Source: Nostoc sp. NMS7
Lineage (GTDB): Bacteria; Cyanobacteriota; Cyanobacteriia; Cyanobacteriales; Nostocaceae
DNA length: 64,000 nucleotides
Direction of reading: 5' to 3'
Assembly (NCBI RefSeq): GCF_017115085.1
Contig: NZ_JABXKJ010000248.1
Coordinates: 4,157-68,156, forward strand
Shown here: positions 1 to 64,000 of the stretch, in pieces
How positions within the stretch are numbered: the stretch's first letter is position 1
Layout: each line of letters opens with the position of its first letter
The notes under the pieces: model-generated
Database searches by the model: none
Seen by the model: only the letters and a program-made list of their open reading frames with translations
Told to the model about the DNA's origin: nothing
Position numbers and translations under genes: made by a program

Positions 1-70
1 TAGCGGATTTGCTGAGAGCGATCGCAACAAGGGTGGAAAAAGAGTAGAGAAAACAAGTTGGGTTCGCTAT

Positions 71-1177
71 TTACGGCGCTTCGCCATCAAACCGTGCGAT
101 CGCTCTTTCCACTGCTTTAGAATTGGTTTTCTCATCAATGTGGCGCTGGTAAGTTTTCAAGTGTTCCGTCACCGAATGCCCCATGAGTTTAGCTGAGGTA
201 GTCACAGGCAATTCAAATACAACGCTAACTCGAATTGCATAACAGTGACGTAAATCGTAGGGAGCTAGGTTGGCTCCTTCGATTTTTTTGAAGTAATAGT
301 ATAGCCCTTGGTAAACTCGCTTCCCCAATTCCCAATATTCCACTTTTTGGGTGCGAAACTCTTGCTGCTCCCAGAGCTTCCAGCGATCTGCCCACTCAGG
401 GTAAAAAGGGGCGATCGTTCTTGCTCCGGTTTTGCCCTCTGAAAGGTGGCACTTGAAAGGTGGTTTGGGTTCAACTGTGGCAAAAAATATTTCATGGGGA
501 CGGAGTCCGTAGGCTGCAAGCATCCCATAGCCCCATTGCCATCGAACACTTGTGATTTGCTCCCGAATTCGGGCGATCGCTTCGTCAGTTGGTAAGTCCT
601 TAATTATGTCCGTGGAATTGTATTTGCCTTTGTAGGGGCGCAAGTCAATATCAATCCCTGCAAAAACAGCGAGTTTACTATAACTGCTGGCGGTGTGGTA
701 TCTAGTCCAAGTGTTGGCAGGTAAGGATAATAGCGTTCTTAGCAGCAAATCTTTGGTTAGTTCGGCTTTCGCTGGAAGCCTATGAAATTGCAGCGAATAA
801 TGCCTTTTCCACGTACCAAGAGAGAATTGCTGCTGTTTGATTAAAAATTCTTCCTTAAACGCTTCTACCCAGTATTCACAAGTACTTCCTTGGGTTAGTT
901 TCCCGGAAATCCAGTTATTCCAGGGAAATACTTGTCCAGCTTTCCACTTTACAATGTCAGCCGCTAATTCTATCGCCTTATCCTCTGCTGCTTTTAGTCC
1001 AGCAGGGTTGGCGTACATCCCCAATGCTATATCTTGCTGATGTGATTTATTTTTATTGCTATTTGGGCGCGGTGGCAGTGTTGCTCTAAGACTCAGCGTA
1101 TCTCCTCTTTGCCTCAGAGATACGCCCCTCTTGCTTGCTTTGAGACGCTTATTTATTTCTTCTAACGAATACTTCAT
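71..1177 (-). CDS. tyrosine site-specific recombinase / integrase
   Basis: 368-aa ORF. The C-terminal half carries the tyrosine-recombinase signature in order (GLRPHE ... YDLRHCYAIR ... MGHS ... TYQRH). It lies beside a truncated gene. Confidence 0.75.
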   Translation of the reverse strand: MKYSLEEINKRLKASKRGVSLRQRGDTLSLRATLPPRPNSNKNKSHQQDIALGMYANPAGLKAAEDKAIELAADIVKWKAGQVFPWNNWISGKLTQGSTCEYWVEAFKEEFLIKQQQFSLGTWKRHYSLQFHRLPAKAELTKDLLLRTLLSLPANTWTRYHTASSYSKLAVFAGIDIDLRPYKGKYNSTDIIKDLPTDEAIARIREQITSVRWQWGYGMLAAYGLRPHEIFFATVEPKPPFKCHLSEGKTGARTIAPFYPEWADRWKLWEQQEFRTQKVEYWELGKRVYQGLYYYFKKIEGANLAPYDLRHCYAIRVSVVFELPVTTSAKLMGHSVTEHLKTYQRHIDEKTNSKAVERAIARFDGEAP

Positions 1178-1179
1178 CG

Positions 1180-1257
1180 CCCTAAATTTGCCCTAATTAT
1201 TTGGGATAATTTAGGACATTTTAGGATATTTAAGGACATTCAAGATATCCTAAATCA
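1180..1257. repeat. cluster of TTTAGG(A/G)-type short motifs in both orientations between the integrase start and the radC fragment (candidate att/arm sites)
   Basis: ccctaaatt, ccctaatta, tttaggaca, tttaggata, ttaaggaca and atcctaaat occur within about 80 bp. Confidence 0.4.
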
Positions 1258-1656
1258 CGAAATGAAAAACAGCCTAGCTTGCTTTACAAGCGATTGCAGA
1301 GGTTTTAGGCTATCAATTAATGTGCCGTCATTAGGACGAGATTGAAAGGCGCGTTTGCCCAATTCAATTGCTGCTAAGATACTTGTCGCCTTCGCTGGCC
1401 CAACACCAGAAATTTGCATCAATTCGGCGGGGGTAACTTCTCGCAGAACTACCAAAGGATCGCGTTGGTGTTTGCCTAATTCGCTCAAGATATATTGTCC
1501 CAAACCCACAGCAGAGAGTTTTCCCGGACCTTGACCGGTGCCTAAAAGAATTGCAATTAATTCTGCTGTGGCTAAAATTTTGGCACCATGCGTCATTAGT
1601 CGTTCACGCGGACGCTCATTTGTAGGTAAGTCGGCAATTCTGAGGCAATAAGTCAT
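1255..1656 (-). pseudogene. radC: radC (UPF0758) 5' fragment; JAB/MPN domain missing
   Basis: The N-terminus [20 protein letters not shown]...[25 protein letters not shown] is typical of the RadC HhH part. Similarity stops near ...GTLIDS (about nt 1309) and an unrelated 17-aa tail follows. Full RadC proteins are about 225-245 aa. Confidence 0.7.
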
Positions 1657-1827
1657 AGAAAACTAAGAAAATCGTCACTAAAGATGTAACTATCCTTAGT
1701 TATCCCTTGTTTGCTCTAAAAATCATCTTTATTTGAGAAAATCTTTAATTTTGGGAAATTTTCTCTATTTATGTATATTTTTTACCTATAAGTTTAATAA
1801 AAGAATTTTATATGAGAGCAACACACC

Positions 1828-2058
1828 ATGTCATCCGCAGCGATCGCTACTGTAGTGAAGATGATGGAGTCTTTATCTGTTGAGGTACAGGATAAAGTTG
1901 CAGAGCATCTTCGAGAATACATTAATGACTTACAAGATGAAACTCAGTGGAACGAATCTTTCCAGAGAACGCAACAAAAACTTGTAGCTGCTGCACAGCG
2001 TGCTAAACAAGAAATCGCTGAGGGACAAGCTAAGGCGTTGGATTATGACCAACTATGA
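1828..2058 (+). CDS. small hypothetical protein (antitoxin-like, helical)
   Basis: 76-aa ORF of unbiased composition with an AT-rich upstream region. No recognisable partner toxin ORF lies downstream. Confidence 0.35.
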   Translation: MSSAAIATVVKMMESLSVEVQDKVAEHLREYINDLQDETQWNESFQRTQQKLVAAAQRAKQEIAEGQAKALDYDQL

Positions 2059-2095
2059 AATCGGCAGTGCTACCCTGATTTTGGTCTGAATATAG

Positions 2096-3052
2096 TTATT
2101 GGTACATTTGCGTTGCTTTGAGCATGTGGTAGGTAATTATTAACTGAGTCAGAGCCAGGGGATAACTTTGGATTGTTTCCCCAGTTGTACCAGCAATTTT
2201 ACCCAGTTCTGGATTACTTTCGCGATCGCAAATATTTCGTAAATGAGGCATATCGGAACAAATAATATGCTCTAGCTGATTCACCTGTTCTAAGGTGGCA
2301 TGACCATCAACTTCTAAGACATCTACGGGCTTACTCATATCTCTGTCTAGCCCCAAGCGGATCGCTGAGTCGGAATTACCATAGCCAGAGTTAATAATCT
2401 GAGTAAAATCTGGATGGGGAATTGTCGGACGTAGTACCAAACGCACATTTAAATGTCCATTAGTTTCATCATCTTCCCCGGTGGGTGGATAAAAACTAAT
2501 GACGATATCAGACCATTGCCGTTGCGGACGAATAAATTGTGCTGAGTCTGGTTCGCGCTTTTCTAGTTCCGCTAGTACCTGTTCAGCAGAGTAGCCCCGC
2601 TTTTGGGTATCCCGATTGACTTTCCACTTAGCGCGTAGTGTTTCCGGGGGTGCAAGGTAAACTTTCACGTCGTAAGAGTCACGCGCCGCACGAGTAGAAT
2701 AACCGAGTAATCCCTCAATAATCACGAATTTATTCGGCTTGATATACTGCGGCGCCTCGAATGTGCCGGTTTTATGGCTGTAAACTGGTTTGAGAATCGG
2801 CTGTCCTGTGCGTAGCAACGACAGGTGTTGCTGCATAATATCTAGGTGGTTGCAGTCCGGGTGGAGAGCAGTGATGTTAATATCTGCACGTTGTTGGCGA
2901 TCGTAACGGTGATAATCATCTGTACAAATGATTGTGACATTTTCTGGGCCGAGTACCTGAGCGATTCCTCGCGTTAGTGTTGTTTTCCCAGCAGCGCTGT
3001 CGCCGACAATACCAAGAATTATTGGACGACTCATCATACCTCCCAGAATCAA
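2096..3052 (-). CDS. phosphoribulokinase/uridine kinase family protein (PRK-like paralog)
   Basis: P-loop GIVGDSAAGKTT, followed by ICTDDYHRYDR and KPVYSHKTG blocks typical of the PRK family. The start is probably at the internal MSRP. Confidence 0.8.
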   Translation of the reverse strand: MILGGMMSRPIILGIVGDSAAGKTTLTRGIAQVLGPENVTIICTDDYHRYDRQQRADINITALHPDCNHLDIMQQHLSLLRTGQPILKPVYSHKTGTFEAPQYIKPNKFVIIEGLLGYSTRAARDSYDVKVYLAPPETLRAKWKVNRDTQKRGYSAEQVLAELEKREPDSAQFIRPQRQWSDIVISFYPPTGEDDETNGHLNVRLVLRPTIPHPDFTQIINSGYGNSDSAIRLGLDRDMSKPVDVLEVDGHATLEQVNQLEHIICSDMPHLRNICDRESNPELGKIAGTTGETIQSYPLALTQLIITYHMLKATQMYQ

Positions 3053-3300
3053 AGCAAGTTTATTAATAAAATTCCCGACGATAGTTTTAATTCTAGAAGG
3101 GTTTAGGCGAGTAACTCAAACAAAGGCTTGCTATGCAATATCTCTACATATAGAATGTCTGTGCGCTGGTTTATGGATGTAGCTGCTGAGTTTTAGAATC
3201 AGCGTCCGAATTTTGTGGTATTTCACTCTGGCGATCGCTTTAAGTCAGGTTGAAGTAACAAACCTGACCTAAGATTATCTTTCACTGAGCGGCATCAAGA

Positions 3301-5322
3301 TTAAACTAGAGCGTAGACTTTAGCTTCCCAGGGGAAAATACCTTCTCTGCCTACCCATTCAGATGCAACTATCCGCTCTTGAGTAATTTCCTGCCACTGC
3401 TTACCAACTGGGGTTGCAGGCCAATTCGGGACTCTGTACTCAGAACCAACAGAAGTGCCATAGTCAGAGAAATTCGCCACAACAACTACTAATTCATCGG
3501 CTTTATTACCACGCTGCCAGACTATAACTCGTTTACCATCATTAAAGTCAACATGAATAAATTGAGTATCATTTACAGCTAAAGCATTGGAAGTTTTACG
3601 CAAGCGAACCAACCTAACAACGTATTGGAAAATGCGTTGCCGCCAATCATCTTTTACACGGCTGTAGTTAACTGGGTCAATCTGCTTATGCTCATCTGTT
3701 GGAACTAAATCCTGCTGGTCGGCAAATTCGTCTCCGGCAAGGATCATGGGAATTCCTACAGAGGTAAGCAGGCAGACAAATGCCAACTTAATGCGCGGTT
3801 CAGTATGATCAATTCCATTACTAACAAGGTAGCTGAAAAAACGCTCGTTACCATAACCGCCAACATCATGAGAAGTGATATAGTTTACCGCCTGAGAACC
3901 ATCTGTAAAGCCTAAGTTTCGGCAATCAATTAGTTTGCGGATACTCCATTCAAAGCTGGGTTCATCCCAGGCATTCTTACCTAAAATCACCTGTCGGATG
4001 ATTTGCTTAAACTTTTCATTCCAAAGTCCATCCAGACGATTTTGTTGGATGAGAGATAGGGGTACACTCAATTCTTCGCCAACTACGAGAAAGCGGTTGC
4101 CGCTTCCACCTCTTTTATCCCAAAGGCTGCGGGCAAAATCCTTGAATTCCTGCAAAAAGTCATAGTTGGCAATATTATTGACGCTATCTAACCGTAGACC
4201 ATCAACTCGATAGTATTCCAACCAGTGGGCAATATGGGCTTTTAAATATTCACGGGCTGGGACAAGCCAGGACTTTTGCCCAGTAATCGGGTTATAGCCC
4301 TCTACCCAATAGTTGTACTTAAATAAATCGCCACCAAAGCCATCTCTTGACCCTTGTTCTGGATCACCACTAGCCCATTTGATGTAAAATTCCAAAAAAT
4401 TAACGTTATGGTAAGGATTATGCAGCGAAAATGCCATCACCACATCCACAAAAAAGCGCAACCCTTGATGATGGCAGACTTTGATCAGATTAGCTAAATC
4501 AGTCGAAGCAGTAGGTGCTGATTGGCTATCTGGGCGTCCTAAGTCAAAATCTGCTGCAAAATAATTTGCTGTACCATAGCCCCACTTGAGATCATCATCA
4601 CTGTCTTCTGGTGGCAAAAGTTCTAGAGCGTTGATTCCCAGTTCCACAAGATGAGCGCGGTCATTCAAGGCGCTGACTATGAGAAAAGTCGGAGCGATCG
4701 CTTCTGGTATTAACAGTGCCAGTACGTCACGAAATGTGCCAGTTCCTTCTTCAATCAATCCATTTGAGTTAATCTTTGTCCAACGGGTTGGTAATTCGTA
4801 AATCACCAGTTGATTATTGGTTGGCAGCGTCTCTAAAGGAGCATCGTCTTCCCAATTTACAGTTTGTCCTTCGGGATCACAGGGAATCAGCGCCCCATTT
4901 TGATAAAGCACGACGCTTGCCGGATCCGAGCTAGTAACGCCTCCCGATTCTGACGGCGTTGGTGCAAGTAAGCGTCGATCCACAGTCGTTGCTGTTGGAT
5001 CTGTGCAGTAGAGAATTTGGTTAGCATTAGCAGAGTCGTAAGGATCTGCGTTGCGGACTTTAAACCAGTAAAAGTACACCTGTCCTTCTGTCAGACTAGA
5101 TTCTTGAGCTGAAACTTCCCACAATTCTGGAAATTCTGTTGATTGACGAAGCGGGATTTCTTTGAATTGAGCTAATCTGTCTGGGCTTTCGGGAGCAGTG
5201 TTGCCAATGTAGAGAGTAGGAGCTAATTCTGAAGCACCGGGACGCCACAAGACAAAATGAGTTTTTTTGCGGCTCAATAGATCGATAGGCATTAGAAAAA
5301 CCTCTGGGTGATTAAAGTTCAA
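3301..5322 (-). CDS. GH13 alpha-amylase family glycoside hydrolase
   Basis: GH13 catalytic blocks are present: DVVMAF, GLRLDSVNNI, VVGEELS and NYITSHDV. The N-terminal region is E-set/CBM48-like. Confidence 0.8.
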   Translation of the reverse strand: MNFNHPEVFLMPIDLLSRKKTHFVLWRPGASELAPTLYIGNTAPESPDRLAQFKEIPLRQSTEFPELWEVSAQESSLTEGQVYFYWFKVRNADPYDSANANQILYCTDPTATTVDRRLLAPTPSESGGVTSSDPASVVLYQNGALIPCDPEGQTVNWEDDAPLETLPTNNQLVIYELPTRWTKINSNGLIEEGTGTFRDVLALLIPEAIAPTFLIVSALNDRAHLVELGINALELLPPEDSDDDLKWGYGTANYFAADFDLGRPDSQSAPTASTDLANLIKVCHHQGLRFFVDVVMAFSLHNPYHNVNFLEFYIKWASGDPEQGSRDGFGGDLFKYNYWVEGYNPITGQKSWLVPAREYLKAHIAHWLEYYRVDGLRLDSVNNIANYDFLQEFKDFARSLWDKRGGSGNRFLVVGEELSVPLSLIQQNRLDGLWNEKFKQIIRQVILGKNAWDEPSFEWSIRKLIDCRNLGFTDGSQAVNYITSHDVGGYGNERFFSYLVSNGIDHTEPRIKLAFVCLLTSVGIPMILAGDEFADQQDLVPTDEHKQIDPVNYSRVKDDWRQRIFQYVVRLVRLRKTSNALAVNDTQFIHVDFNDGKRVIVWQRGNKADELVVVVANFSDYGTSVGSEYRVPNWPATPVGKQWQEITQERIVASEWVGREGIFPWEAKVYALV

Positions 5323-5352
5323 CTATGAAGTTCTTATACAGCAGCCGAGTGT

Positions 5353-5710
5353 TATTCCAGACAATAGGTTGAATTTCTTTAAACTGTCAATATTAGGCAG
5401 TGAATTAAGTATTTTGCTGGTAAATTTAGCGCTAGTAGGTTGGGTGGAGCGGAGCGCAACCCAACATATATCAGGATGTTGGGTTACGCAAAGCCTCCAA
5501 CGCCACTTGCTACAACGCGGGGAACCCGCGCAACGCAGTGGCTCCCCAACCTACAATTTTTTTGTCACATTTTAGCCTAGACGCTCCACTACAAGACTAG
5601 CGAGATTTTTTCAGAAATCAAATATGATTCCTATATTCCAGACGATAGGTTGAATTTCTTTAACCTGTCAATATTAGGCAGGGGATCAAGTATTTTGCTG
5701 GTAAATTTAG
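5353..5710. repeat. pair of ~77-bp direct repeats (5353-5429, 5634-5710) flanking a ~204-bp insert with palindromic ends (MITE-like)
   Basis: attccagacaataggttgaatttctttaaactgtcaatattaggcag...gtattttgctggtaaatttag is repeated almost verbatim. The insert carries gtaggttggg ... cccaacctac termini. Confidence 0.7.
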
Positions 5711-5803
5711 TAAGTGTTTAATAAATTAGTCAAAGAAATTAAAAAACTTTTTTAATAATCATGTTAAGCCGGAATTTTCGTGGATTAAAGAAAAACGCAC
5801 GTT

Positions 5804-6466
5804 ATGACAACTCAAACACTAGGACTCGAACAAAACCTCTATGACTATTTACTGTCGGTCTCTCTCCGAGAACCGGAAATTTTAACCCAACTGAGACAGG
5901 AAACAGCCCAGTTTCCAATCGGGAGAATGCAGATTGCTCCCGAACAGGGGCAATTTTTGGCGTTACTGGTACAGTTGTTGGGAGCTAAAAAAACTTTGGA
6001 AATTGGGGTATTTACAGGTTATAGTTCCCTGGTGGTGGCGTTGGCGTTACCGAGGGAGGGTAAGGTGGTAGCCTGTGATATTAGTGAGGAATTTACCACG
6101 AACGCTCGGCGCTATTGGCAGCAAGCAGGAGTGGCGGATAAAATTCAACTGCACATTGCCCCAGCTTTGCAGACTTTGGATCGACTACTGGCAACGGGAG
6201 AAGCGGAAACTTTTGATTTTGCCTTCATCGATGCAGATAAGAGCAACTATGATGGCTATTATGAGCGATCGCTGCAATTAGTGCGATCGGGGGGACTGAT
6301 TGCGATCGATAATGTTCTCTGGTCAGGGAAGGTTGCCGACCCCGAAGTGCAGGATAATAGAACTAAAAGGATTCGTGCCTTTAATCAGAAGTTGCATCAA
6401 GACCAGCGAGTTAGTCTGAGTTTAATTGCGATCGCAGATGGCTTGACTCTGGCACTGAAGAAGTAA
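5804..6466 (+). CDS. class I SAM-dependent O-methyltransferase (caffeoyl-CoA OMT-like, family 3)
   Basis: LEIGVFTGYSSL SAM motif, FDFAFIDADKSNY, and GGLIAIDNVLWSGKV. Confidence 0.85.
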   Translation: MTTQTLGLEQNLYDYLLSVSLREPEILTQLRQETAQFPIGRMQIAPEQGQFLALLVQLLGAKKTLEIGVFTGYSSLVVALALPREGKVVACDISEEFTTNARRYWQQAGVADKIQLHIAPALQTLDRLLATGEAETFDFAFIDADKSNYDGYYERSLQLVRSGGLIAIDNVLWSGKVADPEVQDNRTKRIRAFNQKLHQDQRVSLSLIAIADGLTLALKK

Positions 6467-6473
6467 TGTTAAG

Positions 6474-6690
6474 GTACTCCCAAATCGTGTTGAAGTACTC
6501 CCAAATCGTGTTGAGGTACTTGAAAGTCGTGTTGAAGTACTTGAAAATCGTGTTGAGGTACTTGAAAATCGTGTTAAGGTACTCCCAAATCGTGTTGAGG
6601 TACTTAAAAGTCGTGTTAAGGTACTCCCAAATCGTGTTGAGGTACTCCCAAATCGTGTTGAAGTACTTGAAAGTCGTGTTGGAGTACTTC
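6474..6690. repeat. tandem array of ~10 units of a 21-bp repeat (two unit variants)
   Basis: Units are tactcccaaatcgtgttga(a/g)g and tacttgaaa(g/a)tcgtgttga(a/g)g, head to tail. The array starts 8 nt after the OMT stop codon. Confidence 0.9.
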
Positions 6691-6902
6691 AAACTTTGTC
6701 GCACCGCGATCAAGTACACAGGTACGATCGCTTTATCGCTCAATTTTTGCCAGACCCAATTAAAAAGTTATAACTTCTCTTACATATATAATAGGGTTGA
6801 GGGATTATGAGCAAAACGGTAAATTAGAGAAAAGCGTTTTTAATAAAAACTCGCCCCGTGGCAAAAATTACTTTAGAAGTACCAGACGAACCAACAGACC
6901 AA

Positions 6903-8703
6903 TTAGCACAGATAGGCGATCTTCCTCTCTAGCGACTGCCGCCGATTGTCCACATCAATACTCGGGGGTGCCGACTCATTACCCTTCCCCTTCACATAAT
7001 CTTCCCACAAAATCCTCTCCATATCTAATTTTTTATTCTCCGTGTCAAAATCTTTCACTGACACCCCAACCGTTTTTAATCCCGACACGTCCCTGTTACC
7101 CTTCCTCCAAACTTCCCGTCTCCCTTTCTCTATACATTTGTTGTAGTATATTTTCAATAATTCCAATAACTTATTCTGGTCTTCCGTGTATCTTTCAATC
7201 GTCCGCTCTCTTTTCATCGCCTCCGCCTCTTCGTTATTCAGCGCTACTTTCTCTGCCCGTTTCCTTGCCTGTTCTTCCTCTTCCTTCGTTAGGCTCTTCG
7301 TCGAACTTGGATTATCAAAATTTATGCTTGGATAATACGATTCCGCTACGTATACTATCTTTTTATGTTTTGTCCAGTTTCCCGGTTTATTAAATATGTG
7401 ACCTATGCTATTTGATGCTGTGATATCTATTAGCGCTTCCTCCCCATTGCTCAACGAGATCAATACATCGGGTCTCGTCCCCTTCAGTCTTCCTGTTACT
7501 TGTAACCCATGACCTAGCATCGCTATCCCTTTGTTTGCTTTTCCCTCTATGACGTAGCCTGCTGCCGTCGATGGGTGCATTTTTTCCTTATTTTTTTTAT
7601 ACTCTGACATTCTGTAGATATATAAGTCTGTTTGGGCTTGGGACGCTCCCGTATAATCCCCTTTAATGAATTCCTCATACGCTTTCATTACTAATTCATC
7701 AACTTGTAACGCCAACCTGTCCGCCTCATTCTCGATTTCCGGCAAGCATTCGCCTGTTTTTTTGGGTTTGTGTTTTATGAGAGTCCTTTGGATTACTCCC
7801 TCTGGTATTCTCTGCGCTATGTCGGGTTTGGCTTTAACTGCGCTCCCTTTCTGCTGGATAACGTGAGTCAGCTCATGGGCCAGCAACTCTTGTCCTCCTT
7901 GACTTCCTGGGTCGTATTCCCCCTGCCGAAACAAGATAGCTTGCCCTGTGGTAAAAGCTTTTGCCTGGATGGATTGGTTGAGCTTGTCTGATTTGGCATC
8001 GGTGTGTATCTTAACGCCGCTGAAGTCAGCCCCAAAAGCTTGCTCCATTGGTAATTTGATACTATCAGCTAATGATTGTCCGCTCCCCCGTGCCTGTTTT
8101 ATCTCCGTTTCCAAGTCCGCTGTAGCTTTTAATCCACCCACAGCAGCTCGTAGCTGTAACATTGGCTTCATTTGAAGTTTTTCCTCTTCTTCTGCCACCT
8201 CCTCGCGTTGTCTCCGCTGACTTTGACCGGCCTGCTGTGGTGCTGGTGTATTGATCTGTTTAACTACCTGGGAAGCTACCCCGTCTGCTTCTTGTTCGTA
8301 CTTATCTCCTGGCTCTCCAATCGTCAGTTTCCTTTGCACCTGTGGCTGTGATGCTGCATACGCACGACTTATGGGGATTTTGGCAAAGTTGTAACTAAAG
8401 CGAGACGCATATTCCTGTCTCCTCTGCGACAAACCACTCATTTTTGCTTGCAATACAGTGAGCCGTTCCTGTCCCTCTGGCGTTTCCCTCTGGCGTTATT
8501 GTGGCATTTTTCGCCTGGAGTTCTAGTTTCGTCACCTCTAACTTCTGCTGTTGTAATTCTTGATCTTCTGTTTCCGTCTGCGTGAGATGCTTTGAGGATT
8601 GCGGTTGAGCTTGGACAATACAGGAGTGCGACTGGAACTGACTCTGCACTGGGTTTGAAGCGGACGAGTCAGCTTTATTGTGGATGTGCGATCGCTTGTT
8701 CAT
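6903..8703 (-). pseudogene. DUF4157 (zincin-like, HExxH) toxin-type protein, frameshifted by a 13-bp tandem duplication
   Basis: ORFs 8395-8703 and 6903-8453 are adjacent frames of one gene. FGADFSGVKIHTD...AHELTHVIQQ is the DUF4157 core. A perfect duplication tccctctggcgtt x2 lies at 8472-8497. Confidence 0.75.
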
Positions 8704-8858
8704 TGCCTACCTCAGAACTTAACTATCGGTAAAAAAATATTATCTCACACACCATTGCCTTAAACCATTAGACATTAGTCCATATCATTGTTGGCGCTCC
8801 TTCTTCGCGATCGCCGAAGGCGGGGCGAAGCGCATCGCACGCTGATCTACCTTCATGC

Positions 8859-9158
8859 ATGGGCAATGTTGATGTTTTATCGACTAATGAGTCTCAAATG
8901 TTCTCCCGTAGCGATGAAGAACAATTAAAATGGGCATTAGATAATCAGCGTGTTATTTATAGCTTTAATGTTCGAGATTTTTAGAGAATTCATACTAATT
9001 TAGTAGAACAAGGACAACGACACGCAGGTATCATTTTAGGGTTTCAAAATTATTCGATTGGTGAGCAAATGCGTCGAATTTTACGATTTTTTGCCAATAA
9101 ATCAGTAGAAGAAATGCAAAATCAAGTAGAGTTTTTGAGTGCTTGGGATGAACAATAG
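8859..9158 (+). pseudogene. DUF5615-like (PIN-like) gene remnant with in-frame TAG
   Basis: The translation reads ...SDEEQLKWALDNQRVIYSFNVRDF*RIHTNLVEQGQRHAGIILGF...FLSAW. There is a stop at 8982-8984, and the N-terminus is also degenerate. Confidence 0.45.
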
Positions 9159-9356
9159 TGCGATCGCGCCATTATTTGCTGGTTCAACCTCACCTAAAAG
9201 CGATCGCTCATGATTGATGAGCGTGTGTCACTGAATAGCCCGTCGTAGACATCGCCAACAGAAACGCAAGCCTGACCAAAGCTGCCAAAGATGTGAGTTA
9301 AAATACTAATATCTTCATAACTACTCACGCAGACAGTCCCCGAAAAAGCGATCGCT

Positions 9357-11519
9357 ATGCTTCAGTATCCCCATCTCGAACAAGCGCTAAAATATCACTT
9401 TGGTTACGACCAATTCCGCCCCGGACAACGGCAAATTATCGAAGAGGCGCTGCAAAATCGAGATTTAATGGTTGTGATGCCGACTGGTGGGGGGAAATCT
9501 CTGTGTTTTCAGCTACCAGCGTTGTTAAAAAATGGTTTAACGGTAGTGGTGTCGCCCTTAATTGCTTTGATGCAAGACCAAGTAGAAGCACTGCGAAATA
9601 ATAATATTAATGCGACATTTCTGAATAGCAGTTTGAATGCTTACAATGTGCGATCGCGGGAAGAAGCCATCCTCAACGGGAAAGTAAAATTACTCTACGT
9701 CGCCCCTGAACGTCTGCTGAGTGAAAGGTTTCTCCCGTTTCTCGATTTAGTTAAAGAAAAAATCGGTATTTCTAGTTTTGCGATTGATGAAGCGCACTGC
9801 GTTTCTGAATGGGGACACGATTTTCGTCCAGAATATCGCCAGTTAAAATCTCTGAGAAAACGCTATCCTGATGTTCCTACTGTCGCCCTCACCGCCACAG
9901 CAACCGATCGCGTTCGTAGTGATATCATTCAACAATTGGGACTAAAGCAACCTAGCATCCATCTCGCCAGTTTTAACCGTGAAAATCTTTATTACGAAGT
10001 TCGTCCTAAAACTAAATATGCTTACGCTGAATTGTTAGAACTAATTCGAGAAACTGAAGGTTCGACAATTATTTATTCTTTAACTCGGAAAAAAGTTGAT
10101 GAACTCACTTTTAAACTGCAAAATGATAAAGTTGTTGTTCTGCCTTATCACGCCGGATTAACTGATGAGGAACGTAGTAGTAATCAAACGCGATTTATTC
10201 GAGATGATGTCCGAGTTATGGTGGCAACAGTCGCCTTTGGGATGGGAATTAATAAACCCGATGTGCGGTTGGTAGTTCACTTTGATATGCCCAGAAACAT
10301 CGAAAGTTATTATCAAGAATCGGGTCGGGCAGGTAGAGACGGAGAACCATCTCGGTGTACAATATTTTTCAGCTTTGGTGATGTTAAAACAATTGAATGG
10401 AGCATTGATCAAAAAACTAACCCTCAAGAACAGTTGATTGCCAAACAACAACTGCGGCAGATGATCGATTATGCTGAAGGCACTGATTGTCGGCGAACGA
10501 TTCAACTGGGTTATTTTGGAGAAAGGTTTGCTGGGAATTGCGGTAACTGTGACAATTGTCGTCATCCCAAACCGATGCAAGATTGGACAATTGAAGCCAT
10601 GAAGTTTTTATCTTGTGTGGCGCGTTGCAAAGAAAGGTTTGGGATGCTACACATAATTGATGTGTTGCGGGGGGCAAAAAAAGACAAAATTATCCAGTAC
10701 GAACACGATAAACTTTCTACCTATGGTATTGGTAAAGATAGAACTCTAGATGAATGGCGAATGTTGGGGCGATCGCTTTTACATCAAGGGTTAATAGAAC
10801 AAACTAGCGATGGTTACTCAGTTTTAAAACTAAATGCCTTAAGTTGGCAAGTAATGCGAAAACAACGCCCAGTTTCCCTAGCTGTAACCACAGTCCAAAA
10901 GATTACCTGGGAAGCGGGGAGTGAAAAAGCAGAAGTTGCAGAGGTATTATTACAGAAATTGCGATCGCTACGTAAACAATTAGCTGATGAGCAATCTGTA
11001 CCACCTTACGTCATCTTCCACGATTCTACTTTAAAAGTGATGGTACAGGTACAACCCCAAAACTTAGCTGAATTTGCCAAACTTTCTGGTGTAGGTAGTC
11101 ACAAACTCGCTCAATATGGCGAAAAGTTTATTACAGAAATTCGCGCCTACCGCCAAGAAAAAGGTTTGCAAAATAAATCTGTTACTTCCGCTTCCGTATC
11201 ATCTCCCAACTCATCTTCTTACACCGAATTACAGACATTACAATTACATCAACAAGGTTTAAATATTGCTCAAATTGCCCAAAAACGCAACCTTAGTCCG
11301 GCAACAGTTAGCAATCATTTAGAGAAATTAATTGATAAAAATCAGCCAGTTGATTTAAATATATTAGTACCTTTAGAACATCAACAAAAAATTTGGCAAG
11401 TTTTAGAAGTACTCGGTGACATTTCCCTCACTCCCATCAAAGAACAACTAGGTGAAAGCTACACTTTTGATGAAATTCGCTTATTACGGAGTAAGTGGCG
11501 GCGCGAAAATCGCAAGTGA
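9357..11519 (+). CDS. recQ: ATP-dependent DNA helicase RecQ
   Basis: FGYDQFRPGQ, PTGGGKS, DEAHCVSEWGHDFRPEY, a Zn-binding CxxC cluster, and HRDC-like and wHTH C-terminal regions. Confidence 0.95.
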   Translation: MLQYPHLEQALKYHFGYDQFRPGQRQIIEEALQNRDLMVVMPTGGGKSLCFQLPALLKNGLTVVVSPLIALMQDQVEALRNNNINATFLNSSLNAYNVRSREEAILNGKVKLLYVAPERLLSERFLPFLDLVKEKIGISSFAIDEAHCVSEWGHDFRPEYRQLKSLRKRYPDVPTVALTATATDRVRSDIIQQLGLKQPSIHLASFNRENLYYEVRPKTKYAYAELLELIRETEGSTIIYSLTRKKVDELTFKLQNDKVVVLPYHAGLTDEERSSNQTRFIRDDVRVMVATVAFGMGINKPDVRLVVHFDMPRNIESYYQESGRAGRDGEPSRCTIFFSFGDVKTIEWSIDQKTNPQEQLIAKQQLRQMIDYAEGTDCRRTIQLGYFGERFAGNCGNCDNCRHPKPMQDWTIEAMKFLSCVARCKERFGMLHIIDVLRGAKKDKIIQYEHDKLSTYGIGKDRTLDEWRMLGRSLLHQGLIEQTSDGYSVLKLNALSWQVMRKQRPVSLAVTTVQKITWEAGSEKAEVAEVLLQKLRSLRKQLADEQSVPPYVIFHDSTLKVMVQVQPQNLAEFAKLSGVGSHKLAQYGEKFITEIRAYRQEKGLQNKSVTSASVSSPNSSSYTELQTLQLHQQGLNIAQIAQKRNLSPATVSNHLEKLIDKNQPVDLNILVPLEHQQKIWQVLEVLGDISLTPIKEQLGESYTFDEIRLLRSKWRRENRK

Positions 11520-11563
11520 TATTATGTCTATTAAGCTTGCTGCTATTATTTTTTGTTTATATT

Positions 11564-13150
11564 TTAGTGAGAACTTTTCACTTCCCAGAGGTTTTGCTTT
11601 CGACCTTTGTAGACAAGCTTCACTTTCAGTTTTTGATTTTCCTCAAATTTATTGACTGGAAATCTGGGAGACTCCAGTAAAAATATATTGGTGAATTTAT
11701 CAGGAATAATTGGGAGTTGTTTAGTATTTATAAACTGGAACTCAACGTCTGGATTAAGTACATGACTAAGAGATAGTACCGTTGGTATATTCTTTTCAAG
11801 AATTAATAGCGGATGAGAAGTTTGGTTAATTAGCTTAGATGCTATAACGTGGTCAAGAGTTCTTTTAGTCCACCAAGTTTCTGCCTGGGAACTAACATAA
11901 CAAGATATAATCCCCCCCATCAGAAGAGCAACAAAAGATAATTTCCATAAGTTAGCGATAAACAGTTTTCTATTTATAGGATTCATTTTCTTAGCAAATA
12001 GATAGGCTACAGATAAATGAATACCCAAGTAAGAGGGAACAAAATATCGTGCCATAATCGACCGATATCCCCCTGAAACCAAATCTAATAGCACCATGGG
12101 TAGAGAGTTAGCAGCCATCAATATCAGAAGAAAAACTGATATTGATGCGGGCGTTTCACGGCAAACAAAATAAATGGAGTATCCAACTAAAATCAACAGT
12201 AGAGGAATTAAATAAATACCGAAAGATAGATTAAATCTAGAATCTGGTAAGTATGTAAATAAATACCAAAAATCCATAAAGCTATAGCTGATATTTCTCA
12301 TCCATTCTTGAATGATATTTGATATTGGCATAGTTTCAAATGCCCACTTTGAAGTTTCTTGAAAACTATTATAATTAACAGCAATAGCCAAAATCCAAGG
12401 AAGAAATGCTAAAAGTGCCAACAATGACGCGAGAATATAAGCAATGACAGTTTTAGTAAATCTGAAGCGTTCAATGACCAGCAGATATAATCCATTTCCA
12501 ATTGCTACTAATATAGTGAGTAGGTATGTGTATAAGCCAATCGTCATTGTTATTGCATAGAGCAACCAACTCACCTTTGTTTTTAGTCGCAATGCTCGCA
12601 AAAATGACGCACTTGATAGGACAATAGTTACTGCCCATAAACTATAAGGTCTTGCTTCTTGGGCATACAATATATTAAAAGGTGAAACAGCCATAATTGC
12701 CATTGCTATCCACCCCACCATTGATGAACCAAATAATTCTAGACACAACCAATATGTGCAAGGGAAGATTAGCAGACTTATCAGTGCAGAAATACTCCGC
12801 GTTACTGCAATAGAATTACCAAAAAGTTTTACCCAAAACCTGGCTATTAGAAAATATAGTGGTGGAAGCTGTGGTTCTTCTAGTGCTAATCCTTTAATAG
12901 TATCAGTGAATTTTTTTTGAGAATTTGTGCGTTGATATTTGTGTATATCTTCTATAGTAACTATTCTACCATCAAATAGTTGGCTCTCTACTTCTTTTGC
13001 TGTATAGCCTGAGAGCCTTAATGATGTGAAAGTTTCATCTCCCCAATAAATCTTTTTATCTAAATTAATGAATCGAAAAAATATTCCCAATGTCAATACA
13101 ATGATAATTAAAAATTTTATGCCTATTGGAGTTATTGATAATTTCTTCAT
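11564..13150 (-). CDS. polytopic membrane glycosyltransferase (GT39/ArnT-like)
   Basis: 528 aa with about 11 predicted TM segments. N-terminal YWGDE...SLR motif region and a soluble C-terminal domain. Confidence 0.7.
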   Translation of the reverse strand: MKKLSITPIGIKFLIIIVLTLGIFFRFINLDKKIYWGDETFTSLRLSGYTAKEVESQLFDGRIVTIEDIHKYQRTNSQKKFTDTIKGLALEEPQLPPLYFLIARFWVKLFGNSIAVTRSISALISLLIFPCTYWLCLELFGSSMVGWIAMAIMAVSPFNILYAQEARPYSLWAVTIVLSSASFLRALRLKTKVSWLLYAITMTIGLYTYLLTILVAIGNGLYLLVIERFRFTKTVIAYILASLLALLAFLPWILAIAVNYNSFQETSKWAFETMPISNIIQEWMRNISYSFMDFWYLFTYLPDSRFNLSFGIYLIPLLLILVGYSIYFVCRETPASISVFLLILMAANSLPMVLLDLVSGGYRSIMARYFVPSYLGIHLSVAYLFAKKMNPINRKLFIANLWKLSFVALLMGGIISCYVSSQAETWWTKRTLDHVIASKLINQTSHPLLILEKNIPTVLSLSHVLNPDVEFQFINTKQLPIIPDKFTNIFLLESPRFPVNKFEENQKLKVKLVYKGRKQNLWEVKSSH

Positions 13151-13829
13151 TCAACTATTTTCCTCTTTCTTTTTCTATATGGTGTGATTCATATTATGTC
13201 AATCGTTATATTAGTTACGTTTTAGTTTAGCTTCAATCAGTAATTATACTGAATAAATTCTCGCAGGGGCGCACATTTAGCTGTGCATTGGTGTCAACTT
13301 AAGCTCAAACCCCTTTTAAAACCTCCTTTCCAGCCTGATTGGGCTACTTTGCCGCAAGTCAAGATACGGAGCCTCTGATTACTCTCATTAGAGAATATAT
13401 AAATCCTTGTTTCTTCGTGCTTGATTGTAAGCAAAGATTTTTTGGCTTTGCTGATAAAGCAAGGCTTTAACTCATCCCCCGGCTTCAAGCTGGGGGATTT
13501 CGAGTCATTAGTCATTAGTACCAATGACTAATGACTAAATCGGCGGGCGGCTATTCCTCCCACTCCTTGAAGGTAGGGGATTCCCGCCGATTTTCGTTGA
13601 AAAAGATTCAAAGCCAGCATCTGGTTTTTCTCTCTTCACAAATATAAAAGAGCGCTAGGGTATCTCACTTCAAGCATCAGCAAACTTGTAAGCTAACCCC
13701 GTAACAAAATGTAACACGTCAAAATCTTTGTGATTGCTTCGTTGTACTTGCAATCTGCTGTATATTAACCCTGTCCTTTTTCACGTAAAATAAGGGCAAT
13801 AAAACTCAATTTATCAAAGGAGAATACTC

Positions 13830-14414
13830 GTGTCTTATCTCGCAAAGCTAAATCAGTCACCACGTTTAATGACTCTTGCTGCTTGTGCTGCAATCATGGC
13901 TACAATTCCAATTAATTCTGCTTTTGCAGCACCGACCGATCCTAGTAGTTATCCAGCTTCCTGTGGGAACATTCGTGTTACTGGAGCTACCTTAACGGCA
14001 AGTTGTCGCAGAATTAATGGCACATATAGGTCAACATCAATTTTGATTCGGGGAATATACAATAATAATGGAGTTTTGCTTTATAGTAGTAATCCCAGAT
14101 CCGCTAGTAGTTATCAAAATTCTTGTCGGAGAATTGGTGTTACTGGAGCTACCTTAACGGCAAGTTGTCGCAGAATTAATGGCACATATAGGTCAACATC
14201 AATTTTGATTCGGGGAATATACAATAATAATGGAGTTTTGCTTTATAGTAGTAATCCCAGATCCGCTAGTAGTTATCAAAATTCTTGTCGGAGAATTGGT
14301 GTTACTGGAGCTACCTTAACGGCAAGTTGTCGCAGAATTAATGGCACATATAGGTCAACATCAATTTTGATTAAGGGAATATACAATAATAATGGAGTTT
14401 TGCGCTATTCATAG
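13830..14414 (+). CDS. secreted CVNH (cyanovirin-N homology) lectin-like protein with three 54-aa half-domain repeats
   Basis: Signal peptide ...INSAFA/AP. Each unit reads SC-x13-SCRRINGTYRSTSILI-x-GIYNNNGVL-x-Y, which resembles cyanovirin-N halves (Cys spacing of 14). The underlying 162-bp DNA repeats are near-identical. Confidence 0.7.
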   Translation: MSYLAKLNQSPRLMTLAACAAIMATIPINSAFAAPTDPSSYPASCGNIRVTGATLTASCRRINGTYRSTSILIRGIYNNNGVLLYSSNPRSASSYQNSCRRIGVTGATLTASCRRINGTYRSTSILIRGIYNNNGVLLYSSNPRSASSYQNSCRRIGVTGATLTASCRRINGTYRSTSILIKGIYNNNGVLRYS

Positions 14415-14455
14415 GTAGACATTAGGCTGCGTTAAAGTTTGTTGTTTTACCAAAA

Positions 14456-14488
14456 TTTAGATGAGGTAGTTTATCTACCTCATCTAAA
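14456..14488. terminator. bidirectional hairpin terminator between convergent genes
   Basis: tttagatgaggtag-tttat-ctacctcatctaaa is a 14-bp stem flanked by A/T runs on both sides. Confidence 0.5.
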
Positions 14489-14518
14489 TTTTAAAATAAT
14501 TTACTTGCAAAGAGTCCA

Positions 14519-14764
14519 TTAGTTCGGAGAACACTTGGCACAGAAATCAGGACTGAATTTACAGAATTGGCTACCTGTCAATCCATAAGCTGTACAATAA
14601 GGAAAACTGGTAAGTTCGACTCTGGCAGTTTGTAATTTGGAACCATTGGGTAACGCTTCACTAAGTTTGGTTTTATCAGCCAGAAGGATAGCTACAAGTC
14701 TAGGGAACGCCACGCAAGCAGCAATATTGAGCAGCGTTAGCAGTATAGTGTCTATCAAATTCAT
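14519..14764 (-). CDS. small Cys-rich membrane-anchored hypothetical protein
   Basis: 81-aa ORF with an N-terminal TM helix. No recognisable family. Confidence 0.35.
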   Translation of the reverse strand: MNLIDTILLTLLNIAACVAFPRLVAILLADKTKLSEALPNGSKLQTARVELTSFPYCTAYGLTGSQFCKFSPDFCAKCSPN

Positions 14765-14994
14765 AGGTAATCATCTCCTGTGAAACGTAGGCGATCGCTA
14801 TTCTTAGATGCAAATACAATCTATTGCTTGCAGTCTATGTAAATCAACTTTAACATAAATTTTTGTAAATATAAACGTGGAATTCCTGGAATTATCATAT
14901 ACAGAAGGAAATGTGGATAATAAGGATGGTCATTGTAGCGTAACAACAAAATAAACTGGAAAACAATCAGTTTACAATATTTAGGTAAGGTGTT

Positions 14995-16971
14995 ATGTCA
15001 AAAACCCAAACCGCGTCTTCTTTTTTATCTAACATCAGTGAGCGAGAAAGGCAGGCATTAAAGCGGTTGGTAGATTACACAAATGTAGAATCGCTACCAG
15101 AAATTTGGCCTTTGGCAGCTCAACAATTTGGTGATGTTATCGCCCTCCGTAGCCCTCACGCTAAACCAGAGGTAGTGATTACTTATACCCAGCTAGCAGA
15201 GCAAATGCAACTATTTGCTACTGGGTTGCAGGCGTTGGGAGTAAAGGTAGGCGATCGCATTTCCCTAATTGCTGACAACAGTCCTCGCTGGTTTATTGCC
15301 GATCAAGGGATAATGACGGCTGGGGGAGTTGATGTGGTGCGTAGCTCCCAAGCGGAAAAAGAAGAACTGCTGTTTATCATCGCTAATAGTGGCAGCACGG
15401 CAATAGTAGTTGAGGATTTAAAAACACTTAAAAAACTCCAAGATCGCCTCAATGATTTACCAATTCAGGTAGTCATCTTACTTTCGGATGAAGCACCACC
15501 AATAGACCAAACCCTAAAGGTGCTGAACTTTGCCCAGTTGATGGAAATTGGGGTAAATCATAATTTTGTGCCAGTCAAACAAAATCGTGACGCTCTAGCA
15601 ACCCTAATTTACACCTCTGGTACCACAGGCAAACCCAAGGGTGTGATGCTGTCTTATAACAACTTAATGCACCAAGTAACAACATTTGGGACAGTAGTGC
15701 AACCAAACGTGGGCAACATGGTTCTCAGCATCCTACCTTCGTGGCACAGTTATGAACGAACTGTTGAATATTACCTACTATCTCAAGGTTGTACGCAAGT
15801 TTATACCAACTTGCGCTCTGTCAAAGGAGATTTGAGACAATTTAAACCGAACTACATGGTGGGTGTACCCCGCCTGTGGGAATCGATTTATGAAGGAGTT
15901 CAGAAACAGTTCCGCGAACAACCAGCGAATAAGCAACGCCTAATTAACTTTTTATTGGGCATTAGCGAAAAATATATCAAAGCGCGGCGAGTTGCTCAAG
16001 GGTTGAATTTAAATAATCTTCATGCTTCACCCGTCGAACAATTAGCAGCTAGGATACAAGTAGCTGCTTTATTACCCCTCCATGCCTTGGGAGAACGACT
16101 GGTTTATGCCAAGGTGCGAGAAGCCACAGGAGGAAAAGTTAAGCAGATGATTAGCGGCGGGGGTGCGCTTCCCAGACACATAGATAACTTCTTTGAAATT
16201 ATTGGTGTGCAGATTTTGCAAGGTTATGGCTTGACAGAAACTTCTCCTGTTACCCATGTGCGGCGTCCTTGGCGAAATTTGATTGGTGCATCAGGGCAAC
16301 CACTTCCGGCTACAGAAGCTAAAATTGTAGATCCTGAGACAAAAGCGCCTTTACCAATAGAGAAACGAGGCTTAGTATTGTTGAGGGGGCCGCAGATAAT
16401 GCCAGGCTATTACCAAAATCCCGAAGCGACAGCGAAAGCAATTGATGCTGAGGGTTGGTTTGATAGCGGCGATTTGGGCTGGCTGACACCACAAGATGAT
16501 TTAGTGCTGACTGGCAGGGCAAAGGATACGATTGTATTGACTAACGGCGAAAATATCGAGCCACAGCCGATTGAAGATGCGTGTTTGCGATCGCCATACA
16601 TTGATCAAATTATGCTCGTCGGCCAAGATCAGCGCAGTCTGGGAGCCTTAATTGTCCCCAATCTCGAAGCCCTAGAAAAATGGGCAGCAAGCCAGAATCT
16701 GACACTGGATACGCCCAATGATCAGGTTACTTCCTCACCTAGTCAAAAAATTGACTTGCAGAGTAAAATGATCCAGGATTTATTTCGGCAAGAATTGAAT
16801 CGGGAAGTGCAAAATCGTCCAGGCTTTCGACCGGATGACCGCATCGGAACGTTTAAACTCATTCTGGAACAGTTTTCTATCGAAAATGGCTTGATGACAC
16901 AAACACTGAAAGTTCGCCGACACGTCGTCAGCGAACGCTATCGCGATATTATTGACGGCATGTTTGCCTGA
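14995..16971 (+). CDS. long-chain acyl-ACP/CoA synthetase (AMP-dependent synthetase/ligase, Aas-like)
   Basis: AMP-binding motif LIYTSGTTGKPKGVML, plus GYGLTETS and GWFDSGDLG. The size matches cyanobacterial Aas. Confidence 0.85.
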   Translation: MSKTQTASSFLSNISERERQALKRLVDYTNVESLPEIWPLAAQQFGDVIALRSPHAKPEVVITYTQLAEQMQLFATGLQALGVKVGDRISLIADNSPRWFIADQGIMTAGGVDVVRSSQAEKEELLFIIANSGSTAIVVEDLKTLKKLQDRLNDLPIQVVILLSDEAPPIDQTLKVLNFAQLMEIGVNHNFVPVKQNRDALATLIYTSGTTGKPKGVMLSYNNLMHQVTTFGTVVQPNVGNMVLSILPSWHSYERTVEYYLLSQGCTQVYTNLRSVKGDLRQFKPNYMVGVPRLWESIYEGVQKQFREQPANKQRLINFLLGISEKYIKARRVAQGLNLNNLHASPVEQLAARIQVAALLPLHALGERLVYAKVREATGGKVKQMISGGGALPRHIDNFFEIIGVQILQGYGLTETSPVTHVRRPWRNLIGASGQPLPATEAKIVDPETKAPLPIEKRGLVLLRGPQIMPGYYQNPEATAKAIDAEGWFDSGDLGWLTPQDDLVLTGRAKDTIVLTNGENIEPQPIEDACLRSPYIDQIMLVGQDQRSLGALIVPNLEALEKWAASQNLTLDTPNDQVTSSPSQKIDLQSKMIQDLFRQELNREVQNRPGFRPDDRIGTFKLILEQFSIENGLMTQTLKVRRHVVSERYRDIIDGMFA

Positions 16972-17462
16972 TGATTCCACCTGCTAATTACAAGAGTGAA
17001 CGTGAAATATTTATGGATGTCTCCAAATCTAATTTGCTTCTGAAACGTGTCGTTAACGTCAAAGTCATTGTTACTCCCCTGTGGAAAGAGGAAGTACAAC
17101 AGCAGCTGCAAACGCAGATCAATCAAATCGACCAGCAACTGCAACAGCTAGAAGTCGAAGGACAAAGAGCGGTGGCGGCAATTCAAAAGCAGAGTCTGCA
17201 ACCACCTGGACCCCAGACCCTTCAACAAATTGACAATATTCAACTCCAAGTCAATGAAAAGAAAAGTGAACTGCTAGAGCAGAAAAATCAGTTGCTGCAA
17301 AACCTCCAGCAAGTGCAGTTTCTCCAACAGGATCAGGAAGTCAATCAATTTCAAATGGAAGGCTTTTTCCGGGTAGAAATCGGTGATAACTTAATTAGCA
17401 AAATGCAGGTCGAAATCGTTCTACGCGATGGCGTTGTAGAAGAAATTCGCGGCGACATTTAA
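16971..17462 (+). CDS. YlqD-like coiled-coil protein
   Basis: Q-rich central coiled coil flanked by beta-rich ends. The TGATG overlap suggests translational coupling to the upstream gene, but the start could be at 17013. Confidence 0.5.
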   Translation: MIPPANYKSEREIFMDVSKSNLLLKRVVNVKVIVTPLWKEEVQQQLQTQINQIDQQLQQLEVEGQRAVAAIQKQSLQPPGPQTLQQIDNIQLQVNEKKSELLEQKNQLLQNLQQVQFLQQDQEVNQFQMEGFFRVEIGDNLISKMQVEIVLRDGVVEEIRGDI

Positions 17463-17465
17463 ATT

Positions 17466-17533
17466 TGTCATTTGTCCGTTGTCATTTGTTTTGTGACTAA
17501 TGACCAATGACCAATGACTAATGACTAATGACA
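17466..17533. repeat. STRR-type heptamer tract (TGACTAA/TGACCAA)
   Basis: tgactaatgaccaatgaccaatgactaatgactaatgaca. Related tracts occur at 13505-13540, 18311-18391, 48828-48850 and 55375-55520. Confidence 0.85.
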
Positions 17534-18067
17534 GATGTGATTTAACTTCGTGTGAGAGCGGCTCCCAATCGAACATTCTTCCTGGGAGCCAGCCCAAATA
17601 ATTTGCCACACTGGAGGTGAGCTAATAAAAAGCGATCGCCCAAAGGTTGTCATCTCAGCTCGATATTTAACTATACCAACAGAATTATCACCCCGCTTGA
17701 TTTGCGTAATCGTCACTAACGCCTGATTTGGCTGCGGATAAACTACCTCGATCTTTCGCTTTCCTCCCACTGCTATGTCCTCAAAGGCATTCAGGGCGAG
17801 GGTAGTAGGATTACTGCCTTGGAGAGATGAGTTAAGTTTTTCTAAAGGTATAATTTGATAATCGGAACGCTCTGAGAATGCTGCAACTTCCTGAGACTGA
17901 TGTATTGCTCCCATCTGCTGGGTTTGCTCATCACTAGTCTCAACAATCGGTGCAGATTGCTGGTGCTGAATAATATAAACTCCAGTACCAGCCGTGGCAG
18001 AGATACTTAATATCACAATCAAAAAGAATTTCAGCTTTGCCGACATAAAAGTAAACAGGAATTTCAA
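17525..18067 (-). CDS. hypothetical exported/membrane-anchored protein
   Basis: 180-aa ORF with an N-terminal hydrophobic segment. No recognised family. Confidence 0.4.
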   Translation of the reverse strand: MKFLFTFMSAKLKFFLIVILSISATAGTGVYIIQHQQSAPIVETSDEQTQQMGAIHQSQEVAAFSERSDYQIIPLEKLNSSLQGSNPTTLALNAFEDIAVGGKRKIEVVYPQPNQALVTITQIKRGDNSVGIVKYRAEMTTFGRSLFISSPPVWQIIWAGSQEECSIGSRSHTKLNHICH

Positions 18068-18488
18068 ATAGGTTTATTACCAATTTTGAATTCTAGATTG
18101 AACCGCATCCCATATCCTCTATCCGTGAGAAGCTCTTGTATTCTTAAGTAGTGGTTATGAGGAATATTAAATAGCAATCCCATTTAATCTGTGAGAAACT
18201 CGTGGTGGTTTTTGCAAGTCAATGACTAAAACGAGATCGAGCAAGATATTTGCTAACCATTGAGGATAGTTCTGTATTATAGACCTCTAAACTATATTTA
18301 GGTTCCTAGAGTCATTAGTCATTAGTGAATGGCCAATGGCAATTCCCAATTCCTAATGCCCCATGCCCAATTCCCAATGCCCAATGCCCAACCTAAAATA
18401 TAAACAGTCTAAAACTCTCCCATCAAGATACAATTCGATCTGACAAAAGCTGTTAAAGTCCATAAACCATTGATTTCCAAACCACCCT

Positions 18489-19790
18489 ATGAGCATTCAC
18501 GAAGTATTTATGCCGGCGCTGAGTTCCACCATGACCGAAGGCAAAATCGTTTCCTGGGTGAAATCGCCAGGTGAGAAGGTGGAAAAAGGCGAAACAGTGG
18601 TGGTTGTAGAGTCAGATAAGGCAGATATGGATGTAGAAACCTTTTATGAAGGATTTCTTGCCCATATTATAGTTGAAGCTGGTGAAACTGCCCCGGTAGG
18701 ATCTGCGATCGCCTTCATCGCCGAAACAGAAGCTGAAATTGAAACTGCGAAATCTCTGGCCAATTCCGGCAGTGCGGCTGCTACTACCTCTTCCCCTGAA
18801 CCAATCGCCGCCGACACAGCCTCAGCTGCAACACCTGCCTTAGCGTCTCAAAAAGGGTCTAACCACAAAGAAGGAAGGCTTGTAGCTTCACCCCGTGCCC
18901 GCAAGTTAGCCAAAGAACTGAAAGTTGATTTAACTACACTCGAAGGTAGTGGCCCCCACGGTCGCATTGTCGCCGAAGATGTAGAAGCATTCTCGAATCA
19001 GGGCAAACAACCCGCCACTGCCCCAGTTGCCCCAGCAGCACCCGTACCAATCAGCGCCCCAGTTGCACCCCCAGCACCTCGGACAGCAGCACCCGCAACC
19101 GTAGTAGCGGCTGTTCCGGGTCAAATCGTGCCTCTAACTACCTTCCAAAATGCCGTAGTGCGGAATATGGTAGCCACCATATCCGTGCCCGTCTTCCGTG
19201 TCGGTTATACAATTACCACCGATGGATTAGACAAACTTTATAAACAAATTAAATCCAAAGGCGTGACAATGACAGCGCTACTGGCGAAAGCTGTAGCAGT
19301 GACGTTGCAAAAACACCCATTGTTAAATGCTAGCTACTCAGAGCAGGGCATTGTCTATCATTCTGATATTAACATTTCCGTAGCAGTAGCGATGGATGAT
19401 GGCGGATTGATTACGCCTGTGCTGCAAAATGCCGACGCAGTGGATATCTATTCTCTATCGCGTACTTGGAAGTCTTTGGTAGAACGTGCCAGGGCAAAAC
19501 AACTACAGCCCCAAGAATACAACAGTGGTACTTTTACCCTGTCAAATTTGGGGATGTTTGGAGTAGATAGATTTGATGCGATTTTGCCGCCTGGACAAGG
19601 TTCAATTTTAGCGATCGGGGCATCCCGTCCGCAAGTGGTAGCAACACCCGACGGTTTATTTAGTGTACGGCAACAAATGCAAGTCAATATTACTTCTGAC
19701 CACCGGATTATTTACGGTGCCCATGCTGCGGCGTTCCTGCAAGATTTAGCGAAATTGATTGAGATGAATCCTCAATCTTTGACAATGTAA
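18489..19790 (+). CDS. pdhC: dihydrolipoamide acetyltransferase (E2 of pyruvate dehydrogenase)
   Basis: Lipoyl domain VVVVESDKADMDVE, Ala/Pro linker, E3-binding SPRARKLAKE, and catalytic DHRIIYGAHAA. Confidence 0.9.
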   Translation: MSIHEVFMPALSSTMTEGKIVSWVKSPGEKVEKGETVVVVESDKADMDVETFYEGFLAHIIVEAGETAPVGSAIAFIAETEAEIETAKSLANSGSAAATTSSPEPIAADTASAATPALASQKGSNHKEGRLVASPRARKLAKELKVDLTTLEGSGPHGRIVAEDVEAFSNQGKQPATAPVAPAAPVPISAPVAPPAPRTAAPATVVAAVPGQIVPLTTFQNAVVRNMVATISVPVFRVGYTITTDGLDKLYKQIKSKGVTMTALLAKAVAVTLQKHPLLNASYSEQGIVYHSDINISVAVAMDDGGLITPVLQNADAVDIYSLSRTWKSLVERARAKQLQPQEYNSGTFTLSNLGMFGVDRFDAILPPGQGSILAIGASRPQVVATPDGLFSVRQQMQVNITSDHRIIYGAHAAAFLQDLAKLIEMNPQSLTM

Positions 19791-19994
19791 TTTTGAAAAG
19801 ACACCAAATTTAAATGTTAGCGCTACCAGCGAGCAGCAGTTTGTCATAGAGTAGCGCTAACAACAAACAATAACTAATACCAATTCAAAATTAAGAAAGC
19901 CTGATTTAATCTGGGTTTCTTTCTTTTGTATCTGTTAAATTCTTTTTTCAAATTGGTATAAACTTAAATTTCTGATGTCCAAACTGATATCAAA

Positions 19995-20897
19995 GTGACA
20001 TACGACAACACCATGAAATATCTGGTTGAGCAGTATCCAGAAAATTTTATCCGCTACTTATTAGCATCTGATGCAACAGATATCCAGATTCTCAAAACAG
20101 AATTAAATCAAGAACCAATTCGTGCCGATTCAGTAACCTTTTTGCAAACTGCCAATCAAATACTGTATTTAGAGTTTCAAACCTTGCCAGCCTCGACTCC
20201 ACCCTTACCACTGCGGATGTTGGACTATTGGGTGCGGCTATATCGACAATACAATTGCGATATCGAGCAGGTAGTGATTTTTCTTAAACCGACAACTTCA
20301 GAAGCTGTATTTGTAAATGAATTTACTACCCGCAATACTACCCACCGTTACCGCGTCATCCGAATCTGAGAACAAGATCCAGAACCGTTAATGTTATCTC
20401 CTGGTTTATTACCTCTAGCAACTTTGGCGCGAACAGATTCTCCTCAAAGCTTACTTCAACAGGTAGCAGTTCAGGTGAGTATGATTGAAGAAGCAGCCAC
20501 CAAGCAGAGTATTTCGGTATGTACCCAACTACTGGCAGGGTTGGTATTTGAGCCAGAACTCATTCGTCAGTTTTTGAGGAGAGAAGATATGAGAGAATCT
20601 GCCATTTATCAAGAAATTCTCCAAGAAGGACTTCAAGAAGGGAGAGAACAAGGCATAGAACAAGGCATAGAACAAGGCATAGAACAAGGTATAGAACAAG
20701 GCATAGAACAAGGAAGACAATCAGAACTAAGGCTAGTCATGCGTCTATTAACTCGTCGGCTCGGTTCAATTAATTCTCAGTTACAATTTCGGCTGCAAGA
20801 GTTGTCTCTAGCTCAGTTAGAAAATTTGGGTGAAGTATTACTAGATTTTGCTAGTGAAGCTGATTTAATGAATTGGCTAAACACAATAGAAAGTTAG
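19995..20897 (+). pseudogene. Rpn-family (PD-(D/E)xK, DUF4351 C-terminus) recombination-promoting nuclease/putative transposase, with an in-frame TGA
   Basis: ORFs 19995-20369 and 20391-20897 are in the same frame, separated by a TGA at 20367-20369. That stop aligns with a Trp in the paralog at 52331-53131 (RVIRI*EQDPEP versus EVIQLWEQPTEV). Confidence 0.65.
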
Positions 20898-20905
20898 AGT
20901 TTGTT

Positions 20906-21736
20906 CTAAAGTTTTCGACCAGTTACAAAAAAAGTCAGATTTTCATACCAAGCACCTTGCTCAGTTGCTTCTGCTTCAATTTTTTGATCATACTCTGTTT
21001 TTAATTCTTCGATTTCCTTTGATGAAACCTCTAACAAGGGATTTTCTCTGGGATGAAACCATCCTCCATTCCATGCTCTAGCTTGCTCTAGATTGCGGTA
21101 GAAACCTAGTTGTTGGGTCTTCACTTCAATATCTTTAAAACCAGCTTCTGTAAGCAGATGATGACACTTTTCGGGAGTGCCTGTTGGCTCATTGATATTT
21201 GTCAGTAAAATACCATGTTTGTCACAAATCTCGATTATAAGTGGCGCTCCACAAGATTCTTCAGAGCAACAAGAAAAACCTACAACTCCCCCTGGTTTGA
21301 GAAAACGATACCATTTACGTAGAGCAGCAAGAATATCTTTGAAATACACTATTGCTGTAGAGCAAAGAATTACATCGAAACTATCATCATTGAAGCCGAT
21401 ATACTCAGCATCAGCTTCAAGAAATTCGATATTTTGCAAGCCTAATTCTTCAATTTTCTGTTGTGCTTGAGCTAGCATCCCTGAAGAAAAATCCACCCCA
21501 GTTACTTTTCCTTCAGAGCCAACAATTTGTGCAACGGCAATGGCAATGATACCTGTGCCAGTTGCCATATCCAATACTTTTTGTCCCTTTTGAAGTTGAA
21601 CTAAATCTACTAGAGGTAGAGCACGATGGATTGTGTAATCGTTGTCATAGCTAGTTCTGCTATCAAAGAAATCAATTACTTTTTTCTTATACTGTTGTTC
21701 GTATTCACTATTTTGCATGATATTCTCGATTTTCAC
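20906..21736 (-). CDS. class I SAM-dependent methyltransferase
   Basis: VLDMATGTGIIAIAVA motif I, plus VTGVDFS and FDVILCS. Confidence 0.8.
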   Translation of the reverse strand: MKIENIMQNSEYEQQYKKKVIDFFDSRTSYDNDYTIHRALPLVDLVQLQKGQKVLDMATGTGIIAIAVAQIVGSEGKVTGVDFSSGMLAQAQQKIEELGLQNIEFLEADAEYIGFNDDSFDVILCSTAIVYFKDILAALRKWYRFLKPGGVVGFSCCSEESCGAPLIIEICDKHGILLTNINEPTGTPEKCHHLLTEAGFKDIEVKTQQLGFYRNLEQARAWNGGWFHPRENPLLEVSSKEIEELKTEYDQKIEAEATEQGAWYENLTFFVTGRKL

Positions 21737-21825
21737 TGGTCAATTATGAGAATAAATTGTGAGTGAAACTTCTGTCTTCTGAAAACTTGCTTTCAAAATG
21801 TTTAAATCTTGCAAAATTCCAAAAA

Positions 21826-22722
21826 TTATATGATTTCTCTATATGCTTTGGGTGTGATTCCTATATGCTTACGAAAAAGGGTAGTAAAGTTGCTTTGGCT
21901 AGAACAGCCAACTTGAAGTGCAATTTCGATAATAGGTAATTGAGTATAAGTGAGTAAAAATTTAGCTCGCTCAATCCGGCATTGAATAACGTATTGATGT
22001 GGGGAAAAACCCATTAAACGTTTAAACCAACGACAGAATGAATAAGAACTCATATTCACTAGACTAGCCAGTTCTACCAGCGTTAATTCTAGTGCTATGT
22101 TGTCATAAATATAATCAATTACCTCCCGTAATTGACGCTTGGAAAGATTAACCTCAAATGCAATTAGTTGCCCTGTTCCAGAATAAGTCTTGAGGAGATG
22201 GGCTGCTAGAGCGATCGCAACTGATTCACCATATAGTTTACCAGATGGACATCCGGCTTCAAGCTCTATTTTGAGTGCCATTCCCAGATGAAGAATTTGG
22301 CGATCGCAGACTCCGCGCTGTGGGATAATTTCAATAGTGCGATCGCTCCCAACGATCAGTTCATCTGCTACTCTCTTAAATAGACTCGAATCAAAAGAGA
22401 CTAAGAGAAATTTTATTTCCTGATGCCAACGGGCTTGAGTCGGAATCCCCTTTGGAGTAACATTTACCCAACCTCTCCTCATCTGCGTACTGTGCAACCT
22501 TCCACCGGCTAGTCGCCAGTCTATTTGAGATGAATTACCAAGCCAAATATTAATGCTGTGCTGCTGTAAGCAAAGTTCTGGACATTCAAAGGCGGGTAAA
22601 TGGTGCTGTTCAAGCACAATCCCATTCCAGTGATTAATGCTGGACAAAATAGGAGGTTTGCTGGTCATCGGCACAAGATTTCCGCTTGCCACATGAATGG
22701 CTGAGAGTTGTTCAGATTTCAT
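21826..22722 (-). CDS. AraC family transcriptional regulator
   Basis: C-terminal double HTH (LVELASLVNMSSYSFCRWFK ... IALQVGCSSQSNFTTLFRK) and an N-terminal cupin-like domain. Confidence 0.85.
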   Translation of the reverse strand: MKSEQLSAIHVASGNLVPMTSKPPILSSINHWNGIVLEQHHLPAFECPELCLQQHSINIWLGNSSQIDWRLAGGRLHSTQMRRGWVNVTPKGIPTQARWHQEIKFLLVSFDSSLFKRVADELIVGSDRTIEIIPQRGVCDRQILHLGMALKIELEAGCPSGKLYGESVAIALAAHLLKTYSGTGQLIAFEVNLSKRQLREVIDYIYDNIALELTLVELASLVNMSSYSFCRWFKRLMGFSPHQYVIQCRIERAKFLLTYTQLPIIEIALQVGCSSQSNFTTLFRKHIGITPKAYREII

Positions 22723-22942
22723 GTTGCCTAATAACTTGTGAGCTACTACAAAAAATATAGTAAGCTAATGCGTGACAAAATTACACTATTAATTTATTTT
22801 CGCTAGCGCTAGCAAATGACCCTATTTATTCAGTCAATTCACTTAAAACAATCATTTGTTCCCCAGCGTACCTCTGCGCTTCCCTCAGCGTGCCTCTGCG
22901 TTTAAAAAAATAAAAAAGGTGGAGATTACCCACCCTACAAAT

Positions 22943-24124
22943 TTATCCTTTCACACAAAGAACTTGCTTAAGTGTTGCTACAACCTCAACCAAATCAGCT
23001 TGATTTTTCATAACTTGTTCTATCGGCTTATAAGCACCAGGAATTTCATCTAACACACCCTCATCTTTGCGGCATTCTACGCCTTGAGTTTGCTCAATCA
23101 AATCATCAAGTGTGTAGACATTTTTTGCCTTATTTCTAGACATCAAACGCCCTGCACCGTGGGAACAAGAACAGAAACTCTGGGCATTACCTTTACCCTT
23201 AACGATGAAAGACTTTGCCCCCATCGAACCAGGAATAATCCCATAATCTTCAGTCTGGGCGCGGACTGCACCTTTACGAGTAACGTATACATCCTCGTCA
23301 AAATGCACTTCTTTTTCGGCGTAATTGTGATGACAATTAACCTGCAATAAAGGTTTAGTTGCCTTTCCACCTGCTAAATGCTTCTCAACTATATGCTTAA
23401 AACGCGCCATCATCACATCGCGGTTGACACGCGCATAGTTTTGTGACCATTGCAAATCGTGCCAGTATGCTTGGAATTCTGGCGTACCAGCGACAAAGTG
23501 AGCCAAATCAGGGTCAGATAATTTATTACCTGCCATTTTTGCTAATTCTCTGGCTGTGTGAATATGACATTGGGCTAGTTTATTGCCGATGTTGCGCGAA
23601 CCAGAATGCAGCATCAGCCAAACTTGATTCTCTGTATCAAGGCACACTTCAATAAAGTGGTTTCCTCCACCGAGGGAACCCATCTGTTTCATCGCTTTAG
23701 TTTGTAGGTCTTGCACTCCGCGATGCAAGTCTTTAAAATCATCCCAGTGTTGCCAGTTGGTGACAGATTTTTCAACGTCTTTGTTTTCGTTAAATCCAGT
23801 AGGAATTGCTGCTTCAATATCCAGGCGGATTTTCTTCAGTTTACCTTCTAGTTGTTCGGCGGTAAATGATGTTTTGATAGCGCTCATACCACAACCAATA
23901 TCCACACCAACAGCAGCCGGTATAATTGCCTGTTTGGTCGCAATTACAGAACCCACTAAGGCACCTTTTCCTAGGTGAACATCTGGCATCAAGGCTATGT
24001 GCTTAAACACAAATGGTAGCGATGCCATATTCTTTGCCATCTTGGTTTCTTCTGACCCCAAAGAGTGATTTGCCCAAGAGAAGACGGGTGTTGGTGTGGT
24101 AATTTCTAACTTTTCGTAGGGCAT
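22943..24124 (-). CDS. rtcB: RNA ligase RtcB
   Basis: GVDIGCGM, GGGNHFIEV, HSGSRNIG, CHHNYA, GSMG and SCSHGAGR blocks. The start is taken at MPYEKLEI; the ORF is open back to 24178. Confidence 0.9.
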   Translation of the reverse strand: MPYEKLEITTPTPVFSWANHSLGSEETKMAKNMASLPFVFKHIALMPDVHLGKGALVGSVIATKQAIIPAAVGVDIGCGMSAIKTSFTAEQLEGKLKKIRLDIEAAIPTGFNENKDVEKSVTNWQHWDDFKDLHRGVQDLQTKAMKQMGSLGGGNHFIEVCLDTENQVWLMLHSGSRNIGNKLAQCHIHTARELAKMAGNKLSDPDLAHFVAGTPEFQAYWHDLQWSQNYARVNRDVMMARFKHIVEKHLAGGKATKPLLQVNCHHNYAEKEVHFDEDVYVTRKGAVRAQTEDYGIIPGSMGAKSFIVKGKGNAQSFCSCSHGAGRLMSRNKAKNVYTLDDLIEQTQGVECRKDEGVLDEIPGAYKPIEQVMKNQADLVEVVATLKQVLCVKG

Positions 24125-24817
24125 AATCTTTTCTATTTTGGATTTTAGACTTCGACTTCTCTCCGAGAGGCTACGCAAACGCTCAGTCGAACGATTTTAG
24201 ATTTCAGATTTGGTATATGACATTGATAATTATCACTATGATTTATAAACCATTACCTAGTTAGTTGTAGCAATTTAAATGTTATATTGTCTTTCATTTG
24301 GCTGACTCAATTTTTGGGAGCATCTCAATGAGTGTAGAAAGCCTAAACCTCACCCCAGCCCTCTCCGTGAGTTCGGAGAGGGAGCAGGAATCTTCTTTCT
24401 CCTATGGTGTAGTGTATTTGCTTTCACTGAGATGCTCCCCAATTTTTGTAAAGCTGAAGAACTACTTTTAGGAGTAATTTTTGCACACTACAAATGTAAC
24501 AAAATAAATTACAAACGTCAAGCCGATGGCCACGGCAATCAGGTATGATTACCACAACTACTAATCAGGATGTCGTTGCCTAAGTTCGCGTCAAGTGAGT
24601 ATGCTGCTGGTAGCGTGGAAGCGAAGATGGATGCAGTCGGATTTGAAGCTGTGCGATGTCTACGACGGGCGTAGCTGCCGCAAGATATATGATCGATAAA
24701 TCAGGTAACTAGTGCCGTTAAACCGATCACAACCGAAAATGTTCGCCAGTATGCTCCCACATCAATAGATAATAATGATTTGGAGGAACTTGGATCTCCA
24801 GTATTTGGCATAATGGC

Positions 24818-25546
24818 ATGAGTTTAAAGGCAGTTCTCTTTGATTTTAATGGTGTGATCATTAACGATGAGCCAATCCACCTGCAACTGATAGATGAGAT
24901 TCTCATTCAAGAAAATCTCCAACCCCAACGGGTGAGTGAGCGTCAAGCTTCTCTTGGACGCAGCGATCGCGCTTGTTTTGGGCAATTACTCGCTAATCGT
25001 GGTAGAGTAGCTGAGGAAAACTATTTAAGTCAGTTGCTTTACCGCAAAGCCCAAGCTTATACGGTCGAACTAGAGAAAATCGAGAAACTGCCTTTATATC
25101 CAGGCGTAGAAGATTTAATATTTCAAGTGCGATCGCGTCATCTGAAACTAGGATTAGTTAGTGGCGCGATTCGCAAAGAAATAGAATTGGTACTCCATCG
25201 CGCTAAACTAGCGGAACATTTTCAAATTATCGTCGCGGGTGATGACATCACCACCAGTAAACCAGAACCCGATGGTTATCTATTGGCAGTAAAACGCCTG
25301 AATCAAGAATATCCCGAATTGAATCTTCAACCATACGAGTGTTTGGCAATTGAAGATACCCCAGCAGGTATTGAAGCGGCGAAGCGATCGCAAATGCAAG
25401 TTGTGGGTGTAGCGAATACATACCCATTCCACATGCTTCAGCGTTGCTGTAACTGGACTGTTGATTATCTCAGTGATTTGGAACTCGAACGCGTACAGAA
25501 GGTTTATTCTCAAAAACAGCCTCAGCAATCGGTAACTGAATGTTAG
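24818..25546 (+). CDS. HAD-superfamily hydrolase (beta-phosphoglucomutase-like subfamily IA)
   Basis: N-terminal AVLFDFNGVII, plus SGAIRKE and LAIEDTPAGIEAAK motifs. Confidence 0.8.
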   Translation: MSLKAVLFDFNGVIINDEPIHLQLIDEILIQENLQPQRVSERQASLGRSDRACFGQLLANRGRVAEENYLSQLLYRKAQAYTVELEKIEKLPLYPGVEDLIFQVRSRHLKLGLVSGAIRKEIELVLHRAKLAEHFQIIVAGDDITTSKPEPDGYLLAVKRLNQEYPELNLQPYECLAIEDTPAGIEAAKRSQMQVVGVANTYPFHMLQRCCNWTVDYLSDLELERVQKVYSQKQPQQSVTEC

Positions 25547-25611
25547 AATAATCTATGGTGATAATGTATTGAGTTAATGAGTGATATTACTCTGGACTCA
25601 TCGCCGATTAA

Positions 25612-25684
25612 GGGGAATTAGCTCAGTTGGTAGAGTGCTGCGATCGCACCGCAGAGGCCATCGGTTCAAATCCGTTATTCTCCA
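25612..25684 (+). tRNA. tRNA-Ala (anticodon CGC)
   Basis: Manual cloverleaf: acceptor GGGGAAT/ATTCTCC with a G3:U70 pair, anticodon arm CTGCG-ATCGCAC-CGCAG, and T-loop TTCAAAT. One U-U mismatch in the T stem. Length 73 nt. Confidence 0.85.
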
Positions 25685-25687
25685 TCT

Positions 25688-25844
25688 TGTACATTAAATA
25701 ATTATTGTCACTTTTAAAGAATTAATGTCCATTTTTTCCAAGTTCAGGGGCATAAGTTACGTAGTTTCGCGGCTTTCAGCAATTAAATCGGTTTTAAAGA
25801 ATTATTGTCCAGAGTTGAAACCAGTTTTAAAGAATTATTGTCCA
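25688..25844 (+). repeat. tRNA/CRISPR-proximal transposon end with four TnsB-type ~20-bp repeats
   Basis: Copies of the motif TTTTAAAGAATTATTGTCCA lie at 25692-25711 (terminal), 25712-25731, 25792-25811 and 25825-25844, all in direct orientation. Confidence 0.75.
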
Positions 25845-26033
25845 AAATCAGCCTGTAAAACTCGGCTAAATATATGTTTTCTAATTTAATTGATTACAGT
25901 AAGCCCAAGGCTCTTAAATTACAAGAGTAGCTTTAAAGCTCTTTATTTGCAGTCTAATTACAAAAATATACTACCTCTTGTTTTGCTGTTTCCACCCAAG
26001 AAGAGGCTCCAATAATATATAGCTGCGTTTTAC

Positions 26034-26063
26034 GTGCGATCGCAGCACTCCTTTCAAACCACC
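26034..26063 (-). ncRNA. delocalised short crRNA (truncated repeat + 17-nt homing spacer against tRNA-Ala)
   Basis: 26051-26063 matches the repeat 3' part at 12/13 positions. 26034-26050 is the exact reverse complement of tRNA positions 25633-25649. Confidence 0.7.
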
Positions 26064-26098
26064 CTAATACAGAATTATATAGCCAAAGTGCCATAAAA

Positions 26099-26645
26099 CT
26101 TTCTGCCTACCACCTAAAGGAGGGCTTTGGAAACCCCACACTCCCCTTTGCAGGTAAGACGTAAGACAACTTTAATTCCTTTCAACCCACCACCTAGCGG
26201 AAGGGCTTTAGAAACGAAATTCTCCAAAGCGCCAACTCCAATCCTCATCAGCTTTCAACCCACCACCTAGCGGGAGGGCTTTAGAAACGTTGCTGAAAGT
26301 TATCTTTTAATGGAGACTCGCCTTTCAACCCACCACCTAGCGGGAGGGCTTTAGAAACACCAATTAATCAGGTAGTTGGGGAGACGTTGGCTACTTTCAA
26401 CCCACCACCTAGCGGGAGGGCTTTAGAAACCTATCGTCGGGGTTCATAACGCTGGTTCAGTCAACTTTCAACCCACCACCTAGCGGGAGGGCTTTAGAAA
26501 CCCTGGAGTCGTTGAGTCGTTTTTTGTTACCCGCATCTTTCAACCCACCACCTAGCGGGAGGGCTTTAGAAACACGAATTAACCAGCAGGGCTTGCCTGT
26601 ATCAGAGACTTTCAACCCACCACCTAGCGGGAGGGCTTTAGAAAC
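26099..26645 (-). CRISPR. type V-K CRISPR array, 8 repeats / 7 spacers, transcribed on the minus strand
   Basis: The 37-bp repeat (minus sense) is GTTTCTAAAGCCCTCCCGCTAGGTGGTGGGTTGAAAG. Copies start at 26609, 26537, 26465, 26394, 26322, 26252, 26179 (1 mismatch) and 26099 (degenerate terminal copy). Spacers are 33-44 bp. Confidence 0.95.
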
Positions 26646-26789
26646 CCCACCCACGAAAACTCGTGCCAACAATGGTTTTTGAAGGCAAATTTGACAAGCC
26701 TTCTTTAATTCCTATTTTCTACAGCCAATGAATAAAATTTTATTCATGACTGAAACAGTAATACCCAGTGCAGACAAGAGTTTTGGACG

Positions 26790-27268
26790 ATTGGCAGCAC
26801 CCCAGGGATTTTGACCCCGCTTTGGCTTGCCAAAAATAAAAATTAGGGGGTGGTAGTTCGGTAGCCACCGTGACGGTATACCCGTACCCTTACTTTGTTG
26901 TAAAGTAAGAGGTAATGATCCTCCTCGTAAAACCAAAATCTAAGATTTCAGTAGTACAGGCCGCTCTGGCACCCAACACCAAGCTAAAAGAGTTTGATGT
27001 CAAGAGCTAAGGTTCTGGGCTGTTTGGAACCCTAACACCTTATACTTCCCATGCGTCTCGGTGCGAGTACTTTCTCATCTAACAGCAGTATTAGCTTACC
27101 CAAGCAATTACCACTAACAAACACTTAGATGATCGCACAGGTAGAGTTGGCAGCTACCAGGGCCAGAAAGAATACGCTTTTTAAGCGTTAAACTAACCCA
27201 TTCTTACAGTATTTACATAAAGGGGTCATACTGTCGCATCATTAATAGATGGCACCGATTTAATACAC
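26790..27268 (-). ncRNA. tracrRNA region (boundaries approximate)
   Basis: It lies between the cas12k stop and the array. The minus-strand blocks GGGTTAGTTTAACGC..CTTTCTGGCCCTGGTAGCTGCC (27149-27199) and GGTGGCTACCGAACTACCACCCCC (26846-26869) resemble conserved ShCAST tracrRNA blocks as I recall them. Confidence 0.6.
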
Positions 27269-27296
27269 CAAAATATAGAATATTGAGGTAGAAATT

Positions 27297-29384
27297 TTAT
27301 CTACCTAAAGTATTAATTCTGCATTGGTAAGCGTAAAATGCTAAATCTCTTGCTTGTTCTTCCAGAGTGCCATAATGAGGTTGGATACCATATTCAATAC
27401 TAATTTTAAATTCAGCAGCTTTCGACTTTATGGATTCTTGAAGTCTGTTGTAACTCCAATTGTGTATCTGACGGTTATATTCTTTTACGTATAATTTTTG
27501 ACCATTTACATCACCTGAAATTTTAGTCTCAGCTTTGGCTTGAATTGCACTGGTGCGAATTTCCCTTATATCTTTTAATCTAGGTAGTACAATACAACCT
27601 GCCTGATAAGACTTAGCGATTTCTACTATTCTCTTTGCTAGTAATTTTTCAATGTATTCACCTAGTTTCGATTCGCCTATATTACATGGTGAATCTTTTT
27701 TTTGAGCTTTTTTTCTCTCTATACTTAAATGTACTTGTTGCCGTCGTCTGCGGCTTAACAGGTGAAAAGCATCGCCTAGTAACTGTTTGACTGTATTACA
27801 GGCAAGTACTTTTTTAGTATTTATATCAACTATGGCAACCGTCGCTAACTCAACAGGATGAAAACTGATACCAACAATTATATTAGATTGACCTCGATAA
27901 ACTAGCTTACTAGGACGAGCAAATGAATTCTTAAGCCGAGATAATGAAGATTTATCTTTATTCAGTTGTATTTGTTGATTGTTCTCTAACTTTTTATTTT
28001 CTTCTGCTTTACTTAATCGTTTTTGTGCCTTGTCAGTCTTTTTATTTTCTTCTGCTTTACTTACTCCTTTTTGCGCCTTATCAGTCTTTTCTTTTCTCAC
28101 TTCTTCAGTACCCTCTGCTGTCCATAAACGAGCATCATAGGTACAATGCAGAGCTAATTTATGAACTTTCCACGGGTCACCCTTGCCTTCACATTGTTGC
28201 CATAGCAACTGTGCAGAACGTAGTGTAATTAAACTTCCTGAAAGTTTTTCTTCACTTTTCTCGCTTTTTTTAAAAGCTTTGTGGTCTTCTAGAAAGCGTT
28301 CAAAAAAATGACGTTGGCGTTTATTACAACAAATTTTAAAGTGATATTCACTCCAACCATTGAAGTAAACAACAATATTGCCCTCATTGTTTTTATACCA
28401 AGTTAAATCACCGTATAGATAATCTATAGGGTATGGTAAATGTGATATTTTCCTCGATAAATTAGCTATCCAGTCTTCCCACTCTTTATTATCTTTAGGT
28501 ACTTGATTCATTAAGTTGTCAAATGCTTCACTATATCTTTCTCCTGTTATATCTCTACCACTAGGTAATCGATTATCTTGAATTTGATTCTCTAGACGTT
28601 TTATCTCTACTTTTTTCTCATTACGACGCTTTTTTAGTTTTTGAACATCCTCCTCTACTTCACTAATTTTATTATGATTTTTTATCAGGTAAGCTACTGC
28701 ACATCGGGTTAGAATATCCTGTGTTTGTTTATGGATTTTATATAAAACATTAGTTAATGTTTCTAATTTATTTTCATCTACATTGTTTGGAGAACTAGAA
28801 TCTTCCCTTTGTTCTGCATTGGTACTTTTATTATAAATATTTCTGTTAACTCTTTTTCTAGCTGACTTGGTTTGTTTTACATCTTCATCATTAATAGTAA
28901 GTTGTTTTAGAAATTTTTCTGGTTGAGTAAGTACTTCTTGTGCTTTAGAACGTATTGTCTGTAAATCACAGTTACTTTCACCTACAAGTTCAACATCACT
29001 TTTAAGTATATTTTGGAGAAAGTATTCTTTACCCTCTTTCTGCCTTTTTCGTTTCTGATATAAAGTAAGCCATGAAGAATAAACCTCTTTTACAAAAGAC
29101 TCTGCTGATGAGCGAAGACGGCCTGATTGTTCTTCAATTTCAGGATTTTTTGTGACAATTTTACGTAATTCTACGATTTCTTTCTTAGTTATTTCTCCCT
29201 TTTCTTTATTAGCTTCAAATTCTGGTTGTTCGTTTACACTCTTTAACAATTGAACAATCAGAGGAGTATTTTTTTGAGTCATTTCTTCCCATACTTGGCG
29301 AAGTATATTTTCACTAGCATCTAAATGGCATCGTATGGTTCTATAGACTGAAATCGTGGATTTCTTCTTACGATCGCTACTCAT
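27297..29384 (-). CDS. cas12k: Cas12k (type V-K effector, nuclease-dead)
   Basis: 695 aa, collinear with ShCas12k as I recall it (YFNGWSEYHFKICCNKRQRHFFERFLED, LWTAEGTEEVRKEK, NSFARPSKLVYRGQSNIIVGISF, QLLGDAFHLLSRRRRQQ, IHNWSYNRLQESIKSKAAE). The RuvC-I position reads GISFH, with no Asp. Confidence 0.9.
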   Translation of the reverse strand: MSSDRKKKSTISVYRTIRCHLDASENILRQVWEEMTQKNTPLIVQLLKSVNEQPEFEANKEKGEITKKEIVELRKIVTKNPEIEEQSGRLRSSAESFVKEVYSSWLTLYQKRKRQKEGKEYFLQNILKSDVELVGESNCDLQTIRSKAQEVLTQPEKFLKQLTINDEDVKQTKSARKRVNRNIYNKSTNAEQREDSSSPNNVDENKLETLTNVLYKIHKQTQDILTRCAVAYLIKNHNKISEVEEDVQKLKKRRNEKKVEIKRLENQIQDNRLPSGRDITGERYSEAFDNLMNQVPKDNKEWEDWIANLSRKISHLPYPIDYLYGDLTWYKNNEGNIVVYFNGWSEYHFKICCNKRQRHFFERFLEDHKAFKKSEKSEEKLSGSLITLRSAQLLWQQCEGKGDPWKVHKLALHCTYDARLWTAEGTEEVRKEKTDKAQKGVSKAEENKKTDKAQKRLSKAEENKKLENNQQIQLNKDKSSLSRLKNSFARPSKLVYRGQSNIIVGISFHPVELATVAIVDINTKKVLACNTVKQLLGDAFHLLSRRRRQQVHLSIERKKAQKKDSPCNIGESKLGEYIEKLLAKRIVEIAKSYQAGCIVLPRLKDIREIRTSAIQAKAETKISGDVNGQKLYVKEYNRQIHNWSYNRLQESIKSKAAEFKISIEYGIQPHYGTLEEQARDLAFYAYQCRINTLGR

Positions 29385-29545
29385 GGTGACAACATCTCCA
29401 CCGAATCAATAATTTTTTTTTGTTTGTGTAATTTAGAACTAACTACTTATTCGTCTTCGCCAGATAACGATCGCCACTTGACCTGATCGCCATCCAAAAA
29501 CCTCGGTATTATCGCACTTGTTCAGTAATGGTTTTAATCTACCAT

Positions 29546-29577
29546 AAAACATTGTCAAACATTGTTAAACATTATTG
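29546..29577. promoter_or_regulatory. three tandem AAACATT(G/A)T decamers in the cas12k / RHH divergent promoter region (candidate operator)
   Basis: The sequence is aaaacattgtc aaacattgtt aaacattatt. On the minus strand the middle copy overlaps a TTGACA hexamer facing cas12k. Confidence 0.4.
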
Positions 29578-29602
29578 AGCCTTGTTCCAAGGTTACGGGA
29601 GT

Positions 29603-29803
29603 ATGATGAACTGGCAACAAATCTTTGTAGTGTTGATGAGTCAAAGCGATCGCGTACAAACTTCCATATATTTCCCCAAAGATATCCACGAGGCATTGGT
29701 GAGATGGGCTGAGGAAGAAGACCGTCCCATCAGTAATCTTGTTGTGCGGCTTGTGAGTAAGGCAGTTGAGGAGCGGGAAAAGAAGCAAAATCCGCCGCAA
29801 TAA
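29603..29803 (+). CDS. ribbon-helix-helix (CopG/Arc-type) DNA-binding protein, divergent from cas12k
   Basis: The core VQTSIYFPKDIHEALVRWAEEEDRPISNLVVRLVSKAVEE has the beta-strand/helix/helix pattern of RHH repressors. The start is ambiguous (29582 TTG, 29603 ATG or 29636 ATG). Confidence 0.6.
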   Translation: MMNWQQIFVVLMSQSDRVQTSIYFPKDIHEALVRWAEEEDRPISNLVVRLVSKAVEEREKKQNPPQ

Positions 29804-30000
29804 TATCTAGCTTTTGCAGATAGGACAATTTGTAAATTCCTGGTATACGATATATCCTCAGCCACTACATGAGCAAAGTCCTTGTGCGTGGTATGTTATT
29901 GGTTCTTTGCACGATGTAAAAACTTCAAGGCAAAGTGTCAGACGGGCTTAAGAACGTCTGGCAAAGTTGAGCGGGGGAGGTTTTTTGAAGGCTACACGAA

Positions 30001-31925
30001 ATGGCAATTAAAAAAAGTGAACTTTATAGTTCGTTATGGAAAAGCTGTGATGAACTGCGAGGTGGCATGGATGCCTCGCAGTATAAAGATTATGTACTAG
30101 TTTTATTGTTTGTTAAATATGTATCTGACAAATATGCAGGTGTAGCAGATGCACTGATTGAAGTGCCTGAAGGCGGAGGCTTCCAGGACATTGTTGCCCT
30201 CAAAGGACAGAAAGATATAGGGGATGGCATTAACAAAATTATCGCCAATTTAGCCGAAGCCAATGATTTAAAGGGTGTTATTGATGTAGCTGATTTCAAT
30301 GATGCCGATAAGCTGGGCAAGGGTAAGGAAATGCAAGATAGGCTTTCCAACTTGGTGGCGATTTTTGAAACCCCTGCTTTGAATTTTAGTAAGAACCGCG
30401 CCGATGGTGATGATATTTTGGGCGATGCCTATGAGTACCTGATGCGTAACTTTGCGACGCAATCAGGCAAAAGCAAGGGTCAATTTTATACTCCGGCGGA
30501 AGTCTCCCGTGTAATCTCTCAAGTTATTGGCGTTAATTCAGCCCAAAGTCAGAGTCAAACGATTTACGACCCGACTTGTGGTAGTGGTTCTCTGTTGTTA
30601 AAGTCGGCGGATGAAGCAGAACGGGGCTTAACCATCTACGGACAGGAGATGGACAACGCTACCCGCGCCTTGGCTCGGATGAACATGATCCTGCACGGAC
30701 ACCCTACTGCTGAAATTTGGCAAGACAATACTTTATCAACTCCTTACTTCAAAGATGCGGATGGTAGCCTGAAAACTTTTGATTTTGCTGTGGCTAATCC
30801 TCCCTTTTCCTCGAAGGCTTGGAGCAATGGACTTAATCTAGCCAAAGACGAATTTAAACGGTTTGATAACTATGGTATCCCTCCGGCTAAAAATGGGGAC
30901 TATGCTTTTTTGCTGCACATGGTTCGCTCCCTAAAAAGTCAAGGCAAAGGGGCGATTATTCTGCCGCATGGGGTGCTGTTTCGCGGGAATGCGGAGGCGG
31001 AAATTCGGAAAAATCTGATTAGCAAGGGAATTATCAAGGGGATTATTGGGCTACCGCCGAATCTGTTTTATGGGACGGGGATTCCAGCCTGCATTATTGT
31101 GTTAGACAAGGAAGATGCCGAGAATCGCCAAGGCATTTTTATGATTGATGCCAGCAAGGGGTTTGTTAAAGACGGCAATAAAAACCGCCTACGGGAGCAG
31201 GACATTCATAAAATTGTTGATGTCTTCAACAAACAGCTTGAAGTGGCGAAGTATTCGCGGATGGTGTCAGTTCAGGAAATTGCGGGGCATGAGTACAATC
31301 TGAATATCCCGCGCTATATCGACAGTCAGGAAGAGGAAGATATTCAGGATATTGAGGCGCATCTGTTGGGGGGGATACCCGCTATTTTAAAGCTGAACAG
31401 GCGGCGATCGCTACCTTGGAAACGAAAAAGGATGAAATTGTTCGCCAGCAGGAGGAACTGCAAGAAGAACATGGCGGTGAGGAGGGTTTGCTAGAGGAAG
31501 CCACTAATGACAGTGGGAAAATTACCAAAGCGAATGTCAATGATCGCATTAAGGCAATCAAGAATGATGCCACGTTTGCGGATGAGTTAAAGGTATTAAA
31601 GGCTTATTTAAAGCTGATTGAGCAAGAGGCGGAAATTAGTAAAGAAATTAAAGTATTGACTCAATTTTTGGATAATTATATTTTAACAAGATACGGGGAT
31701 TTAACCGAGGACGAGATAAAAACGCTGGTAGTAGATGATAAGTGGATGCCGACGTTAAGACAGGCGATCGCTTCAGAGATGGATCGGATTTCGCAACGGT
31801 TGACAAAGCGAATCCAGGAGTTGGCGGAACGATATGATACGCCTTTACCGGAGTTGACGAGTCGTGTGGAGGAGTTGACGGCTAAGGTTGAAGCGCATTT
31901 GCAGAGGATGGGGTTGGTGTGGTAA
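30001..31925 (+). pseudogene. hsdM: type I R-M methyltransferase subunit HsdM, reading frame broken at a G7 tract
   Basis: HsdM_N region (LWKSCDELRGGMDASQYKDYVLVLLFVKYVSDK) and N6-MTase motifs (DPTCGSGSLL, VANPPFS). After GGIP (31369-31380) the frame decays into an R/K-rich tail. The coiled-coil C-terminus continues in another frame (ORF 31416-31925). Confidence 0.8.
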
Positions 31926-32392
31926 CGGATAAACAGGAAGGAAACTATAAAATTTATCTTGATGTTTGTTGTCTAAATCGTCCTTTTGACGACTGCACAC
32001 AAGAGCGAGTTCGTTTAGAAGGGGAAGCTATTCTTAGCATTATGGAGCGCATTCGTATTAGAGAATGGCGACTTGTTACCAGCGAAGCTATCAGGGTGGA
32101 GTTAGAGAAAATGCGTAATCTCGACAAATTAGAGAATATATTAAAATTCTTGGAATTTGCTGTGATTACTATCAATATAGATGAAGGTGTAGATTTTCGC
32201 TCACAGCAATTGGAGAATTTAGGTTTTGGTCTTTATGATTCTTTTCATATTGCTTGTGCAGAAGTTGCTCAGGCAGATGTCTTACTTTCTACTGATGATC
32301 GGTTACTGAAGAACTCACTACGGCATCAAGGTTTGTTAAAAGTGTCTGTGGATAATCCTGTAACTTGGTTGATGAATACTTATTTAAATTAG
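31919..32392 (+). CDS. PIN-domain protein (toxin-like), paralog 1
   Basis: Contains YKIYLDVCCLNRPFDD ... DSFHIACAE ... LLSTDDRLL. It is 40-50% identical by eye to ORF 34169-34654. Its start overlaps the hsdM stop (GTGGTAA). Confidence 0.7.
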   Translation: MVTDKQEGNYKIYLDVCCLNRPFDDCTQERVRLEGEAILSIMERIRIREWRLVTSEAIRVELEKMRNLDKLENILKFLEFAVITINIDEGVDFRSQQLENLGFGLYDSFHIACAEVAQADVLLSTDDRLLKNSLRHQGLLKVSVDNPVTWLMNTYLN

Positions 32393-32404
32393 GAGGATAA
32401 ATAA

Positions 32405-32605
32405 ATGATGACACCAATTGAGTTGAGAAAAAAAGGTTATCAAATTTTAGTAGAACATTTGGGTCAAGTAGATGCTATTCGCTTTTTACAACAAGCTGGA
32501 TGGGGAAGCGGTGACTATACACAAGAAAGAAAGGAAACGTTAGATAAAGTCACAAGAGAAGAGTTTTGGGAAGACCTGAAGCGGATTAGAAAAACATCGT
32601 GTTGA
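32405..32605 (+). CDS. small partner protein of PIN paralog 1 (antitoxin-like)
   Basis: MTPIELRKKGYQILVEHLG..DAIRFLQQ..GSGDYTQER is a paralog of ORF 34641-34856. Its last codons are supplied by the 21-bp repeat array. Confidence 0.5.
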   Translation: MMTPIELRKKGYQILVEHLGQVDAIRFLQQAGWGSGDYTQERKETLDKVTREEFWEDLKRIRKTSC

Positions 32606-32705
32606 AGTACCCAAACATCGTGTTGAAGTACCCAAACATCGTGTTGCAGTACCCAAATATCGTGTTGAAGTACCCAAATATCGTGTTGAAGTACCCAAAT
32701 ATCAT
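32588..32705. repeat. tandem array of ~5.5 units of a 21-bp repeat related to the 6474-6690 array
   Basis: The unit is tacccaaa(c/t)atcgtgttgaag, head to tail. It shares the core ccaaa-n-atcgtgttgaag with the array at 6474. Confidence 0.85.
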
Positions 32706-32740
32706 ATAGAAAGGTTAATTAAGCTCTTTAAACGATTTAC

Positions 32741-32840
32741 GCAGAGGATTAAGGAGTTGGTGGAACGGTATGATATGCCTTTATAAGAGTTAACGGCTAA
32801 GGTGGAGGGGCATTTGCAGAGAATGGGGTTGGTGTGGTGA
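32741..32840 (+). other. degenerate duplicate of the hsdM 3' end (scar) abutting hsdS
   Basis: About 85% identical to 31795-31925 with a ~22-nt deletion. It ends with the same ...GGGGTTGGTGTGGTGA junction, which overlaps the hsdS GTG start. Confidence 0.7.
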
Positions 32841-34159
32841 AAAAAAGTCTGAATCACGGATTAGAGGGATTACGGGATGACACGGCAGGGATAGAGGGGT
32901 ATAAAAAAACTGAGGTGGGGGTGATTCCTGATGATTGGGAAGTAAAAAGGTTAGGTGATATTGCTGATATAAAAACAGGCCCATTCGGCTCCTCTCTACA
33001 TGAAAAAGATTATGTTGAGGATGGCACACCTATTATCACAGTCGAACATTTAGGTGAAAAAGGGGTAGTGCATAAAAATTTGCCAATGGTTTCCCATGCA
33101 GATAAAAATAGATTAAGTGCTTACATTCTTAAAACAGGTGATATTGTTTTTAGCCGTGTTGGATCTGTAGATAGAAATTCATTAATTAGCGATGTGGAAA
33201 ATGGCTGGCTATTTTCTAGCCGCTTACTAAGAATTAGAATTAATCCTCAAAATATTAGCCCTGCATACCTGAGCTATCATTTTCATCAAGAACCAACAAA
33301 ACAGAGGATTAGAAGTGTTGCAGTTGGTCAAACAATGGCATCACTTAATACTGAAATACTAAAAAATATTGAAGTTATTCTTCCGCCAACTCGTCTTGAA
33401 CAAAAAGCGATCGCTCAATCCCTCAGCGATGTCGATGCCTTGATTACAGAGTGCGATCGCATCATCTCCAAAAAGCGCAACACCAAGCAAGGCACGATGC
33501 AGCAACTCCTTACGGGCAAAAAACGCCTCCCCGGTTTTAGCGGTAAGTGGGAGGTGAAGAAATTAGAAGAAGTAACAGCAATTACAAGACTCGCAGGTGC
33601 AGAATATTCTTCTGTATGGAAGGAAGATGATAATGGTGAAATAATTGCATTGAGAGGATTTAATATTGTAAAAAATCGAATCATTGAGAAAGACTTAGCC
33701 AGAATTTCAAATGAACTTTCTTTGAAGCTAAATAGATCAAGACTTTATAGAGGCGATGTTGTTTATCCTTGTGTAGGAACAATTGGAAATGCAGCTGTTA
33801 TAGAGGAAGATGATAAGTACCACATTCAGCAAAATATTGCCAAAATAACTCCTATCAAAAGTGTCCTTTCATCATATTATTTAGCTCATTATTTGATAAG
33901 TCCTCTTGGATTGGATGAAGTCTTAAGGTTTAACGCAACTTCCAGTCAGCCAAATGTTTTAGTAGGAAGTTTAAGAAAGTATAGGATTCCCCTCACTTCT
34001 ATACCCGAACAAAAAGCGATCGCCCAAATCCTCAGCGACATGGATACAGAAATCGCAGGCTTAGAACAAAAGCGCGATAAATACAAAGCTATCAAACAGG
34101 GCATGATGCAAGAATTATTAACCGGAAAAACTCGCCTAAAATATGATTTAAATAAATAA
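32834..34159 (+). CDS. hsdS: type I R-M specificity subunit HsdS (two TRDs)
   Basis: Two target-recognition halves, each followed by a conserved helix (LEQKAIAQSLSDVDALI; PEQKAIAQILSDMDTEIAGLEQKRDKYKAIKQGMMQELLTGKTRL). Confidence 0.9.
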   Translation: MVKKSLNHGLEGLRDDTAGIEGYKKTEVGVIPDDWEVKRLGDIADIKTGPFGSSLHEKDYVEDGTPIITVEHLGEKGVVHKNLPMVSHADKNRLSAYILKTGDIVFSRVGSVDRNSLISDVENGWLFSSRLLRIRINPQNISPAYLSYHFHQEPTKQRIRSVAVGQTMASLNTEILKNIEVILPPTRLEQKAIAQSLSDVDALITECDRIISKKRNTKQGTMQQLLTGKKRLPGFSGKWEVKKLEEVTAITRLAGAEYSSVWKEDDNGEIIALRGFNIVKNRIIEKDLARISNELSLKLNRSRLYRGDVVYPCVGTIGNAAVIEEDDKYHIQQNIAKITPIKSVLSSYYLAHYLISPLGLDEVLRFNATSSQPNVLVGSLRKYRIPLTSIPEQKAIAQILSDMDTEIAGLEQKRDKYKAIKQGMMQELLTGKTRLKYDLNK

Positions 34160-34168
34160 TTAAATAAT

Positions 34169-34654
34169 ATGGGTAGAAAATATAAAATATATCTTGATGT
34201 TTGTTGTTTAAATCGTTCATTTGACGACCAAACACAGCCGCGAATTCGTTTAGAAACAGAAGCGATTTTAGAAATTATCAGCCGTTGTCGAGATGGAGAA
34301 TGGGAATTGGTCAGTAGTACAGCCCTAGAATCGGAAATTGCACAAACCCCAGATGTAGCCAGAAGAGAACAGGTACTTGAAGCATTAGCGATCGCTCAAC
34401 ATCAGATTTTAGTCACCGAAGAAATATCTAGACGAGCTATAGAATTAACAAACTTTAATATTAAAAATTTTGATGCGCTTCATATCGCTTGTGCTGAAGG
34501 GAACGCCGACATTTTCTTGACAACTGATAACCGTCTATTGTCAAGAGCATTAAACTATAAGAATAACTTAAACATAATAGTTGCTAACCCAATGATCTGG
34601 TTAGCAGAAGTTACCACTAATCTCGTAGAAGGAGGAGAAAATGACCCCGATTGA
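34169..34654 (+). CDS. PIN-domain protein (toxin-like), paralog 2
   Basis: Contains YKIYLDVCCLNRSFDD ... DALHIACAE ... FLTTDNRLL. Confidence 0.7.
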   Translation: MGRKYKIYLDVCCLNRSFDDQTQPRIRLETEAILEIISRCRDGEWELVSSTALESEIAQTPDVARREQVLEALAIAQHQILVTEEISRRAIELTNFNIKNFDALHIACAEGNADIFLTTDNRLLSRALNYKNNLNIIVANPMIWLAEVTTNLVEGGENDPD

Positions 34655-34856
34655 ATTATATAGAAAAGGATTTCAAGCCTTAGTAGATGCTTTGGGATAT
34701 CCTGATGCTATCCGGTTTATTCGCCAATTTGACAACGGAAGTGGAGACTACACCCAAGAACGTCATCAATGGCTCGATCAGCTAACGATGGATGAAATCC
34801 TCACAGACATTAAGCAACGCCAAAAAATATCTGACTCCAAGAATCAGGAACAATAA
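34641..34856 (+). CDS. small partner protein of PIN paralog 2 (antitoxin-like)
   Basis: Contains MTPIELYRKGFQALVDALGYPDAIRFIRQFDNGSGDYTQER. It overlaps the PIN gene by 14 nt. Confidence 0.5.
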   Translation: MTPIELYRKGFQALVDALGYPDAIRFIRQFDNGSGDYTQERHQWLDQLTMDEILTDIKQRQKISDSKNQEQ

Positions 34857-34945
34857 TGAGCCAAGTTGGACAACGGGAACGCCTAAGCCAAAACCGCAAA
34901 CAGGGAATCATGCAAGAATTATTAACCGGAAAGACAAGACTAATT
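34856..34945 (+). other. chimeric scar: hsdR 5' remnant fused to hsdS 3' remnant
   Basis: 34856-34898 is about 80% identical to the hsdR start (35802-35844). 34899-34945 is about 85% identical to the hsdS 3' end (34093-34140). The translation reads MSQVGQRERLSQNR|KQGIMQELLTGKTRL. Confidence 0.6.
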
Positions 34946-35075
34946 AGCAGTTCTTAATCAACGCCAAGGTTTTCAACCGCCAGTCTCTAAAATAGAAGTT
35001 AGAAAGCTCCCCCATTAGCAGCAAACGCCGCACACACTAACGACCAATTCCAAATGACAAGGGCTAAAGCATATT

Positions 35076-35312
35076 ATGGAACACATTGCTACCAGCGAAT
35101 TACCCGAAACGCTTCAACAAATATTTGCAGAAATACAACGCACCAAAACACCCTTAACCGTCACCCATGAAGGAGAACCCTTAGTCATTATCTATCCTGC
35201 CACTCCTCAACCCCACCGCCCAGCATTTGCAGTAATGAAGGGTAGCGGCGAAATATTGGGAGAGGTGATTGCTCCAGTAATTCCTGCTAACACATGGGAA
35301 GCCCTCCAGTGA
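35076..35312 (+). CDS. Phd/YefM-type antitoxin
   Basis: 78 aa with TPLTVTHEGEPLVIIYPA, typical of the Phd/YefM fold. It overlaps the downstream PIN gene. Confidence 0.65.
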   Translation: MEHIATSELPETLQQIFAEIQRTKTPLTVTHEGEPLVIIYPATPQPHRPAFAVMKGSGEILGEVIAPVIPANTWEALQ

Positions 35313-35698
35313 AGCTCTTAATTGATACCCACATCTGGCTTTGGTATTTGCTTGGTAACGAACGCCTATCTCCTCAGCTTCAAACCATTATTGCAGCAGG
35401 AACAACCGAACTTTGGCTCAGTCCAATTAGTATCTGGGAAACGCTACTCTTAGCAGAAAAAGGACGACTATCTTTACAGCCGAATCCAGTTGCATGGGTC
35501 GATTTAGCCTTAAATACCCTAGAAATTCGTGAGGCTCCACTTAATCGCCACATCGCTATTTTAAGCCGTCAGATTAATTTACCACACCAAGACCCAGGCG
35601 ATCGCTTTATTGCAGCTACCGCAGTTTACCACCAGTTGATATTAGCTACAGTCGATACCAATCTCACGGGTGCTTCCTGGTTACAAACATTAAGCTAG
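35294..35698 (+). CDS. vapC: VapC-family PIN toxin
   Basis: Contains LLIDTHIWLW ... SPISIWE ... DPGDRFIAATA ... LATVDTNL, giving the acidic PIN quartet pattern. Confidence 0.8.
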   Translation: MGSPPVKLLIDTHIWLWYLLGNERLSPQLQTIIAAGTTELWLSPISIWETLLLAEKGRLSLQPNPVAWVDLALNTLEIREAPLNRHIAILSRQINLPHQDPGDRFIAATAVYHQLILATVDTNLTGASWLQTLS

Positions 35699-35801
35699 AC
35701 AGAAAATTCACGGATAACACAAATAAAGATGACATAGTTTGATAAACAGTGTCATATTTAAAGCTGAGTAAATCCGTGATTATCACAGTGAGAGAGTTGC
35801 T

Positions 35802-38800
35802 ATGAGCAAGGTCGGACAACGCGAACTCCCAACCCAAAACCGCATTGTGCAATTATTCCAGCAACAATTAAACTATCGGTATCTGGGTAATTGGCACTAC
35901 CGACCTAACAACAGCAACATTGAAACGGAAATCCTCAGCACCTTCCTTGGCGACAAACAAGGCTACAGCAACAGCCTCATCACCAAAGCCTTGTATGAAC
36001 TCAACAAAGTCGCAGGCGACAAAAGCCTTTATGACATCAACAAAGAAGTTTATAGCCTGCTGCGTTATGGGGTGAAAGTCAAAGAAGAAGTTGGCGAGAA
36101 TACCCAAACCGTTTGGCTGATCAACTGGGAAGAACCCCTAGAAAATGACTTTGCGATTGCTGAAGAAGTCACAGTTAAAGGCAAAAACCCTAAACGCCCA
36201 GATATCGTACTTTATGTTAATGGTATTGCGATCGGTGTACTCGAACTCAAACGCAGCATCATTTCCGTCTCTGAAGGCATCCGCCAAAACCTCGATAACC
36301 AAAAATCCATATTTATTAAATCCTTCTTCACCACCATGCAGTTAGTCATGGCAGGTAACGACACTGAAGGACTCCGCTACGCCACAATTGAAACCCCAGA
36401 AAAATACTTCCTCACTTGGAAAGAAGATACTAACAGCGACATCACCGATCCTTTAGATAAACACCTGCTGCAACTCTGCGCCAAAGAACGCTTTCTAGAG
36501 TTAATTCACAACTTTATCGTCTTTGACCGGGGTATAAAAAAAGTCTGCCGCCATAACCAGTATTTTGGGGTTAATGCTGCCCAATCTTACCTCCGTCGCC
36601 GAGAGGGGGGTATTATCTGGCATACTCAAGGCAGTGGTAAAAGCTTGACAATGGTTTGGCTAACTAAATGGATTCGGGAAAACATTACTGATGCTCGTGT
36701 TCTGATAATTACTGATCGAGATGAACTAGACAAGCAAATTGAGAATGTCTTTAAGGGAGTCAACGAAGCGATTTACCGCACTACAAGCGGGAAAGACCTA
36801 ATTAACAAACTCAACAGCACCACCACCTGGTTACTCTGCTCCCTAATCCACAAATTTGGCAAGAAAGACAAGGCAGACGACGCAGACTACAACAGCTACA
36901 TCGAAGAACTCAAGCGCAGCCTGCCCAGCGACTTTAGCGCCAAAGGCGATATCTATGTATTTGTGGATGAATGTCATCGCACCCAATCAGGCACACTGCA
37001 CGACGCGATGAAAGAAATCCTACCCAATGCTGTATTCATAGGCTTTACAGGCACACCCCTACTCAAAAAAGACAAGCAAAACAGCATCAACGTTTTTGGT
37101 GATTACATTCACACCTACACATTCAAAAAAGCCGTAGCCGACCAGGTTATCCTTGATTTGCGCTACGAAGCTCGTAATGTTGACCAAAACATTACCTCAC
37201 AAACCAAAATTGACCAGTGGTTTGAAGCCAAAACTAGAGGTTTAACAGAACACGCCAAAACCCTACTCAAGAAACGCTGGGGAAATCTGCAAAAAGTTCT
37301 CAGTTCAAAATCCCGGTTGGAAAGAATTGTCAGCGATATTCTGCTAGATTTTGAAACTAAAGACCGCTTGCAAAGTGGTCATGGTAACGCTATGCTCATC
37401 TCTGGTAGCATTTACCAAGCTTGTAAATATTACGAGTTATTCCAAAGCGCTGGTTTTATCAAATGTGCCATTGTCACATCCTACAAACCTTCCCCGAATG
37501 ATATCAAAGGCGAAAGTACGGGAGAAGAGGAACTGACGGAAAAATTACGGCAGTACGAAATTTATCAAAAAATGCTCAACGGCAAAGCGGCAGAAGTATT
37601 TGAAGACGAAGTTAAAAATAAATTTGTCGAAGAACCAGCCCAAATGAAACTGCTGATTGTAGTCGATAAGTTGCTGACGGGATTCGATGCACCTTCTGCC
37701 ACTTATCTCTACATCGACAAAACCATGCGCGACCACGGACTATTTCAAGCCATTTGTCGCGTCAACCGCTTGGATGGTGAAGATAAAGAATATGGCTACA
37801 TCATCGACTACAAAGACTTATTTAAAAGCCTGGAAAAATCAATTAACGATTACACCAGCGAAGCATTTGAAGACTACGAACCAGACGACATCGATGGATT
37901 ATTGAGTGACAGAATCGCCAAAGGCAGAGAACGCCTAGAAAATTCCAGAGAAAGCATTAAAGCCTTGTGCGAATCTGTAGAGCAACCCCAAGACACCCAT
38001 GCCTATATTCGCTATTTCTGCGGTGCCGATACTGAAAACCCAGACTTTATAAAAGAAAATCAACAACAGCGCATTGCCCTTTATAAATACACATCAGCTT
38101 TAGTCCGAGCCTATGCTAACCTATCCAATGATATGGCAGAAGCCGGATACACCACAACAGAAACTGAAATTATTAAACAAGAAGTTAAGCATTACGAACA
38201 GGTACGCGCAGAAGTAAAGCTAGCCAGTGGTGATTATATTGACTTGAAAGCCTACGAACCCGCCATGCGTCACTTGATTGATACCTACATTGGGGCAGAA
38301 GAAAGCGAAATAATTTCAGCCTTCGACGACATGACACTAATTCAGTTGATTGTCGAACGCGGTGCAAATGCAGTTGAGGCATTACCCAAAGGCATCAAGC
38401 AAAACCAAGAAGCCGTCGCGGAAACCATCGAAAACAACTTACGCAAAGTTATTATAGATCAACAGCCGACCAACCCGAAATATTTCGACAAAATGTCCAC
38501 ACTGTTGAATGAGTTAATCCAAGCACGAAAAGCAGCCAGCCAAAACTATAAAGCCTACTTACAGAAAATTGTTGAGTTAAGTAAACAAGTTGCTCAACCG
38601 AGTAGCTCATCACAGTATCCTCAATCATTGAACTCTCCTGCTAAAAGAGCTTTATACGATAACCTTAATCAAGACGAAGCGTTAGCTCTAGCGATAAATG
38701 ACGCGATTCGCAAAATCAAAAAAGATGGGTGGCGTGGAAACATAATGAAAGAGCGCGAAGTAAAAAATGCCATTAAGAAATATTTAGATTCCCCGGAAGA

Positions 38801-38846
38801 TTGCGATCGCATTTTTGAAATAGTCAAGAGCCAAAGCGAGTATTAG
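35802..38846 (+). CDS. hsdR: type I restriction endonuclease subunit HsdR
   Basis: 1014 aa. N-terminal nuclease region (PDIVLYVNGIAIGVLELK), helicase motifs (TQGSGKSLTM; VDECHRTQSG; TGTPL) and a C-terminal helical domain. Confidence 0.95.
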   Translation: MSKVGQRELPTQNRIVQLFQQQLNYRYLGNWHYRPNNSNIETEILSTFLGDKQGYSNSLITKALYELNKVAGDKSLYDINKEVYSLLRYGVKVKEEVGENTQTVWLINWEEPLENDFAIAEEVTVKGKNPKRPDIVLYVNGIAIGVLELKRSIISVSEGIRQNLDNQKSIFIKSFFTTMQLVMAGNDTEGLRYATIETPEKYFLTWKEDTNSDITDPLDKHLLQLCAKERFLELIHNFIVFDRGIKKVCRHNQYFGVNAAQSYLRRREGGIIWHTQGSGKSLTMVWLTKWIRENITDARVLIITDRDELDKQIENVFKGVNEAIYRTTSGKDLINKLNSTTTWLLCSLIHKFGKKDKADDADYNSYIEELKRSLPSDFSAKGDIYVFVDECHRTQSGTLHDAMKEILPNAVFIGFTGTPLLKKDKQNSINVFGDYIHTYTFKKAVADQVILDLRYEARNVDQNITSQTKIDQWFEAKTRGLTEHAKTLLKKRWGNLQKVLSSKSRLERIVSDILLDFETKDRLQSGHGNAMLISGSIYQACKYYELFQSAGFIKCAIVTSYKPSPNDIKGESTGEEELTEKLRQYEIYQKMLNGKAAEVFEDEVKNKFVEEPAQMKLLIVVDKLLTGFDAPSATYLYIDKTMRDHGLFQAICRVNRLDGEDKEYGYIIDYKDLFKSLEKSINDYTSEAFEDYEPDDIDGLLSDRIAKGRERLENSRESIKALCESVEQPQDTHAYIRYFCGADTENPDFIKENQQQRIALYKYTSALVRAYANLSNDMAEAGYTTTETEIIKQEVKHYEQVRAEVKLASGDYIDLKAYEPAMRHLIDTYIGAEESEIISAFDDMTLIQLIVERGANAVEALPKGIKQNQEAVAETIENNLRKVIIDQQPTNPKYFDKMSTLLNELIQARKAASQNYKAYLQKIVELSKQVAQPSSSSQYPQSLNSPAKRALYDNLNQDEALALAINDAIRKIKKDGWRGNIMKEREVKNAIKKYLDSPEDCDRIFEIVKSQSEY

Positions 38847-38847
38847 G

Positions 38848-39552
38848 ATGCACCAAATAACTGTCGGTGAACTCGTCATAGACGTTGCCAGAAAAGACAT
38901 TAAAAACTTGCACTTGGCAGTGTACCCCCCCGATGGTCGAGTACGTATCGCCACACCCTTAAACATTGATGACGAAGCTGTGCGTTTATTCGCTATCTCC
39001 AAACTAGCCTGGATTGAAAAGCATAAAGCTAACTTTGAAACGCAAGAACGCCAGTCAAAAAGAGAATTTGTATCTGGTGAAAGTCATTACTTTCAAGGAA
39101 AACGCTATTTATTAAATGTCATTTATGGACTGGGTAATCCCAAAGTAGAAGTTAGAAATAATACTTATATCGACCTTTATGTTAGAGAAGGAAGTAATGA
39201 AGCGCAACGCCAACAAGTCATGATGTCTTGGTATCGACAGCAGTTAAAACAGGAAATTCCCCCATTAATCGAAAAATGGCAAAGGAACATGGGAGTAAAG
39301 GTTGAGGACTGGGGGATAAAGCTGATGAAAACCAAATGGGGTACTTGCAACATCCAAGCAAAACGTATCTGGCTCAACCTCGAACTAGCGAAAAAAGATA
39401 AGCGTTGCCTAGAGTATGTTGTAGTTCATGAAATGGTGCATCTGTTAGAACGTCATCACGGCGATCGCTTTGTGGCTTTCATGAATAAGTTTCTGCCGAA
39501 TTGGAAATTTTGTAAGGATGAGTTAAACCGCTCCCCACTTGGAAGCTATTAA
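38848..39552 (+). CDS. DUF45/M48-type (YgjP-like) zinc metallopeptidase
   Basis: HEMVHLLERHH zinc motif near the C-terminus. It starts 2 nt after the hsdR stop. Confidence 0.8.
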   Translation: MHQITVGELVIDVARKDIKNLHLAVYPPDGRVRIATPLNIDDEAVRLFAISKLAWIEKHKANFETQERQSKREFVSGESHYFQGKRYLLNVIYGLGNPKVEVRNNTYIDLYVREGSNEAQRQQVMMSWYRQQLKQEIPPLIEKWQRNMGVKVEDWGIKLMKTKWGTCNIQAKRIWLNLELAKKDKRCLEYVVVHEMVHLLERHHGDRFVAFMNKFLPNWKFCKDELNRSPLGSY

Positions 39553-39814
39553 GTTCGACTATTAGCCCGATTTAGCTTATAAAGAGCAGGTGATCGCCAT
39601 TTTCTGTGATAGTTCGGTTAATAACAATCTTAACAAACGCAAGCAAGACCAAATTGAGCGTTATAATTTCAGCTACAACATAAATTACCTTGTCTTGGCT
39701 CTACGACATAATGAAGATAGCTGATGAAGTTGGGAATTCTAGCAATTCTTAATCCCACCAAGACTGATTTACGATTTACACAGTCAACAATACGATGTAA
39801 AGTATTGTACAAAA

Positions 39815-40726
39815 TCAAAATAGCTTACTCCAGTTACGACGAAGAATTACACCACGATAGTCTTCGATATAACTCAATGCTGCTCGATTGGTATCAATTA
39901 CTTCTTCAAAATCTCTTGCTTTATCACGAATGTTAACCGAGCGGAGCTTTTGAAGGATTTGCTCGGCAGAATCTAATAGGTTTCTGTGATATTCAACTGA
40001 TTCATCAAATGAGCTTCGCCTGGATGCAAGAGTCTGTGTTCTCAAAGTCTGCAAGTAATGACGAAATGACTCTGATTCCCTAAATCCAGTGGAGCTAGGC
40101 TGAGATCCGCTAAAGAGAATTTTTGCCTCCCAAATAAGGTCACTATTACTAGGTAAGTTTGGTAGCAACAAATAAGATTCTGAAGCAAACCAAGTATTTT
40201 GAAAGGCTTGATTAAGTCCTTGTTGCCAATTATTAATTTTTGCCTCTATCACGATTAATCGTTGGATCGCAAAAATTTCTTCTAATGGTTTAGCTTCCCA
40301 TCTACCTTCCTTGCAATGAATAAGATTTGCCTCAAGTAAACGGCGTAATGATTTGTAGAAATAATTAGGGAAAACCATTTCTAATGTTGATGTTTCAACA
40401 CTAAGTTCAGAAAATATATAATGCAAAATACGTAAGTCAAGCTTAGTAATTTTTAACCTTGTAGGCAACCATTTTTTAGCAATATCAGGTTGAAAGTAAA
40501 CAATAACAATATCAGGAAATCCTGAATCAATTTGAGGCTCTAAAAAAATGAATTTTAACTCCCCATTTTCCGATGGTGATAATAATTTTGATTGAATATA
40601 TTTGTATACCATTTCATATTCAACACCTTTAGTTGGCTTTCTCAATGATAAACTAAGCGTTCCTAAAGATGGAAACTCTTGAAAATTTTCTGACTGAATA
40701 ATAATAGTATGTGAAGAAAGTTGCAT
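39815..40726 (-). CDS. hypothetical protein with PD-(D/E)xK-like motifs and an inserted wHTH-like segment
   Basis: 303 aa. GFPDIVIVYF and IVIEAKINNWQQGLNQAFQ resemble nuclease motifs II/III. A very AT-rich 300-bp region lies upstream. Confidence 0.5.
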   Translation of the reverse strand: MQLSSHTIIIQSENFQEFPSLGTLSLSLRKPTKGVEYEMVYKYIQSKLLSPSENGELKFIFLEPQIDSGFPDIVIVYFQPDIAKKWLPTRLKITKLDLRILHYIFSELSVETSTLEMVFPNYFYKSLRRLLEANLIHCKEGRWEAKPLEEIFAIQRLIVIEAKINNWQQGLNQAFQNTWFASESYLLLPNLPSNSDLIWEAKILFSGSQPSSTGFRESESFRHYLQTLRTQTLASRRSSFDESVEYHRNLLDSAEQILQKLRSVNIRDKARDFEEVIDTNRAALSYIEDYRGVILRRNWSKLF

Positions 40727-41030
40727 TCCTACTTTTTTCTTATGTTAATATAGTATAACATATTCTTGTTTTAGCTAAATTTTAATGCAAATATTTTTAT
40801 TTATAAAAAACTTTATCTTAATTAAAATAAAATTTTTTGAAGGGATTATTTTTTGACTTTAAATGATTTATATTTAGTAGTTTTTTTTAAATAAAAATTC
40901 ACTATTTATTTGTTATTATATTGGATAAAATAGGTTTTACTATTTGTGCCTTTTTTTTCAATATATAAGTGTGAGAAATCCCGGTTCAGTTTTGATTCGA
41001 CTCAATGAGCGCACTCAGCCGGAGCATTAC

Positions 41031-41543
41031 TTAGTAAGCTTTATGTCGCTTTTTCATACTTCTAAAAGGAGCATGGCATTTGTTACATTCTCCCTGTTCC
41101 CATAACGCTGGGATAGTAAAACGCTCTTTGCAAAAGGGACATTCTGAAAGTAGACGTAACTTGTGGCGATCGCACCCCACGGTTGATTGAAACTGCCACT
41201 CTAATCGATGATATGGTTGCTCTACATAACACACAGCACACAACCGTATTGGCTCCATTTTCATTTTTTCACCCTTGGGCGGGAGCATTTGAGCAATTCG
41301 ATCTACATCTAAACCAATTAATTTAGCAATTGCCTCTAATTCCTTTTGACTGGGAACCGGATTCAACCGAAATTTCTCCCACCTTGCTAATACTGGGCCA
41401 ATTCCTGCGGCTTTACTTAAACTACCAGGAGACGAGACGCAAACTGCTTCGTGTCGCCTAAATCGTCCAAAATAGTGACTAATACTCTCCCCTTCGTTGG
41501 GTTCTACATACCAAGGCGGATGTTGAACAGCTTCTGGCTCCAT
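41031..41543 (-). CDS. tniQ: TniQ (short, type V-K form)
   Basis: 170 aa. N-terminal EGESISHYFGRFRR, HTH-like middle, and C-terminal zinc-ribbon cysteines (CAVC...CDRH...CPFC...CNKC). Confidence 0.85.
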   Translation of the reverse strand: MEPEAVQHPPWYVEPNEGESISHYFGRFRRHEAVCVSSPGSLSKAAGIGPVLARWEKFRLNPVPSQKELEAIAKLIGLDVDRIAQMLPPKGEKMKMEPIRLCAVCYVEQPYHRLEWQFQSTVGCDRHKLRLLSECPFCKERFTIPALWEQGECNKCHAPFRSMKKRHKAY

Positions 41544-41669
41544 AACTTACATTTAAATACCTAAACGGCTTGCTATAGACTAGGAAAATAAAACTGTTTA
41601 ACAACTGCCATAGTAGTCCAGTCAGGTATCTTGGCAGGCAGCAAGCTGGTTGAAATCCTGGATGCTAAG

Positions 41670-41719
41670 AGTATTATTCGGTTAACCGAATCTAATTGTT
41701 CGGTTAACCGAATAATACT
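41670..41719. promoter_or_regulatory. double palindrome (two TTCGGTTAACCGAA sites inside a larger 21-bp inverted repeat)
   Basis: agtattattcggttaaccgaa-tctaattg-ttcggttaaccgaataatact. It lies 127-176 bp upstream of the tniQ start. Confidence 0.4.
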
Positions 41720-42028
41720 ATCAAAGAGTGCGATCAGAAATTTTAGGAATCTTTTCTCGCCTATCTCGCCAAAGCCTCGTGGATATCTTGGGCGGAAAGA
41801 TTATATCGAAGTTTGTCCGCGATCGCTTTGGCTTATCAACTTTAGAAAGATTTATCGCCAGATCCATCAGATCGCTGCAACCTTCTTTAAAAACTCAAAA
41901 AGGTTTAGCAATGTTTTTTAATGTGTGACAATGTTTGTATGCTAAAGTAAGAATATTGAAAAACACTAATTTAATGCTTGCAGTAACTTGAAGAATGCTT
42001 ATAGCTTTTGAGATATGGGAAAGCCTCT

Positions 42029-42340
42029 ATGCGTGATATTCTCCCCCAAATACCGCCAGTAGCAATGCCAGAGGTAATTCCCAGCGAATTACCCCAGCAG
42101 AAATATCATCTCGGTGAATGGGTGCGCTGGTTTCAAGTACTCAATGGCGATTTTGGTCGTGTCATCGGAGTAATCTACACCCAACAAGCTAGTTGCATCG
42201 CCACTGGCTTGCACTACTTGATTTTGTTAGATGAGCGCAGTCCCTCTCGTGACACCTGTACCTGCGACTTCGCTTTCGAGGATGATATCGAATCCTTGGA
42301 TAATTCATCCTTGCTACGGCTTAGGGGCAATCATGTCTGA
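42029..42340 (+). CDS. hypothetical protein (opposite strand to the tns genes)
   Basis: 103-aa ORF from the ATG at 42029. Its stop overlaps the next ORF's start (ATGTCTGA). Confidence 0.4.
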   Translation: MRDILPQIPPVAMPEVIPSELPQQKYHLGEWVRWFQVLNGDFGRVIGVIYTQQASCIATGLHYLILLDERSPSRDTCTCDFAFEDDIESLDNSSLLRLRGNHV

Positions 42341-42617
42341 AACTCAAAATTTTCAGCAGTTGCTAAAACTGCACAACCAAATATTTATGTCCCCTCAAGA
42401 CTTTAGTTACCGTTGGGGATTGGGTTACGAAGAATTAGCAAAAATCTGTGCCATCTCTAAATCTACGGCTTATCACTGGTTGAGTGGACAAGCCAGCCGC
42501 CGAGAAGCTGGATTGCCTTACCAGAGAATTATGGCTGTGGCTGATTTTCTTTTCACCAACGCCGAAGTAATTAACCCACTGTTGGAACAGTGGCATAATT
42601 CTCAACCACCAAATTAA
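42333..42617 (+). CDS. small helix-turn-helix protein
   Basis: YEELAKICAISKSTAYHWLSG is a classic HTH. It is coupled to the upstream ORF. Confidence 0.6.
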   Translation: MSETQNFQQLLKLHNQIFMSPQDFSYRWGLGYEELAKICAISKSTAYHWLSGQASRREAGLPYQRIMAVADFLFTNAEVINPLLEQWHNSQPPN

Positions 42618-42825
42618 TTCTTCAGTTTTTGCAAATTGACAAAACTTTTCTTCATCACCTTGACTGACATAAAAAATAGGTAGTAGGGTGCAATTTATCG
42701 TCACCAGCCTACCCACTGTTCCATGAACCGCTCCACCAATGACTCTTATTACCTGCCCTCCAGTATTGAATTGACACAAAACCATGTCCTGATTCATCGC
42801 TTGGCAATCCCTCTCAAAAATGCCA

Positions 42826-43572
42826 TCAGCTACTTACAACAATTCCCCCACTCAGAACATCTTGAGTAAGAAATTTTTGCTCCCAATCGTCCACAACTTC
42901 AATAACATCTTCTTCAGTTAAGTTGGGAAACTCGTATGGCTCTAAAAATGAGTCATGAACGCGCACGTATGGAAGACTTTTTCGTTCGAGAATATTATCA
43001 CTTAAATAGTAAGTTCCAACCAAGATAATAGGGATTCGTCGTTTCGTAAAAATATCAATTAGTTCGTTAAATCCTTCCAAAGTTAGGTAGTCAGCATTAC
43101 CAACTATGAGTATTTTGACACCATAGCTTTTAAGAGTTCCCCATGCCCGCGATCGTAAATCTCGCAGCGCTCCAATATTAGTAAGCGGATGACCCACTTC
43201 TTCTAGAATTGAGTAATACAAATCTGTTGGGCCACCATGCTGATCAATTTCGGCATAAATAACAGTCGCCGGAATTTCTAACAATGTCCCTCGCCGTTTT
43301 ACATATTGCATCCTATAGAGTTGGCAAGATTTCAGCAAACCAGAACCTGTAGCAGATGTAACATAACCACAGAGTTTTGCATCACGCTGGTCATCAAGCC
43401 AGTCAAATAATTCTGTATCGCGGTCTAATGGTAAGTAAGTGTCAGCTTTACCAATTCGCTCAACTTCAGCTTGGATCTTTGGTGAGCGACGCAGTTCCTC
43501 AGCAGACTGTAAACTAGCATCAAACTGCTTCTGAAGTTTTGGTTCTACATGGGCTAAGTTAGTCTCTGACAT
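42826..43572 (-). CDS. tnsC: TnsC-like AAA+ protein with degenerate Walker motifs and truncated C-terminus
   Basis: Collinear with ShCAST TnsC as I recall it (LFDWLDDQR..., VIYAEI...GGPTDLY, PIILVGT, WEQKFL). However, it reads TSATGSGLLKS in place of GESRTGKT and ILIVGNAD in place of LIIDEAD. At 248 aa it ends about 55 aa early. Confidence 0.8.
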   Translation of the reverse strand: MSETNLAHVEPKLQKQFDASLQSAEELRRSPKIQAEVERIGKADTYLPLDRDTELFDWLDDQRDAKLCGYVTSATGSGLLKSCQLYRMQYVKRRGTLLEIPATVIYAEIDQHGGPTDLYYSILEEVGHPLTNIGALRDLRSRAWGTLKSYGVKILIVGNADYLTLEGFNELIDIFTKRRIPIILVGTYYLSDNILERKSLPYVRVHDSFLEPYEFPNLTEEDVIEVVDDWEQKFLTQDVLSGGIVVSS

Positions 43573-43577
43573 TTTAC

Positions 43578-43775
43578 TTACCAGTTATCTTTCACAAATT
43601 GGTTCCAATTTTGTACCCCTACTCTCGGTCGTCTAGCCTTGGTAGTGCGATTAGTTTCAGATTTGTCCTGTTTGTCTATAGAATTTACAGGTTTTTGTGA
43701 GGCAATATCAGGTGCAGATGTAAAACTTTCTTGTGATATAGTTGTTTCCTCCAGTATTGCATTTTCAGGAAACAT
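43578..43775 (-). other. detached C-terminal tail of TnsB (same frame, downstream of the TAA)
   Basis: This ORF is in the same frame as tnsB, 10 sense codons after the stop at 43806-43808. It ends 5 nt before the tnsC ATG, where an intact tnsB would be expected to end. Confidence 0.5.
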
Positions 43776-43805
43776 TTCAACAATTTTCGATCTATTAGAC
43801 TTTTG

Positions 43806-45479
43806 TTACTGTTTTACTTGAGCTTTTCTTTGCCGTTTTCTACGACTTTTACGTTCTTGTTCCACGTCCTCAAATATATTTAGTCGTTCATTCAAAATTG
43901 AAGAATTATCAACTTCCTTAGCTTCCACCCGAAGCTTCTTCTTAATCCAATTTAATTCCCCCAGAGAAAGCCTCTCTTTTTCTAAATCCCTAGCTTTTAC
44001 AATACCAATAAACTCTCCTGGTTGACCGTCAAGAGGACGAGTATAAGCAAGCAGAGTTACAATATTGCGCTGGTCATATCTTAAGGAAATTTTCTGACCT
44101 TCATACTTTACTAAAGAATCTCCCTGATACACCAAACCTCCAAAGTTGGCAGAACCATATTTTTCGACATTCCGATACGCAACTTTCATTAAGCAGATGT
44201 CTAATTCACGTTCATCGAAAACTTCTGGATCACTTAAGAGCATTGATTTCCAGCGTTTAATACGTTTTTGGTTTTTTACCTTTGGATAATCATGCTGATT
44301 GTAGTGGTCTACAAAATATCTCACTAATATTCTTTCTAGCTTATCAAGTGTTAAACATGCAGTTCTCTCTGCTTCTTTAGGGCGTTCCTCAATACTCGAT
44401 CCGGTATATCCTCCATATAAAGACAAAACTTCCTTATTAATCTTGTCAAATATAGTCTCAATTAAACCGCCTGCCGATGGAAAAGCACGTAGCCGACGTT
44501 GGAAACCTAACTGTAGCGAAATTTGCTTCAAATGTGCAGACTTAAATTCCTTGGCGCGGTCTGTAACTAAATATTCTGGAACACCGAGAATATCCCATTC
44601 TTCTTGCAGTTTGTACTCTGGTTCGTAATGCTTTGGCAACATTGAATGACGAAAGGCAAGTGCAACTTCATGTGACCCAGCAGCCTCATATCCCAAATAA
44701 AACCCAACCACACAACCAGAATAGCTATCCATCACTAATGTTATGTAAGGGCGACCAATAATTTCTTTGTCTTCATCATCAATCAACAAAATATCTAACT
44801 TGGTATGGTCAACCTGCCAAATCTGGTTGCTATGGGTAATTTCTAAAATTCCTTCAGTTGTCTGAATAATTTGTCCTTCTGTTGGTGAACCGGGATGGCG
44901 AACTATTCTGCTTTCTTGGTCAATATTAAAATTTATAACTTTATAGACGGTGACATGAGAGGGACACTTTCTCTCTATTAAATCCTTTAATACCTCTGGG
45001 TATTGTTTGAATTTTTCAGCATACTTTTTAGAGCGTAGTTCTTCACCCTTAGATGCCAAAGCTATCAAGTATCCGTGAATTTGATTATGATTTACCCGCG
45101 AACCCTCTTTTTGACCCCATTTATGAATTTCAACTATAAATTGGAACCATTGTTTGCTAATACGAAACTGCCCTTTATCCTGACGACCAACTGCAAGGGT
45201 AGCAACTCCGTCTTTTTGAACTCTCTCAACCATTCGTCTTATAGTTCGGATGCTTTTGCCAAGTGTTTTAGCAGCCTCTGCGATCGCCTCTCTGCGAGTA
45301 TTCTTATCAGGTGCTTGCACAATGGCATCAATGACATCGACTTTTTGCTGAAACTCTGGCGCATCATCATTGAACAGTAGATAAGGCTTTCCCTCTACCT
45401 GCTCCCCACCCTGCTCCGTAGCAACAACTTCCTCATGATCGGAGAGATTAGTGCCTTGACTCAAAGAACGCGTAGACAT
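43806..45479 (-). CDS. tnsB: TnsB DDE transposase (Tn7/Mu-like), prematurely terminated
   Basis: N-terminal HTH domains and a DDE core (IWQVDHTKLD; YLVTDRAKEF; GGLIETIF). 557 aa up to an in-frame TAA. Confidence 0.9.
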   Translation of the reverse strand: MSTRSLSQGTNLSDHEEVVATEQGGEQVEGKPYLLFNDDAPEFQQKVDVIDAIVQAPDKNTRREAIAEAAKTLGKSIRTIRRMVERVQKDGVATLAVGRQDKGQFRISKQWFQFIVEIHKWGQKEGSRVNHNQIHGYLIALASKGEELRSKKYAEKFKQYPEVLKDLIERKCPSHVTVYKVINFNIDQESRIVRHPGSPTEGQIIQTTEGILEITHSNQIWQVDHTKLDILLIDDEDKEIIGRPYITLVMDSYSGCVVGFYLGYEAAGSHEVALAFRHSMLPKHYEPEYKLQEEWDILGVPEYLVTDRAKEFKSAHLKQISLQLGFQRRLRAFPSAGGLIETIFDKINKEVLSLYGGYTGSSIEERPKEAERTACLTLDKLERILVRYFVDHYNQHDYPKVKNQKRIKRWKSMLLSDPEVFDERELDICLMKVAYRNVEKYGSANFGGLVYQGDSLVKYEGQKISLRYDQRNIVTLLAYTRPLDGQPGEFIGIVKARDLEKERLSLGELNWIKKKLRVEAKEVDNSSILNERLNIFEDVEQERKSRRKRQRKAQVKQ

Positions 45480-45505
45480 ACACTTGACCTGTCTTCCAAG
45501 AAAAA

Positions 45506-45688
45506 TGACATCATTTACTTTAAAAGTTTATCAGATAAATGACATCATTTGCTTTAAAACTTGCGAGAGAATAATAAAAGCAGAAATATAGCTCAAAGAC
45601 TTTTGTAGTAAGGCTTTGAGCTTGTTGGACATTTATCGTAAAACTGGACATTAATTCTTTAAAAGTGACAATAATTATTTAATGGACA
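45506..45688 (-). repeat. tnsB-proximal transposon end with five TnsB-type repeats
   Basis: Copies of the motif (reverse complement of TTTTAAAGnAATnATGTCCA) lie at 45506-45525, 45540-45559, 45626-45643, 45645-45664 and, terminally, at 45665-45688. Confidence 0.75.
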
Positions 45689-46297
45689 ACTGCGATCGCC
45701 TGGAGACGAGAACGCATTACCTGCGACGAAGAAGAACGCCTCAAATACGGTTACAATATCACCACCCATTTCCGTTACGACCAGCAAAAACGCCAATCAG
45801 CAACGGTACAAACCGCCGATGGCACAGAATTATTACGTTTAACCTACGGCGCTACGGCAGACATCTGGCATATTAATCGCGGACTGAACAAGAAAAAAAG
45901 TGAGGAACGAGGATTTAAACTCGATATCAAAACTGGTATTTGGGGCGATGCCAAAAACGACTCAGCAAAAGATAGCATTCACACCGATGTTAATTTAATG
46001 GTGAAAAACACCTGCAATATCTTAGTTGTTGAACCATTAAGTGTACCCACAGACGAAAGAGAAGCTTTTATTGCCACTCTGCAATATGTCTTAGAAACTG
46101 CCATCCAAGCAGTCTATAAATTGGAAGCCGATGAACTCGACTCGGAACGCCTGGGAGACGGTAAATATTTGCTGTTCTGGGAAGCGGCAGAAGGCGGTGT
46201 AGGTGTCCTTTCTCAACTATTAGAAAAGCCTGATGCTTTCCAAAAAATAGCCGATGCAGCTTTAGATATTTGCCAATTAGCAATTTTGCTAATGTGA
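45689..46297 (+). pseudogene. internal fragment of a helicase-associated DUF1998-type gene (both ends missing)
   Basis: The frame is open from the first base after the transposon end: TAIAWRRERITCDEEERLKYGYNITTHFRY...LLFWEAAEGGVGVLSQLLEKPDAF.... There is no start codon context, and the expected C-terminal Cys cluster is absent. Confidence 0.6.
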
Positions 46298-46545
46298 CTG
46301 TAGTTAAAGCACCACAGTTGATATCACCAATATTTATAAAAATTTCTGATATCTACGACGATAAGCAAATTCTGAAAATCAGTGAAGCACTCCTCGAAGC
46401 TTCACCCAATCGCTACCGTCTTGTCATCTTAGTAGCTCGCCGTGCTAAACAAATATTTAAAAATTACGTAGAGGAAGATATAACTTTAAAAAAAGCAGTC
46501 ATACAAGCGATTGAAGAAATGTCCCTAGAATTATCACAACTATAG
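46294..46545 (+). CDS. RpoZ-like (RNA polymerase omega family) small protein, divergent
   Basis: SPNRYRLVILVARRAKQ and KKAVIQAIEEMSLELSQ resemble the cyanobacterial omega blocks SNRYRITVQVANRAKR and MKPVLRAIIEMSDELTQ as I recall them. The start codon is uncertain (GTG 46294, or TTG 46270/46318). Confidence 0.5.
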   Translation: MTVVKAPQLISPIFIKISDIYDDKQILKISEALLEASPNRYRLVILVARRAKQIFKNYVEEDITLKKAVIQAIEEMSLELSQL

Positions 46546-46632
46546 ATTTGACTGGCACAACAGTCAACAAGATCATAAAAAAAAGGAGCCTGACTCAGAC
46601 TCCTTAATAAAAAACTAATAATAGAATTGTGA

Positions 46633-47022
46633 CTACTTAACAGTCACCTTACCGCCAGCTTCTTCGATGCGCTTCTTAGCATCTTCAGCAGCATCCTTAG
46701 CAATACCTTCTTTAACTGCCTTGGGCGCAGCTTCCACCAAGTCTTTCGCTTCTTTGAGACCCAAACCGGTCAATTCCCGGACAATCTTTAGCACGGCAAT
46801 CTTCTTATCAGCTGGAACTGATTCGAGAATCACTTCAAACTCGGTTTGCTCAACAACTTCCTCAGCCGGAGCAGCACCAACACCAGGGCCTGCAAACGCT
46901 ACGCCAACGGGTGCAGCAGCACTCACACCAAAAGCTTCTTCAATTTGCTTGACTAACTCAGAAGCTTCCAACAAAGAAAGGGTTTTTAGTTGTTCTAAAA
47001 TTTGATCGGTTGCAGTAGACAT
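46633..47022 (-). CDS. rplL: 50S ribosomal protein L7/L12
   Basis: 129 aa. Contains [26 protein letters not shown] and a C-terminal KEAKDLVE...[18 protein letters not shown]. Confidence 0.95.
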
Positions 47023-47115
47023 TGATATAACTCCTGTAATTTTGATTATTTATTTGTCATTGGTCATTAGTTTTTAACTATAGACTTTTGACTCTTGACT
47101 GATGAACCACGAAGT

Positions 47116-47760
47116 CTATTCAGCAGCCGTTTCAGTACTGCTATCTTGTACAGCAGCCGTTTCAGTGCTGCTATCTTGTACAGCAGCCGTTTCAGTACTG
47201 CTATCTTGTACAGCAGCGCTTTCAGTGCCACCACCAGCTTGTTCTTGGTCAGCCACAGCTTGCAAAGCACGAGCCAGCGAACCAGGAACTTCGTTGATAC
47301 CCACAGCAATCTTGGTAGCCAAAGCGTTGATAGCTCCAGCAATTTGTGCTATGAGTTGTTCCTTAGATGGCAAGTCTCCCAGTATCTTGACATCAGGTTC
47401 TTTGAGTAGACGACCTTCCAGTACACCACCGCGAAGTTCTGTCTTCTTGGTGACTTTTTGGAATTCTTGATATGCCTTAATTGCCGATGAAAAATCTTCT
47501 TTTACCAGCAAAAAAGCGGAAGCACCGTTGAGCAATTCCGACAAAGGCTCCCATTTTTGATCATCTTTAATGGCAATGCCCATTAGAGTGTTCTTCGTCA
47601 CCTTACAAACGGTGCCACTAGGACGCAGCCGCCGCCGTAAGTCTGTGATTTCAGAAACTGTTAGCCCCTGATAGTCAATTACCAGTGCCAGAGTTGACTG
47701 ACTCAAAGTTTCTTTGAGGTCAGCTACTATCTCTTTTTTATTTTCTAGTGTTCTACCCAT
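47116..47760 (-). CDS. rplJ: 50S ribosomal protein L10 with a repeat-expanded C-terminal tail
   Basis: The N-terminus [22 protein letters not shown]... is typical of L10. The C-terminus carries the decapeptide unit ([10 protein letters not shown]) three times, plus a degenerate partial copy. Confidence 0.9.
47121..47230. repeat. 30-bp in-frame tandem repeat x3.6 inside the rplJ 3' end
   Basis: The unit is cagcagccgtttcagt(a/g)ctgctatcttgta, starting at 47121, 47151 and 47181, with a partial copy at 47211. Confidence 0.85.
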
Positions 47761-48034
47761 TCCAATCTCACCTCCTTAAAATAATCGGTGAAGTGCCCTA
47801 CTTGTACGTTTTTTCTAAACCTGAACCCAAACAACAAACCCCAGCTAATCTAGCCGGGGTTGAGTATTAAGACTCTTAACGCCATAGTTATCACACCTTT
47901 ATAGGTGGCAATTCTGACAATTAGAGTTTTAACCTCGGCAGGATATTAAGCTATTAGCACCTGCTGTCTCTGGCTTTGCCTATTCAGTTTAAAATTAGGA
48001 GTGAGTAGTTTTATTCCTAACTCCTAACTCTTAG

Positions 48035-48748
48035 TTAACCTACTTCGCTCAGTTTCAAATCTCGTAGGGCAGTAATATCAACTTTAATCGATGGGCCCAT
48101 AGTGGCTGCCACATAAAATGTGCGCCAATAACGACCTTTAGCTCCTGAAGGACGGTTACGGTCAATCGTCTCCTGCAATGCCTTCAGGTTGACTAACAAA
48201 TCTTCAGGCGAGAAAGTTGTCTTACCAAACATAACATGAACAATGCCAGTTCGATCAGCTCGGAATTCTAATTTACCAGCTTTGAATTCTGCGATCGCAC
48301 CTGCTAAATCAAATGTCACAGTTCCACCCTTGGGTGATGGCATCAAACCACGCGGACCCAGCAACTTACCCAGCCTTGCCACCTGTGGCATGACATCAGG
48401 TGTGGCAATCAGCTTGTCAAAATCCATCCTACCTTTCTGGATTTCGTCAATCAGTTCTTCTGAACCGACTATATCAGCACCAGCGTTGCTTGCTTCGTTT
48501 ACCTTTTCGCCTCTGGCTATCACCGCCACCCGAACGATTTGGCCTGTACCCTTGGGCAGTGCTACCGTTGTCCGCAACTGTTGGTCTGTATACTTGGGGT
48601 CAATTCCCAGGCGGACATGCGCTTCCGCAGCTTCGGTAAATTTAGCTGTTGCTGTCTCTTTGAGAAGGGCTAAAGCCTCTAGAGGGTGATAGTCCTTCTC
48701 TTCTACTTTTGCTTGCAGCGTTTGCAAACGACGCGATATTTTTGGCAT
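48035..48748 (-). CDS. rplA: 50S ribosomal protein L1
   Basis: 237 aa. Contains [23 protein letters not shown] and [15 protein letters not shown]. Confidence 0.95.
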
Positions 48749-48846
48749 TTTTTCTCCTGGGGTAATTCCGAAGCTTCGCCTCTCCCCCGATAATTTTTAC
48801 TTATTTTTCCCTTGGCATTTGCTAGTTTTTTACTAATGACCAATGA

Positions 48847-49272
48847 CTAATCCGTGACTGTTATACCCATATTCTTAGCCGTTCCTCCCACAATCTTCAT
48901 TGCTGCCTCTATGTCGTTAGCATTGAGATCAGGGAGTTTCGTTTGGGCTATTTCTTGCAATTGTGCTTTAGTAATTGACCCAACCTTCTTTTTGTTGGGT
49001 TCATTCGAGCCTTTTTCAACTTTCGCCGCCTTGCGAATCAGCACTGATGCTGGTGGCGTCTTGAGTACAAATGTAAAACTCCGGTCTTCAAAAACCGAAA
49101 TTTCTACAGGTATCACCATTCCAGCTTGGTCTGCTGTTTTGGCGTTGTACTCTTTGCAGAACATCATGATGTTGACGCCGTGTTGACCTAATGCAGGCCC
49201 CACTGGCGGTGCTGGGTTGGCTTTTCCAGCATTCAGGGCCAGTTTAATGACCGCTACTATTTTCTTCGCCAT
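48847..49272 (-). CDS. rplK: 50S ribosomal protein L11
   Basis: 141 aa. Contains [28 protein letters not shown]. Confidence 0.95.
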
Positions 49273-49278
49273 TTGTAT

Positions 49279-49938
49279 TTAACTCTGTTTCTCTACCTGA
49301 TTAAATTCCAATTCTACTGGTGTATCCCTGCCGAAAATTGATAGCAAGGCTTTAAGCTTACTCCGCTCTGGAGAGACTTCAATCACCTCGCCTTCAAAGT
49401 CTTTAAATGGACCAGAAAGCACCATTATCTTATCACCAGTAGCCATGTTAATTTTGAGAACCGGCTCCTGTTCGCTGGTTTGTTTGAATATGCGTTCGAC
49501 TTCTGAAGAACTTAATGGTATCGGGTGGACATGACCTCGACCCTTACTGCTACCACGTTTTTGTTCTGAACCCACAAAATTAATTACATGGGAGGTGTTT
49601 CGTACCACCTGCCAAGTATCATCATCCATCATCATCCGCACCAGCACATAGCCAGGGAAAACTTTTTCTTCTGTATGCTGGCGACTGCCATCTTTGCGGA
49701 TTTTCACCGCCGGCGTCTGCGGAATTTCTACCTGGACAATTTTGTCAGCTACATCAAAAGTTTGAATGCGTTGCTCTAAGTTAGTCTTTACACGCTTTTC
49801 ACAGCCTGAAGCTACTTGCACTGCATACCAGCGTGCTTCTTTTGACGCTGCTTCTGCTGCTTCTGCTGCTTCTGCTGTTTCTGCTGTTTCCTCCGATTGC
49901 AACATTGAGTTGCGAGGTTCGTCTGTTGCAAAAGTCAT
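49279..49938 (-). CDS. nusG: transcription termination/antitermination factor NusG
   Basis: NGN domain (WYAVQVASGCEKRVK) and KOW domain (GDKIMVLSGPFKDFEGEVIEV). The start is taken at the ATG overlapping the secE stop (TGATG). Confidence 0.9.
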   Translation of the reverse strand: MTFATDEPRNSMLQSEETAETAEAAEAAEAASKEARWYAVQVASGCEKRVKTNLEQRIQTFDVADKIVQVEIPQTPAVKIRKDGSRQHTEEKVFPGYVLVRMMMDDDTWQVVRNTSHVINFVGSEQKRGSSKGRGHVHPIPLSSSEVERIFKQTSEQEPVLKINMATGDKIMVLSGPFKDFEGEVIEVSPERSKLKALLSIFGRDTPVELEFNQVEKQS

Positions 49939-50165
49939 CAGAACACCTGTTTTGCTGCCCAACCAAACAATCCATCGACCAAGTATATCAAAGATGCGGA
50001 CAGTGCCACCATTAACAACACAGCCGCCGACTCGCTCACAATCTGCTTGCGACTAGGCCAGACTACTTTGTCAAGTTCTTCTTTGGTTCCCTGTATGAAG
50101 TTGCCCAAGCTAAACCCATTTGTGTTTTCTGGCAATTCTGCTTCACTTTTTTTGGCCACGACCAA
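49938..50165 (-). CDS. secE: preprotein translocase subunit SecE
   Basis: 75 aa with a single C-terminal TM helix. It occupies the conserved position tRNA-Trp / secE / nusG / rplK. Confidence 0.8.
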   Translation of the reverse strand: MVVAKKSEAELPENTNGFSLGNFIQGTKEELDKVVWPSRKQIVSESAAVLLMVALSASLIYLVDGLFGWAAKQVF

Positions 50166-50442
50166 TTATCCCCCCGTTTGTCACTCAATTTTGGATTTTG
50201 GATTTACCCTATACCTTAAGGCAAAGGCGCTTCATTTTAGATTTTGGTTTGTCGATTTTAAATTTCTTCTCAATCCAAAATCTGAAATCTAAAATTCGGT
50301 GATCCAGGTTTGCAGCTTCGACTTTATTTCACTTAATGAAAGCAAAACAACTGCAAATACAATAAGTTTACCCGAAATTATTACCGCTAACTGCTAATAT
50401 AGCAGCTGCGTAATTATTTCGGGCTTTGTTTTTGCTCTTGAG

Positions 50443-50515
50443 CGCGCCCTGGAGGACTTGAACCCCCGACATCAGGTTTTGGAGACCTGCGTTCTACCAA
50501 CTGAACTAAGAGCGC
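50443..50515 (-). tRNA. tRNA-Trp (anticodon CCA)
   Basis: The reverse complement GCGCTCTTAGTTCAGTTGGTAGAACGCAGGTCTCCAAAACCTGATGTCGGGGGTTCAAGTCCTCCAGGGCGCG folds as a cloverleaf with anticodon loop CTCCAAA. Confidence 0.9.
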
Positions 50516-50666
50516 ACAAGCTGTTTTTGATTCACTCATTGCGCTGAACTAAATTTCAGTTTAACGCAATATGCGATTTTTATCATACCTCAATTTTGTC
50601 GGGAAAACAAGTCAGCGGCAGATGCCGCTTGAGGCTTGAAATTTCCCCATACTTTTGAAGGACGAA

Positions 50667-51029
50667 TCACAAAGGGCGGTCAAACCGTTGCTTGATCCGG
50701 GTTGCCTTACCGACGCGATCACGGAGATAATACAGTTTAGCACGGCGGACTTTCCCGCGACGTAATACTTTAATGCTGTCAATTCGGGGAGAATGCAACA
50801 GAAACACCCGCTCAACGCCCACACCTTGAAAAACCTTACGGACTGTAATAGTTTCGTTGATGCCGCCATTCCGCATGGCAATCACTACTCCCTCGTAGGG
50901 TTGTACGCGGTATTTTTCGCCTTCCTTGATTTTCACTCCCACTTTTACGGTGTCGCCCACATAAATGTCGGGTAGATTCGATTTTATCTGTTCCGCTTCA
51001 ATCGAGCGGATAATCTCTTGAGCGTTCAT
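50667..51029 (-). CDS. rplS: 50S ribosomal protein L19
   Basis: 120 aa. Contains [27 protein letters not shown] and RRAKLYYLR. Confidence 0.95.
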
Positions 51030-51183
51030 AGTCTTTCTGTCTGCTTAAAAAAAAACTCCCAATCATCAATCATAAATCGATAATCCTCTTTCAGTCTACT
51101 TATTGGGATTGATAATTTTACTGATACAACAACCTAAACATCAAAGCTATATTGCAGAATGCTGTACCAGAAGGGTGAAACTT

Positions 51184-52152
51184 ATGAAATTTAGCGTCGT
51201 CATCAGTACGTATAATCGCTTGAATTTGCTGCAAAGAGCAATTGATTCGGCTCGTAACCAAACAATCGAGTGCGAGGTGGTTGTTGCCGATGACTGTTCA
51301 TCTGATGACACCCAAACCTATCTCAAAAGCTTAGGTGACAAGGCTTGCCTTGAGGGCAGTCGAAAGGTTGTTTACCATCGTAACGAAGTGAACCTTGGTC
51401 ATGCAGCAACGGTAAATGCTGGAGTTGCTAAAGCTAGCGGCGACTGGATTAAGTTTTTAGATGATGACGACTATTTAGCGCCCAACTGCATAGAAGAGAT
51501 GCTGAAGGCGATCGCACTTTGTCCCGATGCTGTAATCTGCTCTTGTGTGGCGGCTCAGGTGGATGGTAATGGAGTTGAACTCAGTCGCACCCCCCAAGTT
51601 GGCCCCGGATTAGCTTTTTATATCCCACAAGCTGATATTCACTATGGTATGCTCTTAGAGCTTGTACCCTTTGGCACTCCCGTACAAGTAGCTTGTCGGC
51701 GTGATGCTTTCCTAGAAAGTGGTGGTTGGGATTCCACACTTGATGCTAACTGTGATGACATCGATTCCTGGATTCGGATTTCCCAGTTTGGCGATGCGAT
51801 TTTCTTCAACCAGTGTCTTGCTTACCGGACTATCTGGGCGGGTGCTTATAATCAAAAGTTTTCTTTGTCTCGGCGGTTGGCGACAAATATTTTGATGAAG
51901 CAGAAAATTTACGCCTTGGTAAATGACCAACATCGCTCAGAGATTCCCCTCTTTGAGGATATAAAAAATTACCTGAAACTCCATTGGATTTTAGTAGCAC
52001 TAAAGCAAAGAAATATCAAGAGTTTTCTTTCAATGATTGATCTGTCTATACTTTCTCCTCAGTCTTGGAAGTTTCTGCTAACTACTGTTTCATCACGCCG
52101 TTCTCAAGGAAACAATTCTCAGGTTCGTAAACTTGTGTTGATTGAGTCCTAG
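51184..52152 (+). CDS. family 2 glycosyltransferase
   Basis: MKFSVVISTYNR...VVVADDCSSDDT...FLDDDDY is the GT-A DxD pattern. The start is taken at the ATG at 51184. Confidence 0.8.
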   Translation: MKFSVVISTYNRLNLLQRAIDSARNQTIECEVVVADDCSSDDTQTYLKSLGDKACLEGSRKVVYHRNEVNLGHAATVNAGVAKASGDWIKFLDDDDYLAPNCIEEMLKAIALCPDAVICSCVAAQVDGNGVELSRTPQVGPGLAFYIPQADIHYGMLLELVPFGTPVQVACRRDAFLESGGWDSTLDANCDDIDSWIRISQFGDAIFFNQCLAYRTIWAGAYNQKFSLSRRLATNILMKQKIYALVNDQHRSEIPLFEDIKNYLKLHWILVALKQRNIKSFLSMIDLSILSPQSWKFLLTTVSSRRSQGNNSQVRKLVLIES

Positions 52153-52330
52153 CTTTTTAAGTGTTGACGATAGCTTATCAGGTGAGGATGTATTGCCAGG
52201 ATTTATGCTGGATTTAGCACAGATTTTGAAATAGCGATCGCTCCTTGAAAATTCCCATTTTTGCGTCATTAAAGATAGTTTTTTAGTGACTACGACCCAC
52301 TTTGAAGTTTTGGAGTGGTAAGATTTTTGG

Positions 52331-53131
52331 ATGTTTGATAACATCTGCAAATTCCTCGCCGAAAACTTTTCCACCGACTTTGCCACTTGGCTGTTAGGAG
52401 AACCCATTTCTCTCACTGAGTTAAGTCCTTCTGAACTCTCATTAGAACCGATTCGAGCCGATGCGCTAATTTTATTGGAATCGGCAGAACTAGTGCTTCA
52501 CCTAGAGTTTCAAACTCAACCCGATGCTAATATCCCATTTTGGATGATTGACTATCGCTAGCGAGTGTATCGCCGCTTTCCCGAAAAGCAGATGCGTCAA
52601 GTGGTGATCTATCTTAAAGAAACAAGCTCTGAATTAGTGCAACAAAATACTTTTACTATTCCTGGTACTCGCCACGAGTTCGAGGTGATTCAACTGTGGG
52701 AACAGCCGACAGAAGTATTTTTGCGTTATCCAGGTTTATTTCCATTCGCGGTGTTGGGTGAGACAGATGACCGTGCAACTACATTACAACAAGTAGCACA
52801 GGAAATTATCGGGATTCCTGACCAACGGTTGCAGAATAATGTCGCAGCTGCCACAGCAATTCTAGCTGGTCTAGTATTAGAGAAAGGATTAATTCAAAGA
52901 GTATTACTGAGAGACAATATGCGCGAATCTGTAATTTATCAAGAGATTGAGGCTGAAGCTGAGGCAAAAGGTAAAGCCATAGGTATAGCCGAAGGTAAGG
53001 CAGAAGGCATTCACTTGGTGGCTGTGAATCTCCTCAAAAGCCAAATGTCTTTGGCCCAAGTGGTAAGAGTCACTGGATTATCTCTGGAGGAGGCAGAGTT
53101 GTTACAACAAGAGATAGAAGGTGAGTTATAG
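52331..53131 (+). pseudogene. Rpn-family (PD-(D/E)xK + DUF4351) nuclease/putative transposase with in-frame TAG
   Basis: ORFs 52331-52561 and 52565-53131 are in the same frame, separated by a TAG at 52559-52561. This is a paralog of 19995-20897. Confidence 0.65.
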
Positions 53132-53286
53132 AGGATTTGAAACTATCAAACCTACCAGTATTGAGAAGCGATCGCCCTGGCACCTGAGGCGATCGCTTCT
53201 TGAGGATTTATACTGGATTGGCACTACTAAAAGTACATCCAAGCAATCAAGAAAACTGACCAAAAATTTATTAATAATTAACCATA

Positions 53287-54522
53287 CTACTGTTGAACCA
53301 ACAGTAAAAACACTATCTGGAATAACCCGACAACAAAACCCAAAACACCACCTAAAGTTACAATCGCCTGCAATTCAGTTTTCACAATTCCCTCAATTGC
53401 AGCTTCTAAATCAGCCGGTGAAGTTGATTTTACACGGTCAACTATCATTTCATCTATCGACAAAATCGGAATCACCTGCGCCACAATTACTTCTAAATCT
53501 TTTTCCAAATACTTATCTAAAATTAGAGCCAACTCTTGACTCATGACTTCTAAAGAAGTACTGACAACAGGTGAAGTACTAAGACGATTCAGCAGGACTC
53601 CAGCAATATTTTCCCAATCAACAGAATCAGTTAATCCTTGTAAAAAATCGCTGCCACTGTTTTGCAGGTAATGGCGCACACTTTCGCGGGTAGTCTTTCG
53701 GAGTTGGCGCACCGTTCCCATTGGCAGGTTTTGTAATGATAAATTTTGCAGTAATTTCCGAATGCGATCGCGCATTTTCAAATCTTGAGTCAATTCCTGC
53801 AAGCGAATATTGGTAGCCTCCTTTTCATCCAAGCAAAAAGTCCGTAACCGCGTCAGAGTATTACGTAAGCCAAACAAATTCGCTACTACCCAATAAGTAC
53901 CACTGGTTTTTTCGCGGAAGCCTTCATCAATAATTTGAATTGTGCGATCGGTCAAAAAATCAACTATCGCTTGGCGCAGCACATCCGGCGGTAGAACTAC
54001 TTGCAACAACCAATCAGCAAGCCGCGTGGCTTGTTCTTCACTCAACTGAAATTCCAGCAATATCTGGTCAAAAATTTGATTGATTTGCGCTTCTAAAAAG
54101 TCTTCACGTCGCGCCAAAACCTTGAGTAACCGTGGCAAAGATTCCCCTAGTAAATCCCGTAAAATTCCCGCCACAATTTTGGCAGTTTTTTGGTTTTTAT
54201 CTGTTTTGATTTGTTCAATCGCCAGCCGCAACAACCAGAGAATTGCACCTTGCACGCGTTCTGTTTGCAATAAACGCCGCGCCAGATTTTGCAATTCTTC
54301 TGGTGTTAGGAGTGACCCCATGATTGTATCGGAAATGTTTTTAGCCAGACGTTCCTGGTTGCGGGGAATCAATCCAGGGGTGAAGGGTACTCTTCGTCCA
54401 GCAATGTAAATTGCTCGGTAAGGACGGAACAACATTTTGATAGCTATATCATTTGTGAAATAGCCAATAATTCCACCCAGTACCGGGGGAGACACATAAA
54501 GCCAAAGATGAGACCAGTCCAC
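53287..54522 (-). CDS. DUF445 family membrane protein
   Basis: The N-terminus [20 protein letters not shown]...[11 protein letters not shown] is typical of DUF445. There is a C-terminal TM helix. Confidence 0.7.
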
Positions 54523-54568
54523 AGGGAAGAATTAAAAAAGTTAGGAGTTTAGAGTCAGGAGTTACCAG

Positions 54569-54588
54569 AGACGCGATTAATCGCGTCT
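54569..54588. repeat. 20-bp perfect palindrome AGACGCGATTAATCGCGTCT (dispersed Nostoc-type hairpin / possible terminator)
   Basis: A perfect palindrome in the intergenic region between two minus-strand genes. Confidence 0.5.
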
Positions 54589-54680
54589 GTACAAGAGTTT
54601 AGAGTTAAGAATGATAAATTTTAAATGAGAATTTCTCACTACTGATAATTCATAACTTCTAACTTATAACTCCTGACTCA

Positions 54681-55397
54681 TCACTCATTTTTCTTGACTA
54701 CCAGCACTCCCATCATACCGTTCACAATGGGGTAGTGTGTGGCAACAGCAAAACCAACTTGACGCGCTAACTCTATTTGCTCTTTCCCGATGGGAAAGCG
54801 ATCTAAGCTGGGACTGATGTAAGCATATTCTTCTTTTAAGCCTAAATAATTGGCAACTGGCACTACAAAACCCTCCAGATACCACTGCTGAAAGGTACGT
54901 AGCTGAAAATTACTCGGTCGATGAAAGTCTAAAATTGCGGCTTTAGCACCTGGCTTCAAAACCCGGTATAACTCTTGGAGACTGCGGGGAATATCTTTAA
55001 CATTTCTTAAACCATAGCCCATTGTTGCGGCATCAAATTGGTCATCGTCAAAGGGTAAATTTAGGACATCGGCTTCTACCCAGGCGATCGCAGGTTGAGG
55101 GTACTGCTTTTGGGAACGTAATGAAGCAGTTTCTAGTAGGTTGTGGGAAAAATCCACTCCGTAGACCTGTCCTGTTGCTCCTACACGCCGTGCCAAACGT
55201 AAGGCTAAATCACCACTACCGCAACACAAATCTAATGCAGTATCACCCGATTTAGCTGCACTCCATTTCACTGCCATTTCCTTCCATATTCGATGCTGTC
55301 CCAAACTCAACCAGTCGTTCAACTGGTCATAAACTGGAGCAATACGGTTAAAAATGGACTGAATTTCGTTTGTCATTGGGTATTGGGCATTGGGCAC
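54681..55397 (-). CDS. menG: demethylphylloquinone/menaquinone methyltransferase (UbiE/MenG family)
   Basis: Contains IFNRIAPVYDQLNDWLSLGQHRIWK, LDLCCGSGDL and GYGLRNV. Confidence 0.85.
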   Translation of the reverse strand: MPNAQYPMTNEIQSIFNRIAPVYDQLNDWLSLGQHRIWKEMAVKWSAAKSGDTALDLCCGSGDLALRLARRVGATGQVYGVDFSHNLLETASLRSQKQYPQPAIAWVEADVLNLPFDDDQFDAATMGYGLRNVKDIPRSLQELYRVLKPGAKAAILDFHRPSNFQLRTFQQWYLEGFVVPVANYLGLKEEYAYISPSLDRFPIGKEQIELARQVGFAVATHYPIVNGMMGVLVVKKNE

Positions 55398-55512
55398 TTC
55401 TACTGAGCGTTGTCGTTGGCGCAGCCTCTCGTAGAGAAGTATTGGGCATTGGGCATTAGGTATTGGACATTGGGTATGTGGTTTTTGACTAATGAGTAAA
55501 AAAGACTAATGA

Positions 55513-56448
55513 CTAATGACTAGTAAGAGCGATCGCTACCAGTTGCGCTAATAAATTAATTAGCACTAATTCATCTTCCCGTAAAGTGCAGGGTTGTTTC
55601 CACTGTACTGACAATACGCCCAAAAGCTGATTATGGTAGCTAACTGGGATAACTAAATGTGCTTGCACACCCGTATTTTGGTAGTGAATAGCATCAACTA
55701 ATTTAGTGTCTTTAAATACATTTAAGGAAACTTGCATTTGCCCGGTGGCGATCGCTTCCCTTGTGAGTGGATCTTCAGATAGCCAATTCTCTATTGTACC
55801 TGTATCGCTGTAAGTTCCTTGAGTCGCAACCAGAGTATTTCCATCTGTAAGTTGTAAGATACAACCTTCTGCTCCAAAAGTCTGACTCACAGCCTGAGCA
55901 ATTGGAGCAAGAGTTTCCTCTAAGCTAGAAGCTGCTTGAGTTACCTGTACCAAAACACTCAGCAGTGCCATTTGAGCATAAGCACGGCGTAATTCTTCTG
56001 TGCGTTGCTTGAGCAAGTCGTAGGTTTCTGCCGCTCTTTGCACTACTGCCTTCAGTTGCCCTGGGTCCCAAGGCTTGGTGATATATTTGTAGACTTGTCC
56101 CGCATTAATCGCTTCTACCAAGTCTTCAATATCAGTAAATCCGGTGAGAATTATTCTTACCGTATCGGGAAACTGAGGTACAGTCTTGCTGAGAAACTCA
56201 GTTCCTTTCATTTCGGGCATCCGTTGATCGGAGATAATCACCGCTACCTCTCCTTCTGCTGCTAAAACTTCTAGGGCGTTCACCCCGCTATCAGCTTTCA
56301 AAACATTAAAGTCGCGTCGAAAGGTGCGATAAAGCAGATCGAGATTATCTGGCTCATCATCAACTACCAGGATTTTCAGCTTTTTTGGTCGTTCGAGAGT
56401 CATCACTTGATATTGGAGTTTATCAATTTCGAGATTGGACTTATCCAT
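55513..56448 (-). CDS. response regulator with receiver + GAF domains
   Basis: ILVVDDEPDNL...DQRMPEMKGTEFL...KPWD receiver domain, followed by a GAF-like C-terminal half. Confidence 0.8.
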   Translation of the reverse strand: MDKSNLEIDKLQYQVMTLERPKKLKILVVDDEPDNLDLLYRTFRRDFNVLKADSGVNALEVLAAEGEVAVIISDQRMPEMKGTEFLSKTVPQFPDTVRIILTGFTDIEDLVEAINAGQVYKYITKPWDPGQLKAVVQRAAETYDLLKQRTEELRRAYAQMALLSVLVQVTQAASSLEETLAPIAQAVSQTFGAEGCILQLTDGNTLVATQGTYSDTGTIENWLSEDPLTREAIATGQMQVSLNVFKDTKLVDAIHYQNTGVQAHLVIPVSYHNQLLGVLSVQWKQPCTLREDELVLINLLAQLVAIALTSH

Positions 56449-57080
56449 AAGATAGACATTTCCTTTAAATATTCATTATCTTGTTATATTCCATACCAAG
56501 CTTACTTGATAATAGCTCAAACTTCTCAAGGGTTTTTACGGACTTAATTTAGACGTTTAAATACGGTAATTTTGAATGCTACAGAGGAAATTTGCCTGCT
56601 AAAATATCTGAAGAGAGAAAAAATTCTACAAGAAAAACCAACTAAATTAGCGTAACTATAACGGTTTTGATCATCGATGAGCTACGTTAACAAACCTCCT
56701 TTGGATGCAACGCTCACTTATACATCACAGATATGCACTGGTGTCAACTTCAGGTGAAAGGCTTGTGTGATAATTATTTGAGTTTTTTCGATGTACTGCC
56801 GAGATTTTCGATCCCCCCTAACCCCCCTTAAAAAAGGGTGAACTAGAATCTTTTGCCCCCAATTTGCGGGGGTTGGAGGATCTAAAACTACGGAAAATTG
56901 CGTGTTTGGGCTGAAGTTGAGACGCATGACAGATGTGCTAGCCTGCAATCTCAAAATTAAAGTCGAGATAAGTTTCCACAGATCAACTCAAGGCAGTAGG
57001 TCTGGGTAGTTCATAGATTAGAATAGGACTTGCTCATGAGGTGTTAATCAACCTCTCAAGTTGAAGCTCGCACTCCGATT

Positions 57081-58169
57081 ATGACTGATCTACCAGCCAA
57101 CGCTCAGAATCCCGAAGAAAATGCTACCAACGATGTAGCACAAGAATTACTGCGAAAGTTGAGGCAAAAACAAGGCAACTGGGTAGAATGGGGAATGGCG
57201 ATCGCCTCGTTGCTAAAAGTCGGTTACAATCCCCAAGAAATTTTTGAGGCGACTGGATTTGAGCCAATTCAACAAAATCAGGTAGTTGTTGGTTCTCAAG
57301 TTTACAATTCTTTGGAAAAGTTTGGATCTGACTCAGCAACGCGATCACACTATGCCACACGCGGCAGTGATATTTTATATGAATTGCGTTTGCTTACTCA
57401 AGAAGAACGCGCTAGCGCCGCCGAACTGATTTTTATCCAGAAAGTCGATGCCGATGAGGCGCGGGAAGTGGCAAAAGCCATTAAAGAGTTTTCCTATTTC
57501 CGCATTTTGCCAGAAGGCTTTTCTGCCCATCCTGGGGATGCGGTTGCTTACCAAGTTTGGAAACGGGCACGCCAAAATACAGATTTACAACAGCGATCGC
57601 GTCTGATCGCCAAAGGTTTACGCTTTGCTCACACGCCAGCTGCAAGGACAAAAATCGAACAGCTACTAACTGATTTTACTACCATTCCCCAGCGTCCGGC
57701 TCCCATTTTACCATTTTACCGCCTGGAATCTGAAGAACAATTACCCCGAATCGTTCCCGTAGTCGGCGAGTTGCCATTGTCACGGCAAGATTTGCAAGCT
57801 GTGCCCATAGTTACAGAAATTGAACCATTTCGGATGGTGAAGTTTTCTGGAGAGCAAGCTTGGGTACCATTACCAGGTTGGCAAGTGCTGTTAGCAGCAG
57901 AAGATCCAGTAGTAATTATCGCCAATAGCGATCGCTTCCCCATCCAAAACCAAAGCCGAATAGAACCCGTCGTCGTAGTCATCGATCGCGCCCAACGAGA
58001 ATGGGATATCTCTAACTATTTTGTCGTTGAAAATGCTGGTGAATTAGATTTTCAGTGGTTTGAAACTGAGCCGGAAGTTCCTCTACTTGGACAAATTATT
58101 ATCATTGTGCGTCCTAAGAAAATTCTGGATGAAGAATTAACTAAGGATTCCTGGCAGATTGACGAATAA
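57081..58169 (+). CDS. raf1: RuBisCO accumulation factor 1
   Basis: QGNWVEWGMAIASLLKVGYNPQEIFEATGFEPIQQNQVVVGSQVYNSL is typical of the cyanobacterial Raf1 N-domain, and the size is about 360 aa. Confidence 0.75.
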   Translation: MTDLPANAQNPEENATNDVAQELLRKLRQKQGNWVEWGMAIASLLKVGYNPQEIFEATGFEPIQQNQVVVGSQVYNSLEKFGSDSATRSHYATRGSDILYELRLLTQEERASAAELIFIQKVDADEAREVAKAIKEFSYFRILPEGFSAHPGDAVAYQVWKRARQNTDLQQRSRLIAKGLRFAHTPAARTKIEQLLTDFTTIPQRPAPILPFYRLESEEQLPRIVPVVGELPLSRQDLQAVPIVTEIEPFRMVKFSGEQAWVPLPGWQVLLAAEDPVVIIANSDRFPIQNQSRIEPVVVVIDRAQREWDISNYFVVENAGELDFQWFETEPEVPLLGQIIIIVRPKKILDEELTKDSWQIDE

Positions 58170-58654
58170 ATTCGATTTATTACAAAATTCAACTAAATTT
58201 TGTAATAACTTTTAAGAGAACGCACTGGAGCAATAATCTCAACAGACGTTAATTAAGTAGAACGGTGTTAATAATTAAAGGTTTGTAGTAATCGGCTTTA
58301 GCCCGGCTTTGAAGGCTGAAGCCCTTTCTACGAGCCAACCTCTATTTTTTAAAATTAGTTAACATAGTTTGATTGATTCTCGCTTACTTAACTTATCATC
58401 AGAGGCAAATGCTTAAGAAATTAAGCATTTTTTTTGTGAGTTTAGATTTTGCGGTATCTTCATATTTTATAAGCAGAATTATTCAACCAAAAACAAATTC
58501 CTGGTTTTTCGATTTAGTTTCTTAACAAAATAGAATTCTGCAAAGCGGTACTAGCCTGTAATTTTCCCTTGTTCTAGGAGTTCATCAAAAGGGGCAATTA
58601 CTTAAATCGGCTTTGTGCATATCATCATTAGTGAGAAATTAAGGAGAGAACAAG

Positions 58655-59998
58655 ATGGCATTTATTTACGGCACCATAGGTAATGACAAAAGAAATGGGA
58701 CTTCGGGAGATGACATAATAGTTGGTTGGGCTAGTGGTGGTAATGCCAATAGTCCGTCCGGTAACGATAGCTTGAATGGTGCAGCTGGTAACGATTCGCT
58801 CGCTGGTGGTACAGGAAACGACTTTTTAATCGGTGACACTGGCAATGACACACTTGATGGCGGCACAGGTATCGACATCTTGAATGGGGGAGTAGGCAAC
58901 GACACTTACATCATTGACAGCCTTAAGGACACCATTATCGAAGCTACTAATTCCGGCACGGATAGCGTCCAGTCTTTTGTCACCTACACACTCGGTGCCA
59001 ATCTGGAGAACTTGAAGCTGATCGGAAATAACCCGATCAACGGGACAGGTAACAGTCTTAACAACTTCCTCTTTGGTAATAGTGTTAACAACACTCTGAA
59101 TGGAAGAGCAGGCGATGACACACTAGACGGTAATTTTGGTAATGATATCCTCAATGGTGAGGACGGCAATGATAGTCTCCAGGGCGGGCCGGGCAATGAC
59201 GTACTCAATGGGGGGGCTGGAAACGACATCCTCATCGGTGTTTATCCTGGTAGTCTGCTTCCACCTGGATTAGGGGAGATTGATAATTTGAATGGTGGGG
59301 CTGGGGCAGATACATTTGTCCTGGGGGACGCTGAAAATGTTTTCTACGACGATAACAACACTACGAATCCTGGTTTTGGGGACTTCGCTACTATTAGTGA
59401 CTTCGACTCTAGCCAAGATCGAATTCAACTCAAAGGAGCTCCACAGGACTACCGCCTGCAAGCTGTTGGAGGTAACACACGAATATTCTCAAAGCAACCG
59501 GGACAGACAGATGAAATCATCGGTATTGTGCAAGGGAGAAACAATCTCAGACTTGATAGTGATGACTTCCTTTTCTATGAGCGGGAAAATGCTGGAGAAG
59601 GTACAAACAACACACTGGGGAGCGCTGAAGGGTTAGGTTCCCTATCATCAGGCTCAGAGGTTAATCTTTCAGCCCAGATTGTAACAGTTCAACCGGGGGC
59701 TAATCCCGATTTCGACTTTTTTACATTTTCTTTAGCAAATCCAGAAACTGTGACTATCAGGACAATAACATCTGGAGATACAGTTCTCGGACTGTTTGAT
59801 AGTTCTGGGATTTTAGTGCAAAGTAACGACGATGGTGGCGGTGGCAATTCGTCATTAATCACCAGTTTCCTGGGTGCAGGTACGTACTCAATTTCAGTGA
59901 GTAGATATCCTTCCTTACCTCAAGATGGCGGAATTTTCTCTAATAACTCCACATCTAGCCTTGATCTGTCTTATACGCTAGGAGTCACTGTGGCATAA
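58655..59998 (+). CDS. secreted calcium-binding protein: RTX (GGxGxD) nonapeptide repeats + pre-peptidase C-terminal (PPC) domain
   Basis: Multiple GNDxLxGGxG repeats. The C-terminal DFDFFTFSL...GDTVLGLFDSSG...NDDGGG resembles a PPC domain. Confidence 0.8.
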   Translation: MAFIYGTIGNDKRNGTSGDDIIVGWASGGNANSPSGNDSLNGAAGNDSLAGGTGNDFLIGDTGNDTLDGGTGIDILNGGVGNDTYIIDSLKDTIIEATNSGTDSVQSFVTYTLGANLENLKLIGNNPINGTGNSLNNFLFGNSVNNTLNGRAGDDTLDGNFGNDILNGEDGNDSLQGGPGNDVLNGGAGNDILIGVYPGSLLPPGLGEIDNLNGGAGADTFVLGDAENVFYDDNNTTNPGFGDFATISDFDSSQDRIQLKGAPQDYRLQAVGGNTRIFSKQPGQTDEIIGIVQGRNNLRLDSDDFLFYERENAGEGTNNTLGSAEGLGSLSSGSEVNLSAQIVTVQPGANPDFDFFTFSLANPETVTIRTITSGDTVLGLFDSSGILVQSNDDGGGGNSSLITSFLGAGTYSISVSRYPSLPQDGGIFSNNSTSSLDLSYTLGVTVA

Positions 59999-60285
59999 GA
60001 AGGTTGTCAACTGAAAGATTGTACTGACATCAGAAGGCAGATTCAAGGATACTTTTCCTGCTCACTAGGGGGACACGTTGTGGTGTCTCCCTAGTGAGCA
60101 AACAGATATAAATGGCGACAAAGTAGGAAGTAGAAGTGGATTTAAAGTAGTATATATAAAATACATAACTCCTCGCGATCGCTAATAATGCTATTCTTAT
60201 TTCAGTAGAGAATCAAGCCCGCCAAGCGTGAAACTTCAGCCTAAAATCAGAACTACCGACCACTTTGTACAGATGGAATATCTAA

Positions 60286-62631
60286 GTGCAATCGCCTATT
60301 CCTAACCTGCAAGAGAAGATTCTTGGAATCCGTAACAGTCTACGCCCTGGACAGCAACAAATGGCTGACTGGGAATCTGGGCCTTTGGCTATTTCTGCGG
60401 TTCCTGGTGCAGGTAAATCTACTGGGATGGCGGCGGCAGCAGCGATCGCGATCGCCCGTCAATATCAACGTTCATCCTTACGCCGTCACTTGGTAGTTGT
60501 GACTTTTACTCGCTCGGCTGCTGCCAACATTAAAGCGAAGATTCGCAAATTCTTACGAGATAATTTATCTATACCTCAGACGGGCTTTTTTGTCTATACT
60601 CTACATGGTCTAGCGTTAAACATTGCCAGCCGCCATTCTGATTTATCAGGTTTGCAATTAGAAAATGTCACATTAATTACACCAACCCAAAGTAACCGCT
60701 TTATCAGAACAGCCGTAGAGCAATGGATTGGGAATAATCCGGGAATATATTTGCGGTTATTAGAAGGTCATCAATTTGACGGGGAAGAGACAGAAAGGTT
60801 GCGTCGTCAATCGGTGCTGCGAACAGAAGTATTACCGGAATTGGCTAATACGGTAATTCATGAAGCAAAAAGTTCTGGGATATCGCCAGAGAAGTTGCGG
60901 GAATGGAGTAAACAAATCACAGATGAATATGCAATTTTGAGTGTCGCGGCGGGATTGTATGAACAATATCAAAACTTAATGCGATCACGTGACTTCATCG
61001 ACTACGACGATATGATTTTAGCCGCACTGCGCGTTTTAGAAAATGACAGTGCGCGTCGCATTGAGCAAAACCAAGTTTTCGCCGTCTTTGAAGACGAAGC
61101 CCAAGATTCTAGCCCTCTTCAGACGCAGCTTTTAGAAATTTTGGCAAGTGATGGGGGAGATGAAGAAGATAATTTTTCACTCCTAACTCCTCACTCCCCA
61201 CTCAATCTAGTAAGAGTCGGCGATCCTAACCAAGCGATTAACTCTACTTTCACCCCAGCCGATCCGATTTATTTTCGGCAATTTTGCGAAGAGTGCGATC
61301 GCATTAAACGATTGGCAACGATGGATCAAGCTGGTCGCAGTACTAGAATTATCATTGAAGCGGCTAACTTTGCGCTCAAATGGATCAATAATCAGTCGTT
61401 AGCAACAAGAAATAATAAACAACAGACTCCAGACAACCGACAAGTACCATTTCGCTTGCAGACAATTCGCCCTGTTGAAGTTAATGATCCGCAAACTAAC
61501 GCTAACCCCGCAGCAGTCGGAGGAGGACTAGAACTTTATACCCCGCGTGACATTCATCACACGGTTGAATTGTTATCTCAAAGGGTGATTCAATTATTTG
61601 GGGAAGATCCAACAAAAAATAGTGCCGCGATTTTAGTGCGAGAAAATCGCCAAGGACGATGGTTAGCAGAGGCTCTGACATCTGTCTGCAAAGAGCATAA
61701 TATTATACTTTACGATGTGGGAGAACGCGATCGCCGTTCCCATGTCCCCCAAGAAATTTTAGGATTACTGCAATTTTGCGATCGCCCCCACTCCCCCGAT
61801 TACCTCAAAGCCGCACTAGAAGCATTAGTACAGCGCCAATTAATTCCTACCCAAGACCTCAACGCCCTTGCTAGTCTTCCAGAAGAATTTTTGTATCCTG
61901 GTCCTTTAGCAGTACCTCAGCCAGAAACAGTAGAAAAAGCTGCTCGCTTGTGTCGCAGTTTACTTCGCGCTCGCTTGGAATTGCCCCTGTATCAGCTAAT
62001 TTCTTTTCTCGCCTTGACCTTAAATTACGACCAGGCAGAATTAGCAACTGCTGACAAACTTGCAGAACGGGTTAACCAGCAGATAGCTGGCAATAGTTCG
62101 ATGGGGGGAATGCTGTCAGCTTTAAGTGAAATCGTCAGTTCTGAACGGTTTGAACCAGTGGAAACGGAGGATTCGGAAGAACGTTACACTCGTCCCGGTC
62201 AATTAACCATTATTACGATGCACAAAGCTAAAGGGCTAGATTGGGACTATGTGTTTCTTCCCTTTCTCCACGAAAATTTGATTCCTGGAAGATTTTGGGT
62301 TCCTCCCCAAAAGCAGTTCTTAGGGGATTTTACCTTATCAGAAGTAGCCCGCGCCCAAATTCGGGCGGCTCTCCACGGGGAATCTACTATACCAAATGTC
62401 ACACAAGCATGGGAACAAGCAAAGAACTTGAAAATCTCTGAAGAGTACCGTTTACTCTACGTTGCGATGACACGAGGAAAGCGTCTGGTGTGGATGTCTG
62501 CGGCGCAAAAAGCCCCCTTTACTTGGAGTAAACCGGATAATTTACAAGAACAAGCGCCTTGTCCGGTGTTTCCAGCATTAAAACGTCAATTCCCTGAATG
62601 TGTGATGAATTTAGGGACTGACAAGAAATAA
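60286..62631 (+). CDS. UvrD/REP (PcrA-like) superfamily 1 helicase
   Basis: Walker A AVPGAGKST, FEDEAQDS (motif II), RVGDPNQAI and TMHKAKGLDWDYVFLP...LLYVAMTRGK. Confidence 0.85.
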   Translation: MQSPIPNLQEKILGIRNSLRPGQQQMADWESGPLAISAVPGAGKSTGMAAAAAIAIARQYQRSSLRRHLVVVTFTRSAAANIKAKIRKFLRDNLSIPQTGFFVYTLHGLALNIASRHSDLSGLQLENVTLITPTQSNRFIRTAVEQWIGNNPGIYLRLLEGHQFDGEETERLRRQSVLRTEVLPELANTVIHEAKSSGISPEKLREWSKQITDEYAILSVAAGLYEQYQNLMRSRDFIDYDDMILAALRVLENDSARRIEQNQVFAVFEDEAQDSSPLQTQLLEILASDGGDEEDNFSLLTPHSPLNLVRVGDPNQAINSTFTPADPIYFRQFCEECDRIKRLATMDQAGRSTRIIIEAANFALKWINNQSLATRNNKQQTPDNRQVPFRLQTIRPVEVNDPQTNANPAAVGGGLELYTPRDIHHTVELLSQRVIQLFGEDPTKNSAAILVRENRQGRWLAEALTSVCKEHNIILYDVGERDRRSHVPQEILGLLQFCDRPHSPDYLKAALEALVQRQLIPTQDLNALASLPEEFLYPGPLAVPQPETVEKAARLCRSLLRARLELPLYQLISFLALTLNYDQAELATADKLAERVNQQIAGNSSMGGMLSALSEIVSSERFEPVETEDSEERYTRPGQLTIITMHKAKGLDWDYVFLPFLHENLIPGRFWVPPQKQFLGDFTLSEVARAQIRAALHGESTIPNVTQAWEQAKNLKISEEYRLLYVAMTRGKRLVWMSAAQKAPFTWSKPDNLQEQAPCPVFPALKRQFPECVMNLGTDKK

Positions 62632-62640
62632 ATTATCCAT

Positions 62641-62904
62641 CTTGTGGGGTGGGCAGGAAAGCCCGCCCTGAATATAGGACGGGTGTTCGCGTAGCGGCAC
62701 GTAGTGCGGACACCCATCCCACAAGAGAATTTGGGATGTTTTTTTATTTGTCAGCCCCTTAGCGGCATTAAATAATATCATGTCCGCATAATTAGTTATG
62801 CTAACCACAGTCAATACACCCCACCCCCAGCCCCTCCCCGCAAGCGGGGAGGGGCTGGGGGTGGGGTTCTTCGGGTTTAATAAGCAATCAAGCGGACATG
62901 ATAT
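62641..62904. repeat. cluster of palindromic elements: a hairpin at 62641-62725, and a MITE-like unit at 62775-62904 with 13-bp terminal inverted repeats and a central 23-bp perfect stem
   Basis: cttgtggggtggg...cccatcccacaag; atatcatgtccgc...gcggacatgatat; ccccacccccagcccctccccgc-aa-gcggggaggggctgggggtgggg (62819-62866). Confidence 0.6.
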
Positions 62905-63246
62905 AATTCGTAATTCGTAATTGGCATCTGTGCGACTCCCGGTATCTGGTCAGACACTAACCAGGGCAACGCATCTAAATATTGAAGGTTGATGTACCCA
63001 CAGACTTTTAATCCCCCCAACCCCTCTTGAAAAGCAAAGCTGTTTCATTCCTTCAAAAGCTCAAAAAAGACTTACTTGTGTTTAGAACCAGTCCTTTCAA
63101 GGTGGTTTCAAGGTGGTGAAATTTGGAACGAAGATTGGTTATTTCAACCTTCAAAAAACCCAAAATCTGAGCCGAGGATTCAAGATGGCAGCACTGAAAC
63201 AACGTATCTTCGTTTGTCACCTTGAAAGGGTTAGTCCTGGTGTTAT

Positions 63247-63489
63247 GAACGAAAAGACTTGTGCAGGACTTACGCAAACAATAGCCGAAACCCTTATTTT
63301 CAGGTAGGGGCAATTCATGAATTGCCCCTACCGCGTGTACTTTTGCGTAAGTCCTATTGCGTTGTGAACGAAAAGACTTGTGTTCTGAACGAAAAGACTT
63401 GTGTTCTGAACGAAAAGACTTGCGTTGTGAACGAAAAGACTTGTGTTCTGAACGAAAGTACTTGTGTTCTGAACGAAAAGACTTGTGTG
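63247..63489. repeat. 21-bp tandem array (unit gaacgaaaagacttgtgttct, ~6 units at 63366-63489 plus a solitary unit at 63247-63264) interrupted by a 91-bp palindromic MITE-like insert (63265-63355)
   Basis: The units are head to tail. The insert has aggacttacgcaaa / tttgcgtaagtcct arms and an inner gtaggggcaattcatgaattgcccctac palindrome. Confidence 0.85.
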
Positions 63490-63535
63490 TACACTATTTC
63501 AATCAACATCAAGCGCACCGTCTTCACAGCAATTT

Positions 63536-64000
63536 TTAAATCAGCGATGCAACGATATTAATAGTCATAGCTAAAATAGTGGTATTGAAAAAGAAGGATA
63601 ATATGCTATGTAACAGAGTCAAGCGCCTCATATCGCGTGATCTCGTCTCCACATCTGAAACTTGACTAGTCATGCCAACTACAAAAGAATAATATAAAAA
63701 TTCCCAATAGTCTGGATGGTCATTATCAGGAAAATTTAAACCTCCGGTGATTTCTTCACTATTATTATGATTAATGTATTTGTAATAACTGTGTGCATAT
63801 TGGACTGCAAACATCGTATGCACTAGTAACCAGGAACCGACAATGGTCATAATTGAAAGTATGACATGTAGCTTAAGCAGAATTGGTGACAAGCCTTTTT
63901 TATCAGTTAGTAAAAACACAATCGCTAAAACACTAGCACAAGCAGCAGCGATCACCAGCATGAATATAGCAAAATGTCCTTCATATTCATTCTCAGCATA
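63536..64000 (-). CDS. DUF1345 family membrane protein (5' end probably beyond the window)
   Basis: FAVQYAHSYY...DYWEFLYYSFVVGMTSQVSD is typical of DUF1345. The reading frame stays open up to the window edge. Confidence 0.6.
   Translation of the reverse strand, partial: YAENEYEGHFAIFMLVIAAACASVLAIVFLLTDKKGLSPILLKLHVILSIMTIVGSWLLVHTMFAVQYAHSYYKYINHNNSEEITGGLNFPDNDHPDYWEFLYYSFVVGMTSQVSDVETRSRDMRRLTLLHSILSFFFNTTILAMTINIVASLI

Follow-up and report, generated by a model that had tools for sequence, protein, structure and literature searches.

Why does a 20-kb transposon in Nostoc sp. NMS7 sit directly behind a tRNA-Ala gene, and why does it carry a 17-nt copy of part of that gene close to its own end? 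Judging from the stretch of DNA analyzed here (64,000 nt, referred to below as the window), the probable answer, to which we give a probability of roughly 0.93, is that a short unit on the minus strand at 26063 to 26034 is the attachment-site guide of a CRISPR-associated transposon (CAST) of the V-K_V2 subgroup. Guides through which Cas12k transposons home to tRNA genes have been known since 2021 and are also covered in reviews.

A truncated repeat and a 17-nt match to the tRNA-Ala gene

The unit and its putative target consist of the following parts, with positions counted from the first letter of the window.

25612-25684, plus strand: tRNA-Ala(CGC), the attachment-site gene, pointing at the transposon end (ARAGORN; Rfam RF00005, 62.5 bits)
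25629-25632, plus strand: GGTA, directly 5' of the protospacer, with GTA (25630-25632) as the PAM (from the sequence; GGTA or GGTT in most relatives)
25633-25649, plus strand: protospacer of 17 bp, tRNA nt 22-38, from the 3' strand of the D-stem to the anticodon loop (exact match)
26050 to 26034, minus strand: putative homing (anchor) spacer GAGTGCTGCGATCGCAC, 17 nt, directly 3' of GGTGGTTTGAAAG
26063 to 26051, minus strand: truncated repeat GGTGGTTTGAAAG, a 3' remnant that retains the segment pairing with the tracrRNA
26079 to 26074, minus strand: TATAAT, resembling a -10 box and located 10 nt 5' of the remnant (candidate promoter)

The remnant GGTGGTTTGAAAG is identical in 12 of 13 positions to GGTGGGTTGAAAG, the sequence with which all seven array repeats end; further 5', the resemblance to the array repeat is gone and the rest of the repeat is absent. 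The original prediction, which had noticed this remnant, placed it outside the array. This is correct in that it lies beyond the seven repeats, but it is not far off, as an eighth, degenerate repeat (26100-26135) is found only 36 nt upstream. The unit is located at the array tail, on the side facing the transposon end and 346 bp away from it. The original prediction read the sequence itself correctly at every point.

The spacer GAGTGCTGCGATCGCAC is present in exactly 2 copies in the 64-kb window, at 25633-25649 on the plus strand and at 26034-26050 on the minus strand, with 0.07 matches expected by chance when 3 mismatches are allowed (dinucleotide-preserving shuffles). The perfect match to tRNA-Ala that had been claimed from the first reading of the sequence does end after 17 nt, the next base being G in the guide and C in the tRNA. 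The predicted GTN-compatible PAM and the 55-bp offset from the protospacer start to the first transposon base (the terminus TGTACA at 25688) were likewise borne out, and both fall within the properties published for type V-K CASTs, which use a GTN PAM and have PAM-to-LE distances of 46 to 82 nt (Ziemann 2023, PMC9938897). For the V-K_V2 subgroup, the PAM-to-LE distance is 54 nt (Ziemann 2025, PMC12416283), and a protospacer-to-end distance of 54 is seen in 15/15 V2 relatives, compared to 55 in the window. The spacer copy within the element has AAG instead of GTN as its 5' flank, as read from the sequence, and therefore is not a target.

For transcription, processing, Cas12k loading, and transposition, we infer the course of events from published V-K CASTs. 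Transcription of the unit would run toward the transposon end, initiated at the unit's own -10 box or continuing from the tracrRNA/array precursor, and would yield a minimal crRNA consisting of the 13-nt repeat 3' end and the 17-nt spacer, the size of processed Cas12k crRNAs (Hsieh & Peters 2021, 10.1101/2021.02.06.429022). Its repeat part would pair with the tracrRNA anti-repeats (the predicted duplex with anti-repeat 2 has -13.3 kcal/mol for the remnant versus -14.7 kcal/mol for the array repeat), and Cas12k would be loaded. The complex would then recognize GTA and the 17-bp protospacer in tRNA-Ala(CGC), and TniQ, TnsC, and TnsB would insert the element at a fixed distance, with the CRISPR-proximal end approximately 54 to 55 bp from the protospacer start. 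Such an insertion point is just beyond the tRNA 3' end and would leave the tRNA gene intact.

Anatomy and state of the element

The element spans 25688-45688 (20,001 bp). Starting at the tnsB side and following the minus strand, the order is tnsB, tnsC, tniQ, cargo, a divergent ribbon-helix-helix (RHH) gene, and cas12k; then come the predicted tracrRNA region, the array with the truncated unit behind it, and the end that adjoins the tRNA gene.

25688-25843, plus strand: CRISPR-proximal end (LE in the naming of Ziemann), terminal TGTACA, with inverted repeat and TnsB sites
25694, 25714, 25794, and 25827: four TnsB-site-like 17-mers in the CRISPR-proximal end (sequence search)
26100-26135, minus strand: degenerate terminal CRISPR repeat, the eighth, 36 nt with a 1-nt deletion (repeat search)
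26179-26645, minus strand: CRISPR array, seven 37-nt repeats GTTTCTAAAGCCCTCCCGCTAGGTGGTGGGTTGAAAG with spacers of 33 to 36 nt (repeat search)
26810-27262, minus strand: predicted tracrRNA region, limits approximate, placed from the literature (anti-repeats; V2 tracrRNA in PMC12416283)
26858 to 26846, minus strand: anti-repeat 2, AACUACCACCCCC, in the predicted tracrRNA region
27170 to 27166, minus strand: candidate anti-repeat 1, CUUUC, in the predicted tracrRNA region
27297-29384, minus strand: cas12k, 695 aa, full length (phmmer versus PDB ShCas12k, E = 1e-138, residues 16-691)
29582-29803, plus strand: small ribbon-helix-helix (Arc/CopG-type) regulator, divergent from cas12k (Pfam RHH_5, 7.5e-11)
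41031-41543, minus strand: tniQ, 170 aa (Pfam TniQ; 93.5% identity to TniQ of locus L081)
42826-43572, minus strand: tnsC, truncated (Pfam AAA_22/TniB; residues 1-238 of the 306-aa V2 TnsC)
43581-45479, minus strand: tnsB with a premature in-frame stop, codon 558 of 633 (Pfam Mu-transpos_C/rve)
45505-45688, minus strand: tnsB-proximal end, terminal TGTCCA, inverted repeat with the other end

The termini form a 43-nt inverted repeat with 1 mismatch, and the TnsB-site 17-mer is found in six copies at the ends, versus 0.5 expected. By its gene content, the element is a type V-K CAST, with all core gene types present (Cas12k, TnsB/TnsC/TniQ, array, and ends). Pfam searches with nine ORFs, a part of those in the element, gave no match to TnsA and a single match to TniQ, with no second, TnsD-like TniQ seen.

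Membership in V-K_V2 is defined by Cas12k identity of >60% to V2 members and ≤47.5% to V1, and this subgroup is further marked by an Arc_2-type regulator next to cas12k and a TnsC of ~306 aa (Ziemann 2025, PMC12416283). The Cas12k encoded in the window, which is 85 to 90% identical to Nostoc homologues named Cas12k, shows 72% identity to that of Scytonema sp. NIES-4073 (V2) and 39 to 44% identity to those of V1-type loci. Two V2 hallmarks, the repeat 3' end GGTGGTGGGTTGAAAG and anti-repeat 2 AACUACCACCCCC, are both present, and the tnsC product is 97 to 98% identical to 306-aa homologues over the 238 matching residues. On the strength of the repeat end, anti-repeat 2, the RHH regulator, the 306-aa TnsC homologues, and the 72% Cas12k identity, the element can be assigned to V-K_V2. 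It differs from the V2 elements described by Ziemann in the offset of 55 instead of 54 and in the damage to tnsB and tnsC.

Several features of the element stand apart from homing. The 695 aa of Cas12k, compared to 661 to 679 aa in its closest homologues, are due to a 48-nt tandem repeat (2.3 copies, 27990-28097) that encodes a lysine-rich duplication (KTDKAQK..SKAEENKK). The cargo (30001-39552) includes a type I restriction-modification system (HsdM, HsdS, HsdR, and a YgjP-like peptidase) and two PIN-domain genes; restriction-modification/PIN cargo is also found in the closest relative (L081/L083). The seven array spacers, examined as a control for the guide match, have no other match in the 64-kb window at ≤2 mismatches; they also have none in the plasmid and phage collections searched. 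Two of them contain similar stretches of ~13 nt at their PAM-distal ends, ACCAATTAATCAG (26359-26371, plus strand) and ACGAATTAACCAG (26574-26586, plus strand), the spacer part that is trimmed off Cas12k crRNAs; these two spacers may have originated from related protospacers.

The transposition genes show clear signs of decay. The in-frame stop in tnsB (43806-43808, minus strand) cuts off the C-terminal ~75 aa of a frame that otherwise is 99% identical to the 633-aa TnsB of a Nostoc metagenome-assembled genome (MAG). In tnsC, the similarity to the 306-aa V2 TnsC ends after residue 238, and the C-terminal 68 aa are absent. In comparison with L081, a stretch of 3.25 kb that includes the tnsC 3' end (10719-13973 in L081) is missing, the corresponding gap region in the window being 41544-42858. 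In the closest relative, tnsB and tnsC are 98 to 99% identical to those in the window. With a nonsense codon in tnsB and the 3' end of tnsC lost, the copy in the window is probably immobile now. In the same 10719-13973 stretch, L081 has additional fragments resembling tnsB and tnsC, suggestive of scars left by recombination between CAST copies.

The junctions have been altered as well. There is no 5-bp target-site duplication (CATCT at 25683-25687 versus ACTGC at 45689-45693), and the flank on the tnsB side (45701-46297) consists of a 5'-truncated helicase-like fragment with an MrfA Zn-binding (DUF1998-like) domain, beyond which lie rpoZ and then an rplL-rplJ-rplA-rplK-nusG-tRNA-Trp cluster. 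The missing duplication and the truncated flank gene indicate that the present junctions did not arise from one simple insertion and point to a rearrangement during or after insertion. V-K CASTs are known from the literature to transpose replicatively, and either intramolecular replicative transposition or recombination between copies is a possible cause of the missing duplication. The closest relative, L083 (Nostoc MAG GCA_036919695.1), is inserted at the same place in its host, where a HAD hydrolase gene is followed by tRNA-Ala, and carries the same guide. Its CRISPR-proximal end has lost the terminal ~100 bp (9120-9180 in L083), including TGTACA and the first two TnsB sites, and with its LE terminus deleted it is unusable as a control for the target-site duplication.

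The decay bears on what the guide does at present. That homing is entirely a matter of the past, and that the unit now either serves a CRISPRi-like or site-marking Cas12k bound to the tRNA-Ala gene or is an inert relic, seems to us rather unlikely but deserves a hearing: tnsB is interrupted by a nonsense codon and tnsC is shortened, but no damage is apparent in cas12k, the tracrRNA region, or the guide; the protospacer survives insertion; and the crRNA, as read from the sequence, would anneal to the template strand of tRNA-Ala(CGC). However, V-K CASTs encode repressors of cas12k (PMC9938897), an RHH gene is present in this element, and the perfect guide/tRNA match could merely mean that the insertion is recent. 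The permanent targeting of the tRNA-Ala gene by a non-cutting effector, proposed along with the guide, is putative, and both the damage to the transposase genes and the repressor-type gene make it less likely. Present-day activity is doubtful, given the tnsB nonsense codon, the truncated tnsC, and the RHH regulator next to cas12k. The unit is best seen as an attachment-site guide that records a homing event and in principle is still its tool.

Guides and tRNA genes across Cas12k loci

What was computed here comprises the sequence anatomy, the 17-nt match, the PAM and the offset, and also the way in which spacer and tRNA co-vary, the last of these from 80 Cas12k loci in species-representative genomes that were collected by a Cas12k profile search. 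In each locus, tRNAs downstream of cas12k were located, and a script searched the interval from cas12k to the tRNA for the longest sequence shared exactly with the tRNA region. Relatives proved to carry the same kind of guide: a spacer matching the locus's own tRNA, mostly of 17 nt and preceded by a remnant ending in ..GGNGGNTTGAAAG (pattern ..GG[T/A]GG[G/T]TTGAAAG), was found in ~50 of the ~58 loci with a downstream tRNA. The targets belong to 14 tRNA species (Ala-CGC, Ala-GGC, Val-TAC, Val-GAC, Pro-CGG, Leu-TAG, Leu-CAA, Thr-TGT, Gly-CCC, Ser-TGA, Arg-CCG, Cys-GCA, Lys-CTT, and Asp-GTC), and the PAMs are mostly GGTA or GGTT. The same 17-mer at other tRNAs, which the original prediction had named as a sign of coincidence, was not encountered; instead, the 17-mer differs between loci and matches the tRNA of its own locus. 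The proposal of a built-in homing guide that explains the element's site is thus supported by the anatomy, the PAM, the offset, and the spacer/tRNA co-variation in relatives.

Two other explanations of the 17-nt copy fare much worse. It is very improbable that it represents a duplicated attachment site, i.e., a captured piece of the tRNA as in integrase-type islands rather than a guide RNA gene. Although tRNA fragments are common in islands inserted at tRNAs, the copy in this element is inverted relative to the tRNA, covers nt 22-38 and not the 3' end, lies ~350 bp inside the transposon end, and corresponds exactly to the 17 nt used by Cas12k, joined to the repeat segment that pairs with the tracrRNA; moreover, no integrase was found among the nine element ORFs scanned against Pfam, and the transposase of this element is TnsB. 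A coincidental match arising from HIP1-rich DNA, to which one might appeal because the HIP1 octamer GCGATCGC makes up 8 of the 17 nt of the protospacer and a near-copy of the 17-mer with 2 mismatches, the only one in the window, is found at 48284-48300, is effectively refuted by the spacer/tRNA co-variation, as relatives at Val, Pro, Leu, Gly, Thr, Arg, Ser, Cys, Lys, and Asp tRNAs have other, HIP1-free 17-mers that match their own tRNAs. In the window, the exact match is unique and far above chance, the 17-mer abuts the repeat remnant, a GTN PAM correctly spaced from the transposon end precedes the target, and the near-copy is preceded by TTT, not GTN.

The exact 17-mer of the window is also found in at least 5 other public Nostoc assemblies (loci L001, L004, L012, L020, and L083); a search for it in published supplementary data gave no match. 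The remnant GGTGGTTTGAAAG, with T in place of G, is identical in all 17 V2 relatives and the window; in one of these relatives, Scytonema sp. NIES-4073 (L007), it is followed by a spacer with one mismatch to tRNA-Ala(GGC). This locus is one of six (with L002, L009, L011, L014, and L051) in which the homing spacer has 1 or 2 mismatches to the adjoining tRNA, at positions 4, 6, or 7. The elements with mismatched spacers are still located at the canonical 54-bp offset, and either PAM-proximal mismatches are tolerated or the sequences have drifted since insertion.

The unit has close counterparts in the literature. The delocalized crRNA of V-K CASTs (Saito 2021, Cell 184:2441), as it is presented in PMC8730458, PMC11656645, and PMC9798831, likewise consists of a partial repeat and a short tRNA-matching spacer near the transposon end, apart from the array; its cases are ShCAST and AcCAST, and the unit in the window would be another instance, in V2, otherwise alike. 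The truncated repeat-spacer unit of Tn7-CRISPR-Cas12K elements (att-crRNA; Hsieh & Peters 2021, 10.1101/2021.02.06.429022) shares the ~13-bp repeat end and 17-bp spacer, the location at the array end or 3' of it, the exact 17-bp protospacer, the GTN PAM, and tRNA attachment sites. The R* and anchor spacer of Ziemann 2023 (PMC9938897) are also the same, with an R* of ~12 nt, a spacer of 17 nt, and a tRNA pointing at LE. The attachment-site guides of type I-F3 CASTs (Petassi 2020, as described in PMC11406308) follow the same logic of a privatized self-targeting guide, kept apart from array guides against mobile elements. However, according to that description, they work with Cascade and TniQ and have full-length spacers and diverged repeats, with no tracrRNA and no 17-nt truncation. 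In contrast, in TnsD/TniQ homing (Tn7 at glmS; type I-B and I-D CASTs at glmS or tRNA genes), the site is recognized by a DNA-binding protein and not by an RNA guide.

With this type of guide published and the same guide/tRNA pair present in several public Nostoc genomes, the discovery value of the locus is small. For the element itself, the guide fixes the borders at 25688-45688, assigns it to V-K_V2, explains the insertion site, and shows a decaying copy. The small additions made here are the decay of this copy, the fixed variant remnant, and a conserved -10 box specific to V2.

The region upstream of the guide in V2

The candidate -10 box is a part of a larger conserved block. The motif TAnAAT is invariant in 16/16 aligned V2 loci (window included), as is the whole block TAnAAT-N10-GGTGGTTTGAAAG-GAG, with ATTAG (26064-26068) directly before the remnant in the window. 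The block is kept even though the flanks differ wholly between the Ala(CGC) and Ala(GGC) lineages; part of this invariance may be due to inheritance, V2 members being closely related. For Tn7-CRISPR-Cas12K elements, Hsieh & Peters 2021 reported no conserved motif outside the unit, whereas in V2 we see TAnAAT 10 nt upstream together with the fixed G-to-T change.

One could tentatively suggest that the V2 homing guide is a separate, independently transcribed unit with a repeat-variant remnant, although we consider this rather less likely than not. The TAnAAT box would start the RNA 2 to 5 nt before the remnant, such that no 5' processing would be needed, and the fixed variant remnant GGGTGGTTTGAAAG has 7 contiguous pairs with V2 anti-repeat 2 despite its truncation. 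A strict consensus promoter scan called no promoter for the guide unit. If such a separate unit did exist, chromosomal homing would be controlled apart from array-guided hops, and the earlier claim of no conserved motif outside the unit would be contradicted. The V2-specific -10 box and the variant remnant are a small lead for V2 CAST engineering and for studies of guide expression.

Several related ideas were discarded. The -10 box is not a general V-K feature: among 31 non-redundant V1 loci, a TAnnnT hexamer ending 6 to 12 nt upstream of the unit was found in 9, against background counts of 8, 8, 8, and 4, and thus was not enriched. A compensatory gain in tracrRNA pairing through the G-to-T change would amount to only 0.6 kcal/mol (-13.3 versus -12.7), which is too weak. 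Folding of 31 loci revealed no consistent hairpin or terminator after the guide (z-scores of ~0), and a GCUGCG/CGCAGC stem after the guide in the Ala(CGC) group was dropped as not general across loci.

A search for an operator common to the guide upstream region and the cas12k, tracrRNA, or tnsB promoters returned only short, non-conserved words. A separate 11-mer, CAGGTCAAGTG, is found on the minus strand at 29475-29485, in the cas12k/RHH intergenic region, and at 45481-45491, directly upstream of the tnsB start, with 0.05 matches expected by chance. The V2 loci fetched (L001-L020) lack it upstream of cas12k, and its conservation in the fetched loci is confined to the region upstream of tnsB in the closest relatives. 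Within the element in the window, CAGGTCAAGTG is a possible operator for the RHH regulator, common to both sites.

Follow-up and report, generated by a model that had tools for sequence, protein, structure and literature searches.

ShCAST, the type V-K system of Scytonema hofmanni ('V1'), was reportedly described by Strecker and colleagues in 2019 and is represented by many solved structures. Natural V-K CRISPR-associated transposons (CASTs) have a canonical layout (Ziemann et al., 2023, PMC9938897). The GTN PAM, the delocalised truncated repeat with a 17-nt anchor spacer next to a tRNA, and the Arc_2 type of regulator are described in the same work (PMC9938897). The V-K_V2 subgroup is known from Nostoc-type cyanobacteria (Ziemann et al., 2025, Microlife, PMC12416283). 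Its hallmarks are a repeat 3' end GGTGGTGGGTTGAAAG, an anti-repeat AACUACCACCCCC, an Arc_2/RHH regulator, a long tracrRNA, a large TnsB, a divergent TnsC and a typical PAM-to-end distance of 54 nt (PMC12416283). We found no experimental transposition of any V2 system in the literature examined.

The 64-kb stretch of DNA analysed here (the window; coordinates are positions in it and strands are relative to it) contains a discrete type V-K CAST of about 20 kb at 25688-45688. A first-pass annotation had proposed a Cas12k/TnsB/TnsC/TniQ CAST 3 nt past a tRNA-Ala, and profile or structure-sequence searches identified every defining component, with Cas12k and TnsB each matching their own families. 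The order is tRNA / anchor guide / array / tracrRNA / cas12k / divergent regulator / cargo / tniQ-tnsC-tnsB, equal to the canonical natural layout, as had been recognised. Judged by its sequence, the element is a V-K_V2 CAST. The copy had been called atypical; the features behind this are present, but they are published V2 hallmarks and not peculiar to the window copy. We consider it highly likely that this V-K_V2 CAST homed to tRNA-Ala(CGC) in a Nostoc-like cyanobacterium, has since decayed and is probably immobile on its own.

The element resembles ShCAST in its four-protein machinery and overall mechanism. TniQ, TnsB and Cas12k score 195, 361 and 466 bits against the solved chains, whereas TnsC reaches only 76 bits. 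Compared with ShCAST, the V2 tracrRNA is longer and the PAM-to-insertion distance shorter, and the V2 regulator is of the Arc_2 type, in contrast to the MerR-type CvkR of AnCAST. The V2 element of NIES-4073 (Scytonema/Kalymmatonema sp.) shares with the window copy GGTGGTGGGTTGAAAG and AACUACCACCCCC, a conserved cas12k-to-array region of ~650 nt, a divergent Arc_2/RHH_5 gene, a TnsC that is probably of the 306-aa type, a large TnsB (633 aa), a PAM-to-end distance close to 54 nt, a tRNA-Ala target, type I restriction-modification cargo and a Cas12k of 72% identity. Unlike it, the window copy has a tnsB interrupted by a nonsense codon, a shortened tnsC, 22 nt missing from the tracrRNA region, 16 duplicated residues in Cas12k and a 1.3-kb block that separates tnsC from tniQ; its PAM-to-end distance is 55 rather than 54 nt, and it lacks a target-site duplication.

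The target and the two ends are as follows.
25612-25684, + strand: tRNA-Ala(CGC), the attachment-site gene (ARAGORN; Rfam tRNA 62.5 bits).
25630-25649, + strand: GTA PAM (25630-25632) and 17-nt anchor protospacer GAGTGCTGCGATCGCAC (25633-25649), inside the tRNA.
25688-25844, + strand: array-side end ('LE' in Ziemann's naming), the terminal TGTACA... repeat and three more ~20-bp TnsB-site repeats.
45504-45688, - strand: tnsB-side end, the terminal repeat and four more TnsB-site repeats.
45689-46297, + strand: tnsB-side flank, an MZB/DUF1998 helicase-like gene reduced to its last ~203 codons, with the frame open from the boundary.

The first TGT of the element is at 25688, after a 3-nt spacer (TCT) beyond the tRNA. 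The termini, TGTACATTAAATAATTATTGTCAC (25688-25711) and TGTCCATTAAATAATTATTGTCAC (reverse complement of 45665-45688), reproduce the 23/24 identity first reported, and the inverted repeat extends to 43 of 44 matching positions. These terminal sequences match only two places in the 64 kb, with none expected by chance. All nine copies of the sub-terminal ~20-bp motif counted in the first pass were located, four on the array side (25692-711, 25712-731, 25792-811, 25825-844) and five on the tnsB side (45665-684, 45645-664, 45625-644, 45538-560, 45504-526). The PAM lies 55 nt from the transposon end; the orthologues have TT in place of TCT and thus 54 nt, and we counted the 55 nt as agreeing with the V2 distance. 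The window copy lacks a 5-bp target-site duplication (flanks CATCT and ACTGC). The truncated flank gene is consistent with a later adjacent deletion.

Orthologous elements occur at the same tRNA-Ala(CGC) in Nostoc sp. KVJ20, Nostoc sp. DedQUE05 and a Nostoc MAG (GCA_036919695.1). They have the same attachment site and flanking genes and similar restriction-modification cargo, and tnsB and tnsC are 98% identical to the window at the DNA level (Cas12k, 87-90%). In them, tnsB (633 aa) and tnsC (306 aa) are both intact, the array has fewer repeats (three to seven) and the cargo differs in its details. In several Nostoc genomes, related elements are found in the same chromosomal surroundings (RtcB, HAD hydrolase, tRNA-Ala ... 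rplL operon), as could also be expected of a vertically inherited genomic island that merely resembles a transposon. That reading is largely refuted and, in our view, extremely improbable: the same termini recur in related genomes, the KVJ20 element has a CCATG target-site duplication on both sides, and a metagenome contig (L047) contains the empty site with both flanks. In addition, the NIES-4073 elements are located at tRNA-Ala(GGC) with a different anchor spacer that matches that tRNA, and elements are arranged in tandem, end to end, at four loci (L008, L010, L015, L018). The discreteness of the unit, on which the first-pass annotation depended, is therefore upheld. A solo end remnant is present in L039.

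Between the array-side end and cas12k are the guide-encoding features.
26034-26064, - strand: delocalised homing guide, a truncated repeat R* GGGTGGTTTGAAAG (26051-26064) followed by a 17-nt anchor spacer (26034-26050).
26099-26645, - strand: CRISPR array, seven repeats of GTTTCTAAAGCCCTCCCGCTAGGTGGTGGGTTGAAAG and a degenerate eighth.
26646-27296, - strand: predicted tracrRNA_V2 region, from conservation with V2 relatives.

The anchor spacer matches the tRNA at 17 of 17 positions (25633-25649) beside the GTA PAM, and R* and the anchor spacer are identical in KVJ20, DedQUE05 and the Nostoc MAG. The array consists of seven near-perfect 37-nt repeats at 26179-26645 and the degenerate repeat at 26099-26134, eight in total. 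Six of the spacers are 33-36 nt long and one is 44 nt. The repeats end ...GGGTTGAAAG, and their 3' end GGTGGTGGGTTGAAAG is the V2 signature. The predicted tracrRNA region has cas12k on one side and, on the other, a short array whose 37-nt repeats end in GTTGAAAG, which is the arrangement of a V-K system. This region shows 90% mean column identity with five V2 relatives, including Scytonema NIES-4073, whose tracrRNA has been detected by northern blot (PMC12416283). It contains the putative anti-repeat 2, AACTACCACCCCC (reverse complement of 26846-26858), with the V2 motif AACUACCACCCCC. The long tracrRNA-like region and eight-repeat array of the first pass would correspond to a conserved ~650-nt region with an anti-repeat and to seven plus one degenerate repeats. 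The window copy lacks 22 nt of the tracrRNA region, a hairpin segment close to its 5' end.

Upstream of this region are cas12k and its divergent neighbour.
27297-29384, - strand: cas12k, 695 aa (NCBIfam NF038191 Cas12k, 791 bits, cut-off 150 bits, E 7.5e-238).
29547-29576, + strand: three tandem 10-bp repeats (AAACATTGTC/T...), a candidate operator in the cas12k-regulator interval (TRF).
29603-29803, + strand: Arc_2-type ribbon-helix-helix regulator, 66 aa from the ATG at 29603 (ORF listed from 29582).

The position of the RuvC-I Asp is a Ser in the alignment of both the window Cas12k and ShCas12k, in keeping with the claim that the protein lacks this residue. Its 695 aa, compared with 679 aa in the closest relatives, match a 48-bp (16-aa) in-frame tandem duplication at 27990-28097 (TRF). 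We took V2 membership to mean a Cas12k >60% identical to V2 members and at most ~47% identical to V1; identity is 60-90% to a Nostocales group that includes NIES-4073 and is followed by proteins at ≤43%. The regulator gene, divergent from cas12k, matches Pfam RHH_5 (7.5e-11), and relatives have 66-aa RHH_5 genes in the equivalent position.

The cargo was identified with Pfam, PADLOC and tblastn using a relative's 803-aa HsdM.
30001-39552, + strand: cargo region.
30001-31494, + strand: hsdM (type I restriction-modification) with an internal deletion; C-terminal fragment at 31416-31925.
31919-32392, 34169-34654 and 35076-35698, + strand: PIN and Phd-like toxin-antitoxin genes.
32834-34159, + strand: hsdS (type I restriction-modification).
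35802-38846, + strand: hsdR (type I restriction-modification).
38848-39552, + strand: YgjP-like metallopeptidase.
39815-40726, - strand: 303-aa cargo ORF (no match in Pfam, NCBIfam or PADLOC).

Neither cas1/cas2 nor interference nuclease genes turned up when the ORFs of the element were scanned with Pfam, NCBIfam and PADLOC, as the first reading had it. The TnsA family had no match among the scanned ORFs of at least 100 aa (all but one, antisense inside tnsB). The Tn7-like genes of a V-K CAST, tnsB, tnsC and a short tniQ, are present, although tnsB and tnsC are damaged in the window copy.
41031-41543, - strand: tniQ, 170 aa, intact (Pfam TniQ; matches ShTniQ over its whole length).
41544-42857, - strand: tnsC-tniQ intervening block, common to a V2 sub-lineage.
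42826-43572, - strand: tnsC, 3'-truncated, 248 aa, with residues 1-238 homologous (306 aa in relatives).
43578-45479, - strand: tnsB, interrupted by an in-frame TAA into a 557-aa ORF and a 65-aa tail ORF.

A DDE transposase, an AAA+-like TnsC and a short TniQ had been placed at this end. The first two stand, but TniQ was probably mis-assigned. The 120-aa ORF beside tnsC (42435-42797) has no matches and we rejected it as TniQ, whereas the 170-aa ORF matches both Pfam TniQ and ShTniQ. The distance from tniQ to tnsC is 1.28 kb. In the intervening block, a decayed Arc_2-like ORF (~41721-41930) is accompanied by AAACATTG repeats that lie upstream of tniQ. The block also contains two small + strand ORFs and a fragment of a 437-aa gene, namely its first 46 codons.

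The tnsB region is 99% identical over all 633 residues of a relative's TnsB. Codon 558 (43806-43808) is TAA in the window and GAA in relatives, so that TnsB stops at residue 557 and loses 76 C-terminal residues. The 65-aa ORF at 43578-43775 is the C-terminal tail. The complete tnsB ORF is 633 aa in both loci in which it was read (L001, L002), and in every V2-clade locus (L001-L020) the tail can be recognised downstream of tnsB. The tnsC gene has lost its last 68 codons to a 3.25-kb deletion corresponding to 10718-13974 of L001. Its ORF matches the AAA_22/TniB profile, and residues 1-238 are 96-98% identical to 306-aa V2 TnsCs; a length of 306 aa with N- and C-terminal extensions was our criterion for a V2 TnsC. 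Full-length homologues extend beyond the end of the window copy in the alignment; of the 29 related loci examined, 25 have a TnsC ORF of 300 aa or more, and in 17 its length is 306 aa. By analogy with the ShCAST literature, the lost C-terminus may be the region that contacts TnsB.

The lesions might be artefacts of assembly or sequencing, with the real element intact. The TAA arises from a single-base change and may reflect a sequencing error; alternatively, low-level read-through may occur. Mis-assembly across repeats can also give deletions, and relatives hold a second partial tnsC nearby. However, the tnsC junction is outside the duplicated tnsC segment, the junction of the 3.25-kb deletion is clean, and there are five independent lesions of differing kinds: the tnsB nonsense codon, the tnsC 3' loss, the 22-nt tracrRNA-region gap, the hsdM internal deletion, and a tnsB-side flank deletion into the neighbouring gene. 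We therefore regard an artefact as very improbable and favour a truly decayed copy.

The first-pass annotation implicitly read the locus as a fully functional autonomous CAST. An ORF exists for each of the four core genes, neither end is damaged in its inverted repeats or TnsB sites, the anchor guide matches its target perfectly, and the DDE residues of the 557-aa ORF align with their ShTnsB counterparts. Partial activity might also survive in the truncated TnsB or TnsC. Against this, full-length tnsB and tnsC, which we took to define autonomy, are both lacking in the window copy, the tracrRNA region has its deletion and no target-site duplication is found; we consider autonomy improbable.

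How a V2 element moves can be proposed from ShCAST homology and published V-K biology. Nuclease-dead Cas12k would bind the long tracrRNA and a crRNA, and the delocalised 17-nt anchor crRNA would pair with the anticodon-arm region of the tRNA-Ala beside the GTA PAM. TniQ and TnsC, assembled on the PAM-distal side, would recruit the DDE transposase TnsB. Insertion by TnsB would take place ~54 nt downstream of the PAM, leaving the tRNA intact and the array-side end closest to it. Array spacers may direct secondary hops into other DNA. The Arc_2 ribbon-helix-helix repressor probably controls cas12k via the 10-bp tandem repeats, which we infer to be its operator.

The TnsC step may differ from that of ShCAST. 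The window TnsC and all 28 related loci have GSGLL where Walker A would be GK[TS] (GKT in ShCAST) and IVGN where Walker B would be hhhhDE (GN in place of the ShCAST Asp-Glu), and V2 TnsCs also lack the aligned Arg residues of ShCAST TnsC. The same Walker-less state is found in ~17 clusters at 50% identity. V2 TnsC is under purifying selection despite the missing Walker A and B residues. Missing Walker motifs in some V-K TnsCs were already noted in a 2024 review (PMC11406308).

A non-autonomous but still mobile element is also conceivable: with intact ends, Cas12k and guides, it could be moved in trans by the TnsB and TnsC of another V2 CAST in the same genome. Its ends are conserved, as are the TnsB-binding repeats, genomes often contain several V-K CASTs and tandem elements, and six species harbour V1 and V2 systems together (PMC12416283). 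For a related cyanobacterial family, it has been suggested that degraded Tn7-like elements are mobilised in trans (PMC11837452). Yet there is no second tnsB, tnsC or cas12k within the 64-kb window, and the missing target-site duplication and hsdM decay suggest long residence without movement, so that we hold continued mobility to be rather unlikely.

For the favoured reading of a decayed, immobile copy, the tnsB nonsense codon and the tnsC 3' truncation make RNA-guided transposition by the window copy alone unlikely. Its ends, cas12k, tniQ and guides remain; at most, an intact V2 element at another place in the genome could mobilise it in trans. For the V2 family, a TnsC without Walker motifs means that the ATP-dependent TnsC filament mechanism of ShCAST may not transfer in detail.

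The element at 25688-45688, behind the tRNA-Ala(CGC) gene, is a real type V-K CRISPR-associated transposon (CAST), correctly classified in the first-pass annotation; its defining genes, ends and guide were found. It adds one partly decayed element to the V-K_V2 subgroup, which had been described before (Ziemann et al., 2025, PMC12416283), and its attachment site is also found in several Nostoc genomes. It is not a new type of system and is unsurprising to a specialist.

Features of the element and its attachment site (Sh, Scytonema hofmanni V-K reference)
25612-25684: tRNA-Ala(CGC) gene (ARAGORN and Rfam)
26034-26050, minus strand: 17-nt anchor spacer GAGTGCTGCGATCGCAC, directly after R*
26051-26064, minus strand: truncated repeat R* of the delocalised homing guide, GGGTGGTTTGAAAG, ~35 nt beyond the degenerate last repeat
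26099-26134, minus strand: degenerate eighth repeat, after a 44-nt spacer
26179-26645, minus strand: seven 37-nt CRISPR repeats, six perfect and one with a single mismatch
27297-29384, minus strand: cas12k, 695 aa (NCBIfam Cas12k, 791 bits, cut-off 150)
Divergent from cas12k: regulator gene, RHH_5 ribbon-helix-helix protein
29547-29576: AAACATTGTC repeats upstream of this cas12k-side regulator
Cargo: type I restriction-modification system, several PIN/Phd toxin-antitoxin genes, a YgjP-like peptidase and a 303-aa ORF without assigned function
41031-41543: tniQ, 170-aa ORF (Pfam TniQ; 195 bits to ShTniQ, end to end)
tnsC: 248-aa ORF (AAA_22/TniB domains)
tnsB: 557-aa ORF (361 bits to ShTnsB)

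The element starts with TGTACATTAAATAATTATTGTCAC at 25688, three bases past the tRNA gene, and is closed at 45688 by an inverted near-perfect copy, TGTCCATTAAATAATTATTGTCAC. These two are the only matches to the terminus in the 64-kb window, with 0 expected by chance, and the terminal inverted repeat extends to 43/44 bases. Sub-terminal ~20-bp repeats of the TTTTAAAGAATTATTGTCCA type occur in four copies at the tRNA-side end and in five at the opposite end. Motif search and direct reading thus agree with the termini and repeat counts of the first-pass annotation. From ShCAST assays the tnsB end is expected to face the target, and the orientation of the element was therefore doubted. We dropped this doubt, since an array-side end adjoining the tRNA is the natural norm for V-K CASTs (PMC9938897). 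HIP1, the cyanobacterial motif with the palindromic octamer GCGATCGC, occurs within the anchor protospacer (25640-25647) and spacer (26036-26043), at the tnsB-side junction (45693-45700) and at several further places in the element.

The eight-repeat array described on first pass consists of the seven 37-nt repeats and the degenerate eighth. Six spacers of 33-36 nt lie between the seven repeats, followed by the 44-nt spacer. The anchor 17-mer is identical to tRNA-Ala 25633-25649, GTA precedes the protospacer, and the PAM-to-end distance is 55 nt. As a rule in natural V-K CASTs, the tRNA faces the array-side end, the guide combines a ~12-nt R* with a 17-nt anchor spacer, and a GTN PAM lies 46-82 nt from the end (PMC9938897, Ziemann et al., 2023). 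The homing guide in the window has exactly the same arrangement. The array spacers matched nothing in the plasmid collection, and neither the window nor the fetched loci contain a self-target. The cas12k end of the element had no near match among plasmids either.

Between cas12k and the array lie 650 nt that include the tracrRNA region; aligned with five V2 relatives, they have a mean column identity of 90%. No Rfam family matched the tracrRNA region, and the tRNA was the only Rfam hit. Covariation across the six sequences, at 90% identity, gave only 11 compensatory pairs, not enough to prove a structure or to refine it. Scanned for a promoter consensus, Nostoc sp. KVJ20 has TAGATA-18-TATAAT at the stop of cas12k; the same scan gave nothing equivalent in the window.

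The Cas12k and TnsB assignments hold, with the profile and ShTnsB scores listed in the table. Cas12k also scores 466 bits against solved ShCas12k chains, and both proteins have Ser at the RuvC-I Asp position. In TnsB the DDE positions are conserved in an alignment to ShTnsB. TnsC is far more distant, with only 76 bits to ShTnsC. The short TniQ reported beside tnsC was misplaced: the true TniQ is the 170-aa ORF, and the 120-aa ORF adjoining tnsC has no match and overlaps better-supported opposite-strand features. As first noted, no cas1, cas2 or nuclease effector gene was found. No tnsA was found in the element, and no second tnsB, tnsC, tniQ or cas12k in the window. The cas12k-side regulator is a ribbon-helix-helix protein and not a MerR-type CvkR.

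A second Arc_2-like ribbon-helix-helix ORF, frameshifted in the window (41721-41960, minus strand), lies directly upstream of tniQ. It is preceded by repeats of the AAACATTG type that resemble those upstream of the cas12k-side regulator. The ORF is also found among related loci, in L001 (14906-15198) and just upstream of tniQ in L004, L008, L009, L013 and L021, and only in the V2 sub-lineage with a 1-4 kb block between tnsC and tniQ. It may reflect separate regulation of tniQ, or past recombination between elements.

V-K_V2 elements have an alternative longer tracrRNA (~450 nt on a northern blot of Scytonema sp. NIES-4073 RNA), a second anti-repeat AACUACCACCCCC, a repeat 3' end GGTGGTGGGTTGAAAG, Arc_2 regulators exclusively, an enlarged TnsB, a 306-aa TnsC and a constant PAM-to-end distance of 54 nt, and are confined to Nostocales (PMC12416283). 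The repeat 3' end in the window matches GGTGGTGGGTTGAAAG, the anti-repeat AACTACCACCCCC is the reverse complement of 26846-26858, and the RHH_5 regulator fits the Arc_2 criterion. Cas12k falls in a group of 60-90% identity that includes NIES-4073 (72%), followed by a clear fall to <=43%. Over 238 residues, TnsC shares 96-98% identity with the members of a 306-aa protein family. By every V-K_V2 feature that can be tested, the element belongs to this subgroup. The long Cas12k, long tracrRNA-like region, odd TnsC and non-MerR regulator, which had been called atypical, are therefore explained as V2 traits. The CRISPR-array-targeting Tn7-like family (PMC11837452) was rejected as a source of the odd TnsC; that family has a fused TnsAB and TnsD.

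A comparison with related genomes, the check named in the first-pass annotation, found the same site occupied in relatives and empty in the metagenome contig L047. V2 elements with an identical anchor spacer lie behind tRNA-Ala(CGC) in Nostoc sp. KVJ20, Nostoc sp. DedQUE05 and a Nostoc MAG, with a common left-hand flank of RtcB and HAD hydrolase genes. The rplL operon lies beyond the tnsB-side end in the Nostoc loci L013, L015 and L021, as in the window. Both junctions are visible in KVJ20, where the target-site duplication CCATG is the tRNA 3' CCA plus TG. In L047, the RtcB-HAD-tRNA-Ala flank and the rplL operon flank are 852 bp apart without CAST sequence. In the metagenome contig L039, ~45 bp of the array-side CAST end stands alone behind tRNA-Ala, near 7249 (minus strand reading). 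The NIES-4073 element is at tRNA-Ala(GGC), and its anchor spacer is correspondingly different.

Two elements lie end to end in L008, L010, L015 and L018, separated by 5 bp, or by 9 bp in L015. In KVJ20, a different Tn7-like element has its end (TGTACATTCGCAAATTCAATGTCGCA...) directly against the V2 element. The tandem elements fit repeated homing to one PAM-defined position.

Back-to-back CAST ends in related loci
L004: ~7840-7887
L008: 7864/7870
L010: 7887/7893
L015: 7875/7885
L018: 7881/7887

Between tRNA-Ala and the rplL operon, gene fragments have piled up, and they differ from strain to strain. The 852-bp stretch of L047 (4717-5568) ends in a short-chain dehydrogenase gene fragment. On the other flank, the HAD hydrolase and RtcB genes of the relatives L031, L033 and L034 are separated by a gene for a 295-aa methyltransferase; at this place the window has just ~640 bp (24178-24818) of patchy similarity. 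In the close relative L001, the tnsC-tniQ block contains, at 11230-12440, fragments of a second tnsC (157-aa ORF, ~82% identical) and a second tnsB (203-aa ORF, ~72% identical). Both are left over from another V2 element that was nested or recombined into the first one.

The window copy is damaged at several points. Codon 558 of tnsB is TAA in the window and GAA in relatives, and a 65-aa ORF in frame with tnsB (43578-43775) is the TnsB C-terminal tail. Full-length ORFs in relatives read 633 aa, and the window matches them at 99% over all 633 positions. The tnsC gene departs from its relatives past residue 238 and stops at 248. Compared with L001, 3.25 kb (L001 10718-13974) are missing, from tnsC codon ~240 into an opposite-strand 437-aa gene of which 46 codons are left. 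For the 1.3 kb between tnsC and tniQ, an insertion into tnsC had been considered, but the comparison with L001 showed this deletion instead, within a block common to a whole sub-lineage. The TnsC C-terminus contacts TnsB (literature cited in PMC12416283). In the tracrRNA region, 22 nt present in 5/5 relatives are gone; they are predicted to form a small hairpin close to the 5' end. Cas12k has gained 16 aa through a 48-bp in-frame tandem duplication, in a region variable among Cas12k proteins. In hsdM, the equivalent of profile positions ~459-642 is missing and the C-terminal part is in another frame.

Related elements encode an HsdM of 801-803 aa; compared with it, hsdM (30001-31925) has an internal deletion, while hsdR (1014 aa) and hsdS appear intact. 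The hsdM deletion may leave the restriction-modification cargo inactive. A 21-bp tandem repeat, AAACATCGTGTTGAAGTACCC (5.3 copies, 96% matches), occupies 32592-32703 in the gap upstream of hsdS.

The window element has no target-site duplication (CATCT vs ACTGC). Its tnsB-side flank holds the final ~203 codons of a helicase-like MZB/DUF1998 gene, whose reading frame is open from the boundary. A deletion appears to have run outward from the tnsB-side end; outward deletions are expected for replicative, TnsA-less transposons. The stretch 45689-46545 holds the helicase-like fragment and then a small ORF (46270-46545) that has an RNA polymerase omega (Rpb6) domain and directly precedes the rplL-rplJ-rplA-rplK-nusG operon. 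In the ORF for ribosomal protein L10 (47116-47760, 214 aa) there is a 30-bp tandem repeat (47121-47226, 3.5 copies, 94% matches), which would yield a repetitive protein extension. Across the window and its relatives, one tRNA-Ala hot spot is thus seen empty, with a fresh insertion and duplication, with tandem accretion, with internal decay and with a solo end remnant. The main value of the window copy is as one stage of this series at a single tRNA site.

The unusual TnsC is shared by the relatives. We aligned the window protein and those of 28 related loci to ShTnsC.

TnsC motifs in ShTnsC and in the window protein and its relatives
Walker A: GESRTGKT in ShTnsC; SATGSGLL (or similar) in the window and relatives
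Walker B: IIDEAD in ShTnsC; IVGNAD, IVNQAD and similar in the window and relatives
Aligned arginine-rich segment: ERFRAHLRF in ShTnsC; DSFLEPYEF in the window and relatives

The Walker A lysine and the Walker B acidic pair are absent and the aligned arginines are lost in the window protein and in 28/28 related loci. A profile search of 1.84 billion representative proteins gave two TnsC groups. About 17 clusters (50% identity) lack the Walker A lysine, and the lower-scoring canonical TnsCs all retain GK[ST]. In Crocosphaera, Symplocastrum, Phormidesmis, Stenomitos and Nodosilinea, the Walker-less TnsC is encoded between the TnsB gene and a short TniQ gene, and one of these divergent loci has a Cas12k gene in range. 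Pairwise dN/dS of V2 tnsC is 0.09-0.14, a sign of strong purifying selection; therefore these are functional proteins. Multiple V-K TnsCs are known to be without canonical Walker motifs and may not bind ATP (Hsieh and Peters, 2024, Annu Rev Biochem, PMC11406308), so a Walker-less TnsC is not a new discovery here. It is not discussed in the V2 paper (PMC12416283). In ShCAST the ATPase activity of TnsC is essential, whereas V2 TnsC has no ATPase motifs. Walker B mutations abolish ShCAST transposition (PMC9881144). We give about even chances to the reading that V2-type TnsC, here and in all relatives examined, is a conserved natural pseudo-ATPase in elements that clearly moved. The damaged window copy adds nothing further to this question.

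CASTs attract practical interest as tools for programmable DNA insertion. The conserved proteins without ATPase motifs raise a mechanistic question for V2, namely how a Walker-less TnsC works. If the pseudo-ATPase reading is true, V-K_V2 CASTs would neither bind nor hydrolyse ATP when they pick targets and recruit TnsB.

Follow-up and report, generated by a model that had tools for sequence, protein, structure and literature searches.

Anatomy and probable recent inactivation of a V-K_V2 CAST beside tRNA-Ala(CGC) in Nostoc sp. NMS7

CASTs of the V-K_V2 subgroup (Ziemann et al. 2025, Microlife, PMC12416283), such as that of Scytonema sp. NIES-4073, have an Arc_2 (RHH_5) regulator divergent from cas12k, a tracrRNA region of ~650 nt between cas12k and the array, an anti-repeat 2 of sequence AACUACCACCCCC, and array repeats that end in GGTGGTGGGTTGAAAG. 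They home to tRNA genes, with a published distance from PAM to transposon end of 54 nt (PMC12416283), and carry type I restriction-modification cargo beside the regulator. All of these traits recur in the window, a stretch of 64,000 nucleotides of DNA from Nostoc sp. NMS7, in which an element of 20 kb (25688-45688) adjoins tRNA-Ala(CGC) with 55 nt between the PAM and the tRNA-proximal end. The anatomy and lesions of this element, as read from its sequence, set it apart from its described relatives by a nonsense codon in tnsB, a tnsC product of 248 rather than 306 aa, a broken hsdM and the lack of a target-site duplication. The reading favoured here, to which a probability of about 0.8 is given, is that of an ordinary V-K_V2 CAST, an element of a known kind, that was recently inactivated and bears no sign of domestication.

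ShCAST of Scytonema hofmannii (V-K_V1; PDB 7PLA, 7M99, 7SVW) resembles the window's element in its four proteins, its guide architecture and its short homing crRNA. Matches to the ShCAST proteins in the PDB are strong for Cas12k (E=1e-138) and TnsB (E=9e-109) and extend to TnsC (E=1e-22), at identities of only ~40-45%. Unlike ShCAST, the window has a regulator of the Arc_2 type and a tracrRNA with extra stem-loops, and the TnsC proteins of its clade lack the Walker A Lys/Thr and the Walker B Asp/Glu. Degenerated CAST loci have also been described (Ziemann et al. 2023, PMC9938897), as has the IS-disrupted V2 element of Anabaena PCC 7120, and these too have inactivated parts and stay at their tRNA site. 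The 2023 survey set aside 12 degenerated Cas12k proteins and recorded regulators beside degenerated cas12k genes (PMC9938897), whereas in the window the damage lies in tnsB and tnsC and not in cas12k or the tracrRNA.

Guide module, attachment site and transposon ends

The marks of a V-K CAST are all present in the window: a Cas12k, a tracrRNA and a CRISPR array that follow cas12k, and a homing guide of 17 nt whose match in the adjacent tRNA gene lies next to a GTN PAM. By Pfam (rve/Mu-transpos_C, AAA_22/TniB and TniQ), tnsB, tnsC and tniQ are all represented and tnsA is absent, tnsB and tnsC being truncated. The V2 clade is marked by the RHH_5 regulator, the GGTGGTGGGTTGAAAG repeat end and the AACTACCACCCCC anti-repeat, and the Cas12k is 65-90% identical to those of 22 V2 loci, including that of Scytonema NIES-4073 (72%), above the 60% identity expected among V2 members.

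The cas12k gene (27297..29384, minus strand) is intact as one open frame of 695 aa. Its identity rests on the PDB match, as no Pfam family was found on the protein; the phmmer alignment with ShCas12k spans residues 16-691. The gene carries a private in-frame tandem duplication of 16 aa in a variable Lys/Glu-rich linker, and private changes at otherwise invariant columns number five, compared with 1-19 in 13 relatives. Divergent from cas12k lies the gene for the Arc_2-type ribbon-helix-helix regulator (29582..29803, plus strand; Pfam RHH_5, PF07878, E=7.5e-11), whose product is 100% identical to those of Nostoc sp. KVJ20 and Nostoc 'Peltigera membranacea cyanobiont' 232 (Pmem232).

The tracrRNA_V2 region (26646..27296, minus strand), aligned with 14 V2 loci, includes anti-repeat 2, AACTACCACCCCC. 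A 24-nt gap in it relative to most V2 loci was considered as a lesion and rejected: the same variant is carried by Nostoc sp. CMAA1605 and NIES-4103, and the tracrRNA without this 24-nt hairpin is therefore a natural allele. The CRISPR array (26104..26645, minus strand) consists of seven 37-nt repeats, seven spacers of 33-36 nt and a degenerate eighth repeat at 26104-26139. Six of the seven repeats at 26179-26645 are perfect and one has a single mismatch, and they terminate in GGTGGTGGGTTGAAAG, the V2 signature. The delocalised homing crRNA (26034..26064, minus strand) is made up of a truncated repeat (26051-26064) and a 17-nt spacer (26034-26050), a design also described by Hsieh and Peters (bioRxiv 2021.02.06.429022).

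The homing spacer is identical at 17/17 positions to a protospacer at 25633-25649, preceded by a GTA PAM at 25630-25632, in the tRNA-Ala(CGC) gene (25612..25684, plus strand; ARAGORN and Rfam), which is present as a single copy in the genome. No second PAM-flanked homing target was found in the genome; the only other exact 17-nt match, on contig C9, was rejected as a target, having TTG rather than GTN in the PAM position and no tRNA gene. The tRNA-proximal transposon end (25688..25844, plus strand) begins with TGTACATTAAAT and contains three TnsB-site-like repeats of the form TTTTAAAGAATTAWTGTCCA. The tnsB-proximal end occupies 45500..45688 (minus strand); the terminal 43 bp of the two ends form an inverted repeat identical at 42/43 positions, and the single mismatch (TGTCCA versus TGTACA) corresponds to variants either of which is carried by relatives.

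Lesions in the transposition genes, cargo and flank

In tnsB (43578..45479, minus strand), codon 558 (43806-43808) is TAA where orthologues have GAA or GGA, an in-frame change of GAA to TAA beyond which the frame runs on through another 75 codons as far as the conserved RRPRVGVQNWNQFVKDNW tail. In 13 relatives the open TnsB frames measure 636-654 aa; the truncated protein has lost 75 residues from its end, the conserved C-terminal hook among them. ShCAST TnsB no longer transposes once the hook, or its C-terminal domain as a whole, is removed (PMC9371665). The tnsC gene (42826..43572, minus strand) is truncated to 248 codons, short of the V2-typical ~306 aa with N- and C-terminal extensions, of the 306-310 codons in relatives and of the 304-318 aa seen in a set of 13: codons 1-238 are colinear with, and 94-96% identical to, the 306-aa orthologues, after which come 10 codons out of context and then a stop. 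Relative to KVJ20, the last 68 codons were lost to a 1.5-kb deletion with microhomology at its junction (~42855-42857). In the MAG DedSLP03 tnsC is broken at nearly the same codon, but the junction sequence differs, and a common origin was rejected. The C-terminus of TnsC contacts TnsB (PMC12416283). Both truncations would amount to loss of function, and immobilisation of the element is well supported. The third gene, tniQ (41031..41543, minus strand; Pfam TniQ), is intact at 170 aa, and V2 orthologues of equal length share 91-94% identity with it.

The asymmetry reported in the preliminary description, an intact guide module beside a tnsB stop, loss of the tnsC C-terminus and a missing target-site duplication, was observed again. 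Its further claim that decay had damaged the Walker motifs of TnsC did not hold: non-canonical A and B motifs occur in every TnsC of the clade examined, full-length proteins included, and motifs like SATGSGLLK and LIVGNADYL are found in all aligned clade members, among them the 306-aa protein of KVJ20. The operon structure had also been described as damaged. There is indeed a gap between tnsC and tniQ, but it was not confirmed as decay, since KVJ20, Pmem232 and MAG P1574 have cargo in that position; the damage specific to the window is the 1.5-kb deletion. What is left (41544..42857, no strand assigned) is a remnant of the tnsC-tniQ cargo of KVJ20 and Pmem232 and retains 48 codons from the start of an oppositely oriented gene of 437 aa. 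The main cargo (30001..39552, plus strand) comprises type I restriction-modification genes, PIN toxin-antitoxin inserts and a peptidase-like gene. Here hsdM has lost 476 nt relative to KVJ20 near 31376-31380, a deletion that breaks the gene; in KVJ20 and Scytonema NIES-4073 its product is 801-803 aa long. Both hsdS and hsdR are open.

No 5-bp target-site duplication flanks the element (CATCT versus ACTGC), although relatives have one (CCATG in KVJ20, CCATC in Pmem232 and CCATT in P1574), and its lack is read as the result of rearrangement after insertion. The tnsB-proximal end is abutted by a flanking 200-codon fragment of a DUF1998/MrfA-type gene (45689..46288, plus strand), which lies outside the element and has neither a start nor a proper end; further pieces of this gene were not found elsewhere in the NMS7 genome. 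In NMS7 the counterpart of the tnsB-side flank of Pmem232 and P1574 lies at contig C5:14581-19370, with no V2 end beside it there. The missing duplication could plausibly be explained if replicative transposition of the element itself had deleted or inverted the adjacent DNA.

An artefact of a 271-contig draft assembly, with sequencing or assembly errors behind the stop and the deletions in an element that is intact and active, would account for a tnsB lesion that is a single base followed by a well-conserved tail. The two deletions of 1.5 kb and 476 nt are, however, independent of one another and have short microhomology junctions within colinear sequence of 91-95% identity, which is atypical of assembly error, and rearrangement is indicated independently by the lack of a duplication and by the truncated gene in the flank; this explanation is accordingly judged unlikely.

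Age of the lesions and the surviving guide module

The tnsB, tnsC and hsdM lesions are private to the NMS7 genome among the relatives compared, none of 23 related elements having been found to share its tns lesions, and tnsB is still 96-98% identical to intact orthologues. Private changes in tnsB (six synonymous and eight non-synonymous) are too few to show relaxed selection. The favoured sequence of events would begin with a V-K_V2 CAST that homed beside tRNA-Ala(CGC) by means of its 17-nt guide. Autonomous movement would then have been lost very recently through the nonsense point mutation in tnsB and the microhomology deletion of the 3′ end of tnsC, with a rearrangement at the tnsB-side junction as a third change and the deletion in the hsdM cargo alongside. 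The guide module (cas12k, tracrRNA, array, homing guide and Arc_2) may be intact simply for want of time to be hit, a stage that would represent the ordinary first step in the decay of a mobile element and not retention for a new function. With damage so recent and confined to this genome, chance alone would lead one to expect a cas12k that is still intact, and the surviving module is probably neutral. As a rough estimate, if tnsB broke at the start of the private branch (dS ~0.014), a neutral cas12k would have gathered up to ~29 substitutions and about one stop codon, so that its intactness would be only mildly unlikely, at best about an even chance and at worst somewhat less. What counts against the recent-decay reading is that no flaw is seen in any part of the guide module, in either end or in tniQ, as opposed to three deletions or stops in the remaining ~14 kb.

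The preliminary description had raised another possibility, a role for the Cas12k-crRNA complex in RNA-guided DNA binding or repression, with tRNA-Ala as one possible site; on this view selection would have preserved the complex once mobility was lost. The intact guide module beside damaged tnsB, tnsC and hsdM, and the persistence of the homing protospacer and its PAM in a single-copy tRNA gene, are in keeping with this proposal. To our knowledge, however, all homed V-K CASTs leave the protospacer of their tRNA gene in place, so that its occupancy is not special to the window copy. None of the seven array spacers has a match (>=22 nt) elsewhere in the NMS7 genome, the other homing match lacks a GTN PAM, and Arc_2 is described as a repressor-type regulator of cas12k (PMC9938897). 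It had also been held that selection on cas12k as relaxed as that on the tns genes would speak against retention. In every pairwise comparison the dN/dS of cas12k (0.27-0.41) in fact exceeds that of tnsB (0.17-0.28) and tnsC (0.09-0.18), and it is the highest among the core genes (tniQ, 0.08-0.17); these ratios are largely set by the history of the elements before inactivation and have low power, the private branch having few changes.

Among the 23 related elements, moreover, decay runs in both orders. In Pmem232 cas12k is frameshifted and tnsB and tnsC are intact, and in a further genome (G166) cas12k is a 66-aa stub and the tnsB frame is open. MAG P2164 (G409) has an intact cas12k, and no V2-type tns genes were found in it. 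PCC 9305 and Aliinostoc HNIBRCY26 have only cas12k fragments, at the same tRNA-Ala/HAD locus, and V2-type tns genes were not found in either; in DedSLP03 none of cas12k, tnsB and tnsC is whole, each being fragmentary or broken. Loss of cas12k with tns kept is about as frequent as the reverse. With lesions that are private and recent, the opposite asymmetry in sister elements and no host-targeting spacer in the array, retention of the complex for another role is very improbable. Intact-looking guide modules beside a broken transposase can arise by chance, and the window shows the start of V-K_V2 decay; unless the lesions are shared by relatives, asymmetric intactness in a single genome does not count as evidence for domestication.

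Mobilisation in trans, in which an element with intact ends and guides relies for movement on the transposition proteins of a second CAST in the cell, would fit the 42/43 match of the terminal inverted repeats, the intact internal TnsB-site repeats and a complete-looking V1 CAST on contig C135 (tnsB 619 aa, tnsC 284 aa, tniQ 188 aa, cas12k 693 aa). The genome search for other tnsB and tnsC genes returned only this one tnsB/tnsC/tniQ set, and it is diverged: its TnsB is 37-39% and its TnsC 30-32% identical to those of the window, and its end repeats are of the TTCGCAAATTTAATGTCG type as against TTTTAAAGAATTATTGTCCA in V2. In the published TnsB structure, specificity for cognate ends is attributed to base-specific contacts, by which different CASTs can act independently (PMC9371665). 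No second V2-type tnsB, and no other cognate transposase, was found in the assembly, which is scored 100% complete, and this route is judged very improbable. Equally slight is the chance that the intact V2 guide module is in use, whether as an RNA-guided binder (at tRNA-Ala, or at targets of its seven spacers on plasmids or phages) or as an extra targeting module for the resident V1 TniQ/TnsC/TnsB.

Divergence among Nostoc lineages

As a discovery, a recently inactivated V-K_V2 element carries little weight; the clade-wide loss of the TnsC Walker residues and the signs of recent exchange among Nostoc lineages are more informative. The dS to the nearest relative elements is 0.065-0.16 (tnsB versus Pmem232 and MAG P8219; tnsC; cas12k versus KVJ20 and P8219; Arc_2), and that of the flanking host genes is 0.24-0.44. 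The V2 core genes have thus diverged less than the host sequence around them, a pattern that suggests recent exchange from one Nostoc lineage to another.

Anatomy and subgroup of the element

The element resides in an 8.29-Mb draft assembly of 271 contigs (the window is C201:4157-68156), and the nearest relatives of this genome are Nostoc species that are in many cases lichen cyanobionts. Read from right to left on the minus strand, the CAST starts with a tnsB-proximal transposon end that terminates at 45688 and continues with tnsB (45479-43578), tnsC (43572-42826), a cargo remnant of ~1.3 kb, and tniQ (41543-41031). Cargo that includes a plus-strand type I restriction-modification (R-M) system with PIN toxin-antitoxin pairs lies between tniQ and the plus-strand gene for an RHH regulator (29582-29803). 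The minus-strand cas12k gene (29384-27297) leads on the same strand into a tracrRNA region of 651 nt. Next come the seven repeats of the CRISPR array (26645-26179), one degenerate repeat, and a truncated repeat bearing a 17-nt spacer (26064-26034). The second transposon end begins at 25688, with tRNA-Ala(CGC) (25612-25684) 3 bases outside it. The layout is that of Cas12k elements generally, in which a tRNA at the tnsB-distal end is the usual arrangement (bioRxiv 2021.02.06.429022).

Cas12k, TnsB, and TnsC match the solved proteins of ShCAST, the Scytonema hofmannii system of subgroup V-K_V1 (E=1e-138, 9e-109, and 1e-22, respectively), and Pfam matches were obtained for TniQ and for the regulator (RHH_5). 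The repeat 3′ end (GGTGGTGGGTTGAAAG), the anti-repeat of the tracrRNA region (AACTACCACCCCC), the Arc_2-type regulator, and the PAM-to-end distance of 55 nt correspond to the hallmarks published for the V-K_V2 subgroup (PMC12416283). The element is a damaged new member of this described subgroup, and degenerated CAST loci are already on record in surveys (PMC9938897). A scan of species-representative genomes yielded 22 V2 loci with a Cas12k 65-90% identical to that of the window, the majority of which are adjoined by the same HAD-hydrolase gene and tRNA-Ala. Among them is the locus of Scytonema sp. NIES-4073, whose tracrRNA_V2 has been seen by northern blot (PMC12416283).

C-termini of TnsB and TnsC

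The preliminary description, made from the sequence alone, had set an intact guide module against a transposase module in decay. The nonsense codon that it placed in tnsB is present: codon 558 is TAA, where the orthologues read GAA (Nostoc 'Peltigera membranacea cyanobiont' 232, or Pmem232) or GGA (the MAG P8219). Beyond the stop the frame runs for 75 more codons to the conserved tail RRPRVGVQNWNQFVKDNW; V2-type TnsB open frames are 636-654 aa in 13 relatives. The tnsC gene is colinear with the 306-aa protein of Nostoc sp. KVJ20 through codon 238 and stops shortly after. DNA comparison revealed a 1.5-kb deletion, equivalent to KVJ20 contig positions 7965-9472 and with a 3-nt overlap at its junction, that took tnsC codons 239-306 and most of an opposite-strand cargo gene of 437 aa. 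TnsC in 13 relatives is 304-318 aa long. In the MAG Nostoc sp. DedSLP03 (L082:3511-4980), tnsC is cut at codon 237, one codon from the break in the window, and other sequence is joined there; a deletion common to both was rejected since the junctions differ, and in DedSLP03 the gene would either have broken there independently or mark a fragile site.

Two other supposed lesions fell away on comparison with relatives. Where ShTnsC has GESRTGKT and IIDEAD, the TnsC proteins aligned from the window's clade have SATGSGLL-type and IVGNAD-type sequences, and the Walker A Lys/Thr and Walker B Asp/Glu are missing from all V2-clade TnsC aligned and from wider relatives (38-59% identity), the proteins compared including those of loci L023-L030. 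The full-length KVJ20 protein (L077:7247-8167) also has non-canonical motifs, and many TnsC proteins without the canonical residues are full-length and strongly conserved. Loss of the Walker motifs was thus rejected as decay of the window tnsC, and the altered motifs are a lineage trait; the earlier claim of a damaged tnsC holds for the C-terminus only. Nor is the gap between tnsC and tniQ a sign of a damaged operon, as it is a cargo site with the same cargo in KVJ20, Pmem232, and the MAG P1574; the two genes are adjacent in P8219 and NIES-4073.

In ShCAST, TnsB without its C-terminal hook (15 residues), or without the entire C-terminal domain, no longer supports transposition (PMC9371665), and the TnsC C-terminus touches TnsB (PMC12416283). 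Because the window element is missing both C-termini, it has in all probability lost autonomous mobility, and the earlier reading of it as immobilised is the correct one.

Mobilisation in trans would require the proteins of another CAST, and a search of the genome for further tnsB and tnsC copies found a single further set that looks complete, that of a V1 CAST at C135:75939-95900 (TnsB 619 aa, TnsC 284 aa, TniQ 188 aa, Cas12k 693 aa). Its TnsB, TnsC, and TniQ are 37-39%, 30-32%, and 58% identical to those of the window, and its end repeats, of the TTCGCAAATTTAATGTCG type, are unlike V2 repeats. Base-specific end recognition is reported to keep separate CASTs independent (PMC9371665). Mobilisation in trans, as earlier proposed, is therefore not supported. 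The genome also holds three cas12k remnants, at C5:1450-3126 (with a TAG stop), at C252:51-1619 (at a contig end), and at C108:113849-114181 (a 118-aa fragment beside tRNA-Leu(TAG)), and no V-K-type tnsB lies beside any of them. With five cas12k loci and only two V-K-type tnsB genes, the genome is a graveyard of CASTs, which is consistent with routine decay.

The guide module and the order of decay

The guide module does look intact, with no lesion in cas12k, the repeats, the homing spacer, the tracrRNA region, or Arc_2. The cas12k gene is a single open frame of 695 codons; at alignment columns that do not vary elsewhere it has five private changes, against 1-19 in 13 relatives. A private in-frame 48-nt tandem duplication (27990-28085) adds 16 residues (TDKAQK.LSKAEENKK) in a variable-length linker; V2 Cas12k proteins are 648-714 aa. 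Six of the seven CRISPR repeats are perfect; the remaining one carries a single mismatch. The 17-nt homing spacer is identical to tRNA-Ala positions 25633-25649, with GTA directly before, and the Arc_2 protein is 100% identical to those of KVJ20 and Pmem232. The tracrRNA region is conserved along its whole length except for a 24-nt gap in its 5′ part (27230-27290), a hairpin-less allele otherwise found only in Nostoc sp. CMAA1605 (L064) and NIES-4103 (L065). Since these two have the same gap, it was rejected as a lesion and regarded as a natural allele.

Outside the gap, the tracrRNA region is nearest to KVJ20 and P8219. This difference in affinity, together with discordant dS values between P1574 and the window (cas12k 0.18, tnsB 0.98), points to recombination among V2 elements, the modules of which are mosaic. 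Against the nearest relative elements, dS is 0.065-0.10 for tnsB (Pmem232, P8219), 0.11-0.16 for tnsC, 0.12-0.13 for cas12k (KVJ20, P8219), and 0.07-0.10 for Arc_2. Because these values lie below those of two flanking host genes (0.24-0.44), the V2 core was probably exchanged among Nostoc lineages later than the hosts diverged, which counts against a long-immobilised relic kept vertically.

The intact guide module could have been kept for a new role after mobility was lost, as the preliminary description had proposed. Pairwise Nei-Gojobori dN/dS, mostly reflecting history before inactivation, is 0.27-0.41 for cas12k, 0.17-0.28 for tnsB, 0.09-0.18 for tnsC, and 0.08-0.17 for tniQ. By this measure cas12k is the core gene under the weakest constraint, a pattern that holds throughout the V2 clade (PMC12416283). 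The tnsB branch private to the window is short (six synonymous and eight non-synonymous changes versus the two nearest orthologues, with the protein 96-98% identical), and dN/dS speaks little to the time after inactivation. The tnsB and tnsC lesions were found in no relative examined.

Either module can decay first. Approximately 10 V2 relatives are intact in every gene seen (for example KVJ20, P8219, FACHB-892, and NIES-4073). Pmem232 has a frameshifted cas12k with intact tns genes, the relative G166 retains a 66-aa cas12k stub alone with an open tnsB frame, and Nostoc sp. WHI has a truncated cas12k and an intact tnsC. An intact cas12k with broken or missing tns genes is found in the window and in the MAG P2164. 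Both modules are hit in NIES-4103 (two stops in cas12k, one in tnsC), and only fragments are left in DedSLP03, PCC 9305, and Aliinostoc HNIBRCY26. The array spacers have no match in the host genome outside the array, and the single further exact match of the homing spacer lacks a PAM. Weaker constraint on cas12k than on the other core genes compared, decay in either order, private lesions, recent core exchange, and the lack of host targets all argue against domestication, which is not supported.

Cargo, flanks, and tandem elements

The type I R-M operon behaves like near-core cargo of the V2 subgroup: many V2 CASTs, from several genera, carry it beside Arc_2 (L053, L057, L058, L059, L064, L066-L069), with protein identities of 90-97% for hsdM and 80-96% for hsdR. 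The window hsdM (30001-31925) is interrupted by a 476-nt deletion near 31376-31380, which leaves one frame of 497 codons and another of 169. The break falls at a G-run; phase variation of this tract and a sequencing error of one base were both rejected because 476 nt are missing relative to the 801-803-aa orthologues of KVJ20 and Scytonema NIES-4073; the run is the deletion junction.

As had been noted earlier, the element ends carry no 5-bp target-site duplication (flanks CATCT versus ACTGC). The duplication is perfect in KVJ20, Pmem232, and P1574, and absent in P8219. Directly next to the tnsB-side end lies an internal DUF1998-type gene fragment of 200 codons (45689-46288) that has no start or proper end, and no further pieces of this gene were found in the rest of the genome. 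The tnsB-side flank of Pmem232 and P1574 (L074:1-4911; L080:7107-9000), both with target-site duplications, corresponds here to C5:14581-19370 (86-88% identical). On these grounds a rearrangement that broke exactly at the tnsB-side end is likely. An intramolecular event by the element itself could plausibly have caused it, V-K CASTs being without TnsA.

Other CAST ends are often in tandem with V2 elements (L077:5100-5133; L065:13270-16851; L081:2090-2111), and stacked CASTs therefore build up at tRNA-Ala. The flank of the KVJ20 V2 element resembles a V1 end (TGTACATTCGCAAATT), and in NIES-4103 a V1 tnsB-tnsC-tniQ set immediately follows the V2 end.

Follow-up and report, generated by a model that had tools for sequence, protein, structure and literature searches.

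The TnsC proteins of a lineage of CRISPR-associated transposons (CASTs), type V-K_V2, have lost the residues of the AAA+ nucleotide pocket, and their genes are kept under strong purifying selection. This conserved loss suggests that the ATP switch, regarded as essential, may play no part in how these transposons choose their targets. Our main reading, to which we give a probability of about 0.6, is that the selected V2 TnsC without a nucleotide pocket is a nucleotide-independent pseudo-ATPase and that the copy found in the analyzed 64,000-nt stretch of Nostoc sp. NMS7 (the window) is additionally lesioned. In the window itself, the gene is an ordinary transposon gene that was broken recently, and taken alone this result is modest; the interest lies in the loss of the pocket across the whole lineage, maintained by selection.

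The tnsC gene of the window lacks the canonical ATPase motifs

The open reading frame at 43572..42826 on the minus strand encodes a protein of 248 aa. It was assigned to tnsC, in truncated form, on the basis of the ORF call, its Pfam matches (AAA_22, E 1.2e-16; TniB, E 8e-7), its homologs and tblastn. The top relative of solved structure in the HMMER comparison is the TnsC of ShCAST (ShTnsC; 7m99/8rdu, E 3e-20). The gene lies between the Mu-type transposase gene tnsB (45479..43806) and tniQ (41543..41031). The protein is 97-98% identical to TnsC proteins of 306 aa, and the TnsB of the window is 99% identical to a TnsB of 633 aa. The assignment as a V-K TnsC homolog, already made in the first-pass annotation, is therefore upheld by the Pfam matches and by ShTnsC as best solved relative.

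The HMMER alignment between the window TnsC and ShTnsC is free of gaps across both nucleotide motifs, and MAFFT agrees. At the former Walker A position (43333..43356, minus strand) the window protein reads SATGSGLL (aa 73-80), aligned to GESRTGKT in ShTnsC (G60 to T67), so that K66 and T67 are both replaced by leucine. The former Walker B strand (43084..43116, minus strand) reads KILIVGNADYL. Here, ILIVGN stands opposite the ShTnsC segment M140 to E145 (MLIIDE) and the acidic pair D144-E145 is aligned to G158-N159, with D144 replaced by glycine and E145 by asparagine. At the site of the trans-acting arginine finger (42946..42960, minus strand) VHDSF is aligned to VLERF, and R189 of ShTnsC is replaced by serine. 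The window protein thus has neither of the Walker motifs nor the arginine finger of a canonical ATPase.

A scan of the whole window TnsC protein for the patterns [AG]xxxxGK[ST] and hhhhDE gave 0 matches. A wrong alignment register was considered and ruled out, since HMMER, two MAFFT runs and the whole-protein pattern scans agree. The absence of both Walker motifs and the register on which it had been noted earlier are thereby confirmed.

Motif loss is a character of the whole clade

A total of 103 close homologs of the window TnsC was analyzed, most of them 301-325 aa in length, with the closest relatives at 306 aa. Their hosts are many Nostocales as well as Gloeothece, Leptolyngbya, Allocoleopsis, Microcoleus, Nodosilinea and Stenomitos. 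The Walker A lysine, the Walker B glutamate and the arginine finger are gone in 103 of the 103 sequences. Examples of the residues found at the Walker A and Walker B positions are SATGSGLL/GN, SAYGSGLS/DQ and VDRLGLSK/NN, and NQ and NY occur at the latter position as well. Within V2, the replaced segment SATGSGLLKAC is almost invariant, and the replaced P-loop was present in all intact tnsC genes from other genomes (26 of 26).

An exhaustive phmmer search was carried out against 1.84 billion cluster representatives. GK[ST] is absent from all full-length matches down to an E-value of ~2e-25, which share 32-49% identity and fall into ~17 clusters at 50% identity. Nearly all of the next matches carry GxxxxGK[ST] (P0165 is unaligned at this position), and the ShCAST-like ones among them keep the DE pair. 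The P-loop-less TnsC proteins are monophyletic in a neighbour-joining tree, and their clade reaches ~32% identity. It is wider than the published V2 subgroup and includes Crocosphaera, Leptolyngbya, Gloeothece, Allocoleopsis and Nodosilinea.

The structure preprints on ShTnsC describe functional roles for G60-T67, M140-E145, Q185 and R189, and the residues named functional there were tabulated. K66, E145 and R189 are found in 16/16 canonical DE-type relatives each and in 0/24 clade representatives each. The site of R189 is occupied by Ser in V2 and by Thr, Ser, Ala or another non-Arg residue among the 24 representatives. The hhhhDE pattern was identified in 0 of 127 clade sequences, and the Walker A pattern in P0050 and P0125 only. 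P0050 is a TnsB-TnsC fusion with the match outside of the TnsC-homologous part; for P0125 (558 aa) the same location was assumed.

The ShTnsC residues K103 and T121, which contact DNA, are changed to T and A in V2; R126 and R128 are kept. A charge-swapped protomer interface, with R95/H97 facing E162/D163 in ShTnsC and E/D facing K/R in V2, was considered as well; the idea was dropped because R95, H97 and D163 are unconserved even among canonical relatives.

The substitutions had previously been attributed to prolonged evolution of this copy without ATPase constraint. In spirit this holds, although not as a trait of a single copy, since 103 homologs share the loss. A sizeable clade of active CASTs with the same substitutions had been named as the finding that would speak against this view. 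A clade of such size exists (103 homologs and ~17 deeper clusters), and its activity is supported indirectly by the tandem junctions, the differing insertion sites and the geometry of the anchor spacers.

Purifying selection and predicted fold

The ratio of dN to dS (NG86) was determined for 22 V2 tnsC sequences, resulting in 231 pairs. The median was 0.11 (range 0.06-0.30) at a median dS of 0.76. For tniQ and tnsB, the median ratios were 0.10 and 0.17, respectively. By these estimates, purifying selection on V2 tnsC is as strong as on tniQ and stronger than on tnsB. In line with this, the protein identity among related loci is 80-98% for TnsC versus 66-95% for TnsB. The dN/dS check proposed in the first-pass annotation thus indicates strong purifying selection alongside the loss of the motifs.

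The AlphaFold2 model of a 306-aa relative (P0003) has a pLDDT of 88.3 and a pTM of 0.82. Its top Foldseek match is the ShCAST TnsC filament (7m99_A; E 2e-17, TM 0.83), and further matches are other TnsC proteins, MuB and ORC/Cdc6. According to this model, V2 TnsC is predicted to keep the AAA+ alpha/beta and lid fold.

The window copy carries two lesions

The tnsC ORF of the window ends early, as had been noted before: it encodes 248 aa compared to 306 aa in its relatives. Codons 1-238 (43572-42859) are homologous to the 306-aa V-K_V2 TnsC, the homology ends at aa 238 and the last 68 residues of the family are missing. Codons 239-248 (VLSGGIVVSS) and the stop codon are read-through over a deletion junction. 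The early end had been explained by a frameshift near 42826 into the ORF 42435-42797. For the analysis of this region, the full-length relatives P0001 and P0003 (E <= 10) and ShTnsC (E <= 1) were searched against the window using tblastn. The two 306-aa relatives align with residues 1-238 (43572-42859) only, and ShTnsC only at 43476-42850. Beyond 42850-42859, no TnsC-like sequence was detected by tblastn in the ORF 42435-42797 or elsewhere in the window, and this ORF is, judged from these searches, unrelated to TnsC.

The deletion junction was located at 42855..42860 by comparison with seven related loci. The segments joined there lie ~1.5 kb apart in six of them (L006, L010, L013, L021, L022 and L023) and 3.25 kb apart in the seventh, L001, because extra tnsC and tnsB fragments sit in the gap of this locus; the breakpoints are the same in all seven comparisons. 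The absent piece comprises the 3' end of tnsC (the last ~200 bp) and most of a convergent gene of ~437 aa. The stretch at the break region is conserved in L001, where genes are called on the opposite (plus) strand. In the light of these alignments, the truncation of tnsC is a deletion of ~1.5 kb and not a frameshift; the frameshift is ruled out by the tblastn nulls and the shared breakpoints. The residues missing from the window copy correspond to the last three lid helices (residues 247-292) of the P0003 model, which are confidently predicted.

The second lesion affects tnsB (43806..45479, minus strand), which ends after 557 codons. Codon 558 of 633, GAA in the closest relative locus L001, is TAA in the window (E558*; stop codon at 43806-43808). 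The orphaned 3' end of tnsB (43578..43805, minus strand) contains the last 75 codons in frame, nearly identical to the TnsB tail of L001, and a 65-aa ORF (43578-43775) lies within it. This nonsense codon upstream of tnsC was missed in the first-pass annotation.

The window element is therefore missing the C-terminus of TnsB as well as the C-terminal lid of TnsC. Since codons 1-238 of the window tnsC give a dN of 0.0165 and a dS of 0.12 compared to L001 (ratio ~0.14), with no sign of relaxed selection in this lineage, both lesions look recent. With a truncated tnsC and a nonsense codon in tnsB, the window copy is probably dead. Both lesions strike partners of the TnsB-TnsC contact, and the element would be immobile on its own. 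The conclusion that this copy should be inactive or mechanistically different is in part supported: its second half stands in spirit, whereas the likely inactivity is due to two recent lesions and not to the motif substitutions. Altogether, the motif loss and the truncation observed earlier are real, but the frameshift is not.

The surrounding element is a type V-K_V2 CAST

The tnsC gene is part of an element of ~20 kb (25688-45689), which is inserted 3 nt downstream of a tRNA-Ala gene. Close to one element end, tnsB, tnsC and tniQ form an operon on the minus strand with the domains Mu-transpos_C/rve, AAA_22/TniB and TniQ in this order, which is repeated in more than 30 related loci. The tniQ gene (41031..41543, minus strand; 170 aa) is intact. 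Towards the other end, cas12k was found at 27297..29384 on the minus strand (695 aa; NF038191 V_Cas12k, 791 bits at a cutoff of 150). Divergent from it, an Arc_2-type ribbon-helix-helix regulator is encoded at 29582..29803 on the plus strand (PF07878 RHH_5, E 7.5e-11); the Arc_2-type regulator, which in V-K_V2 lies upstream of cas12k in reverse orientation, is defined in PMC9938897. The cargo includes a type I restriction-modification system and PIN-domain genes.

The tracrRNA region extends over approximately 26650..27290 on the minus strand, with the V2 anti-repeat 2 AACTACCACCCCC at 26846-26858. It is followed by the CRISPR array (26179..26645, minus strand), which consists of 7 repeats of 37 nt with the 3' end GGTGGTGGGTTGAAAG. 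A pseudo-repeat (26051-26063) with a 17-nt anchor spacer (26034-26050) occupies 26034..26063 on the same strand. The anchor spacer matches positions 25633-25649 of the attachment target tRNA-Ala(cgc) (25612..25684, plus strand), and GGTA directly precedes this protospacer. The distance from the PAM to the element end is 55 nt.

The CRISPR-side end, named LE following the nomenclature of Ziemann et al. (2025), lies at 25688..25850 on the plus strand (inner limit approximate), starts with TGTACATTAAAT and contains repeated TTTAAAGAATTATTGTC sites. The tnsB-side end (RE; 45520..45689, minus strand, inner limit approximate) has the terminal sequence TGTCCATTAAAT, and the homology with L001 stops at 45689.

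The characters of V-K_V2 are found in the window: the repeat 3' end, the anti-repeat 2 AACUACCACCCCC and the divergent RHH_5 regulator. The size character of this subgroup, a TnsC of 306 aa and an enlarged TnsB, is seen in the relatives; the window genes are cut to 248 and 557 aa. On the basis of its gene content and repeats, the element is a type V-K_V2 CAST.

Mobility of the lineage

The geometry of anchor spacer and tRNA-Ala in the window fits a guided insertion. No 5-bp target-site duplication was found at the window element (flanks CATCT and ACTGC), which speaks against this reading. The flank on the tnsB side contains an MZB fragment and looks like a leftover of other DNA.

In L011 (Nostoc sp. 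FACHB-152), a compact V2 element of ~9 kb consists of tnsB, tnsC, tniQ, small RHH genes and cas12k, adjoins a different tRNA-Ala and contains no further ATPase gene. At three loci (L010, L015 and L023), the tnsB-side end of the tnsC-bearing element is separated by exactly 5 bp (NNTGG) from an element end that faces outward. In L010, and in L018 with a spacing of 9 bp, the abutting end runs on into an LE remnant of ~350 bp. Such tandem junctions are the expected product of repeated homing into the same tRNA site. The flanks of the elements vary: L001 is flanked by an A2M gene and the window, L018, L026 and L032 by the rplL neighbourhood. An identical P-loop-less TnsC (P0071) was found in two unrelated flanks.

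L011, L017, L022 and L031 have a cas12k gene within 10 kb, as does a Crocosphaera locus with a TnsC of only 53% identity. Near the deep clade members L003 and L033-L037, no cas12k was found within 10 kb; this says little, because such elements can exceed 20 kb in length. Altogether, the comparative genomics of junctions, flanks and target sites suggests that the V-K_V2 lineage has been mobile. In the literature search, no V-K_V2 element was found to have been tested biochemically or genetically.

A possible role for TnsC without nucleotide

To our knowledge, every Tn7-like, Mu and CAST system studied uses the nucleotide state of its AAA+ protein as the switch by which the recognition of a target is coupled to the activation of the transposase and to target immunity. 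The ATP-dependent growth and trimming of filaments is considered a core feature of V-K CASTs and of the Mu/Tn7 family, and ATP-driven TnsC filaments have been blamed for the untargeted insertions of ShCAST. According to the ShTnsC structure preprints, polymerisation of this protein on DNA depends on the binding of ATP, and targeted transposition does not proceed without ATP; filaments with bound ATP are taken apart by TnsB, whereas those with AMPPNP are not.

For the TnsC proteins of the P-loop-less clade, an ATP-driven cycle is implausible because they have neither the lysine nor the acidic pair nor the arginine finger. The TnsC of the lineage is most likely a nucleotide-independent adaptor. 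As a pseudo-ATPase, it would neither bind nor hydrolyse nucleotide, would assemble on the target DNA beside Cas12k-TniQ and, once assembled, would recruit TnsB as a fixed platform. Instead of filament growth and TnsB-driven trimming of the ShCAST type, there would be a fixed assembly that does not depend on nucleotide. DNA binding by V2 TnsC may differ or be lost, because K103 and T121 are changed. No CAST is known from experiments to work with a TnsC free of ATP, which speaks against the pseudo-ATPase model. Some strains carry both V1 and V2 (Anabaena 7120) and a supply of canonical TnsC in trans is conceivable, which speaks against the autonomy of the pseudo-ATPase. The claim that the whole V-K_V2 lineage and its deeper relatives achieve RNA-guided targeting and transposase recruitment through a TnsC that does not use ATP is given even odds.

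Four other explanations were weighed against the pseudo-ATPase. The gene might be a decaying pseudogene, in which the Walker A and B substitutions arose under relaxed constraint before a frameshift near 42826. The element is indeed decaying, with its truncated ORF and the stop codon in the neighbouring tnsB, but the same kind of motif replacement occurs in 103/103 homologs and in 26 intact genes of other genomes, the ratio of ~0.14 for codons 1-238 compared to L001 indicates unrelaxed constraint, tblastn detected no TnsC-like sequence in another frame of the window, and the break is a deletion with breakpoints common to seven comparisons, which makes this explanation extremely improbable. It is likewise improbable, though less so, that V2 is no longer a working transposon and that its genes have been domesticated for another host function or its elements spread passively. 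Many loci are degraded (the window, L005, L019, L026, L031 and L032) and experimental V2 transposition has not been reported in the literature. These points are set against the precise 5-bp junctions between element ends at three loci, the constant distance at which anchor spacers match the neighbouring tRNA (in the window and in PMC12416283), the variation of insertion sites and tRNAs among genomes with an identical TnsC in different flanks, and the purifying selection on tnsB, tnsC and tniQ.

V2 TnsC might also still bind nucleotide in a non-canonical pocket, e.g., by the Lys of GSGLLK or a conserved KRRG loop. The predicted retention of the AAA+ fold would leave the cleft in place, and the near-invariant SATGSGLLKAC within V2 points to a functional constraint on this segment. 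However, the Lys of GSGLLK is unconserved deeper in the clade (K, R, Q, E, Y or S), the acidic pair of Walker B and the arginine finger were lost together, and an alternative P-loop pattern was found nowhere in the clade proteins, so that we regard this as unlikely. Somewhat less unlikely, yet still doubtful, is that V2 TnsC is a pseudo-ATPase unable to work alone, which serves as a specificity adaptor only, and that a canonical TnsC is borrowed from a co-resident V1 CAST, or a host AAA+ protein is used. Anabaena sp. PCC 7120 has a V1 and a (degraded) V2 system, and Tolypothrix tenuis PCC 7101 carries the V2 locus L016. The characterised ShCAST-like system N7CAST is attributed to 'Nostoc sp. 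PCC7101', which was assumed to be the same strain. Cross-recognition is doubtful, since V2 TnsB and V2 TniQ are at most 43% and 61% identical to their V1 counterparts, respectively (PMC12416283). In addition, a canonical TnsC is absent from the window and from every 20-kb V2 locus, and the P-loop-less clade reaches taxa outside of the Nostocales. N7CAST was also considered as a tested V2 system and rejected, as the preprint calls it ShCAST-like, which was read as V1.

If the pseudo-ATPase reading is true, the ATP-dependent cycle of filament growth and trimming is dispensable. A fixed assembly could also account for the insertion offset of 54 nt, which is shorter and very uniform. A conserved, apparently mobile CAST lineage without the pocket would be a natural experiment on which roles of TnsC truly need ATP, and for genome engineering it could provide a V-K system that is simpler and possibly more specific.

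Comparison with known systems

The V-K_V2 subgroup itself has been published (Ziemann et al., 2025, Microlife, PMC12416283) and was described to have a TnsC of 306 aa, an enlarged TnsB and a PAM-to-end distance of 54 nt. The window element resembles it in the repeat end, the anti-repeat 2, the Arc_2 (RHH_5) gene divergent from cas12k, the relationship to a 633-aa TnsB and a 306-aa TnsC family, the PAM-to-end distance of ~54 nt and the Nostocales-type cyanobacterial host. It differs by its damage, a tnsC without its 3' end and a tnsB with E558*. The main text of PMC12416283 states that V2 TnsC is longer at both termini and nothing more; the words 'Walker' and 'ATPase' are absent from it. In our literature search, which included Tn7/CAST survey papers and is of incomplete coverage, no description of a Walker-less CAST TnsC was found. 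The lineage-wide loss of the ATPase motifs is thus apparently undescribed.

The ShCAST TnsC (V-K_V1; PDB 7m99, 7plh, 8rdu) shares the AAA+ fold (TM 0.83), ~30% identity, the conserved R126 and R128, the gene position between tnsB and tniQ and the partner Cas12k with the V2 protein. In contrast, ShTnsC has an intact Walker A, Walker B and R189, all of which are replaced in the TnsC of the window and of V2, and its DNA contacts K103 and T121 are exchanged for T and A in V2.

Protelomerase-associated transposons and TnsBC elements are cyanobacterial, lack tnsA and have TnsB and TnsC proteins close to those of V-K CASTs (bioRxiv 10.1101/2024.11.13.623437). Some deep P-loop-less members are similar to them in having no cas12k within 10 kb. 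The window element differs from these transposons, as it carries Cas12k along with a CRISPR array and is targeted to a tRNA gene.

In the clamp loader of E. coli, the delta and delta-prime subunits keep a nucleotide-free AAA+ fold as a structural or adaptor module. Other subunits of the complex in which they work are still active ATPases, whereas the V2 pseudo-ATPase seems to be the sole AAA+ protein encoded by its element, as seen in L011.

tnsB-tnsC operon

In the window, tnsB carries a nonsense codon at codon 558 (GAA to TAA, 43806-43808), which removes the final 75 residues of TnsB, among them the conserved tail ...VQNWNQFVKDNW. The orphaned tail is found at 43578-43805 and contains an ORF of 65 aa (43578-43775).

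In comparison with L001, the closest relative, the synonymous divergence was 0.033 for tnsB and 0.12 for the adjacent tnsC. This difference suggests a mosaic ancestry of the window tnsB-tnsC operon or recombination within it. L001 itself contains additional fragments of a second, diverged tnsC (residues 141-303; 76% amino acid identity) and tnsB (residues 203-394; 73%), placed between the intact tnsC and tniQ at L001 11230-12422. These extra fragments are left over from V2 elements having recombined with each other.

The interval between tnsC and tniQ also holds small conserved genes on the opposite strand, which are common to many V2 elements (window 42008-42617 and 41728-41928, plus strand; L001 14213-15108). 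One of them gave a weak match to HTH_23. The region of the gene of about 68 aa has a paralog adjoining cas12k (29549-29709), and at 41670-41723 a 54-bp stretch repeats a neighbouring segment in inverted orientation.

Element ends and flanks

No 5-bp target-site duplication was present at the window element when its flanks were compared (CATCT vs. ACTGC). The flank beyond the tnsB-side end (45690-46630) contains, especially at 45998-46297 (plus strand), a fragment with an MrfA Zn-binding (MZB) domain, which is similar to the C-terminus of a large DEAD/MZB helicase carried as cargo by the related loci L033 and L034. This flank may be the leftover of an older element.

Junctions between successive V2 elements were found in four related loci, each with an outward-facing element end beside the next V2 element: L010 (7841-7893), L015 (7864-7916), L023 (7858-7910) and L018 (7852-7908). 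The gap to the tnsB-side end of the next element is 5 bp (NNTGG) in L010, L015 and L023 and 9 bp in L018, and an LE remnant of about 350 bp extends from the outward-facing end in L010 and L018. The four junction sequences are consistent with a single tRNA site that was homed into repeatedly, the older copy then having decayed.

Cargo genes and tandem arrays

The cargo at 30001-39552 is a type I restriction-modification system consisting of hsdM (30001-31494), hsdS (32834-34159) and hsdR (35802-38846), interspersed with three PIN-domain ORFs (31919-32392, 34169-34654 and 35294-35698) and followed by a YgjP-like gene (38848-39552). Downstream of tniQ, a 303-aa ORF (39815-40726, minus strand) had no match in Pfam, NCBIfam or PADLOC; by eye, the segments GFPDIVIVYF and VIEAKINNW resemble PD-(D/E)xK motifs.

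Units of 21 bp are repeated in tandem at three sites (6467-6693, 32592-32703 and 63357-63488), one of them within the CAST cargo. The first two arrays, at least, are built from related units (…CGTGTTGAAGTAC…).

Comparison with related TnsC lineages

The TnsC lineages closest to the P-loop-less clade, which lacks the Walker A Lys, the Walker B Glu and the arginine finger, retain GK[ST] (P0140, P0147, P0148, P0150, P0163, P0170, P0180 and others). Their Walker B DE is replaced by DN, DD or DQ, and the arginine finger (R189 in ShCAST TnsC) is absent from most of them. This combination in the nearest lineages hints at a stepwise loss of the ATPase function of TnsC.

Follow-up and report, generated by a model that had tools for sequence, protein, structure and literature searches.

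The window, a 64,000-nucleotide stretch of the Nostoc sp. NMS7 genome, contains an element that spans positions 25688-45688 and lies next to a tRNA-Ala gene. This tRNA gene (CGC; 25612-25684, plus strand) is the attachment site, and the CRISPR-side transposon end (25688-25736, with terminal TGTACA) begins 3 nt after it. The tnsB-side end is at 45640-45688; its terminal TGTCCA, read on the minus strand, is the same terminus as in four related loci (L009, L010, L012, and L016). Together the ends form terminal inverted repeats of ~50 nt (25687-25736 versus 45640-45689) that are 96% complementary. Reading inward from the tRNA, the minus strand carries a CRISPR array of seven 37-nt repeats, ending ...GGGTTGAAAG (26179-26645), an apparently intact cas12k of 695 amino acids (27297-29384), which matches ShCas12k with an E value of 1e-138 over residues 16-691, and an apparently intact tniQ of 170 amino acids (41031-41543; PF06527), which has the same length in L008, L010, and L012. 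These are followed, on the same strand, by a 3'-truncated tnsC (42826-43572) and by tnsB (43806-45479). The cargo of the element comprises type I restriction-modification and PIN genes.

Cas12k, a CRISPR array, and tniQ thus lie inside Tn7-like ends beside a tRNA gene, as expected of a V2 CAST. V2 TnsB proteins share at least 66% identity with one another and no more than 43% with those of V1 (PMC12416283); since the window TnsB is 70% identical to the copy in Scytonema sp. NIES-4073 (L028) and 39% identical to the V1-type copy of its own genome, the element belongs to the V-K_V2 subgroup (Ziemann et al. 2025, Microlife, PMC12416283). Like the members of that subgroup, e.g., Scytonema sp. NIES-4073, it has Cas12k, an array, a tRNA attachment site, and a Nostocales host; unlike the V2 relatives, which have a 306-residue TnsC, its tnsC is without the last 68 codons and its tnsB is stopped at codon 558. 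The V1-type copy is part of a second tnsB-tnsC-tniQ set in the genome (G000:C135:92800-96050; L002 and L103), in which the open frames are 625, 285, and 190 codons long. The TnsB of that set ends ...ISKHQHKNNIW, which corresponds to neither of the C-terminal motifs described below, that of V2 or that of the ShCAST-like hook.

Several further features of the element were noted. No 5-bp target-site duplication was found at its ends, the flanks being CATCT (25683-25687) and ACTGC (45689-45693), and an ORF ~300 nt past the tnsB-side end (45998-46297) encodes part of a helicase-associated MrfA Zn-binding-domain protein; the unmatched flanks and the MrfA fragment suggest rearrangement after insertion. 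Two segments, one upstream of cas12k (29547-29709) and the other between tniQ and tnsC (41759-41936), form an inverted duplicate of ~160 nt that is ~84% identical. The second copy lies directly upstream of a pair of plus-strand ORFs (42008-42340 and 42231-42617, the latter with an HTH_23 match), an arrangement common to L010. The duplicated sequence may serve both places as a common promoter or operator.

Two lesions in the transposition genes

The tnsB reading frame begins on the minus strand at the ATG at 45479 and runs for 557 codons to ...RKAQVKQ, where it meets a premature TAA (43808-43806) at codon 558. Matches to PF09299, rve, and HTH models place a helix-turn-helix, a DDE/RNase-H core, and the Mu-transposase C-terminal domain in this 5' part of the gene. 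The 557-residue product aligns with ShCAST TnsB (7SVW and 8RDU) at an E value of 2e-107, and the catalytic residues are aligned: the acidic residues in qvDHT, vTDra, and liEti correspond to ShCAST D205, D287, and E321 (numbers read off the alignment). The TAA lies opposite ShCAST TnsB R535, within the flexible linker, and the product therefore ends at the equivalent of residue 534.

Past the stop, the same frame continues as QKSNRSKIVE, then M (43775), then FPEN...RPRVGVQNWNQFVKDNW, before a TAA at 43580-43578; only 5 nt (GTAAA) separate this end from the tnsC ATG at 43572. The first-pass annotation had reported that tnsB stops at 43806-43808 and that its frame reopens into the ORF at 43578-43775, and both the coordinates and the arithmetic are correct: 45479 minus 43775 is 1704, or 568 × 3, placing the two ORFs in one frame. 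Translation of the minus strand likewise bears out its statements that the tail ends 5 nt before the tnsC start and that the read-through protein would be 633 amino acids long. The detached tail comprises 75 codons in the tnsB frame (43581-43805, minus strand) and covers what is left of the flexible linker, followed by the C-terminal hook. The last 15 of these codons (RVGVQNWNQFVKDNW; 43581-43625, minus strand) are the counterpart of the TnsC-binding hook of ShCAST TnsB; the hook coding sequence has thus been kept, but the TAA at codon 558 splits it from the TnsB core.

The adjacent tnsC is also damaged. Its product of 248 residues matches the 306-residue proteins of L008, L010, and L012 up to residue 238 (...WEQKFLTQD) and then continues with 10 unrelated residues to a TGA, i.e., the gene consists of 238 native codons, 10 foreign codons, and a stop. 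Over the first 238 residues, it is 93% identical to the 306-residue proteins of L008 and L010. The junction is at 42855-42857, where ~1.5 kb is missing with respect to L009, L010, and L016: homology to L010 switches there from its position 11963 to 13472, and homology to L009 and L016 jumps likewise. In the relatives, a cargo gene of 437 amino acids lies between tnsC and tniQ, and the deletion took most of this gene together with the last 68 codons of tnsC. The 248-residue TnsC has a 90% cluster (P0136) with only one other member, a protein of 136 residues; the contig of this protein equals in length (93,700 bp) that of an intact 633-residue TnsB (P0133). All aligned V2 TnsC proteins (window residues ~72-82, and L008, L010, and L012) read ...TSATGSGLLK[AS]C at the site expected to hold a Walker A motif, GxxxxGK[ST]. 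Complementation in trans by another element was considered and judged unlikely, as the genome has just one other CAST, which is V1-type; its TnsB is 39% identical, and its TnsC, the sole other one in the genome, shares 30% identity.

The tnsB tail and the TnsC-binding hook

A homologue search using the 633-residue read-through protein as the query returned, by the dozen, orthologues of 626-639 amino acids with 100% query coverage. Their C termini align with the tail throughout, ending ...RRPRVGV[KQ]DWNQF[MV][KR]DNW, and this motif is at the extreme end in at least 112 of the 120 homologues listed, at identities down to 40%. The 75 codons are not open by chance, because homology to the C termini of full-length orthologues extends across all of them; judged by this homology, the tail is real coding sequence. 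The first-pass annotation had suggested aligning the tail with V-K TnsB C termini, while allowing that intact orthologues might end at ...KAQVKQ and have no tail; the homology instead runs along the entire tail, and the orthologues carry both it and the conserved end motif. V1-type relatives have ...MPEV[FL]DYEQMREDYG[WF] at the equivalent C-terminal position.

The view that the extreme C terminus of the transposase contacts its AAA+ partner, also put forward in the first-pass annotation, is documented for ShCAST: the last 15 residues of ShCAST TnsB (570-584) are a hook that binds TnsC filaments (PMC9371665). Transposition is abolished when the hook is absent (construct 1-569; PMC9371665 and PMC9876797), and the free hook peptide coats TnsC yet gives no stimulation of disassembly (PMC9371665). 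Like the hook-deleted ShCAST TnsB (1-569; Park et al. 2022, PNAS, PMC9371665), the window product is without the hook, and it is also without most of the linker. Unlike that engineered construct, it arose naturally, by mutation of a V2 protein ~40% identical to ShCAST TnsB, and the hook sequence itself differs, being DWNQFVKDNW in the window and DYEQMREDYG[WF] in ShCAST-like V1 relatives. Neither the 75-residue tail nor its last 24 residues gave a relevant match in phmmer searches against the PDB, and a profile of 21 homologues aligned with ShCAST TnsB as far as residue 561 only, short of the hook. The correspondence of the two hooks is consequently one of extreme C-terminal position and of the motif in V1-type loci, rather than of a residue-by-residue hook alignment.

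Codon 558 in related loci

At the DNA level, codon 558 is GAA in L009, GGA in L008, GCA in L010 and L016, and GAG in L012; in the nine nearest proteins, residue 558 is Glu in eight and Gly in one. The window TAA is a single G>T change from the GAA (Glu) codon of L009. A stop at this codon was found in none of 11 same-genus homologues (from a set of 126 further genomes in the genus), none of the 57 loci surveyed, none of the nine nearest proteins, and none of more than 130 proteins overall. The locus survey returned 80 loci, among which Scytonema hofmannii PCC 7110 is absent. The closest intact allele (P0127) is 98% identical, differing at 11 of 633 positions, and with respect to the nearest proteins, the only amino acid changes private to the window tnsB are E558stop and K563R. 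The stop is therefore a recent event. Lineage-specific changes in tnsB number six non-synonymous and four synonymous, which are too few to show relaxed selection.

In-frame stops do occur at other positions of tnsB, in L034, L053, L056 (Richelia), and L101 (Trichormus azollae), and the gene is rearranged or truncated in L042 and L044. Because these breaks are independent and lie elsewhere in the gene, random decay of tnsB is common and not confined to one site. Degraded V-K systems have been reported before, the truncated proteins having been removed from that analysis (PMC12416283). In other degraded V-K CASTs of cyanobacterial genomes, tnsB is likewise broken by an in-frame stop, a frameshift, or a truncation, but the positions of the breaks differ, and that at codon 558 is unique to the window genome. 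The genomes with an independently broken tnsB include those of Spirirestis, Leptolyngbya FACHB-321, Richelia, Trichormus azollae, Anabaena FACHB-1237, and Nostoc WHI.

Origin and consequences of the stop

The first-pass annotation had offered three alternatives for the interrupted frame, namely a pseudogene, a sequencing error, and stop-codon readthrough acting as a regulatory valve. The pseudogene is favored by the private stop and the tnsC deletion, whereas the second contig described below counts against a sequencing error, and the evidence is strongly against the valve. An error of sequencing or assembly would mean that the true codon at 43806-43808 is a sense codon (GAA) and that tnsB is intact, and this we judge improbable. 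The difference from the L009 allele is indeed only a single base, the remainder of tnsB is undamaged, and the genome is a 271-contig draft; the near-absence of further decay in tnsB beyond the stop would fit a base-call error as well. However, substitution errors are rare in consensus assemblies, and the exact 557-, 65-, and 248-residue products are each present on two contigs (NCBI, Logan, and ENA being among the sources), one of which is the 72,030-bp C201 that holds the window, while the other probably comes from the same sequencing run and is only partly independent. The presence of the truncated products on both contigs disfavors an artefact of one assembler. Moreover, the neighboring tnsC carries an independent 1.5-kb deletion, which would leave the element non-functional already, or also.

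Taking the stop as real, we consider it most improbable that it is read through, whether as a programmed or a merely tolerated event in which a few ribosomes decode TAA-C as sense and supply a low level of full-length TnsB. The downstream frame is open, the hook is intact, and the stop is directly followed by a C. In E. coli, termination is considered weaker when a C directly follows the stop codon. The stop is nevertheless not conserved in the same-genus homologues, surveyed loci, or wider set of proteins enumerated above, and TAA is the commonest stop in this genome (among open frames of at least 300 codons, TAA closes 1438, TAG 760, and TGA 641), with rplA ending in the same TAA-C context. 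Among the 42 tRNAs that ARAGORN found in the genome, none has the anticodon TTA, CTA, or TCA, so no stop-reading tRNA is at hand; the tRNA set and the stop-codon usage also led us to reject a genome-wide reassignment of TAA. In folding stability, the 131-nt segment surrounding and following the stop does not exceed shuffled sequences (z = -0.13), leaving the downstream RNA without evident structure, and any full-length TnsB made would face a truncated TnsC. We find scarcely more to recommend a functional split, in which TnsB(1-557) and a separate 65-residue tail peptide starting at the ATG at 43775 cooperate, or the hook-less TnsB inhibits related elements. An ATG does lie 10 codons past the stop, and gene callers annotate the 65-residue ORF; against this, the Met at 43775 falls at an unremarkable position inside the protein (LEMFPEN or VELFPEN in relatives), no obvious ribosome-binding site was seen before its codon, and the split arrangement occurs in no relative (57 loci and 11 same-genus homologues). 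In ShCAST, furthermore, TnsB is inactive without its hook, and the free hook peptide fails to stimulate disassembly (PMC9371665). An equally slim chance attaches to the proposal that TnsB(1-557), although hook-less, is maintained as a functional protein that could occupy V2 ends without engaging TnsC, in a dominant-negative or "immunity" role, or that rare TAA-C readthrough meters the full-length transposase.

Very probably, then, the stop arose by a recent, lineage-specific change of Glu558 (GAA in L009) to TAA in the tnsB gene of an immobilised, decaying V-K_V2 CAST. A single G>T change would have converted the codon, and translation would end after residue 557. The resulting protein is predicted to retain the DNA-binding and DDE catalytic domains and to lack the last 76 residues, including the hook that would tether it to TnsC. 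By analogy with ShCAST, a TnsB without the hook would not be recruitable to the Cas12k/TniQ/TnsC target complex, and we infer that the truncated protein has lost its function; the comparison is with a V1 system whose TnsB is ~40% identical to the V2 protein of the window. The 1.5-kb deletion has independently taken the C-terminal 68 residues of TnsC, leaving the element broken twice, while the guide module (cas12k, the array, and tniQ) still appears intact. Given the 3' deletion in tnsC, the question of TnsB-TnsC coupling in this element is moot.

The tnsB truncation is that of an ordinary, recently disabled mobile element and not a regulatory device. A single tnsB pseudogene should be annotated across the ORFs at 43806-45479 and 43578-43775, and the element should be recorded as an immobilised V-K_V2 CAST that is non-autonomous; beyond annotation, the finding matters little. 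Anyone seeking a working V2 CAST in this genome should turn to an intact relative, e.g., L008 or L010, for tnsB and tnsC. The natural truncation is placed where ShCAST biochemistry predicts that coupling to TnsC would be lost, and the C-terminal motif DWNQF..DNW, strongly conserved across V2 and related clades and different in V1, could guide hook-swap engineering.
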